Position numbers and translations under genes: made by a program. A stretch of 64,000 bases of DNA from Myxococcota bacterium (lineage in GTDB: Bacteria > Myxococcota_C > UBA6777): the NCBI GenBank assembly GCA_023150835.1, contig JAKLKB010000001.1, positions 1 through 64,000 of the forward strand. The letters run 5' to 3'. Shown here in pieces: positions 1 to 64,000 of this stretch; positions within the stretch are counted from its first letter, which is position 1; each line of letters starts with the position of its first letter. Below the pieces are notes generated by a model that was not told where the DNA came from, did not search any database, and worked only from the letters and a program-made list of their open reading frames with translations.

Positions 1-190
1 TTGAAAAAGAAGGCGATGTACAAAGTGATCGACGGCTTTTTTTGAAAAAGAAGGCGATGTACAAAGTGATCGACGGCTTTTTTTGAAAAAGAAGGCGATG
101 TACAAAGTGATCGACGGCTTTTTTTGGAAAAAAAGGCGATGTACAAAGTGATCGACGGCTTTTTTTGAAAAAGAAGGCGATGTACAAAGT
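1..190. repeat. 41-bp tandem repeat, ~4.6 copies, probably continuing past the left edge
   Basis: Unit GAAAAAGAAGGCGATGTACAAAGTGATCGACGGC + T-run starts at 3, 44, 85, 126 and 167. No spacers between units. Confidence 0.95.
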
Positions 191-342
191 CTGCTAAGGG
201 GCGTGGGCCTTGTGTTCTCTTGTGCGGGTGGGGATACTCAAGGGCGCTGCAGCGTTTTGGATGAGGCGAACGGAATCGCCGCAAAAGCGTGCTGCGTGCG
301 TTGTTTTCACGACCAAGCCACGGCAAGGACGGGCGGAGATCC

Positions 343-2487
343 ATGAGCGACAAGAAAAAGTCACCTTCCGAACAACCGTTGGGAAATGCACAAGAAGGCT
401 CGTCGAGGGCGGATTCTTCTTTTCAATTCGATCCCTCCTTTTGGGAAGAAGAGGCTCCTGCGGCGGAGACATCTCGATCATCGCAGAAAACGCCCACTGC
501 TGGACCTTCTTCGCAAGGGATCCTGCCTGCGGATTTAGAACATCAAGGGATGGGGCCATCTCAACAAAAGCCCGAAGCCGGGCTCAAAAACTTGCTTCAC
601 TCTTACCTGCACGAAGTGGTCGAACAAAAAGAAGCGGGGATGTCTTCGGAGCAGCGGGAGATTATGAAGGTGTTGGAAAAACGCCAACCCATCACTTCTT
701 CGGATTCGACACGAAGGCACAAGATCCAGTCCATGCTGACCATCCAACCGAGCGAGGAAGGCGATCCGCGCAAACAGCCCTTGCAGATCCTTCGGAAGAA
801 TCCGTTGTTGTGGATCATCCCGACGTTGGTGATGGTTTCCGTGTTGTTGGTGTGGGCTTTGCGCAAACCCTCTGTTGAGCAGCTTTTGCAATCACGCCGT
901 TTCACGGAGGCGATGCCGCTGTTGGAGAAAGAGGGCCGTTGGAAGGCGATGGCCGATATCTACCGACGCGAAGGAAATAGCCGCAAAGCCTTGGAAGTGT
1001 ATGTGAAATTCAATGCGTGGCTTGAGGCCGCAGAGCTGTTGCTTGAACAAAAACAATACAAAAATGCCGCCGCCTTTTTTGCGAAAGCGCGGGAATGGGA
1101 CCGTGCTGCTCGTGCCTACGAACAAGCCAAGATGTACCGAGAAGCGGCGCAAGCCTTCCTCAAGATCCAAATGAAGGAAGATGCCGCCCGTTTGTTTCTG
1201 CAAGTCGGGGCCGAACGCGAAGTGGTTCCGTTGCTGTTGGATCTTGGACGCAAGAAAAAAGCCGCCGAGCTTTACGAAAATTGGGGCGATTGGAAGGCGG
1301 CAGCAGCCCTCTATCGCCAACTCAAGATGTGGGACAAGGCCGCAGAAACCGCTGAAAAAGCAAAAGATTACTTGACCGCTGCTCAACTGGCTCTGGAGCG
1401 CAAAGATTACCCAAAAGCCGCAAGTCTTTTTGCAAAAGCTGTGATCGCTCGCTGTGTGGGCGTTGCACAAAGTGCAGCACGACAGCACGAACAAGCTGCG
1501 ACCGTCTTTTTGTTGATGGCAGAACAGGACCGTAGCTACGCGATGTTGTTGCGTGCGGCTGCGGAAACCGAGCGTTTTGGGGGGATTCGCAAAGGTCAGT
1601 CCATCCTCAAAAAAGCGTTGGCCTTGGCTGAAAAATTTGAAGATGCTGCGGCATTGATACGCATTCATGGCATGATGGGTGGCGAGTCCCGCAGTTTGCG
1701 CAAACTCCAATCGTGGATCCGCGAAGCCCAAAAGGCGGGGGATTGGAGCCGCGCCTTGGAGATGGTGCAACAATCCTTGCGCATCGCCGATATCCCGATG
1801 CTTACACGCCTTGCTCTACAACGACAAGAACAATCCATCTTGCAAAAGCGTGAACAATCCCTCTCTCTCAAGGCCGTACGTACACGCTTTACACCGCTAC
1901 TCCTTCCGAAGAGTCCATCTCCTCAACACACCGCTCCTGCGGTCGCCTCGCCTACTGCGGCCAAACCCACCCCCGCCGCGCCTGCTGCAGCCAAACCCAC
2001 CCCCGCCGCGCCTACTGCGGCCAAACCCACCCCCGCCTCGCCCACTGCCGCCGAACCCGCACCCGCCCGAAAAACACGCCCCGCACAACCTTCTCAAAAA
2101 GCCTTCTTGGACGACGACTCTTCCACAAACGAACCCGCCGCCGACAAACCTCTTCCCATGCTCTACAAATTGCAGCTTGCGTTGGAAATCTACCGACCCT
2201 CGGGCGTTTCTGCCCCCAAAGAAGTGCAGCTTCAATGCACCTTGTTTCGCAAAGATATCAAAGCTCTGTTTCAGGCCGAAGGCGATGATCCCGAAGGTGT
2301 AGACTTTTGCGAACAGTATCGAGGAGATGTCCACCTCCTTCAAGCATTTGAGCGCGCTCCTGTCGGCTACACCCTCACCCAACGACTCGCGATCTCAAGC
2401 TTCCAAGGCGACCAACCGCTCGTCCTTTCGTTCCCTGTCCCCGCTCCCTACCACAGCGTCCGATGTGCTCTCTTGCCCGTCCCCTGA
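343..2487 (+). CDS. Membrane-anchored TPR/alpha-solenoid repeat protein with Pro/Ala-rich linker
   Basis: ORF 289-2487, likely ATG at 343. One TM segment (LLWIIPTLVMVSVLLVWAL), repeated W..AA..Y helical motifs, and AAKPTPAAPT repeats near 1950-2060. Confidence 0.75.
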   Translation: MSDKKKSPSEQPLGNAQEGSSRADSSFQFDPSFWEEEAPAAETSRSSQKTPTAGPSSQGILPADLEHQGMGPSQQKPEAGLKNLLHSYLHEVVEQKEAGMSSEQREIMKVLEKRQPITSSDSTRRHKIQSMLTIQPSEEGDPRKQPLQILRKNPLLWIIPTLVMVSVLLVWALRKPSVEQLLQSRRFTEAMPLLEKEGRWKAMADIYRREGNSRKALEVYVKFNAWLEAAELLLEQKQYKNAAAFFAKAREWDRAARAYEQAKMYREAAQAFLKIQMKEDAARLFLQVGAEREVVPLLLDLGRKKKAAELYENWGDWKAAAALYRQLKMWDKAAETAEKAKDYLTAAQLALERKDYPKAASLFAKAVIARCVGVAQSAARQHEQAATVFLLMAEQDRSYAMLLRAAAETERFGGIRKGQSILKKALALAEKFEDAAALIRIHGMMGGESRSLRKLQSWIREAQKAGDWSRALEMVQQSLRIADIPMLTRLALQRQEQSILQKREQSLSLKAVRTRFTPLLLPKSPSPQHTAPAVASPTAAKPTPAAPAAAKPTPAAPTAAKPTPASPTAAEPAPARKTRPAQPSQKAFLDDDSSTNEPAADKPLPMLYKLQLALEIYRPSGVSAPKEVQLQCTLFRKDIKALFQAEGDDPEGVDFCEQYRGDVHLLQAFERAPVGYTLTQRLAISSFQGDQPLVLSFPVPAPYHSVRCALLPVP

Positions 2488-2610
2488 TCTCTTGCTGCTC
2501 TCTTGTTGCTGGAGCTTTTCCTCGCTTGGTTTGATGGGGCGAGGTACCAAACCCCGCAAGGGACCGTTGGCCTCGGGCTTTGCGTGCAGGTTTGTTGTCG
2601 GGGATCCCGC

Positions 2611-2724
2611 GTACCAAACCCCGCAAGGGACCGTTGGCCCCTTGACCCCGTATTGGCGGGGTGAATAGGGATTTTTCAAACCAACATCTGTGCCGCTCGA
2701 AATAGCGCGAACACGGGGGGGTTT
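2611..2724 (-). repeat. Dispersed palindromic repeat family B copy (~125 bp), with a 29-bp local duplication at 2544-2572
   Basis: Contains CCCCTTGACCCCGT...GCGAACACGGGG, the reverse complement of the copies at 24.9, 32.8 and 35.1 kb. GTACCAAACCCCGCAAGGGACCGTTGGCC occurs at 2544 and 2611. Confidence 0.8.
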
Positions 2725-2842
2725 CTTTTCTTGTGGGCAGCGCTCTTGTCGCTGCCGAATCTCCGAAAATACGGGGTTTTTTCTCGATGCGTCTTTCCTG
2801 AGCTCTTGCCCCCCTCTCTTGATCTCTGCACCTGTGTTCGGA

Positions 2843-3496
2843 TCATCCGAACATTGCGTTTGTTTCGTCATCTGACGAGCGTTTGCTCAAATAACGCGTC
2901 ATCATCTCGCTGACTTCTCGCACCAACTGGCCGTGATCGACTTCGCCCTCTTTGTCCATCCCCATCTGTTCGATGATCCCGTGCATCCCGTACACGATCA
3001 CATACGCCGCGATCTCGGGAGCGGGTGGGCGGATCTCTTGGTGGCGTCTGCGCAACTCTGCGCTGACCAAGCCATGCAGCCGCTCTAACCAACCCCGCAA
3101 CTTCCCAAACTGCGCTGTCCTCGGCAATTGCTCCGAAAGCAACCGATTTAATTCAGGCTCCAATTGGCGGATCTCCAAAAGCGCCACCACGATCTCTCGT
3201 GCGACTTCTTCGACCGGAAGTTCCACCATCTCCGCAAACTTTTCCTTCACGATCGCATACTGCCGATCTGCCAACCGCTCCACAAGCGCAAAGACCAACG
3301 CTTCTTTGTTCGGATAATACTGGTACAACGAACCAATGCTCACTCCCGCACGACGAGCGATCTGGTTTGTGTTCAATTGCTCGTATCCCTCCTCGTCGAG
3401 CAACTGAGCCGTCGCCGTCAACAAAGCCTCGACGGTTTCTTGGGCGCGCCGCTGTCTCGGTTTTTTGCGGGGAACCATCTCTTGTTCGTCTGACAC
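2843..3496 (-). CDS. TetR/AcrR family transcriptional regulator
   Basis: PRKKPRQRRAQETVEALL...TNQIARRAGVSIGSLYQYYPNKEAL HTH signature. Confidence 0.95.
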   Translation of the reverse strand: MSDEQEMVPRKKPRQRRAQETVEALLTATAQLLDEEGYEQLNTNQIARRAGVSIGSLYQYYPNKEALVFALVERLADRQYAIVKEKFAEMVELPVEEVAREIVVALLEIRQLEPELNRLLSEQLPRTAQFGKLRGWLERLHGLVSAELRRRHQEIRPPAPEIAAYVIVYGMHGIIEQMGMDKEGEVDHGQLVREVSEMMTRYLSKRSSDDETNAMFG

Positions 3497-3724
3497 GTCG
3501 CTTTCCCTTCTGCTCCTTGCTTTTTGCTTGCCTCGTTTCCCTCTTCCGCTCGCGTCCTTGCTTTGCGGCTGTTTGCCATACCAAATAACGAGAAGCCGCC
3601 CGATATTCTAGCCGCTCTCTTTCCTCTGTCTAGCCCGAATCTACAAACCTTTTCTTCCCCTCTTTCCCTTTTTTTGAAAAAAAACAAAAGTTCTAAAATA
3701 CTCGCCAAGGCAACAGGTTAAGCA

Positions 3725-3740
3725 TTAGAACATGTTCTAA
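3725..3740. promoter_or_regulatory. Perfect 16-bp palindrome TTAGAACATGTTCTAA, candidate operator in a divergent promoter region
   Basis: Seen directly, between the divergent TetR and PG-binding peptidase genes. A half site GTTCTAAAAT lies near 3690. Confidence 0.5.
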
Positions 3741-3894
3741 AATGCCTTTTCTTTTCCGCGTGTTAGGAAACACTTTTGCGCGATCCTTCGATATCTATCG
3801 GCGATGTGAGAGCGAACCCAAACTTTGTGTTGTGTACCTGCTTCGTTTGAGAACGCACCCTTGAGCCTTCCAAACAAATCCCAAGGAGCTTTGG

Positions 3895-5844
3895 ATGTCT
3901 ACGACGATCAAAAAAAACCCGCCTGCGATTCAACCTCCACCAAACAATACGGCCCCTGATGCGCGGTTAAAAAAAGAATCGAAAAGCACTGATACTGCGT
4001 CGACTTCTGCTTTGATAACTGCGCCTGCATCAGCATCTTCCGATGCGGCACCCGTCACGCGCCCTTCGTTGAGCGGAGAATTTTCGACAGCAGAAGGGCA
4101 AAACCAAGCGGTGCGTTCTTCTCTGCTTGGCGATACAGCCCCAGCGCCCAACACCACACAAAGCGTTCGCCGCGATGTATCGGGAGGTTTGGAGGGTGCG
4201 ACCCTGTCCCCGTCGGGTGCTTCGCCGCGCACGCGAAGCGTGAGTCTTGCTTCGGCGGCTCCTTTGGCAACGGCGGCTTCTGCACCGCCTTCGGGTGATC
4301 CTGTGATCGACGCATATCGCCAAGCCTTGGGGCGCGAGCCGGATGCCGCAGGCAAGCAGTACTGGGATCAACAAGTTGGACAGCAACGCGCTCAAGGCAA
4401 AAGTGACGCAGAGATCGGGGCCTTTTTGGATCAGCGTTTTCGCCAAAGCCCGGAGTTTCAGACCCGCGAAGTGGCAAAGCAGGTGTATCGTGATGTCTTG
4501 GGGCGTGAAGGAGATGCGGACGGACTGCGTTATTGGACAGAAAAAGCAATGGAAGTCCGCAATGCAGCGAGCACCGCGCCTGCCCAGCCCACCGACCCCA
4601 CCGATCCAAATGCCGCAGTTCGCACGTTTTTGACCGAGAAATTCAAACAAAGCCCCGAATACCAACAACGCACCACAGGTTCCACGCAACCGACACAACC
4701 GACACAACCGACACAACCGACACAACCGACACAACCGACACAACCGACACAACCGACACAACCGACACAACCGACGCAGCCGACGCAACCGACACGGCCT
4801 CCCGAAGGAACGCAGTTTGCGACGGTCCACGCACCAAGCATGAAAGAAGTGTCCGAGGGCAAGGTCTTGGAAAAAGGCCAAGGCGGCCCAGCGGTCAAAG
4901 AGATGCAAGATCGGTTGACGCAGTTGGGGTTTGGCGTGCAACAGACGGGCGACTTTGGCCCTACGACCGAAGGGGTGGTCAAAGATTTTCAAAAGGCCCA
5001 TAACATCCAACAGACGGGCAAGTTCGGACCGACAACGCTCGCTGCTTTGGAAAAAGCGGAGATGGCACAAAGACCGGACTTTTCGGCACTCAAAAACAAA
5101 GTCGGTCGGGGTGATGTGTTGGGAGAAGGCAGCAAAGGCGCAGCAGTGGTCGATCTGCAACGCTTGTTGTCACAGCGCGGTTTTCCGACCGATGCAGACG
5201 GTTCGTTTGGCCCCAATACAGCGGCTTCGGTGAAGAAATTTCAAGCCGCCAACAACATCGTTCAAAACGGCCAAGTCGGACCCACAACACTCAAAGCCTT
5301 GCAAAGCACACAAGGCGGCGGTCAAGTCTTGCCGGGTGGCGTCCTCAATGTCCCCTTCTATCCGCAAACAGACAACTACACGATGCCTGATCGCACTTGC
5401 AACAGCAGCGCTTGTGCGATGGCGGCCAAGTATCTCGGTGCGAATATCTCGGGCGACGATCAGTACCTTCGCCGCGTTCTCCAATACGGCGATACCACCG
5501 ACCACAGCGCACAAACCTCCGCTCTCAACGATTACGGCATCAAGTCGAGCTTCCACTACAATCTCGACTTCAAGGATCTTGACAATGCCTTGGCGCAAGG
5601 AAAGCCCGTGGTGATCGGCATCAACCATCGCGGACCCCTTCATGCGCCGACAGGAGGCCACATGATCACCGTGATCGGAAAACAGGGCAATGATTACATC
5701 GTCCATGATCCGTATGGCAGCCTTCACGACGGATACACCGGCGCGGTCGAAAATGGCAAAGCCGCTCGTTATAGTCGGGCTGAACTCGAAGCCCGTTGGA
5801 CGGTCGATGGACCCGGAACAGGGTGGGGCCGCATCTTCCAATAG
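3895..5844 (+). CDS. Multi-domain putative cell-wall hydrolase: DUF4214-like repeats, two peptidoglycan-binding domains, C-terminal C39-like cysteine peptidase
   Basis: YRQALGREPDAAGKQYW-type repeats, G.FGP.T...VK.FQ PG-binding motifs, and putative Cys/His/Asp residues (RTCNSSACAM, GGHMITV, HDPYG). RBS AAGGAG upstream. Confidence 0.85.
   Translation: MSTTIKKNPPAIQPPPNNTAPDARLKKESKSTDTASTSALITAPASASSDAAPVTRPSLSGEFSTAEGQNQAVRSSLLGDTAPAPNTTQSVRRDVSGGLEGATLSPSGASPRTRSVSLASAAPLATAASAPPSGDPVIDAYRQALGREPDAAGKQYWDQQVGQQRAQGKSDAEIGAFLDQRFRQSPEFQTREVAKQVYRDVLGREGDADGLRYWTEKAMEVRNAASTAPAQPTDPTDPNAAVRTFLTEKFKQSPEYQQRTTGSTQPTQPTQPTQPTQPTQPTQPTQPTQPTQPTQPTQPTRPPEGTQFATVHAPSMKEVSEGKVLEKGQGGPAVKEMQDRLTQLGFGVQQTGDFGPTTEGVVKDFQKAHNIQQTGKFGPTTLAALEKAEMAQRPDFSALKNKVGRGDVLGEGSKGAAVVDLQRLLSQRGFPTDADGSFGPNTAASVKKFQAANNIVQNGQVGPTTLKALQSTQGGGQVLPGGVLNVPFYPQTDNYTMPDRTCNSSACAMAAKYLGANISGDDQYLRRVLQYGDTTDHSAQTSALNDYGIKSSFHYNLDFKDLDNALAQGKPVVIGINHRGPLHAPTGGHMITVIGKQGNDYIVHDPYGSLHDGYTGAVENGKAARYSRAELEARWTVDGPGTGWGRIFQ
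4684..4791 (+). repeat. 9-bp tandem repeat x12 encoding a (TQP)n linker
   Basis: ACACAACCG units in frame. Confidence 0.95.
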
Positions 5845-5864
5845 ACTCGACGCTTTTGAGCTTG

Positions 5865-5977
5865 TACGATATCCGAGAGATGTGTGATCGTAGGGGCGTG
5901 CGTATTCGCCCTGCTATCGGGCAGCCACAGGGGGCTGCCCCTACATTTTTACGATAACACAAGGGGCGGATTTCGTA
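5865..5977. repeat. Dispersed palindromic repeat family A copy (~113 bp, REP/MITE-like)
   Basis: TACGATATCCG...GTGTGATCGTAG...GGGCAGCCACAGGGGGCTGCCCCTAC...CGGATTTCGTA, between convergent genes. Confidence 0.9.
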
Positions 5978-5995
5978 TCAATCGCATAAGTCCTG

Positions 5996-7057
5996 CTAGA
6001 CCCGCAAGAAGAAATCTTCACACATACCAAACCAGCGTTCGACGGTGTGCTTGTTGTCGTCGTTGTCGAGGATGAAGCCGTTGAAAGCGCCGTAAGGACC
6101 GCGATAACGGCTTTGGATCACGATGGCGTTGAGGTCGACTTTGCGGATGACTTCGGGTTGGAAGGTGAGATCGACTCTTCCGTAGGTGTCGCGGATCGAC
6201 CAATGACCGAGTCCATCAGCAGAAGTATAAGAAAATTGAACGGGGGGGAGCAGATGGAGCTTTCCGTCCACCCAGAGGCAATTTTCGTTGTAGGCGTGTT
6301 GGTCTTGGACTTGGTTGTTGGTGAGGTTAAAGCCGAGCAGTGTGCCATCTTGGCGATAGCCGCCGCCTGTGGCCCACTGCCATGTCATGGTGTGGGGATA
6401 GTAGCCTTTGTGGATGTCGATCAGACCGTAGGAGCGGTCTTTGGGGAAGTCGATCTGTTGCTCGCCGAGGCGCAGGGTGCCTTGGGTGGGAGTGATGCAC
6501 TTGTGCGAATAAAGCGCACGTCCTTGATCAAAAGGCAAGCAGACGACGATGGGTTCGGTGTGTTCGAGCGGTTCAAAGCAAGTGAACTGCCCCGATACAG
6601 CGGGAAGTGTGCGTGTTGCGGCGACAGCGAAGGTGATGTGGTGTGTGCCTTGGGCGAGGTGGTTGTGGAGGGTGATGCGAAAGTCCTTGGTATCGAGAGC
6701 AAAGCGCGCATCAAAGAGGGCGTTTGGAAGGGGTTGAAGCTGGCCGGGCAGGAGTTTCTTTTCGTGGAAGATGGTTTTGCCGAGAGTGCGGTCATAAACG
6801 CAGACTTGTGCGAGAGCAAGCAGTTTGGCATCGAACACAGCGAGGCTGACGTACACGCGCTCGTTGGCAAAAGCGAAGTGCTGCCATTCTTTGAGTCGAA
6901 GACGTTTAAGAGAGCGAGGCCAAAGGGAAAAGTGGACCTCGGCATCGAGGGGGTTGATCTCGACGAAGGGGGCTTTGTATGTGCCGAGCTGAAAGCGCCC
7001 ATTTTGCACAAGGGATCGAGGTGTCGGCAAAAGAGGGCGTGGTGAGTAATCGGGCAT
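5996..7057 (-). CDS. DUF2804 family protein
   Basis: RLKEWQHF, YSHK, W.WATGGG, GFNL, NENCLWVDG and GMCEDF motifs match my recollection of DUF2804. Confidence 0.8.
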   Translation of the reverse strand: MPDYSPRPLLPTPRSLVQNGRFQLGTYKAPFVEINPLDAEVHFSLWPRSLKRLRLKEWQHFAFANERVYVSLAVFDAKLLALAQVCVYDRTLGKTIFHEKKLLPGQLQPLPNALFDARFALDTKDFRITLHNHLAQGTHHITFAVAATRTLPAVSGQFTCFEPLEHTEPIVVCLPFDQGRALYSHKCITPTQGTLRLGEQQIDFPKDRSYGLIDIHKGYYPHTMTWQWATGGGYRQDGTLLGFNLTNNQVQDQHAYNENCLWVDGKLHLLPPVQFSYTSADGLGHWSIRDTYGRVDLTFQPEVIRKVDLNAIVIQSRYRGPYGAFNGFILDNDDNKHTVERWFGMCEDFFLRV

Positions 7058-7118
7058 GAGTGCGGCTCCTATCGCTGTATCAGCGCTGTTTTTGAATTGA
7101 ACCGTTGCGGCTTTATCT

Positions 7119-7340
7119 ACAAGGCGGTGCTATCGCGGTGTCATACGATATCCGAGTGATATGTGATCGAAGGAGATTGCGTAGATGCCCGATTATTGGG
7201 CAACAAGGCGGTGCTATCGCGGTGTCATACGATATCCGAGTGATATGTGATCGAAGGAGATTGCGTAGATGCCCGATTATTGGGCAGCCACAGGGGGCTG
7301 CCCCTACTTCTTTACGATCATACAACGGGCGGATCTCGTA
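7119..7340. repeat. Family A repeat (7228-7340) with an 84-bp tandem duplication of its left half plus flank (7119-7202 and 7203-7286)
   Basis: Identical 84-bp units seen directly. Family A core GGGCAGCCACAGGGGGCTGCCCCTAC present. Confidence 0.9.
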
Positions 7341-7431
7341 AGTCAGTATCGCTTGATTTTTGTAACTTTGGTGCTTGAGCAGCAAGGTTCTTCGGGAGCA
7401 AAAGTTGAAGAAACTTAGTGATACTTAATTA

Positions 7432-9132
7432 TCAGCGGTTTTTTTTGAATTGTTTGGCTTCCATGGAAAGCGGATATTGCCGTTGAAGGATGCGTCGGAT
7501 GCGCTTGGCTTCGTCTGCGAGTCCTTGTTCTTGATAGGCTTCATAAGCGTTAAAGTAAGCGCGTGGTGTGATCATGTGCATGGGGTTGAGGTGAGCGAGG
7601 CGTTCAAAAGAGCGACCTGCTTCAAGGAATTTTCTTTCTTTTTTGAGAAGAGAGGCGTAGCGATACCACGCCATCAGGGCAAGGCGATCGTCGGGGGACT
7701 CGGTGTAGATGCGTTTGTAGAGAGCGCGTGCGTTGGGGAGGGCGTTGCGGGATTCGAGAGCAAGGGCGGCTTGGTAAAGTGCGTTATTGGCTTCGGGGTG
7801 TCCGGCGGTGAGTTTGTGGACGTTGAGGAATTGTTCGACGGCTTGAAAGGTTTGACCGCGTTGGAGCAGGGCTTGGGCGGTGCGCATCCCGTGGATCAAG
7901 ACAAGTGTTTTGACACGTTGCCAGAAGAGTTCTTTGGCTTGGGCGGGGGTGGGGGTGGGGATGGCTGCGAGCAAGGGCGCCCAGTTGTCGGTTTGTCCGA
8001 AGATCTGGAGTGCTTGCATCTGTGCGAGTTGGGTTTCGGGGGTGTTTGGGAGGGTTTGGATCACCAGCAACAAAGTGCGAAGGCTTTGTCCGAGGGCTTG
8101 TTTGCGTTGAAGGATGTCGGCTTGTTGGATCAGTGCGCGGGCGGTGGCTTGGGGGTTTTGCTGGAGCAGCGGAGCGGCAGAAGCAAGGATGGCCGAGAAG
8201 GGTTGTTTTTGGAAGTTGGGGTCGCGCCATCGGGCGTGTTGGGGATCTTGGCGATGGCGTTGCCAGAGGCGCATCTCGCAGCGCAAGAGATTGAGGCGTG
8301 CATGATAGAGGATCTCTGCGGTCGATGCGGGGGGTTGGGGGGAGAGCGGCGGAGGGATGTTGGGGGTGGGATCGGGCGGGGGGGAGATCGCACGACGCAA
8401 CCAAGGCAGGGCCGGCAGGCAGCCTTCTCGGACAGCCAGCGATTCTCCGCGTCGCAAGGCCGCTTCTTGGCGGTGCGGTCCGCGTGAGAAATGGTCGAGG
8501 TACAGGCCAAAACAGCGAACGACCGCCGCAAAGGCCATCGGATCTCCTTGAAGGCTGGCCTTTTGGTGGGCTTGGCGGCCGCAAAGCACCAAGACCCCTT
8601 CGATGGCGCGTTCGCTGCTTTCCCAGACAGCGGGTTGGTTGCGAAACTGTTGAAACCATGTGTCCTCTTTGTCGAGGAAGTTGACGAGGGCCGCCGTTTC
8701 AGAGAGCAGGGAGGTCCATGCTTCTTGGTGGATCAGCAGGCGGATGCGCTCTGCGCGGGCTTTTGCGGCGTCTGGATCGTTGAGGCGTTCCGCGACAATT
8801 TGATACAGGGCAAGGGCCTGTTTTTCGCGCTTTTGTTGCTCGGCTGTACGGGCTTGTTGGAGGGTGGCCGCTTGGCATCCCCACCAGACACTCCCCAAAA
8901 ACAGCCAAAGCAACGGATATAAGAGGAAGATCGAGCGTGTCGCCCCTTGGCGTCTTGAACTCCGAGAGGCCCGATTATAGGGGGATATGGATGTGTGGGC
9001 TTTGAGCGATACGGGGGGGGCGGTGTGAGTGGTGTGTGGTACGGAGGATAGGATGTGGGGGCTGAGTGGGTTGGGGTGTTTTGGCACGATGAAACTCGAT
9101 GGTGTGGGATGTTTGAGGATGATAAAGCCCAC
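7432..9132 (-). CDS. TPR-repeat (BamD/YbgF-like) putative lipoprotein; true start probably downstream of the ORF start
   Basis: Hydrophobic stretch ending in WWGC. TPR motifs such as EANNALYQAALAL and AWYRYASLL. Confidence 0.7.
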   Translation of the reverse strand: MGFIILKHPTPSSFIVPKHPNPLSPHILSSVPHTTHTAPPVSLKAHTSISPYNRASRSSRRQGATRSIFLLYPLLWLFLGSVWWGCQAATLQQARTAEQQKREKQALALYQIVAERLNDPDAAKARAERIRLLIHQEAWTSLLSETAALVNFLDKEDTWFQQFRNQPAVWESSERAIEGVLVLCGRQAHQKASLQGDPMAFAAVVRCFGLYLDHFSRGPHRQEAALRRGESLAVREGCLPALPWLRRAISPPPDPTPNIPPPLSPQPPASTAEILYHARLNLLRCEMRLWQRHRQDPQHARWRDPNFQKQPFSAILASAAPLLQQNPQATARALIQQADILQRKQALGQSLRTLLLVIQTLPNTPETQLAQMQALQIFGQTDNWAPLLAAIPTPTPAQAKELFWQRVKTLVLIHGMRTAQALLQRGQTFQAVEQFLNVHKLTAGHPEANNALYQAALALESRNALPNARALYKRIYTESPDDRLALMAWYRYASLLKKERKFLEAGRSFERLAHLNPMHMITPRAYFNAYEAYQEQGLADEAKRIRRILQRQYPLSMEAKQFKKNR

Positions 9133-9548
9133 AAGAAAGTCGTCTTGATGGGAGAGAGGGCAGGGGGGAGAGGGGTTGATCGAGCGCGAATCCTCTGCCT
9201 ATGTCGCGTTTTGTACCCCTGCGAAGGGGAGCCGTCAGGGTGTGTGGGGTACAGGCGAGCCTGTCCAAGATAGCGAACTCTGTTTGTGGGTGCAAGAATT
9301 CTTCAGATCGCTTACGGAGAGAAGGCGATGGGCTTATTTTCCTTGTTGCGTTCTATGAAATTCGTTGACATTTCCTAGGGTGGGTGTATGAAATGACCTG
9401 AAACGGGGGAGCGGGTGAAAGAACCGTGCGGAAGCATGGCAGTCAAGGAAAGTAAAACAGCGGATTGCTCGCTTGTTTGGTGGTATCGGTCATTCTATGG
9501 GTTGCTTGATGGAGCGGCTCGGCATGGGAGCGCGGCATGGGAGCGCGG

Positions 9549-11207
9549 ATGTATCAGTACAATACGTTGGATCAACAGATCGTCGATGAGCGAGTGAAGC
9601 AGTTTCGAGATCAAGTCCAGCGGCGTTTGGGTGGAAAGCTGACAGAAGACGAGTTTCGTCCGCTGCGTTTAATGAATGGCCTGTATATGCAGCGGCATGC
9701 TTATATGTTGCGGGTAGCGATACCTTATGGGCTGTTGTCATCGCGGCAGTTGCGGATGTTGGCGCATATTGCGGCGCGGTATGATCGGGGGTTTGGGCAT
9801 TTTACAACGCGCCAAAATATCCAGTACAACTGGCCCGAATTGGAAGATGTGCCGGATATCCTTGCGGCTTTAGCGTCGGTGCAGATGCACGCGATCCAAA
9901 CGAGCGGAAACTGCATCCGTAACATTACGGCGGATCCGTTGGCGGGCGTCGCAGGAGACGAGATCGAAGATCCCCGTCCTTACTGCGAGTTGATGCGCCA
10001 GTATTCCACTTTTCATCCTGAGTTTTCGTATCTTCCGCGCAAGTTTAAGATCGCGATGACAGGGGCCACACATGATCGCGCAGCTGTGGCCTTTCACGAT
10101 ATCGGCGTTCGTTTGGTCAAGAACGAACAAGGGGAGATCGGATGCCAAGTGATCGTCGGTGGCGGTTTGGGCCGTACACCCGTGATCGGCGAAGTGATCC
10201 ATCCTTTCTTAGAGAAAAAGCACCTGCTGTCGTACATCGAGGCGATCGTGCGGGTGTACAACTTACATGGCAACCGCGACAACAAGTTTAAGGCGCGGAT
10301 CAAGATCTTGGTGCGTGAGTTGGGGATCGAAGAGTTTCGCCGCCAAGTCGAAGAAGAATGGGCGCATTTTCGGGATGGAGCCATGCAAGTCCCCGACGAA
10401 GAGATCGCACGCCTCAAGTCCTTTTTCCCGAATCCTCCCTATGAGAGCGATGCTGCCGAAGATCGGTCGTTTGAGGCGGAGGCTGCGGAAAACAAGGCTT
10501 TTGCGCGATGGTTGAAGTACAACGTCTCAAGCCACAAAGTTCCGGGATACAACGTTGTGTCGATCTCGTTAAAGATCCCGGGTACGCCCACAGGTGACAT
10601 CACCGATCCACAAATGCTCGCCCTTGCCGATCTGGCCGATCGATACAGCTTTGGCATGATCAGCTCGACCCATGAGCAAAACCTTGTGCTTCAGGATGTG
10701 AAAAACGCGGATCTGTTCGTTTTGTGGAAGGCGCTGGATCCGCTCAAGCTGGCGTGGCCGAATATCGGGACGCTGACGGATCAGATCTGCTGCCCGGGCC
10801 TTGATTATTGTAGCCTTGCGAACGCTTCTTCGATCCCGATCGCCGAGGCGATCGCGCAGCGTTTTGACAACCTTGATTACCTGTATGATCTGGGCGAGTT
10901 GAAGCTGAAGATGTCGGGTTGTATCAACGCCTGTGGTCATCATCATGTCGGACACATCGGCATCTTGGGGATCGATAAACGCGGAGAAGAATTTTATCAG
11001 ATCATGCTTGGCGGTAGTGCTTCGGATGATGCGTCGCTGGGGCAATGGTTGGGGCCTGCGATCGCACGCGATGAGATCGTCGATGCGGTGGGACGGCTGT
11101 TAGAGGCCTACGTCGGGTGTCGCGAAGAAGGCGAGCGCTTTTTGGATACGTATCGTCGAGTTGGACCCGAGCCGTTTAAGGAAAAAGTCTATGCAAAAGA
11201 TCATTAA
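9549..11207 (+). CDS. cysI: Nitrite/sulfite reductase hemoprotein (CysI-like)
   Basis: LRLMNGLYMQRHAYMLRV, HFTTRQNIQ, LPRKFKI, and siroheme/[4Fe-4S] cysteines CCPGLDYC and SGCINAC. Confidence 0.93.
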   Translation: MYQYNTLDQQIVDERVKQFRDQVQRRLGGKLTEDEFRPLRLMNGLYMQRHAYMLRVAIPYGLLSSRQLRMLAHIAARYDRGFGHFTTRQNIQYNWPELEDVPDILAALASVQMHAIQTSGNCIRNITADPLAGVAGDEIEDPRPYCELMRQYSTFHPEFSYLPRKFKIAMTGATHDRAAVAFHDIGVRLVKNEQGEIGCQVIVGGGLGRTPVIGEVIHPFLEKKHLLSYIEAIVRVYNLHGNRDNKFKARIKILVRELGIEEFRRQVEEEWAHFRDGAMQVPDEEIARLKSFFPNPPYESDAAEDRSFEAEAAENKAFARWLKYNVSSHKVPGYNVVSISLKIPGTPTGDITDPQMLALADLADRYSFGMISSTHEQNLVLQDVKNADLFVLWKALDPLKLAWPNIGTLTDQICCPGLDYCSLANASSIPIAEAIAQRFDNLDYLYDLGELKLKMSGCINACGHHHVGHIGILGIDKRGEEFYQIMLGGSASDDASLGQWLGPAIARDEIVDAVGRLLEAYVGCREEGERFLDTYRRVGPEPFKEKVYAKDH

Positions 11208-11688
11208 GGATCGGCAGATCGTCGAGGATCGTTGGCAGCGGGTGGGTGCGCAAGAGGCGTTGCCTGCGGGGGATGTGATCGTGCCTTGGTCGCGTTGGAA
11301 AGCCGAGCAAGAGGCGCTGTTGGCACATGAAGGCAAGGTGGCGATCTGGCTGACGGGGAAAGACAACCCGCGTGAGTTGAAAGAAGAACTGGTACGCTTC
11401 GAGATGATCGCGATCGACTTCCCCAACTTCAACGATGGTCGGGGTTATTCGATTGCGCGGATCTTGCGTGATGAACTCGGATACACGGGCGAGTTGCGAG
11501 CGCTTGGTGATGTTTTGCGAGATCAGATCTTTTATCTTGCGCGTTGCGGGTTCAACGCCTTTGAAGTGCGCAAAGACAAAGATCTCGAAGAAGCCCTTGC
11601 AGGACTCCATGATTTTCATGTGATGTATCAAGCTGCGTCTGATCATACAAAGCCGATCTATCGGCGGTTTGGAGGCATGGGGGCATGA
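11191..11688 (+). CDS. DUF934 protein (usual partner of this sulfite reductase type)
   Basis: IAIDFPNFNDGRGYSIARILR...GELRALGDVLRDQ...RCGFNAF. Overlaps the cysI stop. Confidence 0.93.
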   Translation: MQKIIKDRQIVEDRWQRVGAQEALPAGDVIVPWSRWKAEQEALLAHEGKVAIWLTGKDNPRELKEELVRFEMIAIDFPNFNDGRGYSIARILRDELGYTGELRALGDVLRDQIFYLARCGFNAFEVRKDKDLEEALAGLHDFHVMYQAASDHTKPIYRRFGGMGA

Positions 11689-12197
11689 AGCATGTGTATC
11701 TTGTCGGATTTCCGGGTACGGGGACGGTGGCGATCGGAAAGAAGCTTTATGAGCGTTTGGCACTGCCCTTTTTCGATCTGGATGCGCGGCTTGAAAAGGC
11801 TCACGGCTCGGACTTGATGGCGCTTTTTCGTCGCCTTGGGCGCGATGCGTTCGGACGCGCTACAAGCCAGATGCTGCGATCCCTCGCTGCCGAGCCTCCA
11901 GCAGTCGTGGCCGTCGCAGATCACGTCCCGTTGTCCGATGAAGATTGGGCTTTGATCAAACAAAGCGGACACAGCATCTATATCCAACGCCCCGCAGAGC
12001 GGCTTTTTTGGCGTCTCCGCCACGATCGTAAGCTACCGATCTTTGCGGATGTTCCGCCCGAAGAGCGCAAAGGCTTCATCGAAGCGCAACTTGTCGAGCG
12101 CGAAGGCCGTTACAAAGAGGCCGATATCGTCTTGTTTTGTTACCACGAAGAAGTCCCCGATATCGCGAAGTTGATCGCAGAAAAGCTATCGACCTAG
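11685..12197 (+). CDS. Shikimate kinase-like protein with a degenerate P-loop
   Basis: VYLVGFPGTGTVAIGK, FFDLD and R...Y..AD motifs. ATGA overlap with DUF934. Confidence 0.75.
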   Translation: MKHVYLVGFPGTGTVAIGKKLYERLALPFFDLDARLEKAHGSDLMALFRRLGRDAFGRATSQMLRSLAAEPPAVVAVADHVPLSDEDWALIKQSGHSIYIQRPAERLFWRLRHDRKLPIFADVPPEERKGFIEAQLVEREGRYKEADIVLFCYHEEVPDIAKLIAEKLST

Positions 12198-12337
12198 CGT
12201 GTCCCCAACGCCGCTCCAACCCTCTTTGATCTGGGCGGCGGCTCGTCGGCAGGTATCGCGTACGGGCCACACGATCACACCACGTTTTCGGATGGGATGG
12301 TGCGTATCGCTGACGGTTGTGGGGGATGGTGTTGCGC

Positions 12338-13357
12338 TCAAGAGCCTCGGTAGGTGGAGAAGCCGAAAGGGCTGATCAGCAGAGGGACATGGTAGTGTTC
12401 GTCGGTGGCGTGGATGGCGAAAGTGACGAGTACTTCGGGGTAAAAGGTGGGCGTTTGACGTGCGGCAAAATAAGTGCCTGTGTCAAAACGCATCTGATAG
12501 ACGCCTGTTTGTAGGCTACCGGGGGCGAGCAGATCGCCGATTCGGCCATCGTTGTTGGTGGTTCCGCTTGCAAGGAGCTTCCACTCGCCCGATCCGTCGC
12601 GTTTGTAGAGCTGGATGGGGAGTTGGGTCGCGGGCTTTCCGAGGTGGGTATCGAGTGCGTGTGTGGTGATCGGGCTGCGCATGGAGGCTCCTGTGGTGTG
12701 TGTGGTTTGGGGTGACGAAGGCGCTTGGAGGAGAGCGGGGGAGGGGACACGGGAGGCGTGTGGAGCGGCGTTTGGGTCTGGGGTGGTGTTTGGGTGTGGA
12801 GCGGAGGCAGAGGGCTGTGTGTGGTTTGACGTGTTTGGGGTCGGAGGGTCGAGGAGTTTGCGAAGTCGGATCGCAGTGATCTTGGCTTGTTCGGCAGCAG
12901 CGATGGGGAGTTCGATCTCAGGGGGGTTGGGGAGCCGGTGTTGGAGCAAAGCCAACATCTCTTCGGCGGTTTTGCCTGTTGCGCACACGATGAAGATGTA
13001 TCCAAAGCGCTGTTCGTAGCGGCGGTTTCCATCGGCGAGAGCTTGAAGGATGGACTCGTTGGCTTGTTGGACGGCGGATTGTTCTTGGCCGGACCATTGG
13101 TGCGTTTGTGGAAATCGTGCGCGTAGACTTTGCATATCGGAGCCGATCTTGGGGTGATGGGAAAAGGCTTCGAGGATATCGGCTCGTTCCATGGTGGCCC
13201 AGATCCGTTCGGCGGTCGCAAACACGGCGTTATCATCGGCAAATGGGCGCGATTGGAGCATGGCTTCGACCCAACGCGAAGCGCCGCAGCAGCGGGTTAG
13301 AGCGGTTCGACAACTTGCAGGATCGAGGGCATTGAGGTGTTGGGCGATCAAGGTCAT
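12338..13357 (-). CDS. Fused OHCU decarboxylase (UraD) + 5-hydroxyisourate hydrolase (UraH)
   Basis: N-terminal HPKIG, YEQRFGYIFIVCATGK and EQAKITAIRL. C-terminal ITTHALDT, FYPEV and HYHVPLLISPFGFSTYRGS. Confidence 0.92.
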   Translation of the reverse strand: MTLIAQHLNALDPASCRTALTRCCGASRWVEAMLQSRPFADDNAVFATAERIWATMERADILEAFSHHPKIGSDMQSLRARFPQTHQWSGQEQSAVQQANESILQALADGNRRYEQRFGYIFIVCATGKTAEEMLALLQHRLPNPPEIELPIAAAEQAKITAIRLRKLLDPPTPNTSNHTQPSASAPHPNTTPDPNAAPHASRVPSPALLQAPSSPQTTHTTGASMRSPITTHALDTHLGKPATQLPIQLYKRDGSGEWKLLASGTTNNDGRIGDLLAPGSLQTGVYQMRFDTGTYFAARQTPTFYPEVLVTFAIHATDEHYHVPLLISPFGFSTYRGS

Positions 13358-13527
13358 GGCTGTGTACTCGGTGGATTGGTGGATCGGTGGAGAAGTTTGG
13401 AATTGTGGATACCGCGATCACTGCATGATTCCACTCGCGTATCTGCTCAAATCAAAGGGTCGGGGCTGTGGATCGTGCGATGAATGCGAAACGAACCGTC
13501 GTTTTGTGGAAGGGGGCTTCTTCGCGA

Positions 13528-14679
13528 TCAGGGTTGATAAACCCCTTTGAGGATGTGGCCATCGCTCGCGAGAAAGAAGAGATTGTCTTTGTCTGCAAAA
13601 TGAAGCCCCCGTAGTTCAGAGCGTTCCGGCAAAAAGCCTTCTTGGAAATCGAAGCGCTCCCACGAATTGCCTTTGTTGAGGCTGATGTAATAGTACTTCC
13701 GCGAGACGATCGCCATACGATTCGCACCGTCCGAAGAGATGGCGCGCAAGTCATCATCGTTCGAGGGCAGAGGGATTTGTTGATATCGGGTCCACGTTGC
13801 GCCGCCATCCGTTGTCCGATACACCGCTCCTTGCGTGCCCACAGCGTAACCGATCAGTTTGTCTTGCAAGAAATGAATGTCCCGAAGCGTTGGGAGGCTG
13901 CTCTCTTGTTGAAGCACTTTCCACGCCGCTCCGTTGTCTTCGGTCAAAAAGATCCCGCCCTGATCACCCACGACGAAGATCTTCGAACCCACAAGCACCA
14001 TCCCTTCGAGCTGTGCGTTTGTCATCGATGCTCCGACAGCAAGAGGGGACCATGTTTCCCCGCGATCAACGGTTCGATAAAATTGACCCGAGCGACCCGC
14101 CGCGACAGCGACCGTATCGGTGATCCATACGACCGCACGCAGACGAGCGTCTTTTTGGTCTTTTTTGCCCGTCCATACGGATGTCCACGTTCGGCCTGTA
14201 TCTTTTGAAAGCATGATCTGCCCTTGAAAAGGCGTCGCTTCTTCGCCACCTACCGCAAGCACGCGACTTTCTCGAATAGACAGATGTTTCACACTCCCCA
14301 CCAACGCAGGAGGAGCGATATCCAGCCACACCGACTTGTCTTCCGTGAGGAAGATGGACTCACCACCCACGATCTGCACCGCAGAAGTGGACACCATGTG
14401 CGACAAGGCTTTGGCATCGCCCACATTCACGCGGGTGAAAGAATAGGGATATCTTGTATTCGTTTGCTCGGCGTTTTGCTCGATGCTGGTTTCGCTTGTG
14501 GGTTCGGGGATGATCTCACCGCCTTCTGGTCGCCATGTATCGGCTTCTTTGATCACTTCTTCGTCTGGGTTTGGTCCCGGGCAAGCCGCAAAGACGGACA
14601 AAAATGGCAAGGCCGCCAACGCAGCAAAACATAGGGATGTTTGAACAAAGCGACGCCAGTTGAATTGTTGTGCAACCAT
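13528..14679 (-). CDS. Secreted BNR/YCF48-type beta-propeller protein
   Basis: Signal peptide plus Asp-box repeats (SKDTGRTW, TVDRGETW, TEDNGAAW, TTDGGATW). Confidence 0.85.
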   Translation of the reverse strand: MVAQQFNWRRFVQTSLCFAALAALPFLSVFAACPGPNPDEEVIKEADTWRPEGGEIIPEPTSETSIEQNAEQTNTRYPYSFTRVNVGDAKALSHMVSTSAVQIVGGESIFLTEDKSVWLDIAPPALVGSVKHLSIRESRVLAVGGEEATPFQGQIMLSKDTGRTWTSVWTGKKDQKDARLRAVVWITDTVAVAAGRSGQFYRTVDRGETWSPLAVGASMTNAQLEGMVLVGSKIFVVGDQGGIFLTEDNGAAWKVLQQESSLPTLRDIHFLQDKLIGYAVGTQGAVYRTTDGGATWTRYQQIPLPSNDDDLRAISSDGANRMAIVSRKYYYISLNKGNSWERFDFQEGFLPERSELRGLHFADKDNLFFLASDGHILKGVYQP

Positions 14680-14727
14680 GCAAAAAATTCTCCTTTTTTT
14701 ATACGCAAAACAAGCAAGAGTCTTGGC

Positions 14728-15972
14728 TTACCATCCCGAACCCATCCACGGCACACACCGCCCATGGCCATCACAACGCGTCTCTTTGGCGCATACCGAA
14801 ACACAGCGTCTGAGGCGTGCGTCAAACCGCATACAACGTATCTGCAAACAAACTTGCCCATGCACACAGCGCCCTTGCACGCACCGCTGGTTCTCAAAGC
14901 AAAGGGGTACACAGCGCTTTTGTCGGACATCATAACGCAAGCACTGCGTCCGTGGGCAACGCACCCTCAGCGGCAAACAACGCCCTTCTCCATCACAGCG
15001 CGTATGAGCAGGGCAGATCACGGTACATCGGTTTTGTTGTTTGTCGAGGTGCGAACAGTCTTGCCAACGACACAAGAGAGGCGGCGAACGTCTCAATGGA
15101 GCGATGGCAGGCGATAAAGGGCGCAATGTCGGCGGCGTAGAGGGATTTGTCGAAGTGGAGGGGTTAGTCGAAGTGGAAGGATCGGTCGAAGTGGAGGGGT
15201 TAGTCGAAGTGGAAGGATTTGTCGAAGTGGAAGGATTTGTCGAAGTGGAAGGATTTGTCGAAGTGGAAGGATTTGTCGAAGTGGAGGGATTTGTCGAAGT
15301 GGAGGGGTTGGTCGAAGTGGAGGGGTTGGTCGGAGATTCAACCGGGGTCCCAAGACGTGGGGGAGAGCGTCGGGTTGCGCCGAGACGTCGGCAACGCCCC
15401 AACGTGCAGCGAGTTCCGTTTTGGCAGTGCGAGCGACAAAGTCGCAAGGTCGGATCCCATCGCAAACATTCGGCTGGATCGCATAGAAGCGCGCCGCTTC
15501 CTTCGGTGCATCGGTCTTCTGCGCACTTAAGTGAGCAGCACTCTTGAGCTCGTGAGCATCTTTCCCCTGTGGAGCGGCACGAACCACCACAGCGGCTTTC
15601 TGTGCAATGCGCCTGACAGCACTCGCTGCCTTGTGTGCAGGGGTATCCTTCGGGGCGACAAAACGCCGTACAGATGCCTTTTCGGCACGAAAGCTCTCCG
15701 CAGCAAGGTTGGTTGGGCTTGCACGTTTTCCCTTCGGCGCGGCACAGCGGAGCGCTAGATGCGTTGTATGTTCCCATCCACGCTCCCAACAACCATATCG
15801 CAAACAGGGCGCGTAGGATCGCCTGCGCTCTCCATCTGTTCGAAGATTTTGCAACATAAGTTTTGTGGATGCGCCCCCTCCCGTCGATGTGTGCTGACAT
15901 CGACCGCCCGCACGGAAAATCAGCACGCATCGGTCCGAAAATTTTGTGGGTTTGCGCCTTCTGCGTCTGCAT
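14728..15972 (-). CDS. Secreted Cys-rich protein with an (STNPST)n linker; start uncertain
   Basis: CR..G..C.....CC repeats, C.RFD.RLR.C modules and a signal-like hydrophobic segment. Confidence 0.75.
   Translation of the reverse strand: MQTQKAQTHKIFGPMRADFPCGRSMSAHIDGRGRIHKTYVAKSSNRWRAQAILRALFAIWLLGAWMGTYNASSAPLCRAEGKTCKPNQPCCGELSCRKGICTAFCRPEGYPCTQGSECCQAHCTESRCGGSCRSTGERCSRAQECCSLKCAEDRCTEGSGALLCDPAECLRWDPTLRLCRSHCQNGTRCTLGRCRRLGATRRSPPRLGTPVESPTNPSTSTNPSTSTNPSTSTNPSTSTNPSTSTNPSTSTNPSTSTNPSTSTDPSTSTNPSTSTNPSTPPTLRPLSPAIAPLRRSPPLLCRWQDCSHLDKQQNRCTVICPAHTRCDGEGRCLPLRVRCPRTQCLRYDVRQKRCVPLCFENQRCVQGRCVHGQVCLQIRCMRFDARLRRCVSVCAKETRCDGHGRCVPWMGSGW
15136..15333 (-). repeat. 18-bp tandem repeat, ~11 copies
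   Basis: GTCGAAGTGGARGGRTTN units on the + strand. Confidence 0.9.
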
Positions 15973-16109
15973 ACAACAGGCCCTTCTTTGTTTCTGTTCT
16001 TCCCAAAACCGCTCCTAACATATCTATTTCGCCTCGTGATGGCAAACGCTTCGTTTTGATGGAGATCAAATTCCACTCCTGCTTCTTTCCCAAGCATCGC
16101 CTCCACTCC

Positions 16110-16167
16110 TTGACAAAGAAATCTTGAGCGAGTACCTTCACCGACCATTGAAGTGAACGGGGATTCA
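16110..16167 (+). promoter_or_regulatory. Sigma70-like promoter (TTGACA-17-TACCTT) with candidate TetR operator TGAACGGGGATTCA
   Basis: -35 at 16110-16115, -10 at 16133-16138, imperfect palindrome at 16154-16167. Confidence 0.55.
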
Positions 16168-16187
16168 GCCTTGAGGGAGTAGTCTGA

Positions 16188-16847
16188 GTGATGAGTGGGC
16201 GACCAAGCAAAAGAGAAGATGCCAAGCGGCCATCGACGGAGGAAAAGTACTCGACGAAACAAGAGCGGATCTTGCGTGCTGCGATCGGAGTCCTTGCGGA
16301 GCGGGGGTTTCACCGAACAACGATTCACGATATCGCACAGGCTGCGGGAGTGGCGGATGGTACGATCTATTTGTATTTCAAAAACAAAGATCAATTGTTG
16401 ATCGAGTTATTCGAAGAGGTGATGGCGCGAGCGTTGCGGCTGTTTCGGGATGCGTTGCGGGAGGAACAAGAGGCCGAAGGCAAACTACGCGCCTTTTTGC
16501 ATACCCACCTACGTCTTGTCGAACATGACCCCGAAGTGGCGCAGATTATTTCTGTGGAGCTTCGCCAGTCTTCGATCTTCATCAAAGAGTATAAGAACCC
16601 GTTGTTTGGGGAGTACCTCAAGATCATCGGGGAGATCCTACAAGAAGGGATCGAAGAAGGTGTTTTTCGCTCCGATCTGCGGCCTTCTTTGATCACGCGA
16701 GCGATCTTTGGTGCGATGGACGAGATATCGCTGGCGTGGCTGTTGTCGCGTCGTGACCTTTCGCTCGAAGAGTCCGCAGAAGCGCTCTGTGAGATGATCT
16801 TGCAAGGAGTTCGACGATGCCCTGTTTCTGCACCAAGCGGTGCTTAG
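16188..16847 (+). CDS. TetR family regulator (FadR/YsiA-like)
   Basis: IAQAAGVADGTIYLYFKNKDQLL, ELRQS and IFGAMDE motifs. Lies upstream of etfBA, as in Bacillus fadR loci. Confidence 0.9.
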   Translation: MMSGRPSKREDAKRPSTEEKYSTKQERILRAAIGVLAERGFHRTTIHDIAQAAGVADGTIYLYFKNKDQLLIELFEEVMARALRLFRDALREEQEAEGKLRAFLHTHLRLVEHDPEVAQIISVELRQSSIFIKEYKNPLFGEYLKIIGEILQEGIEEGVFRSDLRPSLITRAIFGAMDEISLAWLLSRRDLSLEESAEALCEMILQGVRRCPVSAPSGA

Positions 16848-16922
16848 AGAGCGTCTTGCTATGTTCCGCAAATGCCAAGCGGAAACCATTCAAACTGTTG
16901 TTGAGTTAAGGAGACTTTTTCT

Positions 16923-17714
16923 ATGAAGATCCTCGTGACAACCAAACGTGTTGAACACTACGAGTCCAAGATCCGCATCAATGCCCAAGGTACAGGGATC
17001 GTGACGGACGGGTTGACTTATATGATCAATCCATTCGATGAGATCGCGCTTGAAGAAGCGGTGCGCCTCAAAGACGAACACAGCGCCGAAGTGGTGGTCG
17101 TGGCCATCGGAACAGAAGACGCGACCCAACAACTCCGTACGGGTTTGGCGATCGGGGCGGATCGCGCCATCCTCGTCAAAGCGACGCAACCGATCGATTC
17201 GGACGTTGCCGCCCGTATCCTCAAAGCAGTGGTCGATCGCGAAGAACCCAACCTTGTGTTGATGGGCAAACAAGCGATCGATGACGACGCCAACCAAACG
17301 GGACAACTTCTTGCCGAATTTCTTGGTTGGCCCCAAGCCACCTTCGCAGCCAAAACCGAATCGTTGGAATCGGAAGCCGAAAAACAAAAAGAACCTGCCA
17401 TCGACTTGGATGATGACACCGCAACGGTGGTGCGCGAGATCGACGGCGGTTTGGAAACGGTCGAGATCGATCTGCCTGCGGTGATCACGGTGGATTTGCG
17501 TCTCAATATCCCGCGCTATCCGGCACTTCCTAACATCATCAAGGCCAAGAAAAAGCCTCTCGACGAGTTGACCTTGGCGGATCTCGGCATCACCGCAGAA
17601 CCCAAAGTGACCGTCCTTGGCTACGAACCGCTGCCTGAGCGCCAAGCGGGTGTTGTGGTGGATAACGTTCAAACCTTGCTCGACAAACTCCAAAACGAAG
17701 CCAAAGTCCTCTAA
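16923..17714 (+). CDS. etfB: Electron transfer flavoprotein subunit beta
   Basis: INPFDEIALEEAVRLK, GKQAIDDDANQTGQ and DLRLNIPRY. Confidence 0.97.
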   Translation: MKILVTTKRVEHYESKIRINAQGTGIVTDGLTYMINPFDEIALEEAVRLKDEHSAEVVVVAIGTEDATQQLRTGLAIGADRAILVKATQPIDSDVAARILKAVVDREEPNLVLMGKQAIDDDANQTGQLLAEFLGWPQATFAAKTESLESEAEKQKEPAIDLDDDTATVVREIDGGLETVEIDLPAVITVDLRLNIPRYPALPNIIKAKKKPLDELTLADLGITAEPKVTVLGYEPLPERQAGVVVDNVQTLLDKLQNEAKVL

Positions 17715-17783
17715 TCATCGCTTTTTCACGCTTTTTTCGGATCGTGGGGCGCATGAAGCCCCGTCAATACAGGAGAATCGATC

Positions 17784-18752
17784 ATGGCAAGCATTCTCGT
17801 GATCGCCGAGCAATACAAAGGCAGCCTGCGCAAAGTGACCTTCAACGCGCTTGGATTCGCCAAACAAGCCGCCAACCAGCTCGGTCTCGATCTGCACATC
17901 TTTCTCGGTGGCAGCGATATCGGCGGTCTGGCCAAAGAACTTCAAGGCTACGGAGCCAAGGCCATCCATCTCGCCGATGATTCGGACTTGGAAGTGTATC
18001 GCACCGAACCTTATACCCAAGCGATCTGCGCGCTGGCTTCGGAGATCGACGCGCAGATGATTACAGGTGCCGCGACTGTTCAAGGAAAAGATCTGTTTCC
18101 TCGGATCGCAGGGCGTTTGGGGGCAGGGATGGCGTCGGATATCGTGGAAATGCTGCCTGACGGGACGTTCAAGCGCCCTGTGTGGGCGGGTTCGGTGATC
18201 GCCCGCGTGCGTGTCGAAACGGCGCAAAAAGTGGTGAGCATCCGCGCCACCGCGTTTGAAGCTCCAAAGCAGGGCAGCGATCAGGCCAAGGTCAACAAGT
18301 TCAATATCTCTCTTGAAGAGGCCGACAAAGTCCGCGTGGAGGACATGGAAGAAACCAAGTCCGAACGCCCCGAATTGACCGAAGCTCGCGTTGTGGTGTC
18401 GGGCGGTCGTTCGATGAAAGACGAAAAAGGCGTCAAGATGATCGAGTCCTTGGCGGACACGCTCAAGGCGGCGATGGGCGCTTCGCGTGCAGCGTGTGAT
18501 GCCGGCCTTGTCCCCAACGAACTCCAAGTCGGACAGACTGGAAAGGTCGTTGCACCCGAGCTTTACTTTGCCATCGGGATCTCAGGAGCCATCCAACACC
18601 TCGCAGGGATGAAAGGCTCGAAAGTGATCGTGGCGATCAACAAAGACCCCGAAGCCCCGATCTTCCAACTCGCCGATTATGGCTTTGTTGCGGATATGTT
18701 CAAAGTGGTCCCCGAGATGATCGAAGAGATCAAAAAGCGCAAAGGTGCTTGA
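17784..18752 (+). CDS. etfA: Electron transfer flavoprotein subunit alpha
   Basis: [29 protein letters not shown] and [11 protein letters not shown]. Confidence 0.97.
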
Positions 18753-18791
18753 TTTGATCAGGAACGCCGAATGTCGGGCCTCACGGTGGCT

Positions 18792-20057
18792 TTAATAGGC
18801 GAGTGTTTGGTCCGAATGAGGCTGGATGATCAGCGTTTTGCGTAAAGGCGGGTGGTGGGGGCGATAGAGCGAGATCGAATGAATGCCTGACGAAAATCCC
18901 CCAAGATAGGGCGTCCAGCCTCGGTAGTGATCGCCGACGAACAACCGCGCAGGTGGTGTTGCGAAGAGGCGTAGCGCACCCCCATGAGGCGGCGCAAGTA
19001 CCCCGATCTCGCGGGTTTCTTTGGTGGGCAAGATTACGATCTCTTTTTGCCAAAACATCCCGATGTATCCGTTGCGGATCGAGGCTTGATAGCGACCCGG
19101 GCGCAAGGGCAAACGCGCAACGGGGGTGGGGGCGTAAACACGGCCATCAAGCAAAAGAATTCCGGGTGGAAAACTGTGCAACGTCAAGAATCCATCGCCT
19201 TTTTGAGCGGCAAAAGGACGTACGGCTTTTTGCGCGATCGTGGGCGATTGCAACAATGGTGTGGCATCATCGCGCAAATAGAGACGTTCTCCCGAGGCAA
19301 GAAAAAGACACGGGTGGTTGGGCGGACAATACGGTCCGGGCGCACGGATCTGTTCGGTGGGCGGTTTGCCTCGTTGGTAGATCCGCAAAAAGACGCGGTG
19401 GTCTTCGTCTCGTTGAAAGCGAAAACCAAACCGGCCTCGACGATCCCCGATCACCAAGTGTTGACCCGCAGGCAACACGACCGAAAAACGCGCACGCGGG
19501 ACCTGCGGTGCCCCGATAGGGCGGAGCTTTGCCACTTCGATCACATGCGCACCCGCCGCGATCCGCAGGTAAGTCACAGGCAAACGACCCACCGAAAGAC
19601 CATCGATCCAACCTTCATAGTGTCGCGGCAGTGCAAAGCTGAAAACGCCCATCTCTGGGGGGATACGTTGTGGGACGCGTGAGGCATGGTGAAGGCTGGG
19701 TGGCGTGGTCGGTGTGATCGGCTTTGAGGCAGGTTGTGTGGAGAGCTTTGGGGTCGGTTGTGTCGTGATCTTTGAAGTAGGCTGTGTCATCGGTATTGGA
19801 GTAGGCCGTGTCATCGGTATTGGAGTAGGCCGTGTCATCGGTATTGGAGTAGGCCGTGTCATCGGTATTGGAGTGGGCCGTGTCGTGGGCGTTGGAGTGG
19901 GCCGTGTCGTGGGCGTTGGAGTGGCCGAAAGCGGCAAGGGAAAGAGAGCGAGGAGGCCAAACAAGCAAAGAGTCCGCACAAAAAAAGCAGGAAGAGGCCA
20001 AAGGTCCGAGCCTGTGGTAAGACGTGTTAAAACATGGGCAGAAGGGATGGTGTTCAA
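18792..20057 (-). CDS. Secreted PEGA-domain protein with 24-bp (PTPIPMTR) repeats
   Basis: G.L.L.S.PPG..L.DG....TP PEGA motifs. Repeats at about 19780-19925. Confidence 0.75.
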   Translation of the reverse strand: MNTIPSAHVLTRLTTGSDLWPLPAFFVRTLCLFGLLALFPLPLSATPTPTTRPTPTPTTRPTPIPMTRPTPIPMTRPTPIPMTRPTPIPMTQPTSKITTQPTPKLSTQPASKPITPTTPPSLHHASRVPQRIPPEMGVFSFALPRHYEGWIDGLSVGRLPVTYLRIAAGAHVIEVAKLRPIGAPQVPRARFSVVLPAGQHLVIGDRRGRFGFRFQRDEDHRVFLRIYQRGKPPTEQIRAPGPYCPPNHPCLFLASGERLYLRDDATPLLQSPTIAQKAVRPFAAQKGDGFLTLHSFPPGILLLDGRVYAPTPVARLPLRPGRYQASIRNGYIGMFWQKEIVILPTKETREIGVLAPPHGGALRLFATPPARLFVGDHYRGWTPYLGGFSSGIHSISLYRPHHPPLRKTLIIQPHSDQTLAY

Positions 20058-20219
20058 TTCGGTCTCCGTTTGATATCGTCGAAGCGTGTCTCCAAAAAAG
20101 GAGTGGCGTAGTCGCCAAAAAAAAGCCGTGTTCGCGCCGTTTCAAGCGGCAAAGCTGTTGTGTTGAAAAACCTGCGCTCTCTTCTCTAAACTCCTCGACC
20201 CCGCATTCGGGATGCGAAG

Positions 20220-20993
20220 ATGCCAGACATCGCTTTTTTCTTCAACTATAGCCTGCGGGCTTTTTTGTTGGGTCTTCTTTGGATGACCGCAGGGCGGTCA
20301 TTGGAACGTCCAATGCCTTCGGTGCCTTCGGTGCCTTCGGTGCCTTCGGTGCCTTCGGTGCCTTCGGTGCCTTCGATGTCTTCGATCCGTTCGGTGTCTT
20401 CGAGGTCTTCGGTGTTGGGGATCTTGGTTCCATTGGAGCCTGCACCGAGCCGATACGAGCAAGCCCTTGTGATCGGGACTTTGATCAGGCAAGGGCTATT
20501 GCGTTGGCGCTGGTTATCGTCGCGACGTTTGCCTGACGAAGTGTTTGATCGGCGGTATGGTCGTTTTCGTGCGGAGCGGATCTTGGCGGAGTTGCGGCGC
20601 TTGGGGGTGGAGTCTGCGGTGGGTGAGCGCAACGTGGTGATCATCGGCGTGACCAAGGGTGATATCTCGACCGATATTCCGGGGTTTTTGGATCATGCTG
20701 TCTTGGGGCTTTCGGAGGCGAAAGGACGTGCGATGGTGCTTTCTACGACGCGGCTTCCGAGTGCTTTGCGTGAGCAAGCTTGGGTCTCGCTGATCTTGCA
20801 TGAATGGGGGCATTGGGTGGGTCTTGGTCATTGTCCGCGTGTTGCGTGTGTGATGTTTGATCGGCTCGGGCGATCCGCTACGTTGGACTGGTCTCGCCGT
20901 TTTTGTTCGTATTGTGCGCGGCGTCTGGCTTGCGGGCAAGCGCCTTCTTTCCGAGGCTGGCCGACCTTTCGCTGCACCAAGCACACCCCTTGA
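20220..20993 (+). CDS. Archaemetzincin-like (M54) zinc metalloprotease
   Basis: HEWGHWVGLGHCPRVACVM...FCSYC motif. 9-bp (PSV)n repeat at about 20315-20375. Confidence 0.85.
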   Translation: MPDIAFFFNYSLRAFLLGLLWMTAGRSLERPMPSVPSVPSVPSVPSVPSVPSMSSIRSVSSRSSVLGILVPLEPAPSRYEQALVIGTLIRQGLLRWRWLSSRRLPDEVFDRRYGRFRAERILAELRRLGVESAVGERNVVIIGVTKGDISTDIPGFLDHAVLGLSEAKGRAMVLSTTRLPSALREQAWVSLILHEWGHWVGLGHCPRVACVMFDRLGRSATLDWSRRFCSYCARRLACGQAPSFRGWPTFRCTKHTP

Positions 20994-21057
20994 AATCCAT
21001 CGAAGCGCGTGCCAAGATCCAATGCCTTGTCCCCAAACGCTTTCCCTGAGACGACGC

Positions 21058-21996
21058 ATGGAACCGAGACACTCCCCCTTTTTTTTCGCCAAGAAAACTT
21101 GTTGGCGGTTGATTTGCGCCTTGTGGCTTGGTGTGAGGGTGGGAGCGCTTGGCCTCGGTGCGATGGTGTTCTTTGAGGGGCAGAGCTACGCGCAAACCCC
21201 CTCCACGCGATATCCTTCTTCTCTGTTGTCTTCCTCGGCCATCTCGCCACCATCCGTTGCATCGGCCATCTCGCCACCATCCGTTGCATCGGCCATCTCG
21301 CCACCATCCGTTGCATCGGCCATCTCGCCATCATCCGTTGCATCGGCCATCTCGCCACCATCTATTTTGCCGCCGCTCTCGTCCGTATCGATCCCAACGA
21401 TGGTCTCGTCTTCTACAGCGCAGCCTGTGGACGGGGCATCAGGAGCAGCACCGCAGCCTACCGGTGCCTCGGAATCAACGAAGCTATCGCTGCCGTCGAA
21501 AAAGGTGCTCAAGGCCGAACGGTGGGGAGGCAATGAGATCGGTGTGAGCGGTTTGGTCGGGAGTTGGGGGAATTCGCCGCAATTTGGTTTGCGTGGGGTG
21601 TTGCCGCTTTCGCGTTTTTTGGCGTTTCGCGTGGGTTGGATCTTCATGTTCCATCTCAAAGGCGAAGAATCTTACAACTTGAGCACGTTTACGTTGGATC
21701 TGATCGTGCGTTTACCCAGTCCCTATCGCGCTTTGCGTTATTATGCGGTGACGCGGTTAGATTTTTGGCCGCTGTGGAACTTCTTTAACACGAACCCTGC
21801 TGTTTCAAAGATATCCACACAGCCCACGTTTGGACTAAGCGTGCTTGCGGGGGTCGAGGGGTTTTTGTTGCCTCGCGTGTCGTGGTTTTTGGAAAGCGGC
21901 TTTTCCTCTGGGATGGTGATCGGATTTGCGCCGATACGCCGACCTTATGAAGCGTTTGGCTTTGTGATCCAATCGGGGTTTCAAACCTACTTTTGA
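21058..21996 (+). CDS. Putative outer-membrane beta-barrel protein with 27-bp (SAISPPSVA) repeats; start uncertain
   Basis: Signal-like N-terminus, amphipathic beta strands and C-terminal GFQTYF. Repeats at about 21235-21363. Confidence 0.65.
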   Translation: MEPRHSPFFFAKKTCWRLICALWLGVRVGALGLGAMVFFEGQSYAQTPSTRYPSSLLSSSAISPPSVASAISPPSVASAISPPSVASAISPSSVASAISPPSILPPLSSVSIPTMVSSSTAQPVDGASGAAPQPTGASESTKLSLPSKKVLKAERWGGNEIGVSGLVGSWGNSPQFGLRGVLPLSRFLAFRVGWIFMFHLKGEESYNLSTFTLDLIVRLPSPYRALRYYAVTRLDFWPLWNFFNTNPAVSKISTQPTFGLSVLAGVEGFLLPRVSWFLESGFSSGMVIGFAPIRRPYEAFGFVIQSGFQTYF

Positions 21997-22080
21997 ACCA
22001 AACCTGTGTTTTTGCGTTAGCGCGTACTCTGCTTTGATCCTTTGTTCTTTGCTTCTGTGATACCGAAAAAGGAGTTCCCC

Positions 22081-23673
22081 GTGACCCACAAAAACGCCTT
22101 TTTGCAAGCCATTCAAAAGCGCGACTTCTTTACGGAAAACGGTGCGCTTTCGCATTCCACGACGGGTTCTTCGTTGGTGGATTATTTCGCGAAGTGCGGC
22201 ACATACCGAGATCGAAGTGAGAACGAAGTGTTTGCGGATATCTCGGCGATGTGGGCGGACTCTCCGTTGGTTGCGCTGATGATCATCTTTTATGTTCGCT
22301 TGATCACGCGCACCACGCAGGGCTTTTTTACTTCGGAGTTGGTGCAAAAAGGGCAGGGGGCTCGTGACGAGTTCCGCAAAGCCTTGCGTTGGCTTGCTAT
22401 CTCGCAACCAGAAACCTTGTACAAAAACGTGTGGTTGGTGCCTGTGGTCGGGCGCTGGAGCGATCTATGGCATGACGATCTGATCGATGTGCTCGATCGT
22501 TCCAAGGTGTATGCGTTGGTTCAACGCGGGCTTGCCGACGATACGATGCGCGGCTTGATCGCCAAATATCTCCCGCGTATCCGCAGCAAAGGAAGCGTTC
22601 ATACACCCCGCCATACGGCCCGAAACAATTGGGCGCGTGGATTTTGCAAAGTGATGGGATGGAATGATGCAGCATATCGCCTATTCAAGGCCTCTCCTGA
22701 GCATAACGCGCATCTCTTCCAACGTCAGATGAGTGCGGGTTTATGGGACGCTTTGGATTTTTCCAAGATCCCGGGACGTGCGCTGTTTCAGATGATCTCC
22801 CATCAAGGCAAGGACGCAAAGACCACGCTCGAACGCCACGATCTCAGCGAGCGCTATCTTGCATGGATCAGCCAACAGCCGACCGCAAAGTTCACGGGTT
22901 ATGTGTACGAGTTGTTCCAAGCGGCCAACAGGCGTCTCTCTATCGCACAGAAATATACCTACGATCGCCAATTCGACGGATTGATCGAGCAAGCCAAACG
23001 CGATCACGGTGGCTTTCAAGGCAACGTCTGGTGCGCCCTCGATACTTCGGGATCGATGCAAGCTGAAGCTGCGCCCGGTGTGACGGCGTTCGAGATCTGT
23101 CTTTCTTTGGGGATCTTCTTTTCCACGCTCAACGAAGGTGCATTCCATGATGTGGTGGTGATGTTTGACAGCACCTCGCGGATCAAAACTCTCAAGGGTG
23201 GTTTTTCCGATAAAGTCTCGCAACTCACCAGCGCAACCACCGCGTGGGGTTCGACCAGCTTTCAATCCGTAATCGACGAGATCGTTCGCGTTCGCCTAGA
23301 AGATCCGCAGATCCCCGTGGCAGATTTCCCGCAAACGCTGGTTGTGGTCAGCGATATGCAGTTTAACCCCGTTGATGGGGGAAATGCGCAAACTAATTAC
23401 GAAGCCGCGATGCAAAAGCTCGCAGCCGTCGGACTCCCGAAGATCCGCATTGTTTGGTGGTGGGTCACTGGACGTGGACAAGACTTCCCTTCCACCCTTG
23501 ACGACGAAGGCGTCACGATGATCGGCGGCTTTGATGGGAGCGTCTTGACTCTCTTGCTTGGTGGACAACCCAAACCTCTCAGCCTCGGGGAAAAAGAGTC
23601 CGCAAAAGCCAACGCTTTCGATCAGATGCTCCAAGCCCTCGATCAAGAAGTGTTGCGACAGCTTCGCGTGTGA
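22081..23673 (+). CDS. DUF2828-family protein (helical TROVE-like N-terminus + vWA/MIDAS C-terminus)
   Basis: N-terminal TENGALSHSTTG, G.G.R and AKYLPR. MIDAS DTSGSM, WGSTSF and SDMQF. RBS AAGGAG before GTG 22081. Confidence 0.85.
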   Translation: MTHKNAFLQAIQKRDFFTENGALSHSTTGSSLVDYFAKCGTYRDRSENEVFADISAMWADSPLVALMIIFYVRLITRTTQGFFTSELVQKGQGARDEFRKALRWLAISQPETLYKNVWLVPVVGRWSDLWHDDLIDVLDRSKVYALVQRGLADDTMRGLIAKYLPRIRSKGSVHTPRHTARNNWARGFCKVMGWNDAAYRLFKASPEHNAHLFQRQMSAGLWDALDFSKIPGRALFQMISHQGKDAKTTLERHDLSERYLAWISQQPTAKFTGYVYELFQAANRRLSIAQKYTYDRQFDGLIEQAKRDHGGFQGNVWCALDTSGSMQAEAAPGVTAFEICLSLGIFFSTLNEGAFHDVVVMFDSTSRIKTLKGGFSDKVSQLTSATTAWGSTSFQSVIDEIVRVRLEDPQIPVADFPQTLVVVSDMQFNPVDGGNAQTNYEAAMQKLAAVGLPKIRIVWWWVTGRGQDFPSTLDDEGVTMIGGFDGSVLTLLLGGQPKPLSLGEKESAKANAFDQMLQALDQEVLRQLRV

Positions 23674-23699
23674 CATCGGCACCTTTTGATGTTTTCTTG

Positions 23700-23812
23700 T
23701 ACGAGATCCGCCCATTGTGTGATCATAAAAGCGTAGGGGCAGACAGGTGTGGCTGCCCAACAATCGGGCCTCTACGCACTCTCCTACGATCACACATCAT
23801 TTGGATATCGTA
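23700..23812. repeat. Family A repeat copy
   Basis: TACGAGATCCG...GTGTGATCATA...GTAGGGGCAG...TACGATCACAC...GGATATCGTA. Confidence 0.9.
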
Positions 23813-23863
23813 TGATTTGCGTTTTTCGTGCGCTTCTGGCAATCTGCCGGAAGTGCGCTTCTT

Positions 23864-23974
23864 GGATGGGTCGTCTAGTGGTAGGACACCGGAAACAAGC
23901 GTGCTTTGTACAAAGCACCACAGCAACACCAAAAACTCACGCCGGTAACGGAGGTTCGATTCCTTCCCTGTCCG
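23864..23974 (+). ncRNA. tRNA-like RNA 1 (Glu-like body) with its anticodon loop expanded by a hairpin + CACAGCAA insert
   Basis: Acceptor GGATGGG/CCTGTCC, D arm GTCTAGTGGTAGGAC, stem CCGG/CCGG, T arm GGAGG-TTCGATT-CCTTC. Insert hairpin GTGCTTTGTACAAAGCAC at 23901-23918. Confidence 0.85.
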
Positions 23975-24041
23975 TTTTTCAAAGAGTCGCGTTGCCTTGT
24001 TTCCGCATTCTTCGCTGTTTGCGCGGGTGTGGAAACACGAT

Positions 24042-24149
24042 GGAGAAGTAGCTCAGTTGGTAGAGCAATGATCATGTGTGTCTTGTACAAGACACCACAG
24101 CAAACCTTTTGGCATTCATGGGTCGCGGGTTCGAACCCCGCCTTCTCCA
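24042..24149 (+). ncRNA. tRNA-like RNA 2 with the same type of anticodon-arm insert
   Basis: Acceptor GGAGAAG/CTTCTCC, D arm GCTCAGTTGGTAGAGC, stem ATGA/TCAT, T arm GCGGG-TTCGAAC-CCCGC. Insert hairpin GTGTCTTGTACAAGACAC at 24078-24095, then CACAGCAA. Confidence 0.85.
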
Positions 24150-24258
24150 CATCGTTTTTTTCCCGCTGTTCTCGCCTGTATCACCACCTTTACGACACCT
24201 TCGCCCTCCCCGTGTGATCGCGCTCCCCACATCATCGCCCTTCTCTCAGGCTCGTCGA

Positions 24259-24729
24259 TCACGGCTGCTTGGGCGTGAAGACAAGATATTTGCTACCGAG
24301 AAAGTTGAACAACGAGGCATTAAAGATCCCGATAAAATTGGCGACGTAGGACAACGGCAGCCATGCCATCTGCAAAGGGCCGATGGCAAGGTGTTTTTGG
24401 GGGGTCATGCCAAGATATTCGATCAGGAGGTGCATACTGCCGATCCGAACGCCTAGACCCAAGGCGCAGATCAACACAAACGACACATAAGAGGTGCGAC
24501 GCTCGACCTTTTGTTCGCGAAATGTGATCACGCGGTTGAGTTCAAAGTTCCACGACACGGCCACCACAAAAGCTGGGATCGCCGCAAGTCGCAAGTCCAT
24601 GTGAAAAAAACGATCACATACAACCAACACCGCTGTGTCGACAAAAACGCCGCTCCCTCCGATGATTCCAAAGAGAAAAAATTGCACGATCGTTTTCCAA
24701 CGTTCAGAAATGGGGCGAATGGGGGTCAT
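24259..24729 (-). CDS. GtrA family membrane protein
   Basis: QFFLFGIIGGSGVFVD, WNFELNRVITF and FNFLGSKYLVF. Confidence 0.9.
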   Translation of the reverse strand: MTPIRPISERWKTIVQFFLFGIIGGSGVFVDTAVLVVCDRFFHMDLRLAAIPAFVVAVSWNFELNRVITFREQKVERRTSYVSFVLICALGLGVRIGSMHLLIEYLGMTPQKHLAIGPLQMAWLPLSYVANFIGIFNASLFNFLGSKYLVFTPKQP

Positions 24730-24882
24730 CTTGGGTCTTGTTCCTTTCTTGAACCGTCCTTGGTGTGGGCGCGGAGTGTAGGGGCTTTTCGTGCATTTGC
24801 CAAGCCCCTCCTGTCGTGCGCCGAAGAATCGTCACTTCGGTTTGGAGTACTTGTGGATGAAAAACGTTGGAGCACTTGTGGA

Positions 24883-25006
24883 TGAAAAACCCCGTGTTCG
24901 CGCTACCTCAAGCGACTGTGTCGTTTGTTTGAAAAACTTGCGATCACTTCGCCAACACGGGGTCAAGGGGCGATAGTCTAGGGTGGGGTCTGGGGTGAAA
25001 CCCCAC
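24883..25006 (+). repeat. Family B repeat copy
   Basis: AAAAACCCCGTGTTCGCG...CAAGCGAC...TGAAAA...TTCGCCAACACGGGGTCAAGGGG...GGGGTGAAACCCCAC. Confidence 0.88.
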
Positions 25007-25150
25007 GAACACGATTCAACGGCATCATGCCTATCCTGTAGAAAATACCGAAAAAACAGCCTATAGATCGTTTGGTGTGGCGATTCGTTGATGGTGTCGA
25101 GTCGACAAGACACTTTTCGCCCACGCTGTCGATCCAAACGCAACCAAAGG

Positions 25151-28054
25151 ATGCCCCGCGTCATGGCTGAACCGACCTCTCATCCAAAACCGAAAGAGGA
25201 TGGCGTCTTTGCGATCCTGTTCGATGTCTTCTTTAGCTTGATCTTCTTGTCTGTTATCGGTGTTCTGTTTGTTGCTTTTTGCGTGTTGCTCGGAAAATAC
25301 GAGCTTTTGATTCTTGCTTATGTGTTGCTTACGGCAGCGGTGGTGCGCCCGTTGATCTCCGAACAGCGCATGGAAAAGCTGCAAAAGATGGCCGTGATCG
25401 GCGAAGGACTCAAGATCTTTACGCATCTGGAGCGTTATTATCTACAATATCCGCCGCGTTCGATCTTTTTCTATCTGTTTTTCCCCATCACAGGGATCTT
25501 TTCATTTTTCTTTTCCAAAGAACGCGGACGCCGCGAGCTAAAAGCGCACTTTATCCTTGTGCAATGGATTCTGGTGCTGTTGCTGATCCAAGGCTTTGCG
25601 TCGTATTCGCGTTTTTATCAACACTTCCCTTGGCGTTTTGCAAGCGCATGGCTCTACATGGAGCTGCTTTCCGTCTATTTTCTCTGCAACTTTTTTGCGA
25701 TCCCTGCCGCCACGACGCCGATCCGCCTGAGTGTCACAGGCCGACGTATCCGCCTCATGCTGGTCTCTTTTTTCGCGATCGTGATCATGAGCGGCTTTTT
25801 GTGGGCCTACAAAAGCGGCGTGCGCTACGACAACTTGATCCCGATCAACATCGCGATGGATCGGCGGATGGACGCCCTCAAACAACGGGTTCAACTCAAC
25901 TATCTGCGCGCCAAACAAGGACTCCCCCCCCTCCAGCCCCGCAAGCGCAAAGGGCAACCCCAAACCGAAGAATTCTTCACGCACTTCCAAGATATCAGCG
26001 AGATGTATGTGCGCCATCTTGCGCCTCGCATCCTCGAATTTCACAAACAACACTTCTTCAATCCCACGCGAAAAGCCCACGAAGACTTTATCGATGGACT
26101 CAACAAGGAGTTCCAATCGGCCCTTCAGCGCATCTCTTCGTTTGGTGAACACGAACAGATCTTCCTCACGTTCACCCAAGAACCCGGTGATATCTGGGGC
26201 ATGATCTTGATGCCTTTTCGCGAAAACCTCTTTTATGCTTTCAAGATCGTGCGAAGCACTGCCCCGACCTTTCCGTCCACAACCCTGCCCAAAGAACAAG
26301 CCGTCGTCCATTTCTACCGTCGTTGGGAAGATCTGCCCGTGATCGAGCGCGATGGGTTCGTGCAACGGTGGGAGCGTGGGCGTTATCGCTTTGCCGCACA
26401 AAAGCGCATGGCCCGTGTGATCGTCGATTCCATGCGCGATCTCAGCCGTCGCACCGCTCCTGCCGAGCCTGAACCCACCGAAGAAGAACCCTCCATCGCC
26501 AAAAAAGACGAAGAGATCCGCCTAGAAAAGAGCAAAGAAGCCAAAGAAGAGTCCGCCTCCGCCAAAAAAGATCAAGAAGGCCAAACCCCGCAAGCCCGAG
26601 CACAAAAAGACGAACTCGCCAAACCAACGAACGAAAACATCGCAACCCCCCCCCGAACAGGTGCCAAAAAGACCGAATCACCCATCCGCCAAAACGCTGA
26701 AGATGCCGATGTCCCGCCACCTCAGTCCACAACCCCATCGCCCCCACCTCCTGCTGCGACGGCTACAGGCACGCCTACGACCACCGATCCTGCTGCTGGA
26801 AGCCCCCCCCGCCTCGCCATCTCCCCAAGACCCAAGCACCTCCGTCATTTCCCAAAACGCCCGACCGCTGGGCCGCGACGAGGGCGCCGTTTCGTTGTCC
26901 GCGATCTGCGCCAACCACGCCGCGCAAAACCACGCCCTTCTGCGGAGAAGTTCTTCCCACAACCACGTCGATTCTCCGTACTGATCGTTCCCCCAACACC
27001 AACCGCTCCCTCCGGATCGACCGAACCACCTGCGCCTCCGTCCTCTGCTGTGATACCTTCCGCTCCGCCTCAGACGGTGCCCTCACGAAAAAGCCCGACA
27101 GTCGCCAAAAAACGAACGCCTCACGTCGATCCTTCCAAGCCCGAACCCAAGAAGGCCGTCTCGCTGTCGGGACGCTCAAAAACCCGGACTCCCACCGTTT
27201 CCCCAATACACAAGGGACTTGGGCCTTTTCCTGTGATCGAAGCAGAACCGTATCAGCTACCAGACGTCCCAACTCTCCCCCACAATCCAGACGAACAAGA
27301 CCGCTTGCGTTCTCTCTTGCGCTTCATCAGCGACAGATGCGGCGAGATCCCTTTCGAGCAAAGCCGCCTTGCCGATAGCCTGCGTCTCGCTTTGAGGATT
27401 CCCAACCCATCGACATCACGGTCCTTCGCTTCCTCTTTTTTGTCGACGTACTGGGCCGATGTATGGGCTAAACCTCTCGGACTCTCCAATCTACTCAATG
27501 ATCTCCCCTCCTTTCCTGATGGGCTTCCCAAACATTTCAAAACACCGAAACCCTACCGCGAGATGCTGGCTGAAAATTGCGTATCCATGCGCCTTCGCGA
27601 GGTGGTACAGCAATTTATGCCCGACGCTGTTTCCGATCCGACCGCAATTTCCGAAAATCAACGGCCTCTTTATTACGCGAAGATCCAACAATCGATTCGG
27701 ATATTCGATTGGCTTGCGACATTTCTTCGTGAGCGGGAACGCTTTCTCAAGAACGCGCACACCCGTTTTCTTTCACAGCAACAAGAACTCCAACGTAAAC
27801 GCCGATTCTTTCAGCTTTACAACGAAACCTTGCGCCAACTACACCTCGAACGCGCTTTGAGCGCCAAGCTGCTCTTTGATCACTTTGGCGATACCCCGCC
27901 ACTTCCGCCTCTTTGGTGGGCTGATCTCTACGAGTACTTCTTGCGCTTGCTGCTTTTCCTTTTCCAACTCACGATGCCGATCCACATCCTCTTGATCCTT
28001 TATTGCCACATCCGCTTGCGCGAACCCGAAGACCAAGCCACCCGCACACCCTGA
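25151..28054 (+). CDS. Polytopic membrane protein of unknown function with a large charged/Pro-rich insertion
   Basis: Long ORF with several N-terminal TM segments and one C-terminal TM. Paralog of the next gene. Confidence 0.75.
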   Translation: MPRVMAEPTSHPKPKEDGVFAILFDVFFSLIFLSVIGVLFVAFCVLLGKYELLILAYVLLTAAVVRPLISEQRMEKLQKMAVIGEGLKIFTHLERYYLQYPPRSIFFYLFFPITGIFSFFFSKERGRRELKAHFILVQWILVLLLIQGFASYSRFYQHFPWRFASAWLYMELLSVYFLCNFFAIPAATTPIRLSVTGRRIRLMLVSFFAIVIMSGFLWAYKSGVRYDNLIPINIAMDRRMDALKQRVQLNYLRAKQGLPPLQPRKRKGQPQTEEFFTHFQDISEMYVRHLAPRILEFHKQHFFNPTRKAHEDFIDGLNKEFQSALQRISSFGEHEQIFLTFTQEPGDIWGMILMPFRENLFYAFKIVRSTAPTFPSTTLPKEQAVVHFYRRWEDLPVIERDGFVQRWERGRYRFAAQKRMARVIVDSMRDLSRRTAPAEPEPTEEEPSIAKKDEEIRLEKSKEAKEESASAKKDQEGQTPQARAQKDELAKPTNENIATPPRTGAKKTESPIRQNAEDADVPPPQSTTPSPPPPAATATGTPTTTDPAAGSPPRLAISPRPKHLRHFPKRPTAGPRRGRRFVVRDLRQPRRAKPRPSAEKFFPQPRRFSVLIVPPTPTAPSGSTEPPAPPSSAVIPSAPPQTVPSRKSPTVAKKRTPHVDPSKPEPKKAVSLSGRSKTRTPTVSPIHKGLGPFPVIEAEPYQLPDVPTLPHNPDEQDRLRSLLRFISDRCGEIPFEQSRLADSLRLALRIPNPSTSRSFASSFLSTYWADVWAKPLGLSNLLNDLPSFPDGLPKHFKTPKPYREMLAENCVSMRLREVVQQFMPDAVSDPTAISENQRPLYYAKIQQSIRIFDWLATFLRERERFLKNAHTRFLSQQQELQRKRRFFQLYNETLRQLHLERALSAKLLFDHFGDTPPLPPLWWADLYEYFLRLLLFLFQLTMPIHILLILYCHIRLREPEDQATRTP

Positions 28055-28074
28055 AACGCCGAAAAGGGATCACC

Positions 28075-29532
28075 ATGCTTCCATCTTCCCAAACCCCCCA
28101 TCAGTCCGATGGATTCTTTCGCAGTTCTTTGGATCTACTGTTTCGCTTTGTTGTGTTGTCTACGCTGGCGATCGTCTTCGCGGCCTGTTGTGTGCTGCTC
28201 GGTAAGCCCAAGCTCCTGATCCTTGCCTATGTCCTCCTTGCTGCCGCGATGATCCGACCGATGATCTCCGAACAACGTATGGAAAAACTTCAACGTCTCG
28301 CTGTCCTCGGCGAAGGTCTCAAGATCTTCACACACATCGAGCGTTATTATCAGAAGTATCCGCAGCGAACGCTGCTGTTTTATCTGTTCTTCCCGATCAC
28401 GGGCATCTTCTCTTTCTTCTTCTCCAAAGAACGCGGTCGCCTCGAACTCAAAGCGCACTTTATTCTTGTCCAATGGATCGTCGTTTTGCTGCTCGTCCAA
28501 GCCTTCGCTTCCGCAAAAGTCCTCTTCCAACAGTTCCCTTGGCCGATCGCAGCTTCTTGGCTCTACACCGAAACGCTCTTCCTGTATTTTCTGTGCAGCT
28601 TTTTTGCGATCCCTGCGGTCACAACGCCCATCCAACTCAACACCACAGGCCGACGTATCCGCCTTGTGATCGCAACGGCACTTTCCATCGCCGTTCTTTC
28701 CGCCTTTGTCTTTGCCTACACACGCGACGCACGCTACGACAACCTGATCTCCATCCACATTGCTCTCTCACAACGCATCGACGCGCTCAAACAACGTGCT
28801 GCCCCTCAACCCCTCGCTCAAAAAAATCCCGCTTTTTCGCCAAAGCCCTCAACCTCTCCCCAACCCGCCGAGTTTTTCGACAAACTCCAACACTTCTCTG
28901 AGATGTTCCTCCAGTTCTATGGGCCCCGTATCTTGGCGTTTCATGCGCAACACTTCCGACGCCCCGATGCCAAGACCCACGCACGCTTCCACGCCCAATG
29001 CAACAAGGACTTCCAAGAACACATCAAACCACTCACCGAATTCGGCGAATACAAGCAGATCTTTCTTGTGCTTTCCCAAGAACCCGATGCCTTCTGGGGT
29101 ATGATCGTTGTCCCTTTCCGTGATCAGATCCTGTTTTCTTTTGAGATCTCTTCTTCCGACGGCCTTCGCTTTTTTCGCCGTTGGCAAGACATACCCAAGT
29201 CGATCCATCCGCCGATATCGCAGCGCTGGCGTCCAGCCCTTCTTCTCTCTTCATTCGCTCCCCCGACAAACACCGCAAGATCTCACCTCCATCCCATCCG
29301 CCACTTCTTTGTCCCCTACCATCCGACCCTTCGCGAGATCAACTTCCCCTACGCCCTCCAAAAACGTTTGCTCTACGATTCGATACCTTCCCTCCCTTCT
29401 GCCCGTCTACCCGCACAACACGACAATCCTTCCTTCGTTGCGCGCTTTCTTCTCTTGATCCTCCAATCCATCATGCCCCTTCATCTGCTCTTGCTCGCCT
29501 TCTGCCAATTCTTCCTCCGCGACGATTCTTGA
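28075..29532 (+). CDS. Polytopic membrane protein, tandem paralog of the upstream gene
   Basis: Shares ISEQRMEKLQ, GEGLKIFTH.ERYY and FYLFFPITGIFSFFFSKERGR.ELKAHFILVQW. Confidence 0.8.
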   Translation: MLPSSQTPHQSDGFFRSSLDLLFRFVVLSTLAIVFAACCVLLGKPKLLILAYVLLAAAMIRPMISEQRMEKLQRLAVLGEGLKIFTHIERYYQKYPQRTLLFYLFFPITGIFSFFFSKERGRLELKAHFILVQWIVVLLLVQAFASAKVLFQQFPWPIAASWLYTETLFLYFLCSFFAIPAVTTPIQLNTTGRRIRLVIATALSIAVLSAFVFAYTRDARYDNLISIHIALSQRIDALKQRAAPQPLAQKNPAFSPKPSTSPQPAEFFDKLQHFSEMFLQFYGPRILAFHAQHFRRPDAKTHARFHAQCNKDFQEHIKPLTEFGEYKQIFLVLSQEPDAFWGMIVVPFRDQILFSFEISSSDGLRFFRRWQDIPKSIHPPISQRWRPALLLSSFAPPTNTARSHLHPIRHFFVPYHPTLREINFPYALQKRLLYDSIPSLPSARLPAQHDNPSFVARFLLLILQSIMPLHLLLLAFCQFFLRDDS

Positions 29533-29731
29533 TCCTTCTGTTTTCCTCATCTCTACAAGTAGATTTCGGCCATTTCATCGTAAAAAATCTTTCATTCTTC
29601 AAGCGTTGCAAAAAATACCGTTGCTCTCTTCTTTCGACTCTGCTATCCACAACGAGAGGTATTGCAAAAACCAAGAAAGCATCTATCAGAATTTATACGA
29701 TACGCTCCAACAGAGCAGGGAATGGTGTTTG

Positions 29732-32700
29732 ATGTTTCGCCGAATCCGCCTCCAAATTCGTCTGATTTTTTTTAGTTTGTGTGTCGTCGCTTTGATCGTT
29801 TCCTCTTGCACTTGCGCAGGTTCCGAGCGTTGCCAAGGCGACGCAGGCAAGACCAACACGGACACCAGCGGCCTTCCTTGCGAGCAAACCTGCGACTGCA
29901 GCAATCAAAGCTACGAAGGGTACTGCATCGCTGGAAAGTGTACTTCCTTTGCGCGCCAAAGCTGCACCTTGATCGGTTCGCGTGTCCCTTGTCGCCTCGG
30001 ACTTCTCGTCGATCAAAAGAAAAACTGCGAGTGGGGCGAGCGTACCTGCAAGCCCGATTATCTGACCAATGCTTTGTGGGGAAATTGCGTCCCTTACGAG
30101 ATCGTCAAAGAAGAAGGCTCCGATCCTGCCAAAGCTGCCGAACAGTGCAGCAACGGCAAGGATGACGACTGCGACGGCCTGATCGATGCTGCGGACGACG
30201 GTTGTAAGGCGTACTGCAAACAGCCCGGCGAGCGCCGCCCCTGCTACGAAGTCCCCGTCGATCAAAAAGACGTTCTGAACCAAGGACGCTGTGCGCCCGG
30301 CCTCCAGCGCTGCAACGAAGATCGCAAGTGGGGGGCTTGTGAAGCGCAAGTCCTGCCTTCTGCCGAAACTTGCAATGGCGTGGATGACAACTGCGACGGA
30401 AACATCGACGAAGATCTGCCCAACTGCACCGCAAAGATCTGCAAAGAGGGCGAAAAGCAGGCTTGTTATACCAATGCCATCGGATGCAAACGCCAACCCG
30501 ACGGGCAATTCCAATGCACAGGTCTGTGTAAAGCGGGGGTACGCACTTGCACCAATGGTCGTTTTAGTTCTTGCGAATCTCAGATCACGCCCGCTCAAGA
30601 AGTCTGCGGGGACGGACTTGACAACAACTGCAACGGCATCCCCGACGAAGGCTGCCTTTGCCAAGAAGGCAAGACGCAAGAGTGTTATTCGGGGCCTACC
30701 GATACCAAGGGCATCGGAGCGTGTCTTGTGGGGATTCAAACGTGCCAAGATGGCCGATGGAGCGAGTGTCGCGGAGAACAAGGCCCTACACCCGAACGTT
30801 GCAACGGCCTTGATGACGACTGCAACGGCCAAGTCGACGAGGGATGCGGCACTTGCCGCAGCGGCGATGTCAAAGCCTGCGCACCCGCGACTCCCAATGA
30901 CAAACGCAACAAAGGGATCTGCCGAGACGGTTATCAGATCTGTAGTGGTGGTTCTTGGAGTGCTTGCATCGGTGAAGTGACGCCCGCATCTTCCGAGATC
31001 TGCGATGGTCTCGATAACGATTGCAACGGCAAGATCGACGACGATTGCAAAGGCTGCTTGCCGAATACAACACGCTCTTGTTATGACGACACGACTCCCG
31101 AAAGCAAACGTGGTGTCGGCACTTGTGCTGCGGGGGTGCAGCTTTGCGTGCTTGACGCACAAACCAACACTTACGCATTCGGCCCGTGTCAAGGGGCCGT
31201 CAAGCCCGCCCCGGATGACTCGCTGTGCGATGGCTTTGACAACGATTGCGATGGCCTCGTGGACGAAGATTGCCAAGAGACCTGTATCCCGGGTTATGCG
31301 CGACCTTGTTATACGGGCCCATCTGGAACCGACAAAACCCCCCCTTGCCGCGCTGGAATCCAAGTGTGTGTCCCTAACCAACAAACAGGAAAACACCTCT
31401 TTGGCCCTTGCCAAGGCGCGATCCTCCCTAGCCCTGAGATCTGTGACGGTTTGGACAACGATTGCAACGGCAAGATCGACGACAATTGCACAACGGGCTG
31501 CGTTGTTGGAACTTCTCGCTCTTGTTATACCGGCCCACAGGCGGCGCAAGGCAAAGGTACCTGCAAAGCGGGCCTCCAGTTTTGCACACGCGAACAAAGC
31601 GGAGAAGCCGCCTTTGGCCCTTGCTTCGGGGAGATCCTGCCGACTTCTACGGAGATCTGCGGCGACAACCTCGACAACAACTGCGATGGTCAAGTCGACG
31701 AAAAGTGTGCTTGTAAACTCGGAACCGCCGAAGCCTGTTATACAGGGCCTACGTTGACGCAAAACAAAGGCACCTGCAAAGACGGAATCCGTGTCTGCGC
31801 ACTCGATCCCACAACAGGAACAACGGCCTTTGGCCCTTGCCTCGGCGAAGTCAAACCCGCCGCTGCGGAGATCTGCGGCGATGGCCTCGACAACAACTGC
31901 GATGGCACCGTAGACAACGGTTGTATTTGTAAGCTCGGTGACGCCCAAGCTTGTTACACAGGCAACCCCACTACCCGTGGAAAGGGCATCTGCAAAGATG
32001 GCGTCCAAATCTGCGGAAGTGACGGCAAATTTGGAAGCTGTTTTGGAGACACCAAGCCTGCTGCCGAAATATGCGATGGTCTTGATAACGATTGCAACGG
32101 TCAGATCGACGACAATTGTACAGGTTGCGTTCTCGGAGCATCGAGGCCTTGTTATACAGGCAATTCGACTGATTTGGTTTATAAATCAGAATGTAGGTCT
32201 GGGATCCAATGGTGCGTAAAGAACACCACAACGGGAAACATTGCTTACGAAACGACTTGCAACGGTCAAGTTCTCCCTCGTTCCGAGATTTGCGATGGAA
32301 TTGATAACAACTGCAACGGCATAATCGATGAGAGTTGCACTTCCTGTGAGCCAGGATTCATTCGAAAATGCTATTCGGGTCGCTCTGTGACGGAGGATGT
32401 CGGGCAATGCAAGTCAGGATTTCAGATATGCGAAGCCAACCGTGTTTTTAGCGCGTGTTTGGGCGAAGTCGTGCCTACGCCAGAAGTCTGCAACAACAAA
32501 GACGACGATTGCGACGGAAACATCGACGAAGATAGTTGCCACCCTGGCGAGGCCTGCACGAAGATCACTTATCCAGACGGTCAAGAAGGAGGCGTTTGTT
32601 TGAAGCGTTGCACGGCAAATCCAAACATTTGCCCGATCGACGGAACTTGTCAACCCAATACTCTTTTGACGAATGGCGCAAGAACCTCTGTTTGCGGCCA

Positions 32701-32758
32701 TTGTCAGCAAGACAGCGATTGCAACGGAAAAGCGTGCATAAACAACCATTGCCAATGA
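29732..32758 (+). CDS. Secreted/lipoprotein with many Cys-rich putative metal-binding (MopE-related) repeats
   Basis: More than ten E.C.G.DN.C.G..DE motifs alternating with CY.G....G.C..G.Q.C modules. Signal peptide present. Confidence 0.9.
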   Translation: MFRRIRLQIRLIFFSLCVVALIVSSCTCAGSERCQGDAGKTNTDTSGLPCEQTCDCSNQSYEGYCIAGKCTSFARQSCTLIGSRVPCRLGLLVDQKKNCEWGERTCKPDYLTNALWGNCVPYEIVKEEGSDPAKAAEQCSNGKDDDCDGLIDAADDGCKAYCKQPGERRPCYEVPVDQKDVLNQGRCAPGLQRCNEDRKWGACEAQVLPSAETCNGVDDNCDGNIDEDLPNCTAKICKEGEKQACYTNAIGCKRQPDGQFQCTGLCKAGVRTCTNGRFSSCESQITPAQEVCGDGLDNNCNGIPDEGCLCQEGKTQECYSGPTDTKGIGACLVGIQTCQDGRWSECRGEQGPTPERCNGLDDDCNGQVDEGCGTCRSGDVKACAPATPNDKRNKGICRDGYQICSGGSWSACIGEVTPASSEICDGLDNDCNGKIDDDCKGCLPNTTRSCYDDTTPESKRGVGTCAAGVQLCVLDAQTNTYAFGPCQGAVKPAPDDSLCDGFDNDCDGLVDEDCQETCIPGYARPCYTGPSGTDKTPPCRAGIQVCVPNQQTGKHLFGPCQGAILPSPEICDGLDNDCNGKIDDNCTTGCVVGTSRSCYTGPQAAQGKGTCKAGLQFCTREQSGEAAFGPCFGEILPTSTEICGDNLDNNCDGQVDEKCACKLGTAEACYTGPTLTQNKGTCKDGIRVCALDPTTGTTAFGPCLGEVKPAAAEICGDGLDNNCDGTVDNGCICKLGDAQACYTGNPTTRGKGICKDGVQICGSDGKFGSCFGDTKPAAEICDGLDNDCNGQIDDNCTGCVLGASRPCYTGNSTDLVYKSECRSGIQWCVKNTTTGNIAYETTCNGQVLPRSEICDGIDNNCNGIIDESCTSCEPGFIRKCYSGRSVTEDVGQCKSGFQICEANRVFSACLGEVVPTPEVCNNKDDDCDGNIDEDSCHPGEACTKITYPDGQEGGVCLKRCTANPNICPIDGTCQPNTLLTNGARTSVCGHCQQDSDCNGKACINNHCQ

Positions 32759-32775
32759 GAACAGGCGATTTGTCA

Positions 32776-32900
32776 ACAAAAAAGCCGTGTTCGCGGCACT
32801 CCAAGCGACACAGTCGTTTGTGTGAAAATCCTGTGCTGTCTTCGCCAACACGGGGTCAAGGGGACGCAGTTCTCTTGCGGGCGTGGGGTTCCAACCCCAC
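32776..32900 (+). repeat. Family B repeat copy
   Basis: AAAAAAGCCGTGTTCGCG...CAAGCGAC...TTCGCCAACACGGGGTCAAGGGG...GTGGGGTTCCAACCCCAC. Confidence 0.88.
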
Positions 32901-32999
32901 AAAACAAAAACAACGGCGTCGCGTTAAGAAGAAAAGGGACTGCTGCCGAGAAGAAAAGGGAGCATGATGCACAGCACACAACATCAAGGAGATGAGTCG

Positions 33000-34979
<1,980 letters not shown>

Positions 34980-35054
34980 ACAACGCTGCTTTTGCTTTCT
35001 ACCGTTTCTTCTCGCTGCTCGTTCTTTTTCATTCTCCCAGAAGCTACGCCGTTG

Positions 35055-35180
35055 ACAAAAAACCCCGTGCTCGCGCCCACTCAAGCGACAGAGTGGTTGG
35101 TTTGAAAAGCCTTTGCTCGTTTCGCCGATACGGGGTCAAGGGGTCTGCGACCTATGGCGGGGCGTGGGGTGAAACCCCAC
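35055..35180 (+). repeat. Family B repeat copy
   Basis: AAAAAACCCCGTGCTCGCG...CAAGCGAC...TTCGCCGATACGGGGTCAAGGGG...GTGGGGTGAAACCCCAC. Confidence 0.88.
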
Positions 35181-35252
35181 ATCACCTATCGAACCGCATC
35201 ACCAAATAAAGAGAGTCGCCTCCACCGCATCGAAACACCTACACCACCCGCC

Positions 35253-35281
35253 TTGACACGCAACGCACGTCCCGATATCGT
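35253..35281 (+). promoter_or_regulatory. Sigma70-like promoter TTGACA-17-TATCGT
   Basis: Consensus-like boxes about 30 bp upstream of the DUF849 gene start. Confidence 0.5.
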
Positions 35282-35310
35282 CCTCCAGACACTTCACACC
35301 AGAGGAGGTT

Positions 35311-36189
35311 GTGGCGATGGCTCATGATCGCAAAGTGATCCTTACATGCGCTCTAAACGGCGTTCTTACCGATCCCAAAAGTTTCTCGATCCCTGTAACT
35401 CCCGCACAGATGGCCCAAAGTGCGCGACAAGCCTTTGATGCGGGGGCCTCCATCATGCACGTCCACATCCGCAACCAAGACCCCGATCTTGGACACCTCC
35501 CAAGCTGGAACCCCCAAGAAGCCCAAGCGGTTTGCCACGCCATCCGTGAAGCCTGCCCGGGCGTGATCCTCAACCTCACCACAGGCGTGATCGGCGACGA
35601 TCTCAGCGGTCCCCTCGGTTGTCTCGAAGCTGTCAAACCCGAGATGGCCGCCATGAACGCAGGTTCGCTCAATTATCTGAAAGTTCGCTCTGGCGGCCAG
35701 TGGGCGTGGCCCCCGATCCTTTTTGATAATCCCATCGAAAAGATCGAGCGCTTTTTGGCGACCATGAAAAAGCACAACATCGTTCCCGAGTGCGAGTGCT
35801 TTGATGTCGGAATTGTTCGCAGCGTCGATCTCTTCCGTCAAGTCGGCTTGATCGCTTCTCCTGTCCATATCTCCTTGATCATGGGCGTCGCAAGCGGGAT
35901 GCCCGCAAAAGCCCATTGGCTGCCGCTTTTGCTCGAAGAGATCCCCAAAGATGCCCACTGGCAGGTGATCGGCATCGGGCGTCAAGAAGTCTGGAGTCTT
36001 CATCAGAAAGCGGCGGAGCTTGGCGGACACCTTCGTACGGGACTCGAAGATACCTTTTACTTGCCGAACGGTGAAAAAGCCGCTTCGAACGGCCAACTCA
36101 TCGAGGCTCTCGCACACATCGCACGCCAAGCAGGGCGCGATATCGCATCGCCCACCGAAGCTCGCGCCTTGCTTGGTCTGGGGGCGTAG
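35311..36189 (+). CDS. Beta-keto acid cleavage enzyme family (DUF849/BKACE)
   Basis: TCALNG, AGASIMHVHIR, PECECFD and RTGLED. Confidence 0.93.
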   Translation: MAMAHDRKVILTCALNGVLTDPKSFSIPVTPAQMAQSARQAFDAGASIMHVHIRNQDPDLGHLPSWNPQEAQAVCHAIREACPGVILNLTTGVIGDDLSGPLGCLEAVKPEMAAMNAGSLNYLKVRSGGQWAWPPILFDNPIEKIERFLATMKKHNIVPECECFDVGIVRSVDLFRQVGLIASPVHISLIMGVASGMPAKAHWLPLLLEEIPKDAHWQVIGIGRQEVWSLHQKAAELGGHLRTGLEDTFYLPNGEKAASNGQLIEALAHIARQAGRDIASPTEARALLGLGA

Positions 36190-36191
36190 CG

Positions 36192-38504
36192 TTGGAACTC
36201 TCCCCTTGGCAACGTGCCCTTCGCACCTTGCGTCTTTGGACACGCCCCACGCTGCATCCTTCGGCGGCGATCTTTGGGGCGATGATGCTGTTTGCCCTTG
36301 TCTATCGCCTGCGCCTGATCGCCTTGCTCTTTCGGGAAAAAGACCGCTTGTTTGGCTTTCGGCCTGAGATCTTTCCTGTGGTGGTCTTGCTCAAGGAACT
36401 CTGGCACGAACTGATCCTTGCGACTTCGCTCGCTGCTCTTGTCTGGCTGGCCTATCATGCCGAGATGCACCTCCAAGATGGACGCTTTCGCCGATGGCTA
36501 CGCCGTGGAGCGTGGGCTGGCTTTCACCTCGGCCTGTTCTTCGTCGGCTTCCTTTACACCGCACACTATATGCTCATGGTCACCATGCAAAGCGGTCTGG
36601 TCTTTGAAGTGATCATGGAAAGCTTCGCCAGTTTTTCTACCGCAGGCGTACAAAATGCGCTGCCTCATCTACGCTTTACAGAGTTCGTCTTTATTTTTCT
36701 TCCGATGATCAGCTTCTGGATCTTCTATACCCTCGCCATCCCCCTCCAACGCATCGCCCAACAGTTCGCGATCTTGCTGATCAGCGGTATTTTTTTTCTT
36801 TATCTTGCCCAACCCTACGACCCTTCCTCTTCTCGCCTTGCCAACGAGATCCGCCATAACCCCCTCTTTTTCGTCCTTTCTGATTCCTTTCAAGCCTACC
36901 GCAACAACGCACAAACGGCTCTCTCCCGTACCACCGCACCTTTGCCTGTACTGCGCTTGACTTCCCCCCAACCCGTCCTTTCTTCACCCTCCGCTCACCC
37001 TCCCTCCACACCCTCCGCTCACCTCCCCTCCACTCCATCCACGCAAACCAATGCTCCTGCTGTACGCGAATTTCCGTCGCCCTCTCTGCATCGTAAACTT
37101 GCGCAGCGGTCGATCCACCCCGTCTCCTCGACCCCTCCCCATGCTCGTGGACCGTTGTTGCCGCCCTCTCACCTGCCCATGCCCATCCCCCCCACGCTCT
37201 CGCCTCCTGCGCAACCTACGCCTTTGCCTCCCCTCGCTCTCAGTCCCGAACAGATGCGCTCCGTCGCGCACGTTGATCCCGTCTTTGTCGATCCTTCGAT
37301 CCAGCCCCAACACCATCTCCCGCCCACACGCGCAAAACGCTGGAATGTCTTGATGATGGTCATGGAAAGCACCGGCACTCGCTACATCTTTGCCAAACAA
37401 CCCAACGGCCAGCCTGTCATGCCCTTCCTTTCGGAACTAATGAAACAAAGTCGCGTCTATCGCCGCCACTTTTCGCCTTCCAACTCAAGCCCTCGTTCGT
37501 ATTTCTCGATCTTTAGCGGATTGTACCCCACACCTCAACTCAAAATGTTCTCTTTACGCAAAGACCTTGCTGTCCCTGCTTACCCAACTTTTACCCAAAA
37601 AGGATATGACCATTATCTGATCAACCCGAGCTCCCTCAACTGGTACTTTCCTTATTGGATGATGCAACACGCGGGACACAAGAACCTGATCGATTACGCA
37701 AAACTCCCCATCCCCCACAACCCAAGCCGCATCCTCGCTCGCCACGAAGTCGACACCGCAACACATTTTCTTAAACACTTCAAAACCATGAAAGAGCCTT
37801 TTTGGGCGACCTACACCAGCTTCGTCCCGCACTATCCGTACACCGATTACGGCCCACAGTATCGGCCTTTTAAGAACATTCATTCTGCGCTCGCTCGCTA
37901 CTACAACAACCTCTACCTGCTCGATCAACAATTCGCCCGCTTCTTCCAGCACCTCAAGGACACCCACAAGCTCCAGCGCACCATCCTTGTGATCACAGGC
38001 GATCACGGCGAAGCTTTTGGACAACATCGCGGAAACTATACACATTCTCGATACAGCTACAACGAAAACTTTGAAACCCCCCTGATCTTTTACCAACCGC
38101 AGCTTTTTCGCCCCGGTGTCTCCTTCCGCTACACCAGCCACGTTGATATCCTCCCCACCCTGCTCGACGCCATGGGCATCGCCTACAATCCCCGCCTCTT
38201 TCAAGGCGAATCGCTTTTCCTCTCCCAACCTCGCCGTCGTTATCTCTTTCTTTTCGGAAACGAAAACACGCTCTCTTTGGTTGGCCGCGATCACATCAAG
38301 GTCCAATACTCCCTCAAACACCAACGCTGCTGGGCCTACGATCTCAAACAAGATCCCACCGAAAAAAACGTTCTTCCTTGTGCAAGCTTTGAAGCACAAC
38401 GCCGTGCGCTCTTGCTTTGGAGCCGATACCAGCCCCAACTCCTCGATCAATACAACCAAGCCGCTGCGCAAAAACGCCCATTCTTCGGTCAATCTCACCC
38501 ATGA
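36192..38504 (+). CDS. Membrane-anchored sulfatase/LTA-synthase-like hydrolase
   Basis: N-terminal TMs, then NVLMMVMES, PHYPY, ITGDHGEAFG and SHVDILPT. Confidence 0.85.
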   Translation: MELSPWQRALRTLRLWTRPTLHPSAAIFGAMMLFALVYRLRLIALLFREKDRLFGFRPEIFPVVVLLKELWHELILATSLAALVWLAYHAEMHLQDGRFRRWLRRGAWAGFHLGLFFVGFLYTAHYMLMVTMQSGLVFEVIMESFASFSTAGVQNALPHLRFTEFVFIFLPMISFWIFYTLAIPLQRIAQQFAILLISGIFFLYLAQPYDPSSSRLANEIRHNPLFFVLSDSFQAYRNNAQTALSRTTAPLPVLRLTSPQPVLSSPSAHPPSTPSAHLPSTPSTQTNAPAVREFPSPSLHRKLAQRSIHPVSSTPPHARGPLLPPSHLPMPIPPTLSPPAQPTPLPPLALSPEQMRSVAHVDPVFVDPSIQPQHHLPPTRAKRWNVLMMVMESTGTRYIFAKQPNGQPVMPFLSELMKQSRVYRRHFSPSNSSPRSYFSIFSGLYPTPQLKMFSLRKDLAVPAYPTFTQKGYDHYLINPSSLNWYFPYWMMQHAGHKNLIDYAKLPIPHNPSRILARHEVDTATHFLKHFKTMKEPFWATYTSFVPHYPYTDYGPQYRPFKNIHSALARYYNNLYLLDQQFARFFQHLKDTHKLQRTILVITGDHGEAFGQHRGNYTHSRYSYNENFETPLIFYQPQLFRPGVSFRYTSHVDILPTLLDAMGIAYNPRLFQGESLFLSQPRRRYLFLFGNENTLSLVGRDHIKVQYSLKHQRCWAYDLKQDPTEKNVLPCASFEAQRRALLLWSRYQPQLLDQYNQAAAQKRPFFGQSHP

Positions 38505-38641
38505 TCGACCCACCCAAAGACCACCACAGCCGAACTTGCGCGGTCGCTGTGCTGGACGGGGCGAGTTCCAAAACTTGAGGAGTGCTTGCCCACAAGGGCC
38601 TTGGCTCCCTTGTCCCCGTGTTTGGCGAAGAAAAACGGAGA

Positions 38642-41275
38642 TCAGCGAAACATCATATGCTGTGGGTGCAACAGAAAAGCCTGCAAGGATCGCTGTTTGC
38701 GTTTGGTCTCCAAAAAACAGGCGCTTCGGGGGTATCCGATCAATCCCTGCGCGGCGACTTCTGCCATCTGTTGTGCGACTCGAAAGGCTGCTTTGGCCTG
38801 TTCTGTCACGATCCGTCGCAAACGCTCCCGTTCCACAACAGATAGATCGCGAAAAGAATGCAATTTCTTGTATGCGGAGACCACTTGTTTTCCAGCGAAG
38901 GCATACCCCGCTGCCTGCAAACTCAGCACACAAGATCCCCCCGTAGGTCCGGCCTTTCGCAGCTTATCGACCGCTTCGGATGCCGTAAACTGCTGCAATG
39001 ACTCCATCAGCGTCTGGTACTGTGCCAAATACGGGTAGCGCGTCTGGATCCGAAAACGCATCACTTCTGCCAATCGCTGTTTGCCTGCATGATAAGCGGC
39101 GGATTCAGTCCATGTATTCGGCGGTTTGGGGGGGGTGTGTTCTTGTTGGGGCGGTTCGTTCGGGTGTTGCGCTGAATTCTGTTCTTGTTTGTGCGGATTG
39201 TTCGAGATTTTCGGTGTTGTGTGTTCTTGTTGATGCGGATCGTTCGGGCGTTGCGCTGGATTCTGTTCTTGTTGTGTTGAGGGTTTGGGGGCTTCTCGAC
39301 GGGGAGGGGGGGGCTGTGCTGCCCCACGTTTGGCGGGTGGCAAAAACTCCATCGCGTGACCCAACATCTGTTTGGCCCCTTGCAACGTCCCCAAAAGATC
39401 TCCTTTGCGCGAAGCCTCTTCCATCCGACGCTTGGTTTGGCTCATCTGTCTTAACTTTCCAGCGACTTTTTCCAGCGCGCTCGCCCCCATATCATCGACG
39501 CCTTGCGGCCCTGCACTGGGCTTATGCTCAGGGCGTTGCACGTTTGTCGTTGCCTTGTCGTCCTTGCCCTCGGCTTTTTGCGCCTCTTGATTTGCAGCAT
39601 CCCTCTGGGCAGCTTGTTTCGGTCCGTCGTTCGGGCGTGGTGTAGGGCTTGTGGTGTCGCTCGGTGCGCGTTGCGTCGGCCCGCCGTTCGGGCGCTTTAC
39701 GAGATTTGCGGTGTCGCTCGGTGCGCGTTGTGTCGGCCCGTCGTTCGGGCGTTTTACGAGATTCGCTGTGGGTTGTTTCGGTCCGTCGTTCGGGCGTTGT
39801 GGAGGGGATGGCAAAGGCACAGACGGTTGGTTCATGGATGGAGCAGCACGTTGGCTCAAAATAGCCGTACGGGGGGATGATTCGTTCGGTTGCCATCCAA
39901 TCCAGTCCCAGATCTCGTCCACTCCCCACAACAACAGCCCCACCCCCACAAGACACAAAAAGCCGACCACCCAAGGCCAAAGTCGCCGTTTTTTCGGAAT
40001 TTTCAGAGCGCTGTTCGATTCAATCGACAGAGGTTGGGCTTTGGGGGTTGCGGAACTCAGTTTGTGGCTACTTTTGGGAGCGTCCAAAAACGGCATGGCT
40101 TGGGCTTTTGGGCTGGCGATGCTCATCGCAGGGACACGCGGCGCAAGATCCTCCGACCGAAGCGGCGCGATCGCGGTCTCTCGAATCGCGTCTTCGTCAG
40201 ACGAATGCACCGAAGATGGCAGCCCTTCTACAGGGTACCAAAACCCCCGAACATCCGTCACCGCCAGATCTTCTTCGGCGACGTGTGTGTGAGATCCTGT
40301 GGTCGCTCCCCCAAACCGCCGATGCAACGAACGAAAGGCATCACGCAACATCTCCATCGATGCGGGCCGATCTTCGGGAGATTTTGCCAGCATCTGATCG
40401 ACCCATCTCGCCAGTTCTTCGGGAACATCCCGACACTTTTCGCGGATAGGCGGCGGCTTGACAGAAGTATGGGCGCGCAACATCTCCATAAACGAGCCTT
40501 GCTGGTTGGGCGAAGGGTAGCCAAACGGTGGTATCCCCGCCAACATCTCATACAAGATGATCCCCAACGCATACACATCACTCGCAGGCCCAATCCCCGA
40601 ACCTTGCGCTTGTTCGGGCGACATATAGATCGGCGTCCCCAAGATCCCTTGCGTCAGGTGCGGAGCCTGCGTATCGATCATCGTCTTTGCGATACCAAAG
40701 TCCAACACCTTGACAAACGCTTCATGCCCTTCACGCACCGCCAAAAAGATATTCTCAGGCTTGAGATCGCGATGCACCACCGATGCCCGATGGCACGTCG
40801 CGATCGCATCGCAAACTTGCCAACCCACATCCAACACAAACGCCAGCGGTAGCCCTCCCCGTCCCAACACAGCCGACAACGGGTGCCCACGCAGATGCTC
40901 CATCACATAAAAAAAACCAAGATCTGGATCTTGTCCAAAATCATCGTAGATCCGCACGATATGCTCGTTGCGCTGCGACAACGACATCGTCACACGCACT
41001 TCTCGATAAAAGCGCTCGATATTCTCGGGGGATTGTAGAACGTGCGCTTTGAGGATCTTGATCGCTCGCTCTCGATCGCTTTCGAGGTAGATATGCGCCG
41101 CACGATAGATCGTTCCAAATCCCCCCTCTGCGATCGGCCCCAACAGACGGTACTTATGGGCGATCAGTTTCAACGGGAAACGGCATTGCGCGCAGTAGAG
41201 CGACCCTTCTTCTGAGGGAGAATAAGGAGCCTTGCACTCGGGACATTGGGATATCTCTTGGAACATCCTGCTCAC
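38642..41275 (-). CDS. Hanks-type Ser/Thr protein kinase with one TM and a low-complexity C-terminal region
   Basis: GGFGTIY, HRDLKPEN, DFGIAK and GTPIYMSPEQ. N-terminal CxxC...CxxC ribbon. Confidence 0.95.
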   Translation of the reverse strand: MSRMFQEISQCPECKAPYSPSEEGSLYCAQCRFPLKLIAHKYRLLGPIAEGGFGTIYRAAHIYLESDRERAIKILKAHVLQSPENIERFYREVRVTMSLSQRNEHIVRIYDDFGQDPDLGFFYVMEHLRGHPLSAVLGRGGLPLAFVLDVGWQVCDAIATCHRASVVHRDLKPENIFLAVREGHEAFVKVLDFGIAKTMIDTQAPHLTQGILGTPIYMSPEQAQGSGIGPASDVYALGIILYEMLAGIPPFGYPSPNQQGSFMEMLRAHTSVKPPPIREKCRDVPEELARWVDQMLAKSPEDRPASMEMLRDAFRSLHRRFGGATTGSHTHVAEEDLAVTDVRGFWYPVEGLPSSVHSSDEDAIRETAIAPLRSEDLAPRVPAMSIASPKAQAMPFLDAPKSSHKLSSATPKAQPLSIESNSALKIPKKRRLWPWVVGFLCLVGVGLLLWGVDEIWDWIGWQPNESSPRTAILSQRAAPSMNQPSVPLPSPPQRPNDGPKQPTANLVKRPNDGPTQRAPSDTANLVKRPNGGPTQRAPSDTTSPTPRPNDGPKQAAQRDAANQEAQKAEGKDDKATTNVQRPEHKPSAGPQGVDDMGASALEKVAGKLRQMSQTKRRMEEASRKGDLLGTLQGAKQMLGHAMEFLPPAKRGAAQPPPPRREAPKPSTQQEQNPAQRPNDPHQQEHTTPKISNNPHKQEQNSAQHPNEPPQQEHTPPKPPNTWTESAAYHAGKQRLAEVMRFRIQTRYPYLAQYQTLMESLQQFTASEAVDKLRKAGPTGGSCVLSLQAAGYAFAGKQVVSAYKKLHSFRDLSVVERERLRRIVTEQAKAAFRVAQQMAEVAAQGLIGYPRSACFLETKRKQRSLQAFLLHPQHMMFR

Positions 41276-41488
41276 CCTTTATTACCGACACAGGCGGCGA
41301 AAACACGTCCTCTTTGAAGACCAGCAGACCCCCGTTGATCGCACCCCCCAAGGGCGCTATAACGAAGCGCGCTTTGGTTGACACGATCCCACACTACACG
41401 CCAAACAACAAGACCGAACGCCAAGGTCGCGTGCTATCCGCACGATGACTCCCTTGCTTCTCATCTCGCACAAGGAGATCTGTCGATT

Positions 41489-42364
41489 ATGGACCTCAAA
41501 GAGACCTTCGGCAACCTCAAGCGCATGATCCAAGGCCCTCGCGTCCCCATCGGTGACCGCCAAGCCATCGTCGTCGCCGTCGCCGCTCAAAAAGGCGGTG
41601 TCGGAAAAACCACCACCGCCGTCCATCTTGCCGCTGGCATCGCCGCCTTCCACAAACGAAAAGTCCTGCTCGTCGATATGGACGCCCAAGGCCACGTCCA
41701 GATGAGCCTGTCTTCTCTTCTCCCCACCCAACAAGGCGAATCCCTCGGTGGGCTGCTCTTACAAAAACACCGCGATATCCAAGAACTGGCCCAACCCACC
41801 GCCATCGAACATCTTTGGTCCATCCCCAGCGACCGCAGCCTCAACGAAACCGAAGCACAGATGGCCTCCCGCATCGGCAAAGAACTTTTGCTCAAACAAA
41901 GTAGCAAGATCGCTCGCTCTCACTACGACTTGATCGTGATCGATTGCCCTCCCAACATCGGAACGCTTACGCTCAACGCTCTTGTCGCCGCTGATGCTGT
42001 CCTTGTTCCCTGCGATATGAGCGTCCTCAGCCTTGATGGTGTCGCCTCCATCCTCGAAACCACACAAACCGTCCGCGAGATGTTGAACCCCAACCTCCAA
42101 TGGCTCGGCGTCGTCCGCACCCGCCTCGACCGCCGCAACGTGATGCTCAACCGCAGTATCGTCGAGAGTTTGAGACAACAATATGGCGAAAAACTCTTTG
42201 GTTCCGAGATCTGCAACGCCTCTGCTGTGGCTCGCGCCCAACTCGCCGGACAAACCATCTACAACTTCGATCCACGCTCCGCCGCCAGTCGCGCCTATCG
42301 CATCCTCACCGATGAATTCGCCCAACGCATCGGCTTGACCACATCTCCCCCAAAACGGGCTTAA
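41489..42364 (+). CDS. ParA/Soj family ATPase (orphan)
   Basis: QKGGVGKTTT, DMDAQG and IDCPP. RBS AAGGAG. Confidence 0.93.
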   Translation: MDLKETFGNLKRMIQGPRVPIGDRQAIVVAVAAQKGGVGKTTTAVHLAAGIAAFHKRKVLLVDMDAQGHVQMSLSSLLPTQQGESLGGLLLQKHRDIQELAQPTAIEHLWSIPSDRSLNETEAQMASRIGKELLLKQSSKIARSHYDLIVIDCPPNIGTLTLNALVAADAVLVPCDMSVLSLDGVASILETTQTVREMLNPNLQWLGVVRTRLDRRNVMLNRSIVESLRQQYGEKLFGSEICNASAVARAQLAGQTIYNFDPRSAASRAYRILTDEFAQRIGLTTSPPKRA

Positions 42365-42369
42365 CCACG

Positions 42370-44880
42370 ATGCTCCGATCGCTTCTTTTCACGACGCGCC
42401 GATCGCTTCTTTTCACAGGATCAACACAGATCGATGCGCTTTGTGGGGCATTGCCCCACGCCCCACAAGGGAGCTTTGCCCCCTTGACCCCGTATCGGCG
42501 GCGCGGACACAGGTTTTTCACACGGACAGCTGCTCCGCTTGAATGGTCTGCGAATGCGGCTTTTTTTGTCCGCTACCTCGCTCCTTTGTGGATCAACGTT
42601 GCGCTTCTTTGCGCTTTTTTGCCGCGCCTTGCTTTTTCGCAACCTGCCCGCCAACGCACCCCGCACATCCGCTCCATGCACCTTCACGTCCAACTCTTTC
42701 CCACCAAGCACCTGATGGAAACCACCGCCGAGATCGCGTTGTACTGGCCGATCCACCAGCGTGCGCTCTCCTTGTCCTTTTCGCAGATGGCCGTCGTCTT
42801 GGCGATATCCGCCCAAGCCCCCAACGGTGCTTGGTCTCCCCTTCCCTACAACCGAGAACTCGAAACCATCACACTCTTGCGCTCTTCTCGTTCCCCCCCT
42901 TCCTCCGCGCACGCGCAGATCCGCATCCGCTATCAGATCACCTTTTACAGCCAAAAAAATCACCTCTTCCGACAAATCTTCTGCCAAATCGATCCCGGAG
43001 ATACCTACTTTTTGTATGGCTGGTATCCGAGCCTTTCGGCTTTCGCCGACCCCATACGTGGCGAATTGCTTGCAGGTGATCGCTTTCCTTATACCCTCAC
43101 CATCGACGCTCCCAAAGAAGAGCTTCCGCTCTCCACAGGTCGGCTCCTTGAACAACTCCCTCTCCCCAACGGTCGGACACGTCGGCGTTATGGAGCCTCA
43201 CCGATCAAAGAAGCTGCGTTGATGTTGGTCGCGGGCAATTACCAAGTGGTCCGAGAACGCTTACGCGGTCTTTCTGTGCGTGGCTTGCCTTGGTTCCAAG
43301 CCGATCGACTCCTCGCCAAACGTCAAGAGCGCAAGATCCCCGATACCCTTGTCAGCTTTTATCTGCGCCCCGAAGAACCCCGCGCAAAGCTCCAAGAGAT
43401 CGCACAGCTTGTCGCCAAAGGTAGCGCCTACTTTGAAGCGCTCTGGGGTGAACCGTGGGATCGCTTTGGCGACACATCCTCTGCAACGCACGCCCAACCC
43501 CCCATCGTTCGGCCCTTTGCAACGCACGCCCAACCCCCCATCGTTCGGCCTTTTGCAACGCCCGCCCGCCCACCCACAGGTCGGCCCGCTATCATGCGTT
43601 CTGAAACTCCCGTCGCTCCGCCCGCTGCGCTCCGTACCACACACATAGGCCGATGGAGGCGTTGGCGGGTCATCACTTTCGGAGGCGCGGGTGCAAGGGG
43701 CTATCCCATGACACTCTTGCTCGAACGTCGCTTGCACTTTTTGGACGGCTCGCTTGATCGACCGATGGATGCGCTGTTTACACGCCGCCAAGTCTTGCTG
43801 CACGAGATCGCTCATACTTGGTGGGGAAACGCCGTCACAGGCATCCAAGCAGGTTCGGCATGGGTCAACGAAGGGCTTGCCAACTACGCTTCCCTCAAAG
43901 CTTTAGGCTTCCTTTATGGCAAACCGACGATGTATGCGGCCCTTCGACGCCATCTTGACTCTTTCTTACAAAGCAAGTGGCCGAGCGACCTGATGGGACC
44001 GGGCGGAATGGATCAGATGATCCAGCGCACTGCCTACACCAAAGGCACCTTGGTGTTCTTTTCTCTGGAATGGATGCTCGGTGAAAAAGTCTTTTTGGAA
44101 GGGCTGCGCCTGTTTTTCCAGCTTTATCGGGGTGGATTCGCCACCGCAAAAGATCTTCGCCGCGTGCTCGAACGACACAGTGGTCGATCTCTTCGGGCCT
44201 TTTTTCAATCTTCCGTTCGAGGCGACGGCCTGCCTTGGGTTCGACTCCTGCGTTGGAAAGCCAGCGGCAAACCACCCAACCGACAGCTTACTCTTGTCGT
44301 TGAGAACCTCGGCGATGCAACGGGTTGGCTTCCTGTGCTGATCCAAGGCCGATCCCTACGCCTATTACGTGGCCTCACGATCCCCACAGGCCGCCACACA
44401 CTTCGCTTGCCTCTGCCTTTTCACCCCCGCAAAGTCCGTCTCGATCCGCATCAATCCGCCCTCCAAGGCATCCGCCCCGCCTTTTTGCTCGAACGCGCCA
44501 ATCATGCCCGAAAAGCCGAACAATGGGCGATCGCCGAACAATACTTCCAAATGCTCTTGCGCCATTTTCCCAAACACGGACACGCACACTACAGCTACGC
44601 CCTACTTCTCTCGGCACGCCACCGTACACAAGAGGCACTCCGCCACCTCCAACAAGCCGCCCGCCTCTCTCCCACCCCCCACACTCCCTCTTGGATCGGA
44701 CCTTGGGCAAGATTTCGCATCGCCCAGATCGCCGCCCAACAAGGCCGACCTGACCTCGCTCGCCGCCTCTTGCTCAAACTCCAACGCCAACGCCGCGATC
44801 CCTACCACCTCCAAGAAGAGATCCACCAGCTCTTGCGCTCCCTTTCCGAAAAAATCGCCCCACCCCGCACTCGCCCCTGA
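42370..44880 (+). CDS. M1-family aminopeptidase with C-terminal TPR; start uncertain (TTG 42586 possible)
   Basis: HEIAHTWWGN...WVNEGLANY and AYTKG. Confidence 0.85.
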   Translation: MLRSLLFTTRRSLLFTGSTQIDALCGALPHAPQGSFAPLTPYRRRGHRFFTRTAAPLEWSANAAFFVRYLAPLWINVALLCAFLPRLAFSQPARQRTPHIRSMHLHVQLFPTKHLMETTAEIALYWPIHQRALSLSFSQMAVVLAISAQAPNGAWSPLPYNRELETITLLRSSRSPPSSAHAQIRIRYQITFYSQKNHLFRQIFCQIDPGDTYFLYGWYPSLSAFADPIRGELLAGDRFPYTLTIDAPKEELPLSTGRLLEQLPLPNGRTRRRYGASPIKEAALMLVAGNYQVVRERLRGLSVRGLPWFQADRLLAKRQERKIPDTLVSFYLRPEEPRAKLQEIAQLVAKGSAYFEALWGEPWDRFGDTSSATHAQPPIVRPFATHAQPPIVRPFATPARPPTGRPAIMRSETPVAPPAALRTTHIGRWRRWRVITFGGAGARGYPMTLLLERRLHFLDGSLDRPMDALFTRRQVLLHEIAHTWWGNAVTGIQAGSAWVNEGLANYASLKALGFLYGKPTMYAALRRHLDSFLQSKWPSDLMGPGGMDQMIQRTAYTKGTLVFFSLEWMLGEKVFLEGLRLFFQLYRGGFATAKDLRRVLERHSGRSLRAFFQSSVRGDGLPWVRLLRWKASGKPPNRQLTLVVENLGDATGWLPVLIQGRSLRLLRGLTIPTGRHTLRLPLPFHPRKVRLDPHQSALQGIRPAFLLERANHARKAEQWAIAEQYFQMLLRHFPKHGHAHYSYALLLSARHRTQEALRHLQQAARLSPTPHTPSWIGPWARFRIAQIAAQQGRPDLARRLLLKLQRQRRDPYHLQEEIHQLLRSLSEKIAPPRTRP
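42442..42566 (-). repeat. Family B repeat copy (reverse)
   Basis: GTGGGGCATTGCCCCAC...CCCCTTGACCCCGTATCGGCG...TTTTCA...CGCTTGA...GCGAATGCGGCTTTTTT. Confidence 0.8.
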
Positions 44881-44999
44881 TCCGCCCCACCTCCCATACA
44901 AAGCCTGCTGTGCCTTGACGCAACAACGGGGGCTTGCTACTTGTGAAGCGTTAAGTTGTTCCTGCTCCTTTCACCCTTTTGACTCCACAGGACACATCT

Positions 45000-45587
45000 A
45001 TGGCCGAGATCATCGTAAAGCTCAAAGGCAACGAACTTGCGCGTAAAAAGATCACCAAGTCTCCCTTCTTCTTTGGGAGCGGGCCGAGCAACGATTTCCA
45101 GCTTGAAAATCCCGCCATCTCCAACACTCACTTTCATATCCTTTTCGACAATTTCCAGTACAAACTGGTCGATGATAGCAGCACCAACGGCACCTATCTC
45201 AACGAACAGAAAATTACCGAAAAAGTCCTTGAACCCGGTTTCAAATTCGTTGTCGGCAAATTCACCGTAGAGATCGTCGATCTGCACGACGCCCCCCAAG
45301 TCATCGAAAACGCCGCTGGGGCCGCCGCCAAAAAAGGCTCTTTTCGTAGCACAGTGCAACTTTCCGAAGGCGATCTTCAAAACGTCTTGCAAGCTGCTTT
45401 GCAAAAAAAAGACAAATCCGAATTTGCCGATCCTTCTGCCCACGCTCCCGGACAAAGCGCATCTTCTTCTGCTGCGCGTTCCAACCTCCCCGAACCAACG
45501 AGGGGAGGCGGCCCCAATATGATCCTGATCATCATCGGCGTCGTGATCGTCCTTTTGCTTGGGATCATCGTTGGAAAGATGATCTGA
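45000..45587 (+). CDS. FHA-domain protein with C-terminal membrane anchor
   Basis: FGSGPSND...ISNTH...DDSSTNGTYLN, then a C-terminal TM. Confidence 0.88.
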   Translation: MAEIIVKLKGNELARKKITKSPFFFGSGPSNDFQLENPAISNTHFHILFDNFQYKLVDDSSTNGTYLNEQKITEKVLEPGFKFVVGKFTVEIVDLHDAPQVIENAAGAAAKKGSFRSTVQLSEGDLQNVLQAALQKKDKSEFADPSAHAPGQSASSSAARSNLPEPTRGGGPNMILIIIGVVIVLLLGIIVGKMI

Positions 45588-45622
45588 CGGCCAAGCCCTT
45601 GGTGTAAAATAGGGAGGTTCAT

Positions 45623-46456
45623 GTGCGCAGAACCCATCGACAAAGCGCCTTTTGGATATCGTGCCTCGTCTTTTTCGGGATATCTTGGCTTGCGTGGGGA
45701 AATCCTCCGCTTGTCGATCCGAAAAAGCCTGAAAAAAGCACACCCGCTCCCCCCGAACGCAGAGCGCCCAATCCCGCCGAAGCCATCGTCGAAAAGATGA
45801 TCCAAGCCATGGGCGGGCGCGAAGCTCTCGCCGCCATCACTTCGCTTCATGCCACCGGCAACGTCACCGCCGTCACACGCATCGGCAACCGCACCGCACG
45901 TATGCAGCTTTACTCCATGAAGCCCGCGCATCAGCGGGTCGATCAGTACTTTGGCGCACAGATCTTTTCTCTCACCACTTACCCGGGCGGCGGATGGCTG
46001 CGCCAAAACGGCGCACTGCTCAATCTCCCACGCTCCATGATCGAAGTCGCCGAAGCCGAAGCCGCACGCAACGAGATCGAACTGCGCTACGCCCAAGATG
46101 GCATCCAAGTGAGCCAAACAGGAACGCGCCGTGTCGAAGACGTGCCTTGCCATATCATTGTTTTTCTCGATAAAAAAGGGCTTCAAACCACTTATTATAT
46201 CGAAAAAAAAACCTTTCTTCTGCGAAAACGTAGTTACCTTGGCCCCCACCCCCTCGGCCAAGGACAAGTCTCGATCTCGACCCTCCAACGGGATTATCGA
46301 TGGCTAAAGTTTGGAGACAAAAAAGTGCTGATGCCCTTTGTTCTTGAAAGCTATATCGGCGGCAACAAAACCAGCACGATCCAATTCCAAAAAGTCGAGA
46401 TCAACCCCCCCCAAATCAACAAAAAAACCTTTCGACTTCCTAGCCCTACCGAATAG
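45623..46456 (+). CDS. Secreted LolA-like/DUF620-like protein
   Basis: Signal peptide, IVEKMIQAMGGREAL, YYIEKKTFLL and DYR...MPF. Confidence 0.7.
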   Translation: MRRTHRQSAFWISCLVFFGISWLAWGNPPLVDPKKPEKSTPAPPERRAPNPAEAIVEKMIQAMGGREALAAITSLHATGNVTAVTRIGNRTARMQLYSMKPAHQRVDQYFGAQIFSLTTYPGGGWLRQNGALLNLPRSMIEVAEAEAARNEIELRYAQDGIQVSQTGTRRVEDVPCHIIVFLDKKGLQTTYYIEKKTFLLRKRSYLGPHPLGQGQVSISTLQRDYRWLKFGDKKVLMPFVLESYIGGNKTSTIQFQKVEINPPQINKKTFRLPSPTE

Positions 46457-46568
46457 TACGAAATCCGCCCGTTGTGTGATCGTGAAGAGGTCGGGGCAGC
46501 CACAGGGGCTGCCCGATAATAGGTCGCCTACGTACTATCCTTTGTGTACACACCACCCAGATATCGTA
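46457..46568. repeat. Family A repeat copy
   Basis: TACGAAATCCGCCCGTTGTGTGATCG...GGGCAGCCACAGGGGCTGCCC...GATATCGTA. Confidence 0.88.
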
Positions 46569-46632
46569 TAAATATGCTTCGCTCCTTTCTCTCTGCTCTA
46601 GCTTCCACCCCCCCAAACACGGACAAAAGACG

Positions 46633-49600
46633 ATGGCCAAGACCGGTGCCAATGAACCTTGCCCTTGTGGTAGCGGCAAAAAATACAAACAATGTTGCCG
46701 AAAACAAGATATCGAAAAACAACCACAAAAAGTCCGCACCCGCCTTTCTTGGGAAAGTATGCTCCTCGCTGCACCTGAAGAACAAGCCGAGATCGCCTCT
46801 TCGATCCTAAGGCGAGGGGGGTTTTCTCCCGATCAGATCCGAGGATGGCTCGGCCTTGCGCAACTTTCCCTGTCTCGTGACACCGATATCGCAAAAATGG
46901 CTTTTGAACAAGGTTGTCGAGTCGCCAAAACTCCCGAAGATTGGCGAGAACTGATCCATCTGGCGATGGAGATGGATCTGTTAGAACGCGCAGCGGAGAT
47001 CATGGAAGCCCATGTCCCACGCGAACACGATGACACCGTCAAAGAGTGGGCCACCCGCGCCTTTTTGCTCTCGCACGATCGTCAGTGGGAAGAAGCCGCC
47101 CAGCTTTGGGGAAAACAAATCGAGGCGACCCAAAAACCAGACTTTCTCTGGCGTTGGATCACTTGTCTTCGCAATACCAAACAGCTTGATCTTTTACAAG
47201 CCGCCTGCATCCGCGCAGAAGAACTCACCCAAGACCCGATCTGGCGGATCGTCTGGGCCAACGCCATCTCTCTGGCAGATCGCGAAGAAGAAGCACTCTC
47301 CATTCTTCACGAGTCCTTTATCTCTGCACTTAAAACACCCGCTGATCCGAGCAACAGCAACACCGAACGCACACAGCGCGAGATGATCTTGTTAGAAGCA
47401 GGCATCCTTTACCTGACTCGACTCGATCACACCGAGCGGACCGTGTTTTTGCGCGTCCTTCTCAAACGTAAGGTTCCCCCGCTCACTCCCTTGTTTGAAG
47501 CACGCAGCGATATCGCCGCCTTGTGTTCTGGTTGGGAAGAACTTGCACAAGAAACCACGCGCTGGAGCGCCAACGAGTCCAGCCCAAAAGCCCGATGGCT
47601 TCGACGTGTCGCCCAATACATCGTGAACCCTGCCACTCATCCACTTGATGCCTCCACCGAGATCCCTGCTTTTTGGGCTTCGTGGGGTACATCGCTTCAA
47701 AACAATCTCCTGCACGCCCTTCTCGAAAAAGACGCTCTCCCCCTCCTTGATGCCCTCTTTGCTCGCCTCCCACTCCCTCAAGAAGAGTCTCAACTCTTCC
47801 TCTGGGCCACCCTCCGCGCCAAACAAAGCGCATGGCAACCCCTCGCTCAAGCCCTCCAACCTCCCCCCATCCCCCTCACTCCCCGTCTCGCGATGCTTCA
47901 CGCCTTGGCCATCCTTCACTCCCAAGGCCCCGAAGCTGCCGCCCCCTTCTTCGACTCGATCGAAACCTCCGAGGACACCGACCTCGCTCTCTCGATCGAT
48001 CTCTGGCGCGTCGATATCGCTTGCCGACTCCACAAAGAAGACCAAGCCGCCGCCTTGTTAGACCATATCGCAACCTACACTCCCCCCGCACAACGCAGCG
48101 AACGCTATTGGGTCTGCCGCGCACACCTCGCCCACCGCCAAAAGCAACTCCCCGAGATCCTCGCCTCCCGTCAAGCCCTCTTCGCCTTGCGCCCAAACCA
48201 AGAAGACTTCTTCGTCGTCGCCCATACCCTCGCACTGCTCGAAAGAAATCACGAAGCCATCGCATGGCTACAACAACACCGACACTCCGTCCGATGGAAT
48301 CAAGACCTCTCTTGGCTCTTGGCTTGTTGCGCCGTACACGTCGAACAATGGGAACTCGCCTCTGATGCCCTCCAAACTCTCGACGAAGCTTGGATCTCCG
48401 CCCCCCCTCCCAAAAAACACCTCTGGCCCTTGCGCGCCCACATCGCCTCCAAATGCAACCGATGGCTCGATACCCTCGCTGCTTGCGAACGATGGGAGTC
48501 CGAAAAATACCCCTCCGATCTTTCCGACAATGCCCTATCCTCCGAGTCTTCCGATGCTCTCCATGATGCCCTATCCTCCGAGCCTCCCGATGCTCTCCAT
48601 GATGCCCTATCCTCCGAGCCTTCCGATGCTCTCCATGATGCCCCATCTTCCGAGTCTTCCGATGCTCTCCATGATGCCCCATCTTCCGAGTCTTCCGATG
48701 CTCTCCATGATGCCCTATCCGCCGAGCCTTCCGATCGCGTCCATGAGGCCCTATCCGCCGAGCCTTCGGGCGGCATCCATGAGGCCCTATCCGCCGAGTC
48801 TCCCGATAGCGGCCGTGATGTCCCTTCCTCCGAGGAATCGGGATCTGCCGAGTCCTTTTCCGACAGGCCCACAGATTCGGATGGAGAGATCGCCTCTTCG
48901 CCATCCCTGCAAGATGCTGAAGACCTCGCTTCTCTCCAAGAATTGCGTCGCTTGGCGGTTCAAAACCTTTTGCTCGAAGCCAAACATCCTTGGACGTTCT
49001 CGATGTTGTCGAATCGCACAAACAGCGAACATCACCCACTGATGCCGAGGGTTGAGGCGATCGACAAAGAGGCCACACAAGCTTTCCATCAACAACAAGA
49101 AACACTGTTCGAAGATATCTCTTCCGAACCCAAACCGCCCCTCCAGCCTCACGCAAGCGATCCAGAAAACGACACACTTTCTTTGTTGTTGTCGCACCCT
49201 GCTTTGCCAGCCTATCCGTTGTCGGATCTGCCGCCTTCAACCGAAACAGAGGCGCTCCATCCGCCCGAAGAACAAGTGTATGTCGAGGCATGGGGCGAAG
49301 AGGTGTGGGCTTTCTTGCCCAAAGGAACCCAACAGACCTTTGCCTCCGCCGAGCGTCTGTGGACGCTGCTGTCCCAAGAAGAAGAGGCCGATCATGCGCC
49401 GATCTTGCTGCAATGGACACGGGGCCTTGAAGCTTTACTGAACCTCCATCTGGTCGATCCGCTGGTGTTTTTTGCAGAGCGTCGCCTGAGCCTTCATGTA
49501 CAACGCGATCTGCCGAGACTTGCAGGACGCCCCCTCCAAAGCTACGACAACCACATCGGTCTCGGAAGTTTGCCTTTTCTTCTGGTAGAACAATGGAAAA

Positions 49601-49920
49601 AACCTGATCCATCGGATGAAAAAGATGAGATCGCTTACAATTACCTCGTGACTGCGGGGCAGCGCTTGTTGTGGACGGCATGGTCGCGCCACCTCAAAGA
49701 CATCCTCCCCCCCCACCAACTGCGCTTTCTCCAAGAAGAGCTTCCCTCGCTATGTGCCAAACTCGCCTATCTACGGTCTCAAGCCGCTCACGCTGCCCAC
49801 ACCACCACGCCTCTCCCCCGCCAACGCATCCAACAACTCCGTCAAGAACTCTTCCTTCGCAAAGATTCCTTGTTGATCCCTTCGCTTGCGCGCCCCCTTG
49901 CGACAACAGCCCTCCGCTAA
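46633..49920 (+). CDS. SEC-C motif + helical/TPR-like protein with 36-bp acidic repeats
   Basis: NEPCPCGSGKKYKQCC. (ALSSE.SDALHD)n at about 48530-48810. Confidence 0.8.
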   Translation: MAKTGANEPCPCGSGKKYKQCCRKQDIEKQPQKVRTRLSWESMLLAAPEEQAEIASSILRRGGFSPDQIRGWLGLAQLSLSRDTDIAKMAFEQGCRVAKTPEDWRELIHLAMEMDLLERAAEIMEAHVPREHDDTVKEWATRAFLLSHDRQWEEAAQLWGKQIEATQKPDFLWRWITCLRNTKQLDLLQAACIRAEELTQDPIWRIVWANAISLADREEEALSILHESFISALKTPADPSNSNTERTQREMILLEAGILYLTRLDHTERTVFLRVLLKRKVPPLTPLFEARSDIAALCSGWEELAQETTRWSANESSPKARWLRRVAQYIVNPATHPLDASTEIPAFWASWGTSLQNNLLHALLEKDALPLLDALFARLPLPQEESQLFLWATLRAKQSAWQPLAQALQPPPIPLTPRLAMLHALAILHSQGPEAAAPFFDSIETSEDTDLALSIDLWRVDIACRLHKEDQAAALLDHIATYTPPAQRSERYWVCRAHLAHRQKQLPEILASRQALFALRPNQEDFFVVAHTLALLERNHEAIAWLQQHRHSVRWNQDLSWLLACCAVHVEQWELASDALQTLDEAWISAPPPKKHLWPLRAHIASKCNRWLDTLAACERWESEKYPSDLSDNALSSESSDALHDALSSEPPDALHDALSSEPSDALHDAPSSESSDALHDAPSSESSDALHDALSAEPSDRVHEALSAEPSGGIHEALSAESPDSGRDVPSSEESGSAESFSDRPTDSDGEIASSPSLQDAEDLASLQELRRLAVQNLLLEAKHPWTFSMLSNRTNSEHHPLMPRVEAIDKEATQAFHQQQETLFEDISSEPKPPLQPHASDPENDTLSLLLSHPALPAYPLSDLPPSTETEALHPPEEQVYVEAWGEEVWAFLPKGTQQTFASAERLWTLLSQEEEADHAPILLQWTRGLEALLNLHLVDPLVFFAERRLSLHVQRDLPRLAGRPLQSYDNHIGLGSLPFLLVEQWKKPDPSDEKDEIAYNYLVTAGQRLLWTAWSRHLKDILPPHQLRFLQEELPSLCAKLAYLRSQAAHAAHTTTPLPRQRIQQLRQELFLRKDSLLIPSLARPLATTALR

Positions 49921-50002
49921 ACGAAACACACCGAAAACCAGAAGTCGTGAGTCGCTTTGCTTGTTTTTCGACTACTTTGACCGATCTGGAAAAAGGAGGT
50001 CA

Positions 50003-50115
50003 TACGATATCCGGGTGATGTGTACACAAAGCATCATTCGTAGACGCCCGATTCTTGGGCAGCCACACTTGTCTGCCCCGACCTCTTTACGATCGCACAA
50101 CGGGCGGATTTCGTA
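50003..50115. repeat. Family A repeat copy
   Basis: TACGATATCCG...GGGCAGCCAC...CTGCCCC...ACGATCGCAC...CGGATTTCGTA. Confidence 0.88.
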
Positions 50116-50309
50116 TGGCGTCCTGCGGCTTGAATCGGTGCGAACATGGGGTTTTGTCCACAAGCCAGCCCCATCGAGCGAAAAGAAAAGAAAAACTTTA
50201 GCGCGATCACCGTCACAATGCGTACACAAAGGACAAAACGACTTCTGCCTCCCGTCCAGCCACCTCTTGCTCAAGACGAGCGACCCAATCAAAGGAAAGA
50301 GTCCTCTCC

Positions 50310-53300
50310 ATGAGATTAAAAAAGAAACAGCACCGATCGCACCCTTCTTTTTTTCTAAAGCGTATCCTCTTTTTTGGGATCTTGGTTTCTTGTAGCACAC
50401 CCTTCGCTTGCTCGAAACTGTCTCCCGAGCCCAAAACCGCCGTGCCCACAGCCAAACCCGCCGCAATGAAACGAGCGAAACGATCCGCCTCCGACGAGGA
50501 CTCCATGCACTTAGAAGCGCGGCGCTCACGACGCTCTGCCGATGGCAGCAGCTTATCCTCCGCAGATCAGCGTTCACAGCGGGCTGCTGCGGAAGAGGCT
50601 CCAAGCCCGGGCGCGATCCCCGCACCCAGTCCCGCTAGAGCGAAAAGAAGAAAAGGCGGCGCAAAAGAAAGCACCACGACCAAAACCCCCAAAAAAGACG
50701 CGCCAAAAGATCCTCAAAAAGCCCAAGTCTGGCAGCGAACCGCCAAAGGCACTGTCCTGTCCAAAGTCTCTGTAGGGGGCGGCAGCTTCCTTCAACTCAA
50801 AAAGCTCCGCGTCACCGTACAAGTCGAAGGCTTGCGCGTGCGAACGATCATGGATCATATCTACTACAATCCACACGCGCACACCCTTGAGGGGACATTC
50901 AAGTACACACTGCCAAGCGATGCGTCGGTGTCCTATTATGCGATGTTTGTGGGCAACCAACGCCCTCAAGAACCCCGCTTCTTTTCAGGAAAATTGCCTA
51001 CTCCCCAAGCCATCGCAGCGATGGATCCCCAAGCCATCGCACGCACCAGTCCCAAAGAAGACTGGGGAACCCTTCGAGAAGCTCGTCTTGTGGCAGCGGA
51101 AAAAGGCCGCGAAGTATACGAAGAGATCACGCGCCAAAACATCGATCCTGCGTTGCTCGAACAAGACGCTCCCAACACCTTTTCGGGCCGCGTCTTCCCT
51201 GTCCCTGCCAACGGCCACAACCGCGTGATCATCGCCTACGAACAAACTCTCCCACGCTTCCAAGATCAGCGCGTGTACTCCTTTGCTTTTCCTGACGAAG
51301 TGGCCGGACTGATCGACTTTTCGCTTTCCTACAACCCACAGCTTGCGCAGCTCTCTCGCCATAATCTGCGCAAGATCCGCTGTATGCAAAAACAACAAAA
51401 GCATTTCGTCCGTTGTTTGTGGGAAACCGAAAAGCCTGATCGCAACGCTGATTTCTATTTCCAACCGACCTCGACCAAAGCGGCTTGGGTTGCAGGGATC
51501 GATCCCCTCCAAGATCGTCGCTATCTTTACGCTCAACTCGCGGTCGATCTCCCCCAAAAGAGCGCAAGCAAGGGCGCTTCGCAAGCGGTCTTTTTGCTCG
51601 ATACATCGCTCTCTGAAACGCCCCAACGCTTCGGCGTAAGTGTGTCTCTCCTTGAAAAGATCTTACAAAATAACCCGCAGATCCAGCAATTCAACATCTT
51701 GTTTTTTGATGTGGGGACACGTTGGGCCAAAGCGGACGGCTGGTTAGAAAACACTGCTCAGACACGCGCCGCTGTATTCAAGAAGCTCCGCCGCATCTTG
51801 CTTGAAGGTGCGACCGATCTGAGTGCAGCCCTTGAAGCCCTTGCTTCGGCCCCTTGGCAAGAGGCCACCTCCAAACAAGCGTTGGATATCTTTTTTCTCA
51901 GCGACGGCCAACTCAACTGGGGCAACCGCGATATCCATCAGATCCTTGGCCGCTGGTCCAAACAACAGCGATGGGGTCAAACGCGCTGGTTTGCTTATAG
52001 TTTCGGCCTTGGCAACGAAGACACCACGCTCTACCAACGGCTGACGCGACAAGACGGTGCGGTCTTCACTTGTTTTGGGGAAGCCGAGATCGAGCGTTGT
52101 TCGACAGCCCATACCCATCAAGCGATGTCACTCGACAAGATCGAGATCGAAGGCATCGAAGCGACCGAGATCTTGGTGGCAGGGCGTCAAACCACCCTTT
52201 ACCCCGGGGCTTTGTTGGCTTTTGCAAGTCGCTATCAACGCGATGGCAAGGCGGTGATCACGCTCAAAGGCTCTTTTGACGGCCAACCGATCTCGCTGCC
52301 TTATACGCTCGGCGTGAAAGCACACGGTGATCTCGCTCCCCGCGCATGGGGCGAGATCGCCATCGCTCAACTCGCCGAACTGGATGATCCCAAACTGACG
52401 GATCTGATCGTGGCTTATGCGCAGCACTTTCACATCCCCAATGCCCACTGTTCGCTGTTGGTTCTTGAGACCGACAAAGAGTACAAGCAATACGGACTCG
52501 ATCAACAGCAAAAAGCCCACAAGCTCGATCAGCTGGATCTGTTCATCCGAGATCTTTTTGCCCAAAAAGGCGCACCGATCAGTATGCGTGCGCGTTGGCG
52601 TGCGATATTTCGCAAAGTCCTCCAACGCGCCAAAGCCCTCGATTCGAGCGCAGGACGCGCAGCCCTCGCCTTGCTTCAAGCCGAAGAACAAGCCCACTTT
52701 GCCTTTGAAAGCCCTGTGATGGAGCAGATCTGGACCCAAGGCGACGTACCGAAAGCCTACCTTGCCGATCGCGACAAAAGCGCCGAAAACTTCGATCCCT
52801 TCGTAACCGAAGCCAAGCGCCGACTCAAAAAATCCAAGATCGGCGGAGCGATCCGCAGCTTGTCCTGCATCGTCGAACTGCATCCGTCCAATCCACGGGC
52901 GCTTCGACTTGTCGGATATTATCTGACGGCATGGGAGCGCCCCAAAGATGCGGCGGGTGTCTTCTTGCGCGTCCTCGAACGCCGATCTTTCGAGCCACAC
53001 GCCTTTCGCGATCTTGCACGCACCATGCAAAAGCTCCGACGTTACGCCCTTGCAGCCGCCCTTTACGAAGTCCTGCTTGCTGGGAATTGGCACGAACGCT
53101 TTGGTGAGATCAAAACCATCGCACGCGAAGAATACGCTCTGCTCGCTTATGAGGCCACAAACGCCCAACGTACCAGTGCTTCCGTCAAGGCACTGCTCGA
53201 ACAACGCAAGCCCTTGCTTGGGCTTTCTGTTCCCCAAGCCAGACTGCGCGTCACGCTCACTTGGAACACCGACAACACCGATGTTGATCTCTGGATCTAC

Positions 53301-53600
53301 GAACCCAACGGAGAGACCTGCTCTTACAAAAATCGAAATACCCGCAATGGCGGGGCTTTGCTCCAAGATATCACCCGAGGCTACGGACCCGAACGCTACG
53401 AAAATCGTCAAGGTCCATCCGGTCCCTACAAGCTCCAGCTCCATTTTTATGGCCACCGCTCCAACGTCCTCGGCAACGAGACCCACGCCAGTGTCCTGAT
53501 CGTCCTCAACGCTGGAACCCCCCAACAAGAGATGTTTGAAAAAAACGTCGTCCTCAAAAAACGCGACCAACGCGTCGACGTCACCACCCTCAAACTTTGA
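50310..53600 (+). CDS. VIT + vWA + TPR + DUF2135/YfaP-like lipoprotein
   Basis: LEGTFKYTLP, DPALLEQ, LLDTSLS, SDG, LTWNTDNTDVDLW.EP.GE and DITRGYGPE. Confidence 0.88.
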   Translation: MRLKKKQHRSHPSFFLKRILFFGILVSCSTPFACSKLSPEPKTAVPTAKPAAMKRAKRSASDEDSMHLEARRSRRSADGSSLSSADQRSQRAAAEEAPSPGAIPAPSPARAKRRKGGAKESTTTKTPKKDAPKDPQKAQVWQRTAKGTVLSKVSVGGGSFLQLKKLRVTVQVEGLRVRTIMDHIYYNPHAHTLEGTFKYTLPSDASVSYYAMFVGNQRPQEPRFFSGKLPTPQAIAAMDPQAIARTSPKEDWGTLREARLVAAEKGREVYEEITRQNIDPALLEQDAPNTFSGRVFPVPANGHNRVIIAYEQTLPRFQDQRVYSFAFPDEVAGLIDFSLSYNPQLAQLSRHNLRKIRCMQKQQKHFVRCLWETEKPDRNADFYFQPTSTKAAWVAGIDPLQDRRYLYAQLAVDLPQKSASKGASQAVFLLDTSLSETPQRFGVSVSLLEKILQNNPQIQQFNILFFDVGTRWAKADGWLENTAQTRAAVFKKLRRILLEGATDLSAALEALASAPWQEATSKQALDIFFLSDGQLNWGNRDIHQILGRWSKQQRWGQTRWFAYSFGLGNEDTTLYQRLTRQDGAVFTCFGEAEIERCSTAHTHQAMSLDKIEIEGIEATEILVAGRQTTLYPGALLAFASRYQRDGKAVITLKGSFDGQPISLPYTLGVKAHGDLAPRAWGEIAIAQLAELDDPKLTDLIVAYAQHFHIPNAHCSLLVLETDKEYKQYGLDQQQKAHKLDQLDLFIRDLFAQKGAPISMRARWRAIFRKVLQRAKALDSSAGRAALALLQAEEQAHFAFESPVMEQIWTQGDVPKAYLADRDKSAENFDPFVTEAKRRLKKSKIGGAIRSLSCIVELHPSNPRALRLVGYYLTAWERPKDAAGVFLRVLERRSFEPHAFRDLARTMQKLRRYALAAALYEVLLAGNWHERFGEIKTIAREEYALLAYEATNAQRTSASVKALLEQRKPLLGLSVPQARLRVTLTWNTDNTDVDLWIYEPNGETCSYKNRNTRNGGALLQDITRGYGPERYENRQGPSGPYKLQLHFYGHRSNVLGNETHASVLIVLNAGTPQQEMFEKNVVLKKRDQRVDVTTLKL

Positions 53601-53723
53601 TCCCACCGCCTTTCTTTGACCCCCCCAAAGATGATCTTGCTTGAATAGATCCGCCTCGTATCCGTCCCATAGGCGGAAGTGCGTTTGTGTACTTCCTTTC
53701 ACTCCACACGATGAGGAACCTCC

Positions 53724-54338
53724 ATGAAATCTCTTCTGTCGAACTTGTTCCGTGCTTCCGTTCTTTTTGCCGGCCTTTTGTTGCTGCCCGCCCCAAGCGA
53801 AGCCACCCCTGCGCCCTGCCCTCCCGGCTATTACAAATTGTTTGGAAAATGCCGTGCGAAGCTCTGCAAGCCCGGATGGCACCGAGGCCCCGCAGGACTC
53901 TGCGTGAAAAAAGACGCTTGTCCCCCCGGGATGTATCGCGTTGCGGGCCTTGGCAAGTGTATCAACAAGCCCTGTAAACCCGGATGGCACCGCATCAACG
54001 GTGTTTGCGTGGAAAAAGGCGCTTGCCCCCCCGGTATGTATCGTATCGGCGGCCTCGGCAAATGCCTCAACAAGCCCTGCAAACCCGGATGGCACCGCAT
54101 CAATGGCGTCTGCGTGGAAAAAGGCGCTTGCCCCCCCGGGATGTACCGTATCGGTGGTCTTGGCAAGTGTATCAACAAGCCCTGCAAACCCGGATGGCAC
54201 CGCATCAACGGCGTTTGCGTGCAAAAACTGCCTTGCCCCCCCGGGATGTATCGCGTCGGTGGTCTCGGCAAGTGCCTCAAAAAGCCTTGCTTGCCCGGCT
54301 ACCACCTCAATCCCGCTGGCGTTTGCGTCAAGAATTAG
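53724..54338 (+). CDS. Small secreted Cys/Gly/Lys-rich repeat protein (30-aa units)
   Basis: Signal peptide, then (CKPGWHRINGVCVEKGACPPGMYRIGGLGKC)-type repeats, ~4.5 copies with 90-bp period. RBS GAGG. Confidence 0.85.
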   Translation: MKSLLSNLFRASVLFAGLLLLPAPSEATPAPCPPGYYKLFGKCRAKLCKPGWHRGPAGLCVKKDACPPGMYRVAGLGKCINKPCKPGWHRINGVCVEKGACPPGMYRIGGLGKCLNKPCKPGWHRINGVCVEKGACPPGMYRIGGLGKCINKPCKPGWHRINGVCVQKLPCPPGMYRVGGLGKCLKKPCLPGYHLNPAGVCVKN

Positions 54339-54460
54339 TATCGAGGTGATGGTTAAGAAGCGATGGGATGGGGAGGATAGAAGCTGATTCGTGCGGTGCA
54401 TCAAAAGCGCCGCCACGATGAGGCGATGGGATGGGGAAAACAGGAAGCGAGGAAACGAGA

Positions 54461-55330
54461 TCAGCGAGCCTTAAAGCCGAATGCACCAGCAAGATAATCT
54501 TGAATTCCTTGGCAAGTGGCGTTGATGGCCGTCACACCTTGCTCCACATCGCGACCAACAGGACGGCGCAGCGGGCGCTCACCCTCACGTTCCACTTCTT
54601 CAACGAGAGCCGCAACCACTTCAGAAGGATCGCCCAATCCACCGGCTTTTGCACGTTCTTCAAAAGCTCCACCGAATGCTTTGAAGATCTCTGTGGTTTG
54701 GCCGTACTCAGCGGAGATATCGCGTTGAGGGAACAACGAGTTGGTGAGGAAGGTGGTTCCGTACGCGCCCGGCTCAACGATCACGCTTTGGATGCCGAGA
54801 GGTGAAAGCTCGTAGTGTGCGCTTTCTGCGTAGCCTTCCACAGCAAACTTGCTGGCCCCATAGATCCCCATAAACGGAAAGACGATCCGCCCCAACCCCG
54901 AACTGATGTAGATCACCAGACCTTTTCCAGAAGCCCGAAAATGCGGCATCACCGCATGGTTCATCCGCATCACGCCAAACACGTTGATGTCAAAGATCTG
55001 TTGGGCTTGTTCGATGGAAAAGGCTTCATCGATCCCCCATGTACCGACACCTGCGTTGTTGATCAACACATCGATCCCACCGAGAGCTACCGCTTGCGAA
55101 ACGGCTTTTTCCACCGAGGACGGATCGGTCACATCCAGTTCCAACACATGCACGCGGCGACCCTGCTCTGCCGCCCACGAACGAAGCGCCTCTGCTTTTG
55201 CAGCGTTTTTGCCCGTCACACCGCGCATCGTTGCGTAAACGGTATGGCCTTTTTGAGCCAACGCTTTGACAACATCAAAACCAAACCCAGCACTCGCACC
55301 CGTGATCAACACACGCTTTGCGTTATTCAT
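54461..55330 (-). CDS. Short-chain dehydrogenase/reductase
   Basis: TGASAGFG, NNAG, YGASK and EPG. Confidence 0.95.
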   Translation of the reverse strand: MNNAKRVLITGASAGFGFDVVKALAQKGHTVYATMRGVTGKNAAKAEALRSWAAEQGRRVHVLELDVTDPSSVEKAVSQAVALGGIDVLINNAGVGTWGIDEAFSIEQAQQIFDINVFGVMRMNHAVMPHFRASGKGLVIYISSGLGRIVFPFMGIYGASKFAVEGYAESAHYELSPLGIQSVIVEPGAYGTTFLTNSLFPQRDISAEYGQTTEIFKAFGGAFEERAKAGGLGDPSEVVAALVEEVEREGERPLRRPVGRDVEQGVTAINATCQGIQDYLAGAFGFKAR

Positions 55331-55721
55331 CGAAAACTCCTGTGGAATGAGGCTTCGCTGCGTTACAAAAAACGCAGACCGCGTAGAGGTTTACTTAAAC
55401 ACCATCACATCACAAGTGACATCTCTGTGAAAAAGATCCCCCAAACCACGACCCACACAAACAGCAAAGCCCACACAAGCAACGAAAGCAGAAGAGAAGA
55501 AACGAAAGGAAGAGAGCGGAGGGGGAAGGCCAGCCGAGAGGCCAAGCGTCAGGGGTTTGTGGATCGTGAAGGGAGACCGAGGCATCGAACGGTTTCTTGT
55601 CTGCCGCATGGCTCTCGAAAGAGCGAACACACGGGAAGAAAAGAAAGATCGGATGCACTTTGCGACCACAACAGCCCACCACGCACCGCGTCTGCCCGCG
55701 TCTTCGGCTGGCTTACCACTC

Positions 55722-55921
55722 CAAGGAACCAAAAAGGAGGTTGTTTCTGATTAACAGTCAGATGCTCTACCCACTGAGCTATGAAGGCTTACGCCTTCAC
55801 TGGGAGTCGAACCCAGGACCCTTTGAGGCCAGTCGCTCTGCCGCTGAGCTACGGAGGTTTTGGGCCTCCGCCGGGACTCGAACCCGGGACCCACTGAAGC
55901 AAAAGTCGTTGATGTTCCTCG
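55722..55921 (-). ncRNA. YrlA/Y-RNA-like structured RNA with two circularly permuted tRNA modules
   Basis: Minus strand, in order: CGAGGAAC; T arm, acceptor hairpin CGGAGG/CCTCCG, D arm; T arm, acceptor hairpin TGAAGGC-GTAA-GCCTTCA, D arm; TCTGA-CTGTTAA-TCAGA; then GTTCCTTG closing the terminal stem. Confidence 0.82.
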
Positions 55922-56043
55922 ATATGCGGGACACGCAGTCCTGATTTGTGAGTCTCTGCGTGCCGCCAAGATACATCCCGCGCTCCTGCGATGGCCATAG
56001 ACGCAACGAGGAGAGCGATGTTCAAAAGAATCCGGCGAAAAAC

Positions 56044-57141
56044 TTATTTGCGAAAGAGGGGGAGGATATCTTGGAAGGCGGCATCGACGGTGCGATCGAC
56101 GGGCAAGATCCGCCGAGGCATCGGCTCGAAAGGAGAAGAAACGGTCTCGACGTGTTGGGGAACATCATGGGAAACAACGGGGAGTTTCCCACGGGATGAG
56201 GAGGATGCGTGATGCGGCGGGGGTGGTGTTCGTTGTTCGTGCGATGGATGGGGTGTGGAGAAAGGGCGTTCGCTCAAGGCCGCGTGTTCGCTCAAGGCCG
56301 TGCGAAGATCGCCTTGGGACGGGTTTTTGTTTGAGGAGAAGGAAGAAGCCGCAGCTTGTTTGTGAGCAAACACAGCACGCAAGGCTTGAAGTTGATCGAA
56401 GTGTTTGACGGCAGCATCAGGATCGCAGAAAGTCGCCATCGGATCGACGTTTTGGATAGCGTTACTTTGGGGGGCGGGGGTAGGCGACTTTTTCAATTCG
56501 TGAGCGAGTTGGCGTAGGCTTGATTCGATGGTTTCTTCGCTGAGGTTTTGAAGGCGATGCGAGGCGGTGGACACAAGCGGCTGAGGGAGAGTCTCTGCAA
56601 AAGGCGGTTGTGGCGACTTGTTGTGTGCAGAAAGGGCTGCAAATTGAGCGCGTTTTTCAGGAGAAAAAGCAACCTGATCACCCGGGAAGATCGGCTTCTC
56701 TTTGGGGACGGGTTGTGTGTCGTCGTGCGAAGGTCCAAAGAAGCCGTCGATCTCCGCGCTGAGATCCCACGAAAGCGAAAGAACCTCTTTGGAAGAAACG
56801 GAAGGAGCGAAGGGACGGGGGGTTTCTTGGAGCAGATCAAGCGGCGGGATCTCTTTGGGTAGCCAAGAGAGTGAAAGCGAGTGTGGATCGTCGATCTTTT
56901 GGGGTGGAGTGTGTTTTTGAGTAAGAGTCTGATCGAGGGCCTGTTTTTGAGCAAGCGTCTGATCGAGTGCCTGTTTTTGGGCGACGGCTTGATCGAGCGC
57001 GGTTTGTAGCTGGAGGATGCGTGCTTCGGCTTGTTGGAGGCGTTGTTGTGCGCGGCGCAGTTGGGAGGTGAGTTGTTCGATATCTTGGGGGAATTCGAGG
57101 GCATTGGGGTTGGGCGTATGGAAGGCATTCATGGCATTCAT
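56044..57141 (-). CDS. Hypothetical protein with N-terminal coiled coil and disordered C-terminus
   Basis: 365-aa ORF with 30-bp QKQALDQT repeats and a purine-rich upstream region. Confidence 0.6.
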   Translation of the reverse strand: MNAMNAFHTPNPNALEFPQDIEQLTSQLRRAQQRLQQAEARILQLQTALDQAVAQKQALDQTLAQKQALDQTLTQKHTPPQKIDDPHSLSLSWLPKEIPPLDLLQETPRPFAPSVSSKEVLSLSWDLSAEIDGFFGPSHDDTQPVPKEKPIFPGDQVAFSPEKRAQFAALSAHNKSPQPPFAETLPQPLVSTASHRLQNLSEETIESSLRQLAHELKKSPTPAPQSNAIQNVDPMATFCDPDAAVKHFDQLQALRAVFAHKQAAASSFSSNKNPSQGDLRTALSEHAALSERPFSTPHPSHEQRTPPPPHHASSSSRGKLPVVSHDVPQHVETVSSPFEPMPRRILPVDRTVDAAFQDILPLFRK

Positions 57142-57662
57142 GGCGTTTCTCTTTCTCTTTCTTTGTCGGTGATCGGTGTTCGATGGGTGTTGTTGTTGGG
57201 TCTGTCCAAGATATCGGCGATCTTGGGGAGTTGGAGGCCCGTTACGCAGATCTTGTGCCAGACGCTTTGATCGCTTGTCAGAAGGGAAGAAAGAAGCTAG
57301 ATTGTGCGCCGCTTGAGAGGGTCAAGCCTGAAAGAATTCGAAAGCAAACCAACACAACAAACATTTCGCCTTGCCTTTTGAGGAGATCGAGGGTTGGGGT
57401 GTCTTGCCTCGCGCAAAGACACGACCCACCGTGTCAAACAGCGCCTCCCCCATCTAGGCGATGTCGCGTCCCTCATCAAGAAAGGAGCGTTCGTGAGCCG
57501 CACAAAGCATCCGTTCAAAAATTGGACAACCCCCCCCGCTCTGGCAGAAGCAAATCACGGGGCCAATGCAGAAGGCCACACCACCCACTCGGCCTCCAAT
57601 ACAACCACCCCATCGGGAGATCCAGCAGGATCGCGTGGGTATCTTGTCAAAAGGAGCGAACC

Positions 57663-58136
57663 ATGACGAATGATGGAAGTCGACTCATTCGGTTCTTCCG
57701 CAACTTGCGGCTCGTTCTGGTGTTTGTGTTGGTGCATCTGACCTACAACCCCGAAGGGGCCTCATATTACCATTGGGCTCTGAAACCTTGGTGGGATGGG
57801 TTCTTTGGTGCTGGAAAGCTGGTCGGCCCGCACTCTCTCAAAGCCTTTGTGGGGGTTTTGTTGTTGGGGGGATGGTTTTGGTTTCTGCGCAGCACACGCC
57901 GAAAGATCGGTGGATTGGGGATCTTGCTCACCATCGCCTTCTTTGCGACCTTGGGATGGGTGTTGAATGATTATGGACTCTTCCCCAACGTGGGTTCTTG
58001 GATGTTGCAACACCTTCTGCTGCTGATCGTGAGCATCGTCTTGTCTTTGGGCGTCCTGCTCCCCGAACCCAAAGCCAAAGTCGTTGTCGCCAAGCAAGAA
58101 AAACTCCCCGCCAAACAAGGTTCCGAAACCGCCTGA
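57663..58136 (+). CDS. Small membrane protein (DUF6524-like)
   Basis: LTYNPEGASYYHW...RSTRRKIGGLG, about 4 TMs. RBS AAGGAG. Confidence 0.7.
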   Translation: MTNDGSRLIRFFRNLRLVLVFVLVHLTYNPEGASYYHWALKPWWDGFFGAGKLVGPHSLKAFVGVLLLGGWFWFLRSTRRKIGGLGILLTIAFFATLGWVLNDYGLFPNVGSWMLQHLLLLIVSIVLSLGVLLPEPKAKVVVAKQEKLPAKQGSETA

Positions 58137-58140
58137 TGGT

Positions 58141-59178
58141 TTAGCCCGAGGTGCGTTGCCCGTAGAGGCGAAGGCGGCTGACACCGCCGTCGGGGTAGAT
58201 CTGAAGTTTGATATGGCTGAAGGGGCCGGGGGATTGGAGCTCTTGGCGGAAGAGATGTTCGTGGTGGGCTTGGAGGGGGCGTCGGGAAAGGATCTCTTGC
58301 CAAGGGGCGGCATCGTTGTGTTGGAGGTCGGTGATCTGGAGGTTGGGGGCCAAGATGCCGTGCAGGCTGAAAGACTCGGGGAAGTTGCCTTTGAAGTGGT
58401 TGGTATCGACCACAACAAAGCGGATATCTCCGATGGCTCCGAGCTTAACGATGATCCAATCAAAGCCGGGGCGTCGGCTGCGTCGAGTTTCCCACCCTTC
58501 GCCCATCACACGAGCGCGTCCGGGGGCGATCAGGTTGGACATCACCCCAAAAAACATATCGGAACACACCAAGGGCTCGCCGCCATTGCGCATCGCCGCG
58601 AGATCGACTTCGCCTGCTTCAAGAGGAAAACGCAGATCATCTTCGCTCGGCTTCCAAAGCGGCGTAGGACGGCCATAAGCGCGAAAACGTGAGACGCCAC
58701 CGTCAGGATAGATGTGCAGCTTGAGATGCGAAACAGGCTCAAGGTGTTGCGTCGCAAAGAGGTTTTGCGAACCGCGTTGCAAAGAAACAGGCGCAAGGAA
58801 GGGCTTCCACGGGAGCGCATACAACGAGGGTGGATCTTCCGAAGCATCGGGGGCAAAGCAGGCTTCGACCGATGCAAACGAGGGGTGATTGCCGAGAAAA
58901 TGGTTGGTGTCGATATCAAGGACAGAGATCACGCCCGGGACACCGAGGCGCAAGATGCACCAATCATGGCCCTCTTCGCGTTTTCGTCGGCTTTCCCACC
59001 CGTCCATCCACTTGCCGCGTTCGGTGTATTTGTCGGGGATAAAGACGCCCCGCCCGGGTTTCACAAGATTGTTCATCTCGGCAAAGAAATCATCCGAACA
59101 CAACAAAGCACGGCCACCGAGCTGCTCACAAAGAAGATCGATACCATTCGAGATACCGATACCCTGTTCTATTTTCAT
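58141..59178 (-). CDS. alc: Allantoicase
   Basis: Duplicated GWE.RR, DTNHF.GN.P and IYPDGGVSR motifs. Confidence 0.95.
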   Translation of the reverse strand: MKIEQGIGISNGIDLLCEQLGGRALLCSDDFFAEMNNLVKPGRGVFIPDKYTERGKWMDGWESRRKREEGHDWCILRLGVPGVISVLDIDTNHFLGNHPSFASVEACFAPDASEDPPSLYALPWKPFLAPVSLQRGSQNLFATQHLEPVSHLKLHIYPDGGVSRFRAYGRPTPLWKPSEDDLRFPLEAGEVDLAAMRNGGEPLVCSDMFFGVMSNLIAPGRARVMGEGWETRRSRRPGFDWIIVKLGAIGDIRFVVVDTNHFKGNFPESFSLHGILAPNLQITDLQHNDAAPWQEILSRRPLQAHHEHLFRQELQSPGPFSHIKLQIYPDGGVSRLRLYGQRTSG

Positions 59179-59216
59179 CGAAAACTCCGTACGACAAAGT
59201 ATCGTGATACAAAAAT

Positions 59217-60551
59217 TTAGGGGGTAGAGTGCTGCGCAAAAAGTGCTTCGCCGTGGGGATGCGCTTTCCATACGCCGCGTTGGTAAGCGAGTTGGCCTTT
59301 GAGATAAGCGGCTTGCACACGGCCTTTGAGGGGCATGCCAAGGTAAGGCGTACATTTGTGCCGACTGCCGAGGTGTTCGACGCCGACCGTAAAAGCGGTT
59401 TCGGGTTCCCACAAGATCAGATCAGCATCTTTTTGGGGGGCGAGCGAGCCTTTTTGGGGGAGTTTTACCAGCGCAGCAGGGCCTTTGGCGAGCCATCTTG
59501 CGATGTGTTCGATCCCAAAGCCGCGTTTTTGGGCTTCGGTCCACAGCAACGACAAGCTTAGATCCAACGAAGAGATCCCACCCCACGCCTCCGCAAAGCT
59601 GCCTGTATCGAGGCATTTGAGCGAAGGGGGGCAAGGCGAATGATCGCTGACCACAAAGTCGATCAAGCCGCCCCCAAGGGCTTTCCAGAGTGCTTCGCGG
59701 TTGGCGTCCTCGCGGATCGGTGGAGCGCATTTGTAAAGTGTTGCTCCGTCAGGGATCGCCTCAGCATAAAGGCAAAGATAATGCGGACAAGTCTCGACCG
59801 TCAGCGGAAGCCCTTCCTCTTTGGCAGCCGCGATCATCGGCAACGCCTCTGCGGTCGAAAGATGGACGATGTGGACGTGCGCACGCGTCGATCGGCACAG
59901 ATCGATCAAGCCAGCGATCGCTTCGAGTTCCCATGCGGGAGGGCGAGAGCGCAAAAAGCGTTGGTAAGATCGCGCCGATAGATCGGGGAGTTCGAGGGGT
60001 CTTGCGATCTCAGCATGCGCCAACAGCGGGGCATCAAAACGCTTGAGGATCTGCAAGGCTTGGCGGGTCGTCTCCCAATCAGCCGCAGGGAATTCATCGA
60101 TCCCCGAATCGCACAAAAACGCCTTACCACCGAAGGTTCCAGCTTCAAGCAACGCAGCGAGTTCGTGCAGGTGGTGGGGGATCACCCCCGCCCAAAAGCC
60201 CGTGTGTGCGTAAAGTTTGCCCTCATAACTGGCCTTTTTGGCCGAAAACGCCGCCGACGTGGTGGTGACGGGAGAGCTATTGAGCGGCATATCGATCAAC
60301 GTCGTGATGCCACCGAGCAAAGCGGCTTTTGTGGCCGTCTCAAACCCCTCCCATGTGGTGCGCCCGGGCTCGTTGATGTGGACGTGTGTGTCGACGCCAC
60401 CCGCCATGATGACGGTCTCTCCGACATCTTCGACCAGTAGGTCAGCAGGTGGTTCTTGGATCAGATCAAGGATGCGTTCACCATCCACAAGCAAGATGCC
60501 GGATTGAACGCTGTCTTGGTAGATGATGCGTTTGGAGCGTAATCCCCACAT
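59217..60551 (-). CDS. allB: Allantoinase
   Basis: DTHVHINEPGRT.WEGF, DMPLNS, ETCPHYL, KCAPPIR and SDHSP. Confidence 0.95.
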   Translation of the reverse strand: MWGLRSKRIIYQDSVQSGILLVDGERILDLIQEPPADLLVEDVGETVIMAGGVDTHVHINEPGRTTWEGFETATKAALLGGITTLIDMPLNSSPVTTTSAAFSAKKASYEGKLYAHTGFWAGVIPHHLHELAALLEAGTFGGKAFLCDSGIDEFPAADWETTRQALQILKRFDAPLLAHAEIARPLELPDLSARSYQRFLRSRPPAWELEAIAGLIDLCRSTRAHVHIVHLSTAEALPMIAAAKEEGLPLTVETCPHYLCLYAEAIPDGATLYKCAPPIREDANREALWKALGGGLIDFVVSDHSPCPPSLKCLDTGSFAEAWGGISSLDLSLSLLWTEAQKRGFGIEHIARWLAKGPAALVKLPQKGSLAPQKDADLILWEPETAFTVGVEHLGSRHKCTPYLGMPLKGRVQAAYLKGQLAYQRGVWKAHPHGEALFAQHSTP

Positions 60552-60603
60552 AAGAAAACCTCGTGCGATTGAAGTCAAAAGGAACGGTACATCTGGACGG
60601 ATT

Positions 60604-60728
60604 TGTGGGGCTTTGCCCCACGCCCCACAAGGGACTGTCGCCCCTTGACCCCGTGAGGGGCGAACAGATCACTGGTTTTTCACCCAGACGACTCTGTCGC
60701 TTGAAATACCACGAACACGGGGGTTTTG
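60604..60728 (-). repeat. Family B repeat copy (reverse)
   Basis: GTGGGGCTTTGCCCCAC...CCCCTTGACCCCGT...TTTTCA...GTCGCTTGA...GAACACGGGGGTTTT. Confidence 0.85.
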
Positions 60729-60793
60729 GCAAACTACGTCGATCCTATCGAAGAAAAAGGAGTGTAGTCGGCCTTGTTTGGAGAGAGAACGGA

Positions 60794-61999
60794 TTATTGG
60801 GGCATACCTTGTTGGATCCAAGCCCCGAGCAGAGCGCGTTCTTCGGGGGTGATCTTGGTGAGGTTGCCGAGGGGCATGTATTGGGAGTCGACGGTGCTGC
60901 TTTTGATCTTGGCGTGGACAGCGCGTGCTTGTTCGTAGCGTTCGAGCATAATGCCTTGGGGTGGGGCCAGAAAGCCCGGGAAGCTGGGCTTCGCAGCATG
61001 GCAAGAAAGGCATCGTACTTGGAGGATCGGCTGGATCTGTTGGAAGGTGACACGTGCGCCATGTGCGCCGATCGGTCGGGATGTGGCGAGAGGCTCGGCA
61101 GGACGGGGCTTGCTGACCAAGGCCAACGCAACCATCGCAACAGCGGCCACCGGCAAGATCCAGACTTTGTGTTCGCCGTTGTGCTTGAGGTTGAAATAAT
61201 GCCGAACGCCCATGCTGATCACCGAAAGCCCCGCAAGGATCGCCCAGTTCAGGTGATGCCCAAAGACCGTCGGATAATGGTTGCTGAGCATGATAAACAA
61301 GACAGGCAAGGTGAGGTAGTTGTTGTGAAGCGATCGCATCGCTCCTGCGGCCCCTTTGGAGATATCGGGAGGTTGTCCAGCGATCATCGCGTCCACCATA
61401 ATCCGCTGGTTGGGGATGATCACAAAAAAGACGTTGGCCGCCATGATGGTTCCGATGATCACACCGACGTGCATAAAGGCCGCACGAGGTTGATAGATCC
61501 GTGTCAACGCAAACGAGGCGATGGTCAACAAGATCAAGCCAAGGATCGCAAGGAACATCGGCTGTTTGTGCAAAGGGGATCTGCACATCAGGTCGTACAC
61601 CAACCATGAGGCGGTGATAAAACCGACGCTGATCGCGATGGCTTGCCAAGGTTGAAGCCCGCCGACTGTCGATTGGAGCAGGTAGATCTTGGTGTCCCAG
61701 TAGTACACCACCGTCAACAAACAAATGCCTGTGATCCAAGTAAAATAGGCTTCCCACTTGAACCAATGCAGCGTCTTGGGGAGGACTTTGGGGGCGCCAT
61801 CGTACTTGAGGACTTGGTAAAAAGCGCCACCGTGAACCGCGAAAAGTTCTCCCTTGATACCGTCTTTTGGCGTTTCAGGGGAGCGGATATTGTGATTCAG
61901 CCAGTTAAAATAAAAGGATGTCCCGATCCACGCGGCCCCCGTAATCAAGTGAAACCAGCGAAAGAACAAGTTGAACCAGTCCAGAATATAGCCTTCCAT
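60794..61999 (-). CDS. puuD: Urate hydroxylase PuuD (membrane domain + cytochrome c)
   Basis: RWFH...WIGTSFYF, HWFKWEAY, RSLHNNY and C-terminal CLSCH. Confidence 0.93.
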   Translation of the reverse strand: MEGYILDWFNLFFRWFHLITGAAWIGTSFYFNWLNHNIRSPETPKDGIKGELFAVHGGAFYQVLKYDGAPKVLPKTLHWFKWEAYFTWITGICLLTVVYYWDTKIYLLQSTVGGLQPWQAIAISVGFITASWLVYDLMCRSPLHKQPMFLAILGLILLTIASFALTRIYQPRAAFMHVGVIIGTIMAANVFFVIIPNQRIMVDAMIAGQPPDISKGAAGAMRSLHNNYLTLPVLFIMLSNHYPTVFGHHLNWAILAGLSVISMGVRHYFNLKHNGEHKVWILPVAAVAMVALALVSKPRPAEPLATSRPIGAHGARVTFQQIQPILQVRCLSCHAAKPSFPGFLAPPQGIMLERYEQARAVHAKIKSSTVDSQYMPLGNLTKITPEERALLGAWIQQGMPQ

Positions 62000-62052
62000 C
62001 GGCAGATCTCCGTGTATTGGGTGTTTGCGATGCGGTGCCTGATCTCGTTTCA

Positions 62053-62165
62053 TACGAGATCCGCCCGTTGCGTTATCGTAAAGAGGTAAGGGCAGCCCCC
62101 TGTAGCTGCCCAATAATCGGGCGTCTATGCACAGTCCTACGATCACACATCATTCGGATATCGTG
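62053..62165. repeat. Family A repeat copy
   Basis: TACGAGATCCGCCCGTTG...GGGCAGCCCCCTGTAGCTGCCC...TACGATCACACATCATTCGGATATCG. Confidence 0.9.
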
Positions 62166-62238
62166 TCACTCATGCGAGAAAAGACGTTCTGAAGTGATAG
62201 AGAGGATAGGTGCATCAAGGGCTTCGGAGTTTTACGGG

Positions 62239-64000
62239 TCAGGGGGATGAGGGAGCCTCGTGGTAGTGTTTGGGACAAAGAGAGCAAGCGGCAGCCCACG
62301 GATCTTCGGCGTTTCGGATCACGTCGAAGGTGAAGGGCAAGAGCAGTTCAGAAACAAATTCGACGGGTTCGGGATCGGTGACGAGTTGGCGCAACAGCTT
62401 GATCGCGATGGGATACCAACGCGCACACTCGCCTTGCCATCGGATCTGGACGCGCTTGGTGGGCGTTTGCCGACCTTCGCGCAAGAAGTCGACTTCTTCG
62501 GCAAGAAGGCGCTCAAAGGTCTGCAAAGAGACGCGCTTGTGGGCGACTTCGGCCCAGAGTTCCCAGCGGGAGCGTTCGGTGGTGGCGAGGTCATCCATCA
62601 CACGAACGAAGACGCTTTCGCCCGAAGCGTTGGTCATGGCGGCAGGAAGGGCCACACAGCCGTTGCCACGCAGCCAATCGGCGAGATATTGTAGGGCTTG
62701 AAAGATATTGTAGCGGACTTCATCGGGATGATCGTTGGCGATCACATCGGATACAGCGAGATCTGCGGCGAGGATTCCGCGAAGATAAAGCGGATCATCT
62801 TCGGAGAGGCCAGAGATATCGGGACCGTCGACGAATCGGAGCAATGGCGCTTGTTCGGTGGGGCTTGGGACGAGTGCGCAGATCAGTTCGTGGAGATCGG
62901 TGCTTTGGGGATCGCGTTGGCGGCGTCGCCATGCTTCAACGAGCGCGATGCCGATCCGCACAAAGTTGGGGTGGGCGACCCAAAAGCCGTCGAGTCCACG
63001 TTTGAGTTGAGTGACGACATCTTTGATGTAGCCGACCATGCAAACCTCGAAGGATCGGGGATCGCCGTCTTCGTAAAGGATGCCGTACATTCCGCCGATC
63101 TTGATGCCTTGGATGGGCGAGAGTTCACGGACGAGCCGATCGTGGGAGGCTTTGATGCGGTTGATCACGATGTTGGGATCGGCTTTTACAGGGATGCGGT
63201 AGTTCGGGTCATGGCGGAATAGCCGAGCGGTCGAAGCAAGGAAGTCATGCCATCCAAGTGATCCGCCTAGAAAATACGGAGCGAGCGCCTCTGCGATCTC
63301 TCGAATGCGAAAGATCGCTCGTGGATGTTCAAAGACCACAAACAAACGGATCGAGCCGATCTTGTAGGAAGGATGGAGCGTTTGGAGTTGTTCTTCGGCA
63401 CAACGGATCAGGGTCTTGAAGTAGGCGGCTTCTTCTTCGCTTTCGAGCTTGGGGACGTAAAAGACCAAGGCTTCGGGATAACGCCAGTTGTGGAAGAGTT
63501 GAAGTGCAAAGTCCACGAGATGAAGCGGCAGAGGTTGACCGTGCCAAAGGTGGTGTCCATCGGGCAATGCCAGACCCGGGATGCGTTTGATGGCTTTGGC
63601 CAAGCCAGTAGAGGCGATGGCATAGTGACGTCCCGTCGTTGGGTCGTCATAGGTCAGCGATCCATCATAACAGCCGAGAAGATGGGCATTTGCGGCGAGT
63701 AGCGTTGGCGCGAGAGGGGTCATCGAGTCTTCGTTATCCGCGCCCCAGCGGGGCATCTGGCCGCTTTCTTCGACAAGCCGAGCGATGATCGCAGGTTCGT
63801 TCGGCAGGCGTCGATGCAGCGAATTCATCGCATTGATCGCCATGCGCGGATCATCAGGGGGGCCAAACAAGGTGATGTGTTCGCCTTGCATTGAGGGAGG
63901 GACGTCGACGGTGTGGGTTGGCAGAGGTTGTAAAGAAGGCCCAACAACGATGCGCCCGTTGTGATCGGGCTTTCCGATCACCGTTTCATAAGAGGCAGAA
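62239..64000 (-). CDS. Malate synthase-like protein, 5' end beyond the window
   Basis: YVPKLESEEEA, GLDGFWVAHP, WLRGNGCV and MDDLATTERSR. Frame stays open to 64000. Confidence 0.8.
   Translation of the reverse strand, partial: SASYETVIGKPDHNGRIVVGPSLQPLPTHTVDVPPSMQGEHITLFGPPDDPRMAINAMNSLHRRLPNEPAIIARLVEESGQMPRWGADNEDSMTPLAPTLLAANAHLLGCYDGSLTYDDPTTGRHYAIASTGLAKAIKRIPGLALPDGHHLWHGQPLPLHLVDFALQLFHNWRYPEALVFYVPKLESEEEAAYFKTLIRCAEEQLQTLHPSYKIGSIRLFVVFEHPRAIFRIREIAEALAPYFLGGSLGWHDFLASTARLFRHDPNYRIPVKADPNIVINRIKASHDRLVRELSPIQGIKIGGMYGILYEDGDPRSFEVCMVGYIKDVVTQLKRGLDGFWVAHPNFVRIGIALVEAWRRRQRDPQSTDLHELICALVPSPTEQAPLLRFVDGPDISGLSEDDPLYLRGILAADLAVSDVIANDHPDEVRYNIFQALQYLADWLRGNGCVALPAAMTNASGESVFVRVMDDLATTERSRWELWAEVAHKRVSLQTFERLLAEEVDFLREGRQTPTKRVQIRWQGECARWYPIAIKLLRQLVTDPEPVEFVSELLLPFTFDVIRNAEDPWAAACSLCPKHYHEAPSSP

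Follow-up and report, generated by a model that had tools for sequence, protein, structure and literature searches.

The locus comprises a gene for a 543-aa protein with a predicted Ro60 fold and, on the same strand, two tRNA-shaped RNA genes, the first of which starts 191 nt after the stop codon of the protein gene (Table 1). A longer, dimeric tRNA-like RNA lies on the opposite strand at 55.7 kb of the window, by which we mean the whole stretch of 64,000 nucleotides that was analysed, and a third tRNA-shaped copy (RNA 3) was located on another contig of the same genome. The genome (G000) is a 7.56-Mb assembly of 55% GC, 93% complete, with a tmRNA and 62 tRNAs reported by ARAGORN.

Table 1. 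Positions and architecture of the features discussed.
Feature	Position	Strand	Description
Gene for protein with predicted Ro60 fold	22042..23673	+	543 aa; DUF2828 N-terminus, DUF7788 vWA-like C-terminus
tRNA-shaped RNA 1	23864..23974	+	111 nt; Rfam tRNA 42.7 bits, MFE fold
RNA 1 acceptor stem	23864-70 with 23967-73		discriminator base at 23974
RNA 1 D arm	23873-87
RNA 1 T arm	23950-66
RNA 1 outer 'anticodon' stem	23888-92 with 23942-46
RNA 1 module	23899..23926	+	GC flank, 7-bp helix with GUAC loop (23901-23918), CACA bulge (23919-22), GCAA (23923-26)
tRNA-shaped RNA 2	24042..24149	+	108 nt; architecture as RNA 1; Rfam tRNA 55.3 bits
RNA 2 module	24075..24103	+	UGU flank, 7-bp helix with GUAC loop (24078-24095), CACA bulge (24096-99), GCAA (24100-03)
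Dimeric circularly permuted tRNA-like RNA	55723..55920	-	~200 nt; sub-threshold YrlA, MFE fold
RNA 3, tRNA-like gene	C193:28636-28752 (another contig)		Rfam tRNA 49.5 bits

The Rfam tRNA covariance model (RF00005, gathering score 29) was passed by RNAs 1, 2 and 3, and the MFE folds of the window RNAs are cloverleaves in which a hairpin stands as an extra element; the fold of RNA 2 has a z-score of -2.63. When aligned to the tRNA model, the insert amounts to 49 nt in RNA 1 and 44 nt in RNA 2 at a place in the anticodon-loop region where the model has 9 positions. Its helix is enclosed by the outer 'anticodon' stem, with 15-18 nt left unpaired after the motif. Among the 62 tRNAs of the genome, RNA 1 is best matched by His and then Glu, with low scores that leave its isotype indecisive, and it carries CUC-A-C-G in register with, and directly before, the 3' stem strand. 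The suggestion that the hairpin was 'grafted into real tRNA genes' and the description of the RNAs as a 're-permuted Y-like tRNA mimic' denote one and the same topology, and are indistinguishable here.

Run in its default mode over the whole window, ARAGORN reported no tRNA, and its intron mode returned Cys(ACA), Ala(GGC) and Phe(GAA) with odd arms, three unrelated non-canonical readings that were set aside as uninformative. Neither window RNA gene encodes CCA, a feature that is encoded by only 6 of the 62 ordinary tRNAs of the genome. A T-run lies directly 3' of each of the two genes, and the promoter/terminator scan returned one weak promoter-like site (23789-23816) and no canonical terminator. 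A 108-nt repeat with ~590 BLAST hits is situated only 50 nt upstream of RNA 1. A depth spike at 23721-23804 was considered as part of the RNAs and rejected, being a genome-wide repeat.

Conservation and distribution of the hairpin module

Both window RNAs contain a perfect 18-nt palindrome, exactly to the base where the original prediction had placed them, and the two palindromes differ, again as described there, in two places, CT>TC (positions 4-5) and AG>GA (positions 14-15). CACAGCAA comes directly after each of them (23919-23926 and 24096-24103), and the flanks, GC/GC in RNA 1 (23899-23900 with 23923-24) and TGT/GCA in RNA 2 (24075-77 with 24100-02), are indeed able to pair across the CACA bulge. 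The invariance that had been ascribed to CACAGCAA holds inside this genome only; in relatives it gives way to C-N-C-A-G-C-A-[A/C], as read from an alignment of 12 copies.

Exactly three instances of the specific hairpin-plus-motif pattern exist in the 7.56-Mb genome, each in a tRNA-like gene, and the same pattern read backwards as a control gave 0 matches in one scan and 2 in another (both in G005, with up to 2 mismatches). RNA 3 is not adjacent to the Ro-like gene and is located upstream of prs, a common position for tRNAs, and an uninterrupted orthologue, that is, a normal tRNA upstream of prs, was found in none of G001 and G003-G005. The pattern RCAC-N2-CAGCAA, which follows a search proposed with the original prediction, has 44 matches in the genome, and bare CACAGCAA occurs 396 times, so that neither is diagnostic without the helix.

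In GTDB, the family, order, class and phylum of this bacterium all consist of the same six genomes (G000-G005). Module copies number 3 in G000, 3 in G002 of the same genus and 5 in G005 of another genus, with none in G001 (64% complete), G003 (86%) and G004 (93%); orthologues of RNA 1 and RNA 2 are conserved in G002. The strict pattern was also scanned across 185,579 species, one genome per species, where a fully paired helix in a tRNA context was found only in records corresponding to G002 and G005. There were 8 such matches in 4 of the 30 stretches returned, along with 3 further stretches that were fully paired in unrelated contexts, the rest being unpaired. A third lineage is represented by the metagenome locus L082, whose contig breaks off after a tRNA-like 5' half with the same closed form.

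Twelve distinct closed copies (3 from G000, 3 from G002, 5 from G005 and the one from L082) were aligned for covariation analysis. All cells of the 7-bp helix are paired (100%), 4 of its 7 pairs are changed on both sides (8 cells), and the covariation score was reached by 0 of 500 shuffles; pairing falls to 39-57% when the partner columns are slid by 1-3. The flanking helix is weaker, with 86% paired and no double changes. The loop reads GUAC, GUAG or GUAA, and the bulge C-N-C-A is followed by GCA and then A or C. The hairpin is a real feature under structural selection, which bears out the selection on RNA structure that had been read from the compensatory change between the two palindromes.

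The upstream gene and its linkage to the RNAs

The 543-aa protein, whose true start may lie ~17 codons downstream of the listed TTG, is matched in Pfam by PF11443 (DUF2828, E 2.2e-11) and PF25043 (DUF7788, E 1.1e-20), and by the PHROG family 850 'RNA-binding protein' (E 3e-62); NCBIfam gave no match. An AlphaFold2 model built with 33 homologues has a pLDDT of 88.6, and its top Foldseek matches are full-length Ro60 entries (E 1.2e-8 to 3.6e-6), the matches including Xenopus and human Ro60, a 'Trove domain' entry, a Thermus-phage Ro60 and Deinococcus Rsr. By VIA, residues 27-511 of the model superimpose on 1yvp_A 14-537 with a Z of 24.3 and an rmsd of 3.9 A over 420 aligned residues at ~12% identity; ten Ro60/TROVE entries score Z 24.3-12.8 (Rsr 12.8), and vWA-only chains Z <= 11.1. 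It can be noted from both comparisons that the model has the helical-repeat ring followed by a vWA domain by which Ro60/TROVE proteins are recognised. D334, S336 and S338 of the vWA part are invariant in the 33 homologues, and their D-x-S-x-S spacing is what we take to be a MIDAS signature.

At the level of sequence, TROVE (PF05731) is not detected in the protein, for which Pfam at E<=0.001 gives only PF25043 and PF11443, nor anywhere in the genome at E<=0.01, and the family profile retrieved no Ro60 chain from the PDB sequences at E<=10. As all sequence searches missed the similarity to Ro60, the relationship rests on the predicted fold. The DUF2828 gene is the only Ro-fold gene that was found in the genome.

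The family is large. An exhaustive HMM search returned 5257 clusters at 50% identity (E<=1e-3), and a word-indexed search 1458 proteins at E<=1e-3 among 8000 candidates. It is common in phage contigs, with 210 relatives on viral contigs, many of these of 100-400 kb. In 401 Bacteroidia genomes the family profile found no member at E<=1e-40, a result that is uninformative for linkage. The DUF2828 literature that was found concerns plants and a tardigrade genome, and no paper on RNA partners of DUF2828 turned up in the literature searched, and a prior mention elsewhere is possible.

Gene and RNAs keep company within the phylum. The G002 gene (94% identity) lies directly upstream of its two RNAs and the G005 gene (70% identity) directly precedes an array of four, and thus 2, 2 and 4 module-bearing RNAs stand directly 3' of the gene in G000, G002 and G005, with one more elsewhere in each genome. 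Gene and RNAs occur together in these three of the six genomes, while G001, G003 and G004 are without either; being drawn from genomes that are kin and in part incomplete, this co-occurrence is only suggestive.

For a wider view, a module was defined as 7 nt followed by NNCAGCA, and was termed 'closed' when the 7 nt pair with 7 nt lying 4 nt upstream and 'permuted' when they pair with 7 nt located 50-135 nt downstream, with at most one G-U. Scanning from -350 to +800 nt of the gene, we found 43 sense and 1 antisense modules at 80 metagenome loci (42-94% protein identity), a sense module being present in 21 of the 80, and 49 sense and 1 antisense at 80 viral loci (28-57% protein identity), with a sense module in 24 of the 80. 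Since the scan selects pairing by design, only the contrast between sense and antisense is a test here, and the helices are not independent proof. Modules in the viral set are present down to 28-32% protein identity. No module matched the strict pattern at 59 of 80 metagenome and 56 of 80 viral loci, many of which are short contigs, and the remaining ones may use variant motifs. A loosened scan with spans of up to 300 nt had a high background and was replaced by the strict one.

Related RNAs and comparison with known systems

At the related loci an RNA of ~55-130 nt has its two ends paired into the helix, and such RNAs often occur in tandem arrays of 2-4. In the longer ones the motif is followed by, in order, an anticodon-arm-like hairpin (in some), a T arm, a loop-closed acceptor-like stem, a D arm and the returning helix strand, an order that makes them circularly permuted tRNAs and that has been described for YrlA. 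G005 copy a reads as acceptor 5' strand, D arm, helix with motif, complete anticodon arm, T arm and acceptor 3' strand, and is an exact circular permutation of these permuted RNAs.

Relaxed Rfam scans covered 14 metagenome and 15 viral loci, each picked from its set of 80 for having modules. YrlA was matched below threshold 3 times in 3 metagenome loci (E<=0.1) and 7 times in 7 viral loci (E<=1), all on the strand of the gene and with 29-45 bits against a gathering score of 69. Short RNAs gave sub-threshold matches to Class I RNA (RF01414), 2 in 2 of the 14 metagenome and 6 in 4 of the 15 viral loci, likewise on the strand of the gene, with 29-37 bits against a gathering score of 41.5. Most sub-threshold Rfam matches are chance, and the argument lies in their repeated, strand-specific position beside one gene family. 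At the gathering threshold, Rfam reported only 3 tRNAs in 16 related loci.

In Chen et al. 2014 (PMC4201824), YrlA RNAs are described as tRNA mimics encoded beside Ro60 genes, and that of M. smegmatis as cleaved by RNase P and given CCA. As in Ro60/Rsr with YrlA, a ring-plus-vWA protein (by predicted fold in our case) adjoins one or more small RNAs on the same strand, and as in YrlA a conserved helix with a short motif is combined with a tRNA-like module of T arm, D arm and acceptor stem. Unlike Ro60, the DUF2828 protein stands outside Pfam TROVE and is only ~12% identical, and the motif is CNCAGCA(A) instead of the GNCGAAN0-1G quoted for YrlA. A YrlA RNA ends in its protein-binding stem and has a loop-closed acceptor stem, an arrangement that RNAs 1 and 2 reverse, and that the 55.7-kb RNA and many related loci share; YrlA (RF02553, gathering score 69) gave no match to RNAs 1 and 2 at E<=1. 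The open acceptor end, which in YrlA arises post-transcriptionally through RNase P and CCA addition, as reported for M. smegmatis, is encoded directly in the window RNAs.

To our knowledge, the function of the Dictyostelium Class I RNAs has been an open matter since 2004. In the RF01414 consensus a terminal stem is followed by a motif ending in CAGCAA. According to Kjellin et al. 2021 (PMC7919456), these RNAs measure 42-65 nt, a short stem joins their ends, a conserved 11-nt motif lies beside the 5' stem strand, and they are reported as not found outside Dictyostelia. A pull-down with one Class I RNA, as given in the preprint of that study (10.1101/2020.04.05.026054), recovered GuaB, NdkC, the RRM protein CIBP/Rnp1A and DDB_G0281243, a protein of unknown function. 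The window RNAs have the same motif in the same position relative to the helix strand, with the difference that their helix is loop-closed; being permuted, they cannot be matched by the RF01414 model. Class I RNAs differ further in being eukaryotic and not tRNA-like, and their reported direct binder is the RRM protein Rnp1A.

Interpretation and alternatives

The insert is probably a putative conserved docking helix of small tRNA-shaped RNAs rather than a tRNA intron, and we consider it likely that RNAs 1-3 are Y-RNA-like partners of the Ro60-like protein, with the docking helix closed and the acceptor stem open. The two genes would thereby encode tRNA-shaped non-coding RNAs that partner the protein encoded upstream, as YrlA-type Y RNAs do with Ro60/Rsr, and the 7-bp helix, CNCA bulge and GCA(A) would form a conserved protein-docking module. 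In most other neighbourhoods of the family the helix would be made by the 5' and 3' ends of the RNA, with a tRNA-like body whose acceptor stem is closed. This lineage would be circularly permuted, with the docking helix closed by a GUAC/GUAG tetraloop and the ends placed on the acceptor stem, a topology due to which the gene looks like a tRNA with a 44-49-nt 'intron'. By analogy with the known particles, the RNAs may be matured like tRNAs (RNase P, 3' trimming and CCA addition), the protein may bind the helix of the module, and the tRNA-like body could tether or gate the protein toward tRNA-handling or RNA-repair factors, as has been proposed for YrlA.

The likeness to the bulged Ro-binding helix of Y RNAs, on which the original prediction drew for a protein-binding site, appears apt in view of the predicted Ro60 fold of the adjacent gene and the recurrence of helix and motif beside homologous genes in two independent collections. 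Of the readings considered, the protein-binding one of the original prediction is the best supported. By this reading the system belongs to the Ro/Y-RNA kind and departs from it in protein family, in RNA motif and, in this lineage, in the inverted topology of the RNA. It would be a relative of the Ro/Y-RNA particle that is apparently undescribed.

Genuine tRNA genes with a new short bacterial intron would look similar in several respects. The hairpin would then be recognised by a protein, possibly the neighbour, and excised, after which an enzyme such as RtcB would ligate the halves into decoding tRNAs. The bodies do score as tRNA and the insert of 44-49 nt sits in the anticodon region, as in intron-containing tRNA genes; RtcB, which is present in many bacteria, is in the genome; G000 is without separate Glu(CUC), Gln(CUG) and Lys(CUU) genes; and the CUC-A-C-G of RNA 1 comes directly before the 3' stem strand. 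All possible single excisions between the D stem and the T stem were enumerated, and a product had to show a stem of 5 bp, a loop of 7 nt, U33 and a purine at 37; one excision could give canonical arms in G005 copies a, c, d and e. The same procedure, however, restored 0 of the 6 RNAs of G000 and G002, only the RNA 2 orthologues reaching 4 of 5 pairs. The insert lies 5' of the anticodon-like triplet, unlike the archaeal/eukaryal bulge-helix-bulge and bacterial group I introns, and Rfam returned no match to an intron, group I or ribozyme family. The tRNA-intron endonuclease PF01974 had 0 matches in the 93% complete G000, whereas the control was matched in 4 archaea. RNA-library contigs from three studies (4 runs) carry the insert and none is joined across it, which at a depth of 2-8 and from contigs only is weak evidence; one of them equals 23762-24230 with 0 differences and the insert kept. 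Such contigs cannot show ends, level or rare forms, and DNA carry-over is possible in them. RNA-library records with 'letters between' stem from ordinary tRNAs of other organisms. The same helix and motif, moreover, form the ends of RNAs beside homologous genes that are not tRNA-shaped. Splicing is therefore quite improbable, in keeping with the preference stated in the original prediction, as splicing endonuclease, restoring excision and joint across the insert in RNA-library contigs are all wanting.

Functional decoding or aminoacylated tRNAs could also keep the hairpin as an unspliced extra arm, with the Ro-like protein regulating or protecting them. An intact 7-bp acceptor stem, discriminator base, D arm and T arm speak for this, as do the location of RNA 3 upstream of prs, the complete Lys(UUU) anticodon arm that G005 copy a keeps 3' of the module and, for a decoding role, the perfect Lys-type anticodon loops kept in some G005 copies, the CUC-A-C-G of RNA 1 and the lack of other Glu(CUC), Gln(CUG) or Lys(CUU) genes in G000. 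It is nevertheless unlikely, for the helix in the window RNAs lies inside the anticodon loop, with 15-18 unpaired nt that lack a canonical U-turn context, G005 copy b is without a complementary acceptor stem, and the closed acceptor stems of the permuted relatives rule out charging. Palindromic inserts are typical of miniature mobile elements, and a small mobile or repeat insertion that left tRNA pseudogenes might be thought of at a locus where a different repeat, the 108-nt one, lies 50 nt upstream. Only 3 copies per genome, all at the same place in tRNA-like genes, conservation between genera with compensatory changes, intact tRNA arms and the strict, strand-specific link to one protein family make such an origin highly implausible.

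The docking-helix reading can be extended into a broader proposal that we regard as possible though doubtful. DUF2828/DUF7788 would constitute a second large Ro60-like RNP family, spread over bacteria, many phages and eukaryotes, whose partner RNAs share a terminal helix followed by NNCAGCAA; the abundant Dictyostelium Class I RNAs would be the eukaryotic members among these RNAs, with DDB_G0281243 as a possible DUF2828 partner, and the RNA of the present lineage would have been re-permuted to a true tRNA topology, so that maturation, CCA addition and perhaps charging as for a tRNA would become possible. The docking-helix reading itself would give a large family of unknown function a testable function, that of an RNA-binding Ro-like particle, together with a candidate RNA ligand, and offers a hypothesis for the protein partner and the ancestry of the Class I RNAs. 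On the same reading, Y-RNA-like tRNA mimics can exist in both circular permutations, which would account for genes that pipelines would call intron-containing tRNAs or pseudo-tRNAs, or would miss.

The 55.7-kb RNA could tentatively be counted as another partner, one with a variant motif, because the DUF2828 gene is the only one of its fold that was found in the genome. The 365-aa protein encoded upstream of it gave no informative match. In its MFE fold a terminal 7-8-bp helix (55914-20 with 55723-29) is followed by the variant motif AUCA-ACGA, and the RNA has two T arms, two loop-closed acceptor stems and one intact anticodon-like arm. YrlA (RF02553) matches it twice below its gathering score of 69, at 55831-55895 (35.8 bits) and 55764-55820 (32 bits). 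Conservation of this locus extends to G002 (96%) and G001 (75%), and in G001 the two loop-closed acceptor stems have changed in a compensatory manner.

tRNA-like RNAs at 55.7 kb and in other genomes

The tRNA-like RNA encoded near 55.7 kb of the window, with its YrlA-like cores (YrlA being the tRNA-mimicking Y RNA family), is conserved within the genus and sits downstream of an open reading frame belonging to no known family. Among the five module-bearing RNAs in the genome of another genus of the same phylum (G005), the 5' and 3' acceptor strands of copy b are non-complementary, and this copy may be decayed or may pair in another way. Elsewhere in the host genome (G000), outside the dense array of contig C34, ARAGORN called over-long tRNAs for Cys (92 nt), Ile (89 nt), Arg (95 nt) and His (81 nt) together with two SeC tRNAs, some of which could be additional unusual tRNA-like genes.

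Features and their locations
Feature	Location	Strand	Description
Dimeric, circularly permuted tRNA-like RNA	window 55723-55920	-	YrlA-like cores, terminal helix
365-aa ORF	window 56044-57141		no known family
108-nt repeat	window 23706-23815		strongly self-pairing, between Ro-like gene and RNA 1
1096-aa protein	window 50310-53600	+	VIT (vault protein inter-alpha-trypsin) domain
G005 copy b	L003 ~1900-2060 (G005:C41)		module, D arm, T arm, Lys-type loop
tRNA array	G000 contig C34:14045-15662		dense, 12 genes, single strand
RNA-family matches near viral DUF2828 gene	L243 4278-4620; L229 1311-1398 and 3169-3537

DUF2828 genes in tRNA arrays and on viral contigs

Four metagenome loci (L099, L100, L101 and L105) belong to one homologue clade (49-51% identity) in which the DUF2828 gene is set within tRNA arrays and is followed by an ordinary tRNA-Gln(CUG) gene. 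L100 and L105, as well as L109, also carry permuted modules, whose helix joins the RNA ends, directly upstream of the gene. On viral contigs carrying this gene, three RNA-family matches lie near it: a tmRNA match exceeding the gathering score on L243 (68.2 bits), a weaker tmRNA match on L229, and a near-threshold RAGATH-1 hammerhead match (49 bits versus 56.3).

Other elements of the window

The repeat preceding RNA 1 has an MFE z-score of -4.27 and about 590 BLAST matches genome-wide, and looks like a member of a genome-wide miniature repeat family; RNA-library depth spikes over it, reaching as much as about 5000 compared with roughly 8 on either side. The VIT-domain protein is encoded within the same 64,000 nt as the Ro-like gene.

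Follow-up and report, generated by a model that had tools for sequence, protein, structure and literature searches.

The question raised by this locus is whether a pair of tRNA-shaped RNAs at 24 kb, RNA1 and RNA2, and a third RNA at 55.8 kb are circularly permuted forms of one RNA family. All three lie in the window, defined here as the whole 64,000-nucleotide stretch of DNA that was analysed. A sequence-only reading had proposed such a family, with an open acceptor end and a closed binding stem in one form and the reverse in the other, and had suggested the distant RNA as a trans partner of the DUF2828 protein encoded next to the pair. Our analysis makes it probable that these are two different families of non-decoding tRNA mimics, of which RNA1 and RNA2 belong to a DUF2828-linked class built around a helix and the motif CAGCA, and the 55.8-kb RNA stands apart.

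The gene at 22042..23673 (plus strand) encodes a protein of 543 residues. In a Pfam search, DUF2828 (E 2.2e-11) and DUF7788 (E 1.1e-20) alone matched this product, and TROVE (PF05731) did not; a sequence-profile search of the PDB returned no match. The structure was modelled with AlphaFold (pLDDT 81.6), and a Foldseek search with the model placed Ro60/TROVE proteins in all 12 of the best-ranked positions (best E 2.7e-8). VIA-align of the model with 1yvr, Xenopus Ro60, gave a Z of 17.4 over 419 aligned residues (rmsd 4.6). The supposed Ro60-type fold was thereby borne out: as modelled, the protein has the helical ring and vWA domain of Ro60 over its full length, and the residues of the vWA DxSxS motif (D334, S336 and S338) are invariant across 34 homologues. 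The genome search for other DUF2828 or TROVE genes left this as the single Ro60-fold gene, PF05731 having no match in this genome (93% complete) or in any of the six genomes of the phylum.

RNA1 (about 23864..23975, plus strand) starts 191 nt past the stop codon of the DUF2828 gene and is followed on the same strand by RNA2 (24042..24149; fold z-score -2.86). The cloverleaf of both exceeds the Rfam tRNA (RF00005) gathering score of 29, at 42.7 and 55.3 bits respectively. Neither has the 7-nt anticodon loop of a tRNA, with its U33 and anticodon; an insert of 49 nt in RNA1 and 44 nt in RNA2 takes its place. Each insert holds a module of a 7-bp hairpin, CA and CAGCA, located at 23901..23925 in RNA1 (GUGCUUU-GUAC-AAAGCAC) and at 24078..24102 in RNA2 (GUGUCUU-GUAC-AAGACAC). 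RNA2 reads ...GTGTCTTG-TA-CAAGACAC-CACAGCAA-ACCTTTTGGCATTCAT-GGGTC-T arm.

The family model R1 scored 11 members at 92-109 bits (RNA1 98.2, RNA2 107.3) and true tRNAs at 49 bits or less. These members are RNA1, RNA2, a third copy on contig C193 of this genome (G000) and the copies of its relatives. They occurred only in G000, G001 and G004, the three of the six phylum genomes in which a DUF2828 gene was found, with two, two and four copies placed immediately 3' of the gene, on the same strand; eight of the 11 thus adjoin a DUF2828 gene, and three stand alone, including G000:C193 and G004:C81. The core G-Y-[GUGNNUU]-GUAS-[AANNCAC]-C-N-CAGCA is invariant in all 11. In the 11-member alignment the hairpin is 100% paired, with three pairs changed on both sides, and covarying pairs were also seen in the acceptor stem (six of seven), D stem (two of four) and T stem (three of five). 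In each family member, as predicted from sequence, the acceptor end of the tRNA body is free, and the 7-bp hairpin with C-N-CAGCA stands in for the anticodon loop.

The CAGCA motif, as defined from the RNA1/2 family, was sought as a prediction in 80 phage DUF2828 loci, several of which are near-duplicates. It matched 52 times on the gene strand and nine times on the opposite strand, as against 4-10 and 3-18 times for six control 5-mers in the same loci. R2, a covariance model of the open form, gave 59 matches at E <= 0.01, including 24 training sequences that had been chosen for pairing, and all 59 are on the strand of the DUF2828 gene. They are spread over 31 of the 80 phage loci and five of six bacterial loci, and within 1.5 kb R2 matched nothing in the other 49 phage loci. 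Scores of true members run from 24 to 52 bits. A 7-bp helix of free sequence, two bases and CAGCA make up the layout of 33 units from phages and bacteria. The units sit directly upstream or downstream of the DUF2828 gene and form tandem arrays of two to four. Their helix is 95.6% paired with seven of seven pairs changed on both sides, and its covariation score is 0.921 against 0.298 in shuffles, in an alignment that was fitted to the R2 model.

From this layout the open-form RNA is predicted to end at the base of the helix, and some copies carry a tRNA mimic of YrlA type, in which the acceptor is closed. An example is phage locus L240 (about 3227-3350), where an open form encloses a full YrlA-type module. 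The CAGCA module also occurs beside DUF2828 genes elsewhere without any tRNA body, and the closed form was found in one phage right after the DUF2828 gene (L244 2672-2788, 56.1 bits). With CAGCA left out, the similarity between the flanks of the RNA1/2 family and those of the open form was modest, within the top 2-30% of 15,445 genomic CAGCA sites.

RNA1, RNA2 and the C193 copy would accordingly represent, in our proposal, the local form of a class of small RNAs that travels with DUF2828 (Ro60-fold) genes. The class would be defined by a helix of about 7 bp and free sequence, the 5' strand of which is followed by two bases and then the invariant CAGCA. Phages and other bacteria would use the open form, ending at the helix base, with a variable apical part that may be a YrlA-type closed-acceptor mimic. 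The design would occur circularly permuted in one phage and in the lineage studied here, with the GUAS loop capping the helix and the tRNA body opening at its normal acceptor end. The analogy of Ro60 and its Y RNAs leads us to infer binding of the helix-CAGCA module by the DUF2828 protein; enzymes that recognise tRNAs, or an effector, may then use the tRNA body as a handle.

Two other explanations of the helix-CAGCA elements were weighed. RNA1 and RNA2 pass the Rfam tRNA threshold and have 7-bp acceptor stems with full D and T arms, as would be expected if they were true tRNAs from which an unusual intron is spliced. That reading is very improbable, given that neither U33 nor a loop frame is conserved past the 5' strand of the anticodon stem (AAACAAG, UCAUGUG, UAAACAC and others), that the insert is the most conserved part of the genes of this family, that ARAGORN found no tRNA gene in the window, and that the insert module stands by itself beside DUF2828 genes elsewhere. 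The elements could instead be cis parts of the DUF2828 mRNA, such as terminators or processing and regulatory sites, a reading with which their constant position directly next to the gene on its strand would agree, as would the T-runs that follow RNA1, RNA2 and many phage units. Tandem arrays, stand-alone copies far from the gene (G000:C193 and G004:C81) and complete tRNA bodies with covarying acceptor stems in some elements make it an improbable account, as does the abundance and stability, as small RNAs, of the look-alike Class I RNAs of Dictyostelium (in the part of Kjellin et al., 2021, PMC7919456, drawn on here). Small RNAs that accompany the DUF2828 gene remain our preferred reading of RNA1 and RNA2.

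The 55.8-kb RNA (55722..55921, minus strand) is formed in its MFE fold by a helix, CGAGGAAC/GUUCCUUG, around two tRNA-like modules, and it has orthologues in G001 (96% identity) and G002 (77%). Read from 55921 to 55722, its order is CGAGGAAC-ATCAACGA-CTTTTGCTTCAGT-GGGTC-T arm ... GTTCCTTG, and the region that holds the stem strand reads CGAGGAAC-AUCAACGA. Module 1 (55831..55895, minus strand) consists of a T arm, a closed 6-bp acceptor hairpin, in which pairing is kept in G002 through changes on both sides, and a D arm. Module 2 (55764..55820, minus strand) repeats this arrangement with a closed 7-bp acceptor hairpin and shows compensatory changes in G002. The order of YrlA, a T arm, a closed acceptor stem-loop and a D arm with tRNA-like loops, therefore occurs twice; the YrlA model (RF02553) scored the modules at 35.8 and 32.0 bits (36.4 and 35.8 in the whole-genome search), below its gathering score of 69. 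Module 2 is followed by an intact anticodon-like arm with GUU, which is Asn-like (55746..55762, minus strand; Rfam tRNA alignment 55788-55699). This stretch has 84-94% identity to true tRNA genes of many genomes, and the 55.8-kb RNA probably originated from a tRNA gene array.

The RNA is part of a longer transcript. RNA-library contigs from three studies span 55518-55979, 55523-55977 and 55542-55975 without differences, strand and exact ends not being given by the contigs, and a run from a fourth study gave a contig over 55388-56088 with a depth of 66 against 5-9 on the flanks. The probable full transcript is about 460 nt long (55518..55979, minus strand), and its leader and 3' extension are conserved in G002, which belongs to the same genus. 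Within the RNA contigs, a conserved 7-bp leader hairpin lies upstream of the proposed stem (55932..55962, minus strand); its strands are CACGCAG/CUGCGUG in G000 and, with both sides of one pair altered, CGCACAG/CUGUGUG in G002. In the fold of 462 nt the strand CGAGGAAC pairs elsewhere, unlike in the MFE fold of 55722..55921, and the stem of the sequence-only reading is therefore uncertain in the full transcript.

The sequence strings on which the proposed kinship was based are all present in RNA2 and the 55.8-kb RNA. It is also correct that the tRNA mimics of the two loci are non-decoding and opposite in topology: in RNA1 and RNA2 the acceptor is open and the hairpin closed, and the 55.8-kb RNA combines closed acceptor hairpins with a stem built from distant strands. 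Beyond the tRNA arms, the likeness fell to chance level. The global alignment of the contiguous non-tRNA segments of RNA2 and the 55.8-kb RNA scored 5, against 3.4 +/- 1.7 in 1000 dinucleotide shuffles (p = 0.23), and the best of 33 pairs, formed from 11 family members and three orthologues, reached p = 0.099. Among the features said to be shared, the CTTG stem end is present in two of the 11 family members and the CTTTTG tract in one, although CTTTTGC is kept in all three orthologues of the 55.8-kb RNA. The invariant CAGCA is absent from the 55.8-kb RNA, where the site reads CAACG; the orthologues have CAACGA, CACCGA and CAACCA. In the phage loci, CAACG, CACCG and CAACC are at background, with 6, 6 and 7 occurrences on the gene strand and 10, 9 and 14 on the opposite one. 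The invariant core, cast as a weight matrix, scored -2.4 bits in the proposed register, a value equalled or exceeded at 0.46% of 15.1 million genome positions. The suggested covariance-model check, performed with the natural open form (R2), found nothing in the window at E <= 10, and with filters off the best score over 55480-56020 was 5.8 bits on the wrong strand. Having neither the invariant CAGCA nor an R2 match, the 55.8-kb RNA is very probably not the permuted partner. The permutation idea itself survives in altered form, since RNA1 and RNA2 do look like a circular permutation of a wider design, the true open forms of which are, judged by sequence, the units beside the DUF2828 genes of phages and other bacteria.

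These results also bear on how the 55.8-kb RNA might relate to the DUF2828 protein. The original proposal, in which it is the second permuted form of the RNA1/2 family and a trans partner using the same binding stem, gains from a common layout (7-8-bp helix, two bases, CA-N-C, linker, anticodon-type stem, GGGUC and T arm), from L240, where an open helix and a closed-acceptor mimic coexist within the CAGCA class, and from a genome whose one Ro60-fold gene has no TROVE companion. It is nevertheless improbable in light of the scores above, of a CAGCA site that varies among close relatives, of a 3' flank that is GG and not YGU, and of a position 32 kb from the DUF2828 gene on the other strand. The RNA may alternatively be a YrlA-type Y RNA that occupies a different, Rsr-like site of the DUF2828 protein through NCGA motifs, which would be a functional link between separate RNA families. 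Its YrlA-type modules and the absence of canonical Ro60 from six of six phylum genomes would fit, as would AUCGAGG and AACGAC near the 5' strand, which partially match the motif GNCGAA(N0-1)G near the 5' end of YrlA (in the part of Chen et al., 2014, PMC4201824, used here), and UCAACGA, common to this RNA and two other local YrlA-like RNAs, on C64 and G004:C127. We regard this as unlikely, though worth keeping in view: the NCGA match varies in G001 and G002, the YrlA-like RNAs here do not adjoin the DUF2828 gene, whereas the known YrlA RNAs described by Chen et al. share a strand with rsr and lie no more than about 4 kb from it, and G043, which has a DUF2828 gene, gave no YrlA-like match at E <= 0.001. 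The 55.8-kb RNA is present in G002, where no DUF2828 gene was found; with that assembly 64% complete, co-occurrence neither supports nor excludes a link. The reading that we favour would place the two tandem YrlA-type modules and the Asn-like arm of the ~460-nt transcript in a separate local family that shares UCAACGA and has no CAGCA module.

Ro60/Rsr with its Y RNAs is one of the known systems closest to the DUF2828 locus. Besides Xenopus Ro60, the DUF2828 protein aligns with Deinococcus Rsr and Thermus phage Ro60, it shares the vWA domain with DxSxS, and small structured RNA genes adjoin its gene on the same strand. It differs in its sequence identity of ~12%, in having no Pfam TROVE match, and in the motif of the neighbouring RNAs, whose binding is putative. 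YrlA is a tRNA-like Y RNA of bacteria and phages bound by Ro60/Rsr (RF02553; Chen et al., 2014), and Wang et al. (2018 preprint, 10.1101/312249) have already likened it to a circularly permuted tRNA. The 55.8-kb RNA shares with YrlA the arm order, the tRNA-type D and T loops and a helix from distant strands; it differs in having two modules and an anticodon arm in its transcript, and no rsr/TROVE gene within ~4 kb on its strand or elsewhere in the genome. RNA1 and RNA2 similarly join a tRNA mimic to a putative protein-binding helix beside a Ro60-fold gene, but with the opposite topology (free acceptor end, closed helix), with CAGCA in place of GNCGAA and with DUF2828 instead of TROVE as neighbour. 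The tRNA-like part of the processed Y RNA in the 2014 paper also ends with an open acceptor end; there a closed 7-bp acceptor hairpin is processed into two pieces, whereas the RNA1/2 genes themselves encode the open acceptor and closed helix.

The Class I RNAs of Dictyostelium (RF01414) offer a further comparison, made here with part of the account of Kjellin et al. (2021). They too have a short stem of free sequence, a variable remainder and, immediately past the 5' strand of the stem, a conserved unpaired motif that contains CAGCAA. The ends of Class I RNAs, AAG...CUGU, are seen again as A-AG... / ...CU-GUU in the phage and bacterial units, and RNA2 shows AAG...CUUGU joined by two bases. The open-form layout, with its predicted ends, would fit the Class I stem, where the 5' and 3' ends are joined and the motif lies beside the 5' strand; the RNA1/2 stem is closed by a loop and hence permuted, and the predicted ends of the RNA lie in a tRNA acceptor stem. 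Rfam Class I matches in the phage and bacterial units were weak (L006 30.5 bits, L240 20.2 bits, one phage record 24.7 and 22.5 bits), all below the gathering score of 41.5 bits, and this genome yielded no RF01414 match at E <= 1. Class I RNAs have been reported as restricted to Dictyostelia and as binding the RRM protein Rnp1A/CIBP, with no known link to DUF2828 or Ro60-like proteins in that part of the account. The helix-CAGCA design thus resembles Class I RNAs in layout, which is a likeness rather than demonstrated common descent. It is conceivable, although we would not yet wager on it, that RNA1 and RNA2, the phage and bacterial helix-NN-CAGCA RNAs and the Class I RNAs form one ancient class, which would supply the 'Y RNAs' for a second branch of Ro60-like proteins, that of DUF2828, and would include both circular permutations, some of its RNAs having a tRNA mimic and others lacking one. 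Under such a reading, the uncharacterised pull-down protein DDB_G0281243 is of interest for comparison with DUF2828. If it is true, the Class I RNAs, reported as unique to social amoebae and obscure in mechanism, would gain phage and bacterial relatives as well as a candidate protein partner.

Ro60 and Y RNAs form a widespread RNA-surveillance particle, and the bacterial Y RNAs mimic tRNA. The product of the 543-aa ORF at 22042-23673 (+ strand) matched the Pfam families DUF2828 and DUF7788, and sequence methods detected no relation of this protein to Ro60. An AlphaFold model built from 34 homologues reached a pLDDT of 81.6 and a pTM of 0.81. When the predicted model was searched against the PDB with Foldseek, the best-ranked 12 entries were all Ro60/TROVE proteins (Xenopus, human, Deinococcus Rsr and Thermus phage), with a best E-value of 2.7e-8. 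VIA-align superposed the model on 1yvr with a Z of 17.4 and an rmsd of 4.6 over 419 residues, and its top ten entries were likewise all Ro60/TROVE, followed by isolated vWA domains at Z <=12. The DxSxS residues D334, S336 and S338 were invariant in the homologue alignment. As modelled, the DUF2828 protein has the Ro60 fold.

The assembly that holds the window is 7.56 Mb in size and 93% complete, and the phylum is represented by six species genomes in the genome collection. None of the six contained a TROVE match, and tblastn revealed no DUF2828 paralogue. A candidate second DUF2828-like gene on contig C203 (26.4 bits), inside a 1235-aa multidomain open frame, was judged spurious. Two ORFs stand upstream of the DUF2828 gene on the same strand (20220-21996); one is Peptidase_M54-like, and the other, of 379 aa, had no Pfam match. 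In the same-genus genome G002 (contig C17, locus L086), the ETF genes, found at about 17-18.7 kb in the window, adjoin the orthologues of the window's 56-58 kb region; the 19-56-kb stretch including the DUF2828 locus is therefore absent from that position in G002.

Two tRNA-shaped RNAs follow the DUF2828 gene on the + strand, RNA1 at 23864-23974 and RNA2 at 24042-24149, which lie 191 nt and about 370 nt from its stop codon. The Rfam tRNA model scored them at 42.7 and 55.3 bits with anticodon-loop insertions of 49 nt and 44 nt, respectively, and ARAGORN made zero tRNA calls in the 64-kb window. Together with related copies, collected by a pattern search and then with a covariance model of the family (R1), they form an 11-member family (family A) scoring 92-109 bits with R1 versus <=49 bits for true tRNAs. 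Three copies were found in the window genome, three in G001 and five in G004, and this set of carriers coincides with the phylum genomes, three out of six, that yielded the DUF2828 gene. Directly 3' of that gene the copies stand in tandem (two, two and four in the three genomes). The third copy of the window genome (C193:28636-28752, equal to 1458-1574 of locus L042) is solitary and distant from the DUF2828 gene, with a G001 orthologue on C152; the fifth G004 copy, on C81, is also solitary, and no shared neighbour genes were found around the solitary copies.

In the tRNA body of family A, 96.4% of the cells were paired against 81.8% in shuffles, and pairs changed on both sides were observed in the acceptor (6/7), D-stem (2/4) and T-stem (3/5), a pattern that indicates selection on the tRNA body. 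The insert is the best-conserved region, with the core G-Y-[GUGNNUU]-GUAS-[AANNCAC]-C-N-CAGCA, and its 7-bp hairpin is 100% paired with covariation at three pairs. The family alignment displayed no conserved U33 or anticodon frame. Given the paired tRNA body, the conserved insert and the lack of an anticodon frame, RNA1 and RNA2 are tRNA mimics that do not decode, each with its acceptor end free and with a conserved hairpin module. The spacer that separates RNA1 from the DUF2828 stop codon contains, at 23697-23818, a 122-bp repeat with inverted ends that shows 86% identity to a copy on C193 (L087 4213-4334) and 76% to one on C64 (L084 8131-8245), and which probably belongs to a MITE-like family of the window genome.

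Small RNA units with the same helix-NN-CAGCA layout were also observed beside DUF2828 genes elsewhere. A Flavobacteriales MAG carries four small units downstream of its DUF2828 gene (61% identity), for example GAAGGACC-GUA-AGAAUAC-UA-CAGCAAUU...GUGUUCU-GU-GGUCCUUC; here both ends of the RNA lie at the place taken by the GUAS loop in family A, and a tRNA body is absent. An Alcaligenaceae MAG has two similar units and a Gemmataceae MAG one, all immediately 5' of the gene, and units adjoin the gene in genome G043. In the bacterial DUF2828 loci L037-L040, neither tRNA nor YrlA was matched by Rfam at E <= 0.1, and R1 was likewise without a match at E <= 1. In the fourth Flavobacteriales unit (L037 5700-6040) the helix strands are about 300 nt apart and an inverted repeat bounds the DNA between them, which looks like a small mobile element inserted into the unit gene. 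At the Gemmataceae locus (L040), genes for Dus (dihydrouridine synthase) and the pseudouridine synthase TruD, both tRNA-modifying enzymes, flank the DUF2828 homologue and its one upstream unit at 1508-2686 and 6230-7258.

DUF2828 relatives are encoded on 277 viral contigs, which permitted a prediction test in which the motif was fixed from family A and then sought in 80 phage DUF2828 loci. It occurred 52 times on the gene strand and 9 times on the other, while six control 5-mers gave 4-10 and 3-18, respectively. In an unbiased tally of all 5-mers at the motif position (gene/other strand), CAGCA stood at 52/9 and the variants seen in the 55.8-kb RNA at 6/10 (CAACG), 6/9 (CACCG) and 7/14 (CAACC). 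A second covariance model (R2) was trained on 24 units of the open form, in which both ends of the RNA lie at the base of the module's helix. Across 86 loci, some of them near-duplicates, R2 yielded 59 matches at E <= 0.01, including the 24 training sequences that had been picked for pairing, and 59/59 lay on the strand of the DUF2828 gene. The matches, from 31/80 phage and 5/6 bacterial loci, are mostly tandem and directly 5' or 3' of the gene. Among 52 distinct matches the helix was 95.6% paired, with 7/7 pairs changed on both sides, and its covariation score was 0.921 against 0.298 in shuffles, in an alignment fitted to the model. The RNA module thus consists of a covarying helix and an invariant CAGCA, and it is strictly on the same strand as genes for proteins of predicted Ro60 fold in phages and at least four bacterial lineages.

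Phage DUF2828 genes and their CAGCA units are often in or beside tRNA gene arrays, as at loci L297, L242, L256 and L270, with nine tRNA matches in 4.3 kb at L297. Metagenome pattern matches to TTGTASAANNNNCCNCAGCA were dismissed as chance: among 80 of at least 119 stretches, three had >=6/7 stem pairs, and 0/3 had a T loop.

The tRNA mimics are attached to this module in either permutation. In the phage locus L240 (about 3227-3350), an open-form unit has the helix AGACCAUU/AAUGGUCU followed by C-CAGCA and carries at its apex a full YrlA-type module (39.2 bits) whose 7-bp acceptor hairpin is closed; the open-form unit of L300 bears an anticodon-like arm and a T arm. The phage locus L244 holds a closed-form RNA directly 3' of the DUF2828 gene, with a tRNA body, a free acceptor end (R1 56.1 bits) and the insert GGCGGC-AGUU-GUCGCC-CU-CAGCAAAAC. 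The sequence-only reading had proposed one RNA design in two permuted forms, exemplified by RNA1/RNA2 and the RNA at 55.8 kb. With open forms at L240 and L300 and a closed form at L244, all beside DUF2828 genes, the permutation idea is right for RNA1/RNA2 relative to the phage RNAs, the acceptor being open and the helix closed in one form and the reverse in the other; it went astray in naming the 55.8-kb RNA as the permuted twin. With CAGCA left out, the family A flanks resemble the open form only modestly (top 2-30% of 15,445 genomic CAGCA sites), so that what carries the case for one class is the layout, the linkage to the gene and the outcome of the prediction test.

Neither topology interrupts the segment between hairpin loop and T arm, which allowed the 24-kb and 55.8-kb RNAs to be compared without rearranging sequence; contiguous-segment tests and R2, derived from natural open-form RNAs, took the place of a model of in-silico permuted RNA1/RNA2. 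All the strings on which the proposed likeness was based are present at both loci, and the likeness itself does not go beyond chance. The pairwise alignment of RNA2 with the 55.8-kb RNA scored 5 against 3.4 +/- 1.7 in 1000 dinucleotide shuffles (p = 0.23), and the best p among 33 pairs (11 family members x 3 orthologues) was 0.099. At the proposed register, the family A core weight matrix gave -2.4 bits, a value equalled or bettered at 0.46% of 15.1 million genome positions. The supposedly shared stem ending in CTTG occurs in 2/11 family A members and the CTTTTG tract in 1/11. In the 55.8-kb RNA, CTTTTGC is kept in 3/3 orthologues and, judging from its complementarity, can form a helix with (G/U)CAAAGG in the stretch that separates the modules (6 pairs in the window genome, 7 in G002). 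R2 had no match in the window at E <= 10, and on 55480-56020 with filters off its best score was 5.8 bits on the wrong strand. A local R1 match at 55919-55871 (15.8 bits, E 0.088) was rejected, being mostly T arm and placing AGCAA on the stem's AGGAA, outside the proposed register.

RNA1/RNA2 therefore do not have their permuted twin in the 55.8-kb RNA, and this negative is the useful outcome for the original proposal. The 55.8-kb RNA could still bind the DUF2828 protein through the same module, in the CGAGGAAC-AUCAACGA region, as the strings common to both loci had suggested; with the alignment, matrix and R2 results set against it, we consider this quite improbable. Folding of the 462-nt sequence pairs the strand CGAGGAAC with the leader instead, which leaves the proposed stem uncertain at full transcript length. 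Binding at another site of the RNA is also unlikely, if a little less so. The 55.8-kb RNA is an orphan transcript with two YrlA-like units, encoded in a genome that has no Ro60.

On the minus strand (55921..55722), this RNA comprises a tandem pair of units, each made up of a T arm, a closed acceptor hairpin and a D arm, which the YrlA model scored at 35.8 and 32.0 bits (gathering score 69), followed by an intact anticodon-type arm with GUU. The segments 'D arm 1 ... T arm 2' in the middle and 'D arm 2, anticodon arm, degenerate T arm' at the end score as weak tRNAs (30.5 and 35.3 bits). A tandem tRNA array was proposed as the origin of YrlA by Wang et al. (10.1101/312249); we infer that descent from such an array fits the 55.8-kb RNA, and the weak tRNA scores agree. 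Both acceptor hairpins preserve pairing in G002 despite changes on both sides, and a leader with a 7-bp hairpin is kept within the genus, the hairpin showing compensatory changes in G002. Conservation in the genus also extends some 75 nt past the 3' end at 55722. This 3' extension (55640-55715, - strand) contains a direct repeat, GACGCGG x2 (GACGCGGGCAGACGCGGUG), which is kept in G002. RNA-library contigs, from which strand, exact ends and expression level are not readable, cover 55518-55979, 55523-55977 and 55542-55975 in three studies without differences to the window, and their agreement is a hint that a discrete transcript of some 460 nt exists. A contig of a fourth run, at 55388-56088, had a depth of 66 versus 5-9 in the flanks; where contigs are missing in runs X17, X19 and X20, this is no evidence of absence. 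A 126-nt contig of run X20 that overlaps 55749-55781 (depth about 12,900, 3 differences, its own flanks unlike those of the window) is a true Asn-like tRNA of another organism, and its depth is therefore no measure of the 55.8-kb RNA. Promoter and terminator scans at the RNA gave nothing useful. A 365-aa ORF without a Pfam match (56044-57141 region) ends 123 nt upstream of 55921, and its synteny with the RNA is kept in G002.

RF02553 (YrlA) matches in the window genome fall on its contigs C201, which holds the window, and C64, all others being tandem true tRNA genes. Related YrlA-like RNAs occur on C64 and on G004:C127; R2 matched neither. The C64 locus (15680-16000, - strand; L084 about 6690-7010) holds two tandem RNAs with a fold z-score of -3.41 and an orthologue on G001:C306. 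The first is enclosed by UUGGGAGC/GCUCCCAA followed by CGAAA, and the second is enclosed by GAGUCGA/UCGGCUC with CAUCAACGA before it. UCAACGA is common to the 55.8-kb, C64 and G004:C127 loci, and no neighbour gene shared among these three was found.

By analogy with Ro60 and Y RNAs, the DUF2828 protein may bind the helix-CAGCA module, and the tRNA-like part may recruit tRNA-recognising enzymes or an effector, or mimic a substrate. The free acceptor end of RNA1/RNA2 could undergo RNase P/Z processing and CCA addition, as described for the cleaved M. smegmatis YrlA (Chen 2014, PMC4201824). A family listed merely as DUF2828 combines a predicted Ro60 fold with its own conserved small-RNA genes, the putative partners, which carry a different motif, CAGCA. 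The DUF2828-CAGCA pairing is spread over many large phages and several bacterial phyla. Since the same two parts, a putative protein-binding helix and a tRNA mimic, are built in both circular permutations, they make it possible to test directly which of the mimic's two ends is important. The literature searched, mostly outside subscription journals, contained no report of a DUF2828-CAGCA RNA link; a jumbo-phage survey mentions ROT/TROVE proteins that in some phages have a tRNA-like partner, and a 2026 preprint has three families of tRNA mimics as its subject.

The CAGCA module also resembles the Class I RNAs of Dictyostelium. Kjellin et al. 2021 (PMC7919456) describe RNAs of 42-65 nt in which a short stem joins the ends, with an 11-nt motif beside the stem's 5' strand and with AAG...CUGU as their conserved termini, and report having found none outside Dictyostelia. 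Four Class I pull-down proteins are named in a preprint (10.1101/2020.04.05.026054), GuaB, NdkC, DDB_G0281243 (function unknown) and CIBP/Rnp1A; a homologue search from an amoebozoan DUF2828 protein gave no Dictyostelium entry among the best 120. The Class I model RF01414, with the consensus GaUcuCCUUACAGCAAUua...GagAuCUG, matched open-form units at L006 (30.5 bits) and L240 (20.2 bits), below its gathering score of 41.5; on five phage/bacterial records it gave two matches in one phage record (24.7 and 22.5 bits), both also below that score, and it had no match in the window genome. The likeness is one of design and does not establish family membership. The phage and bacterial units start A-AG... 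and finish ...CU-GUU, much as the Class I ends do, and in RNA2 both ends appear joined as CUUGU-AC-AAG.
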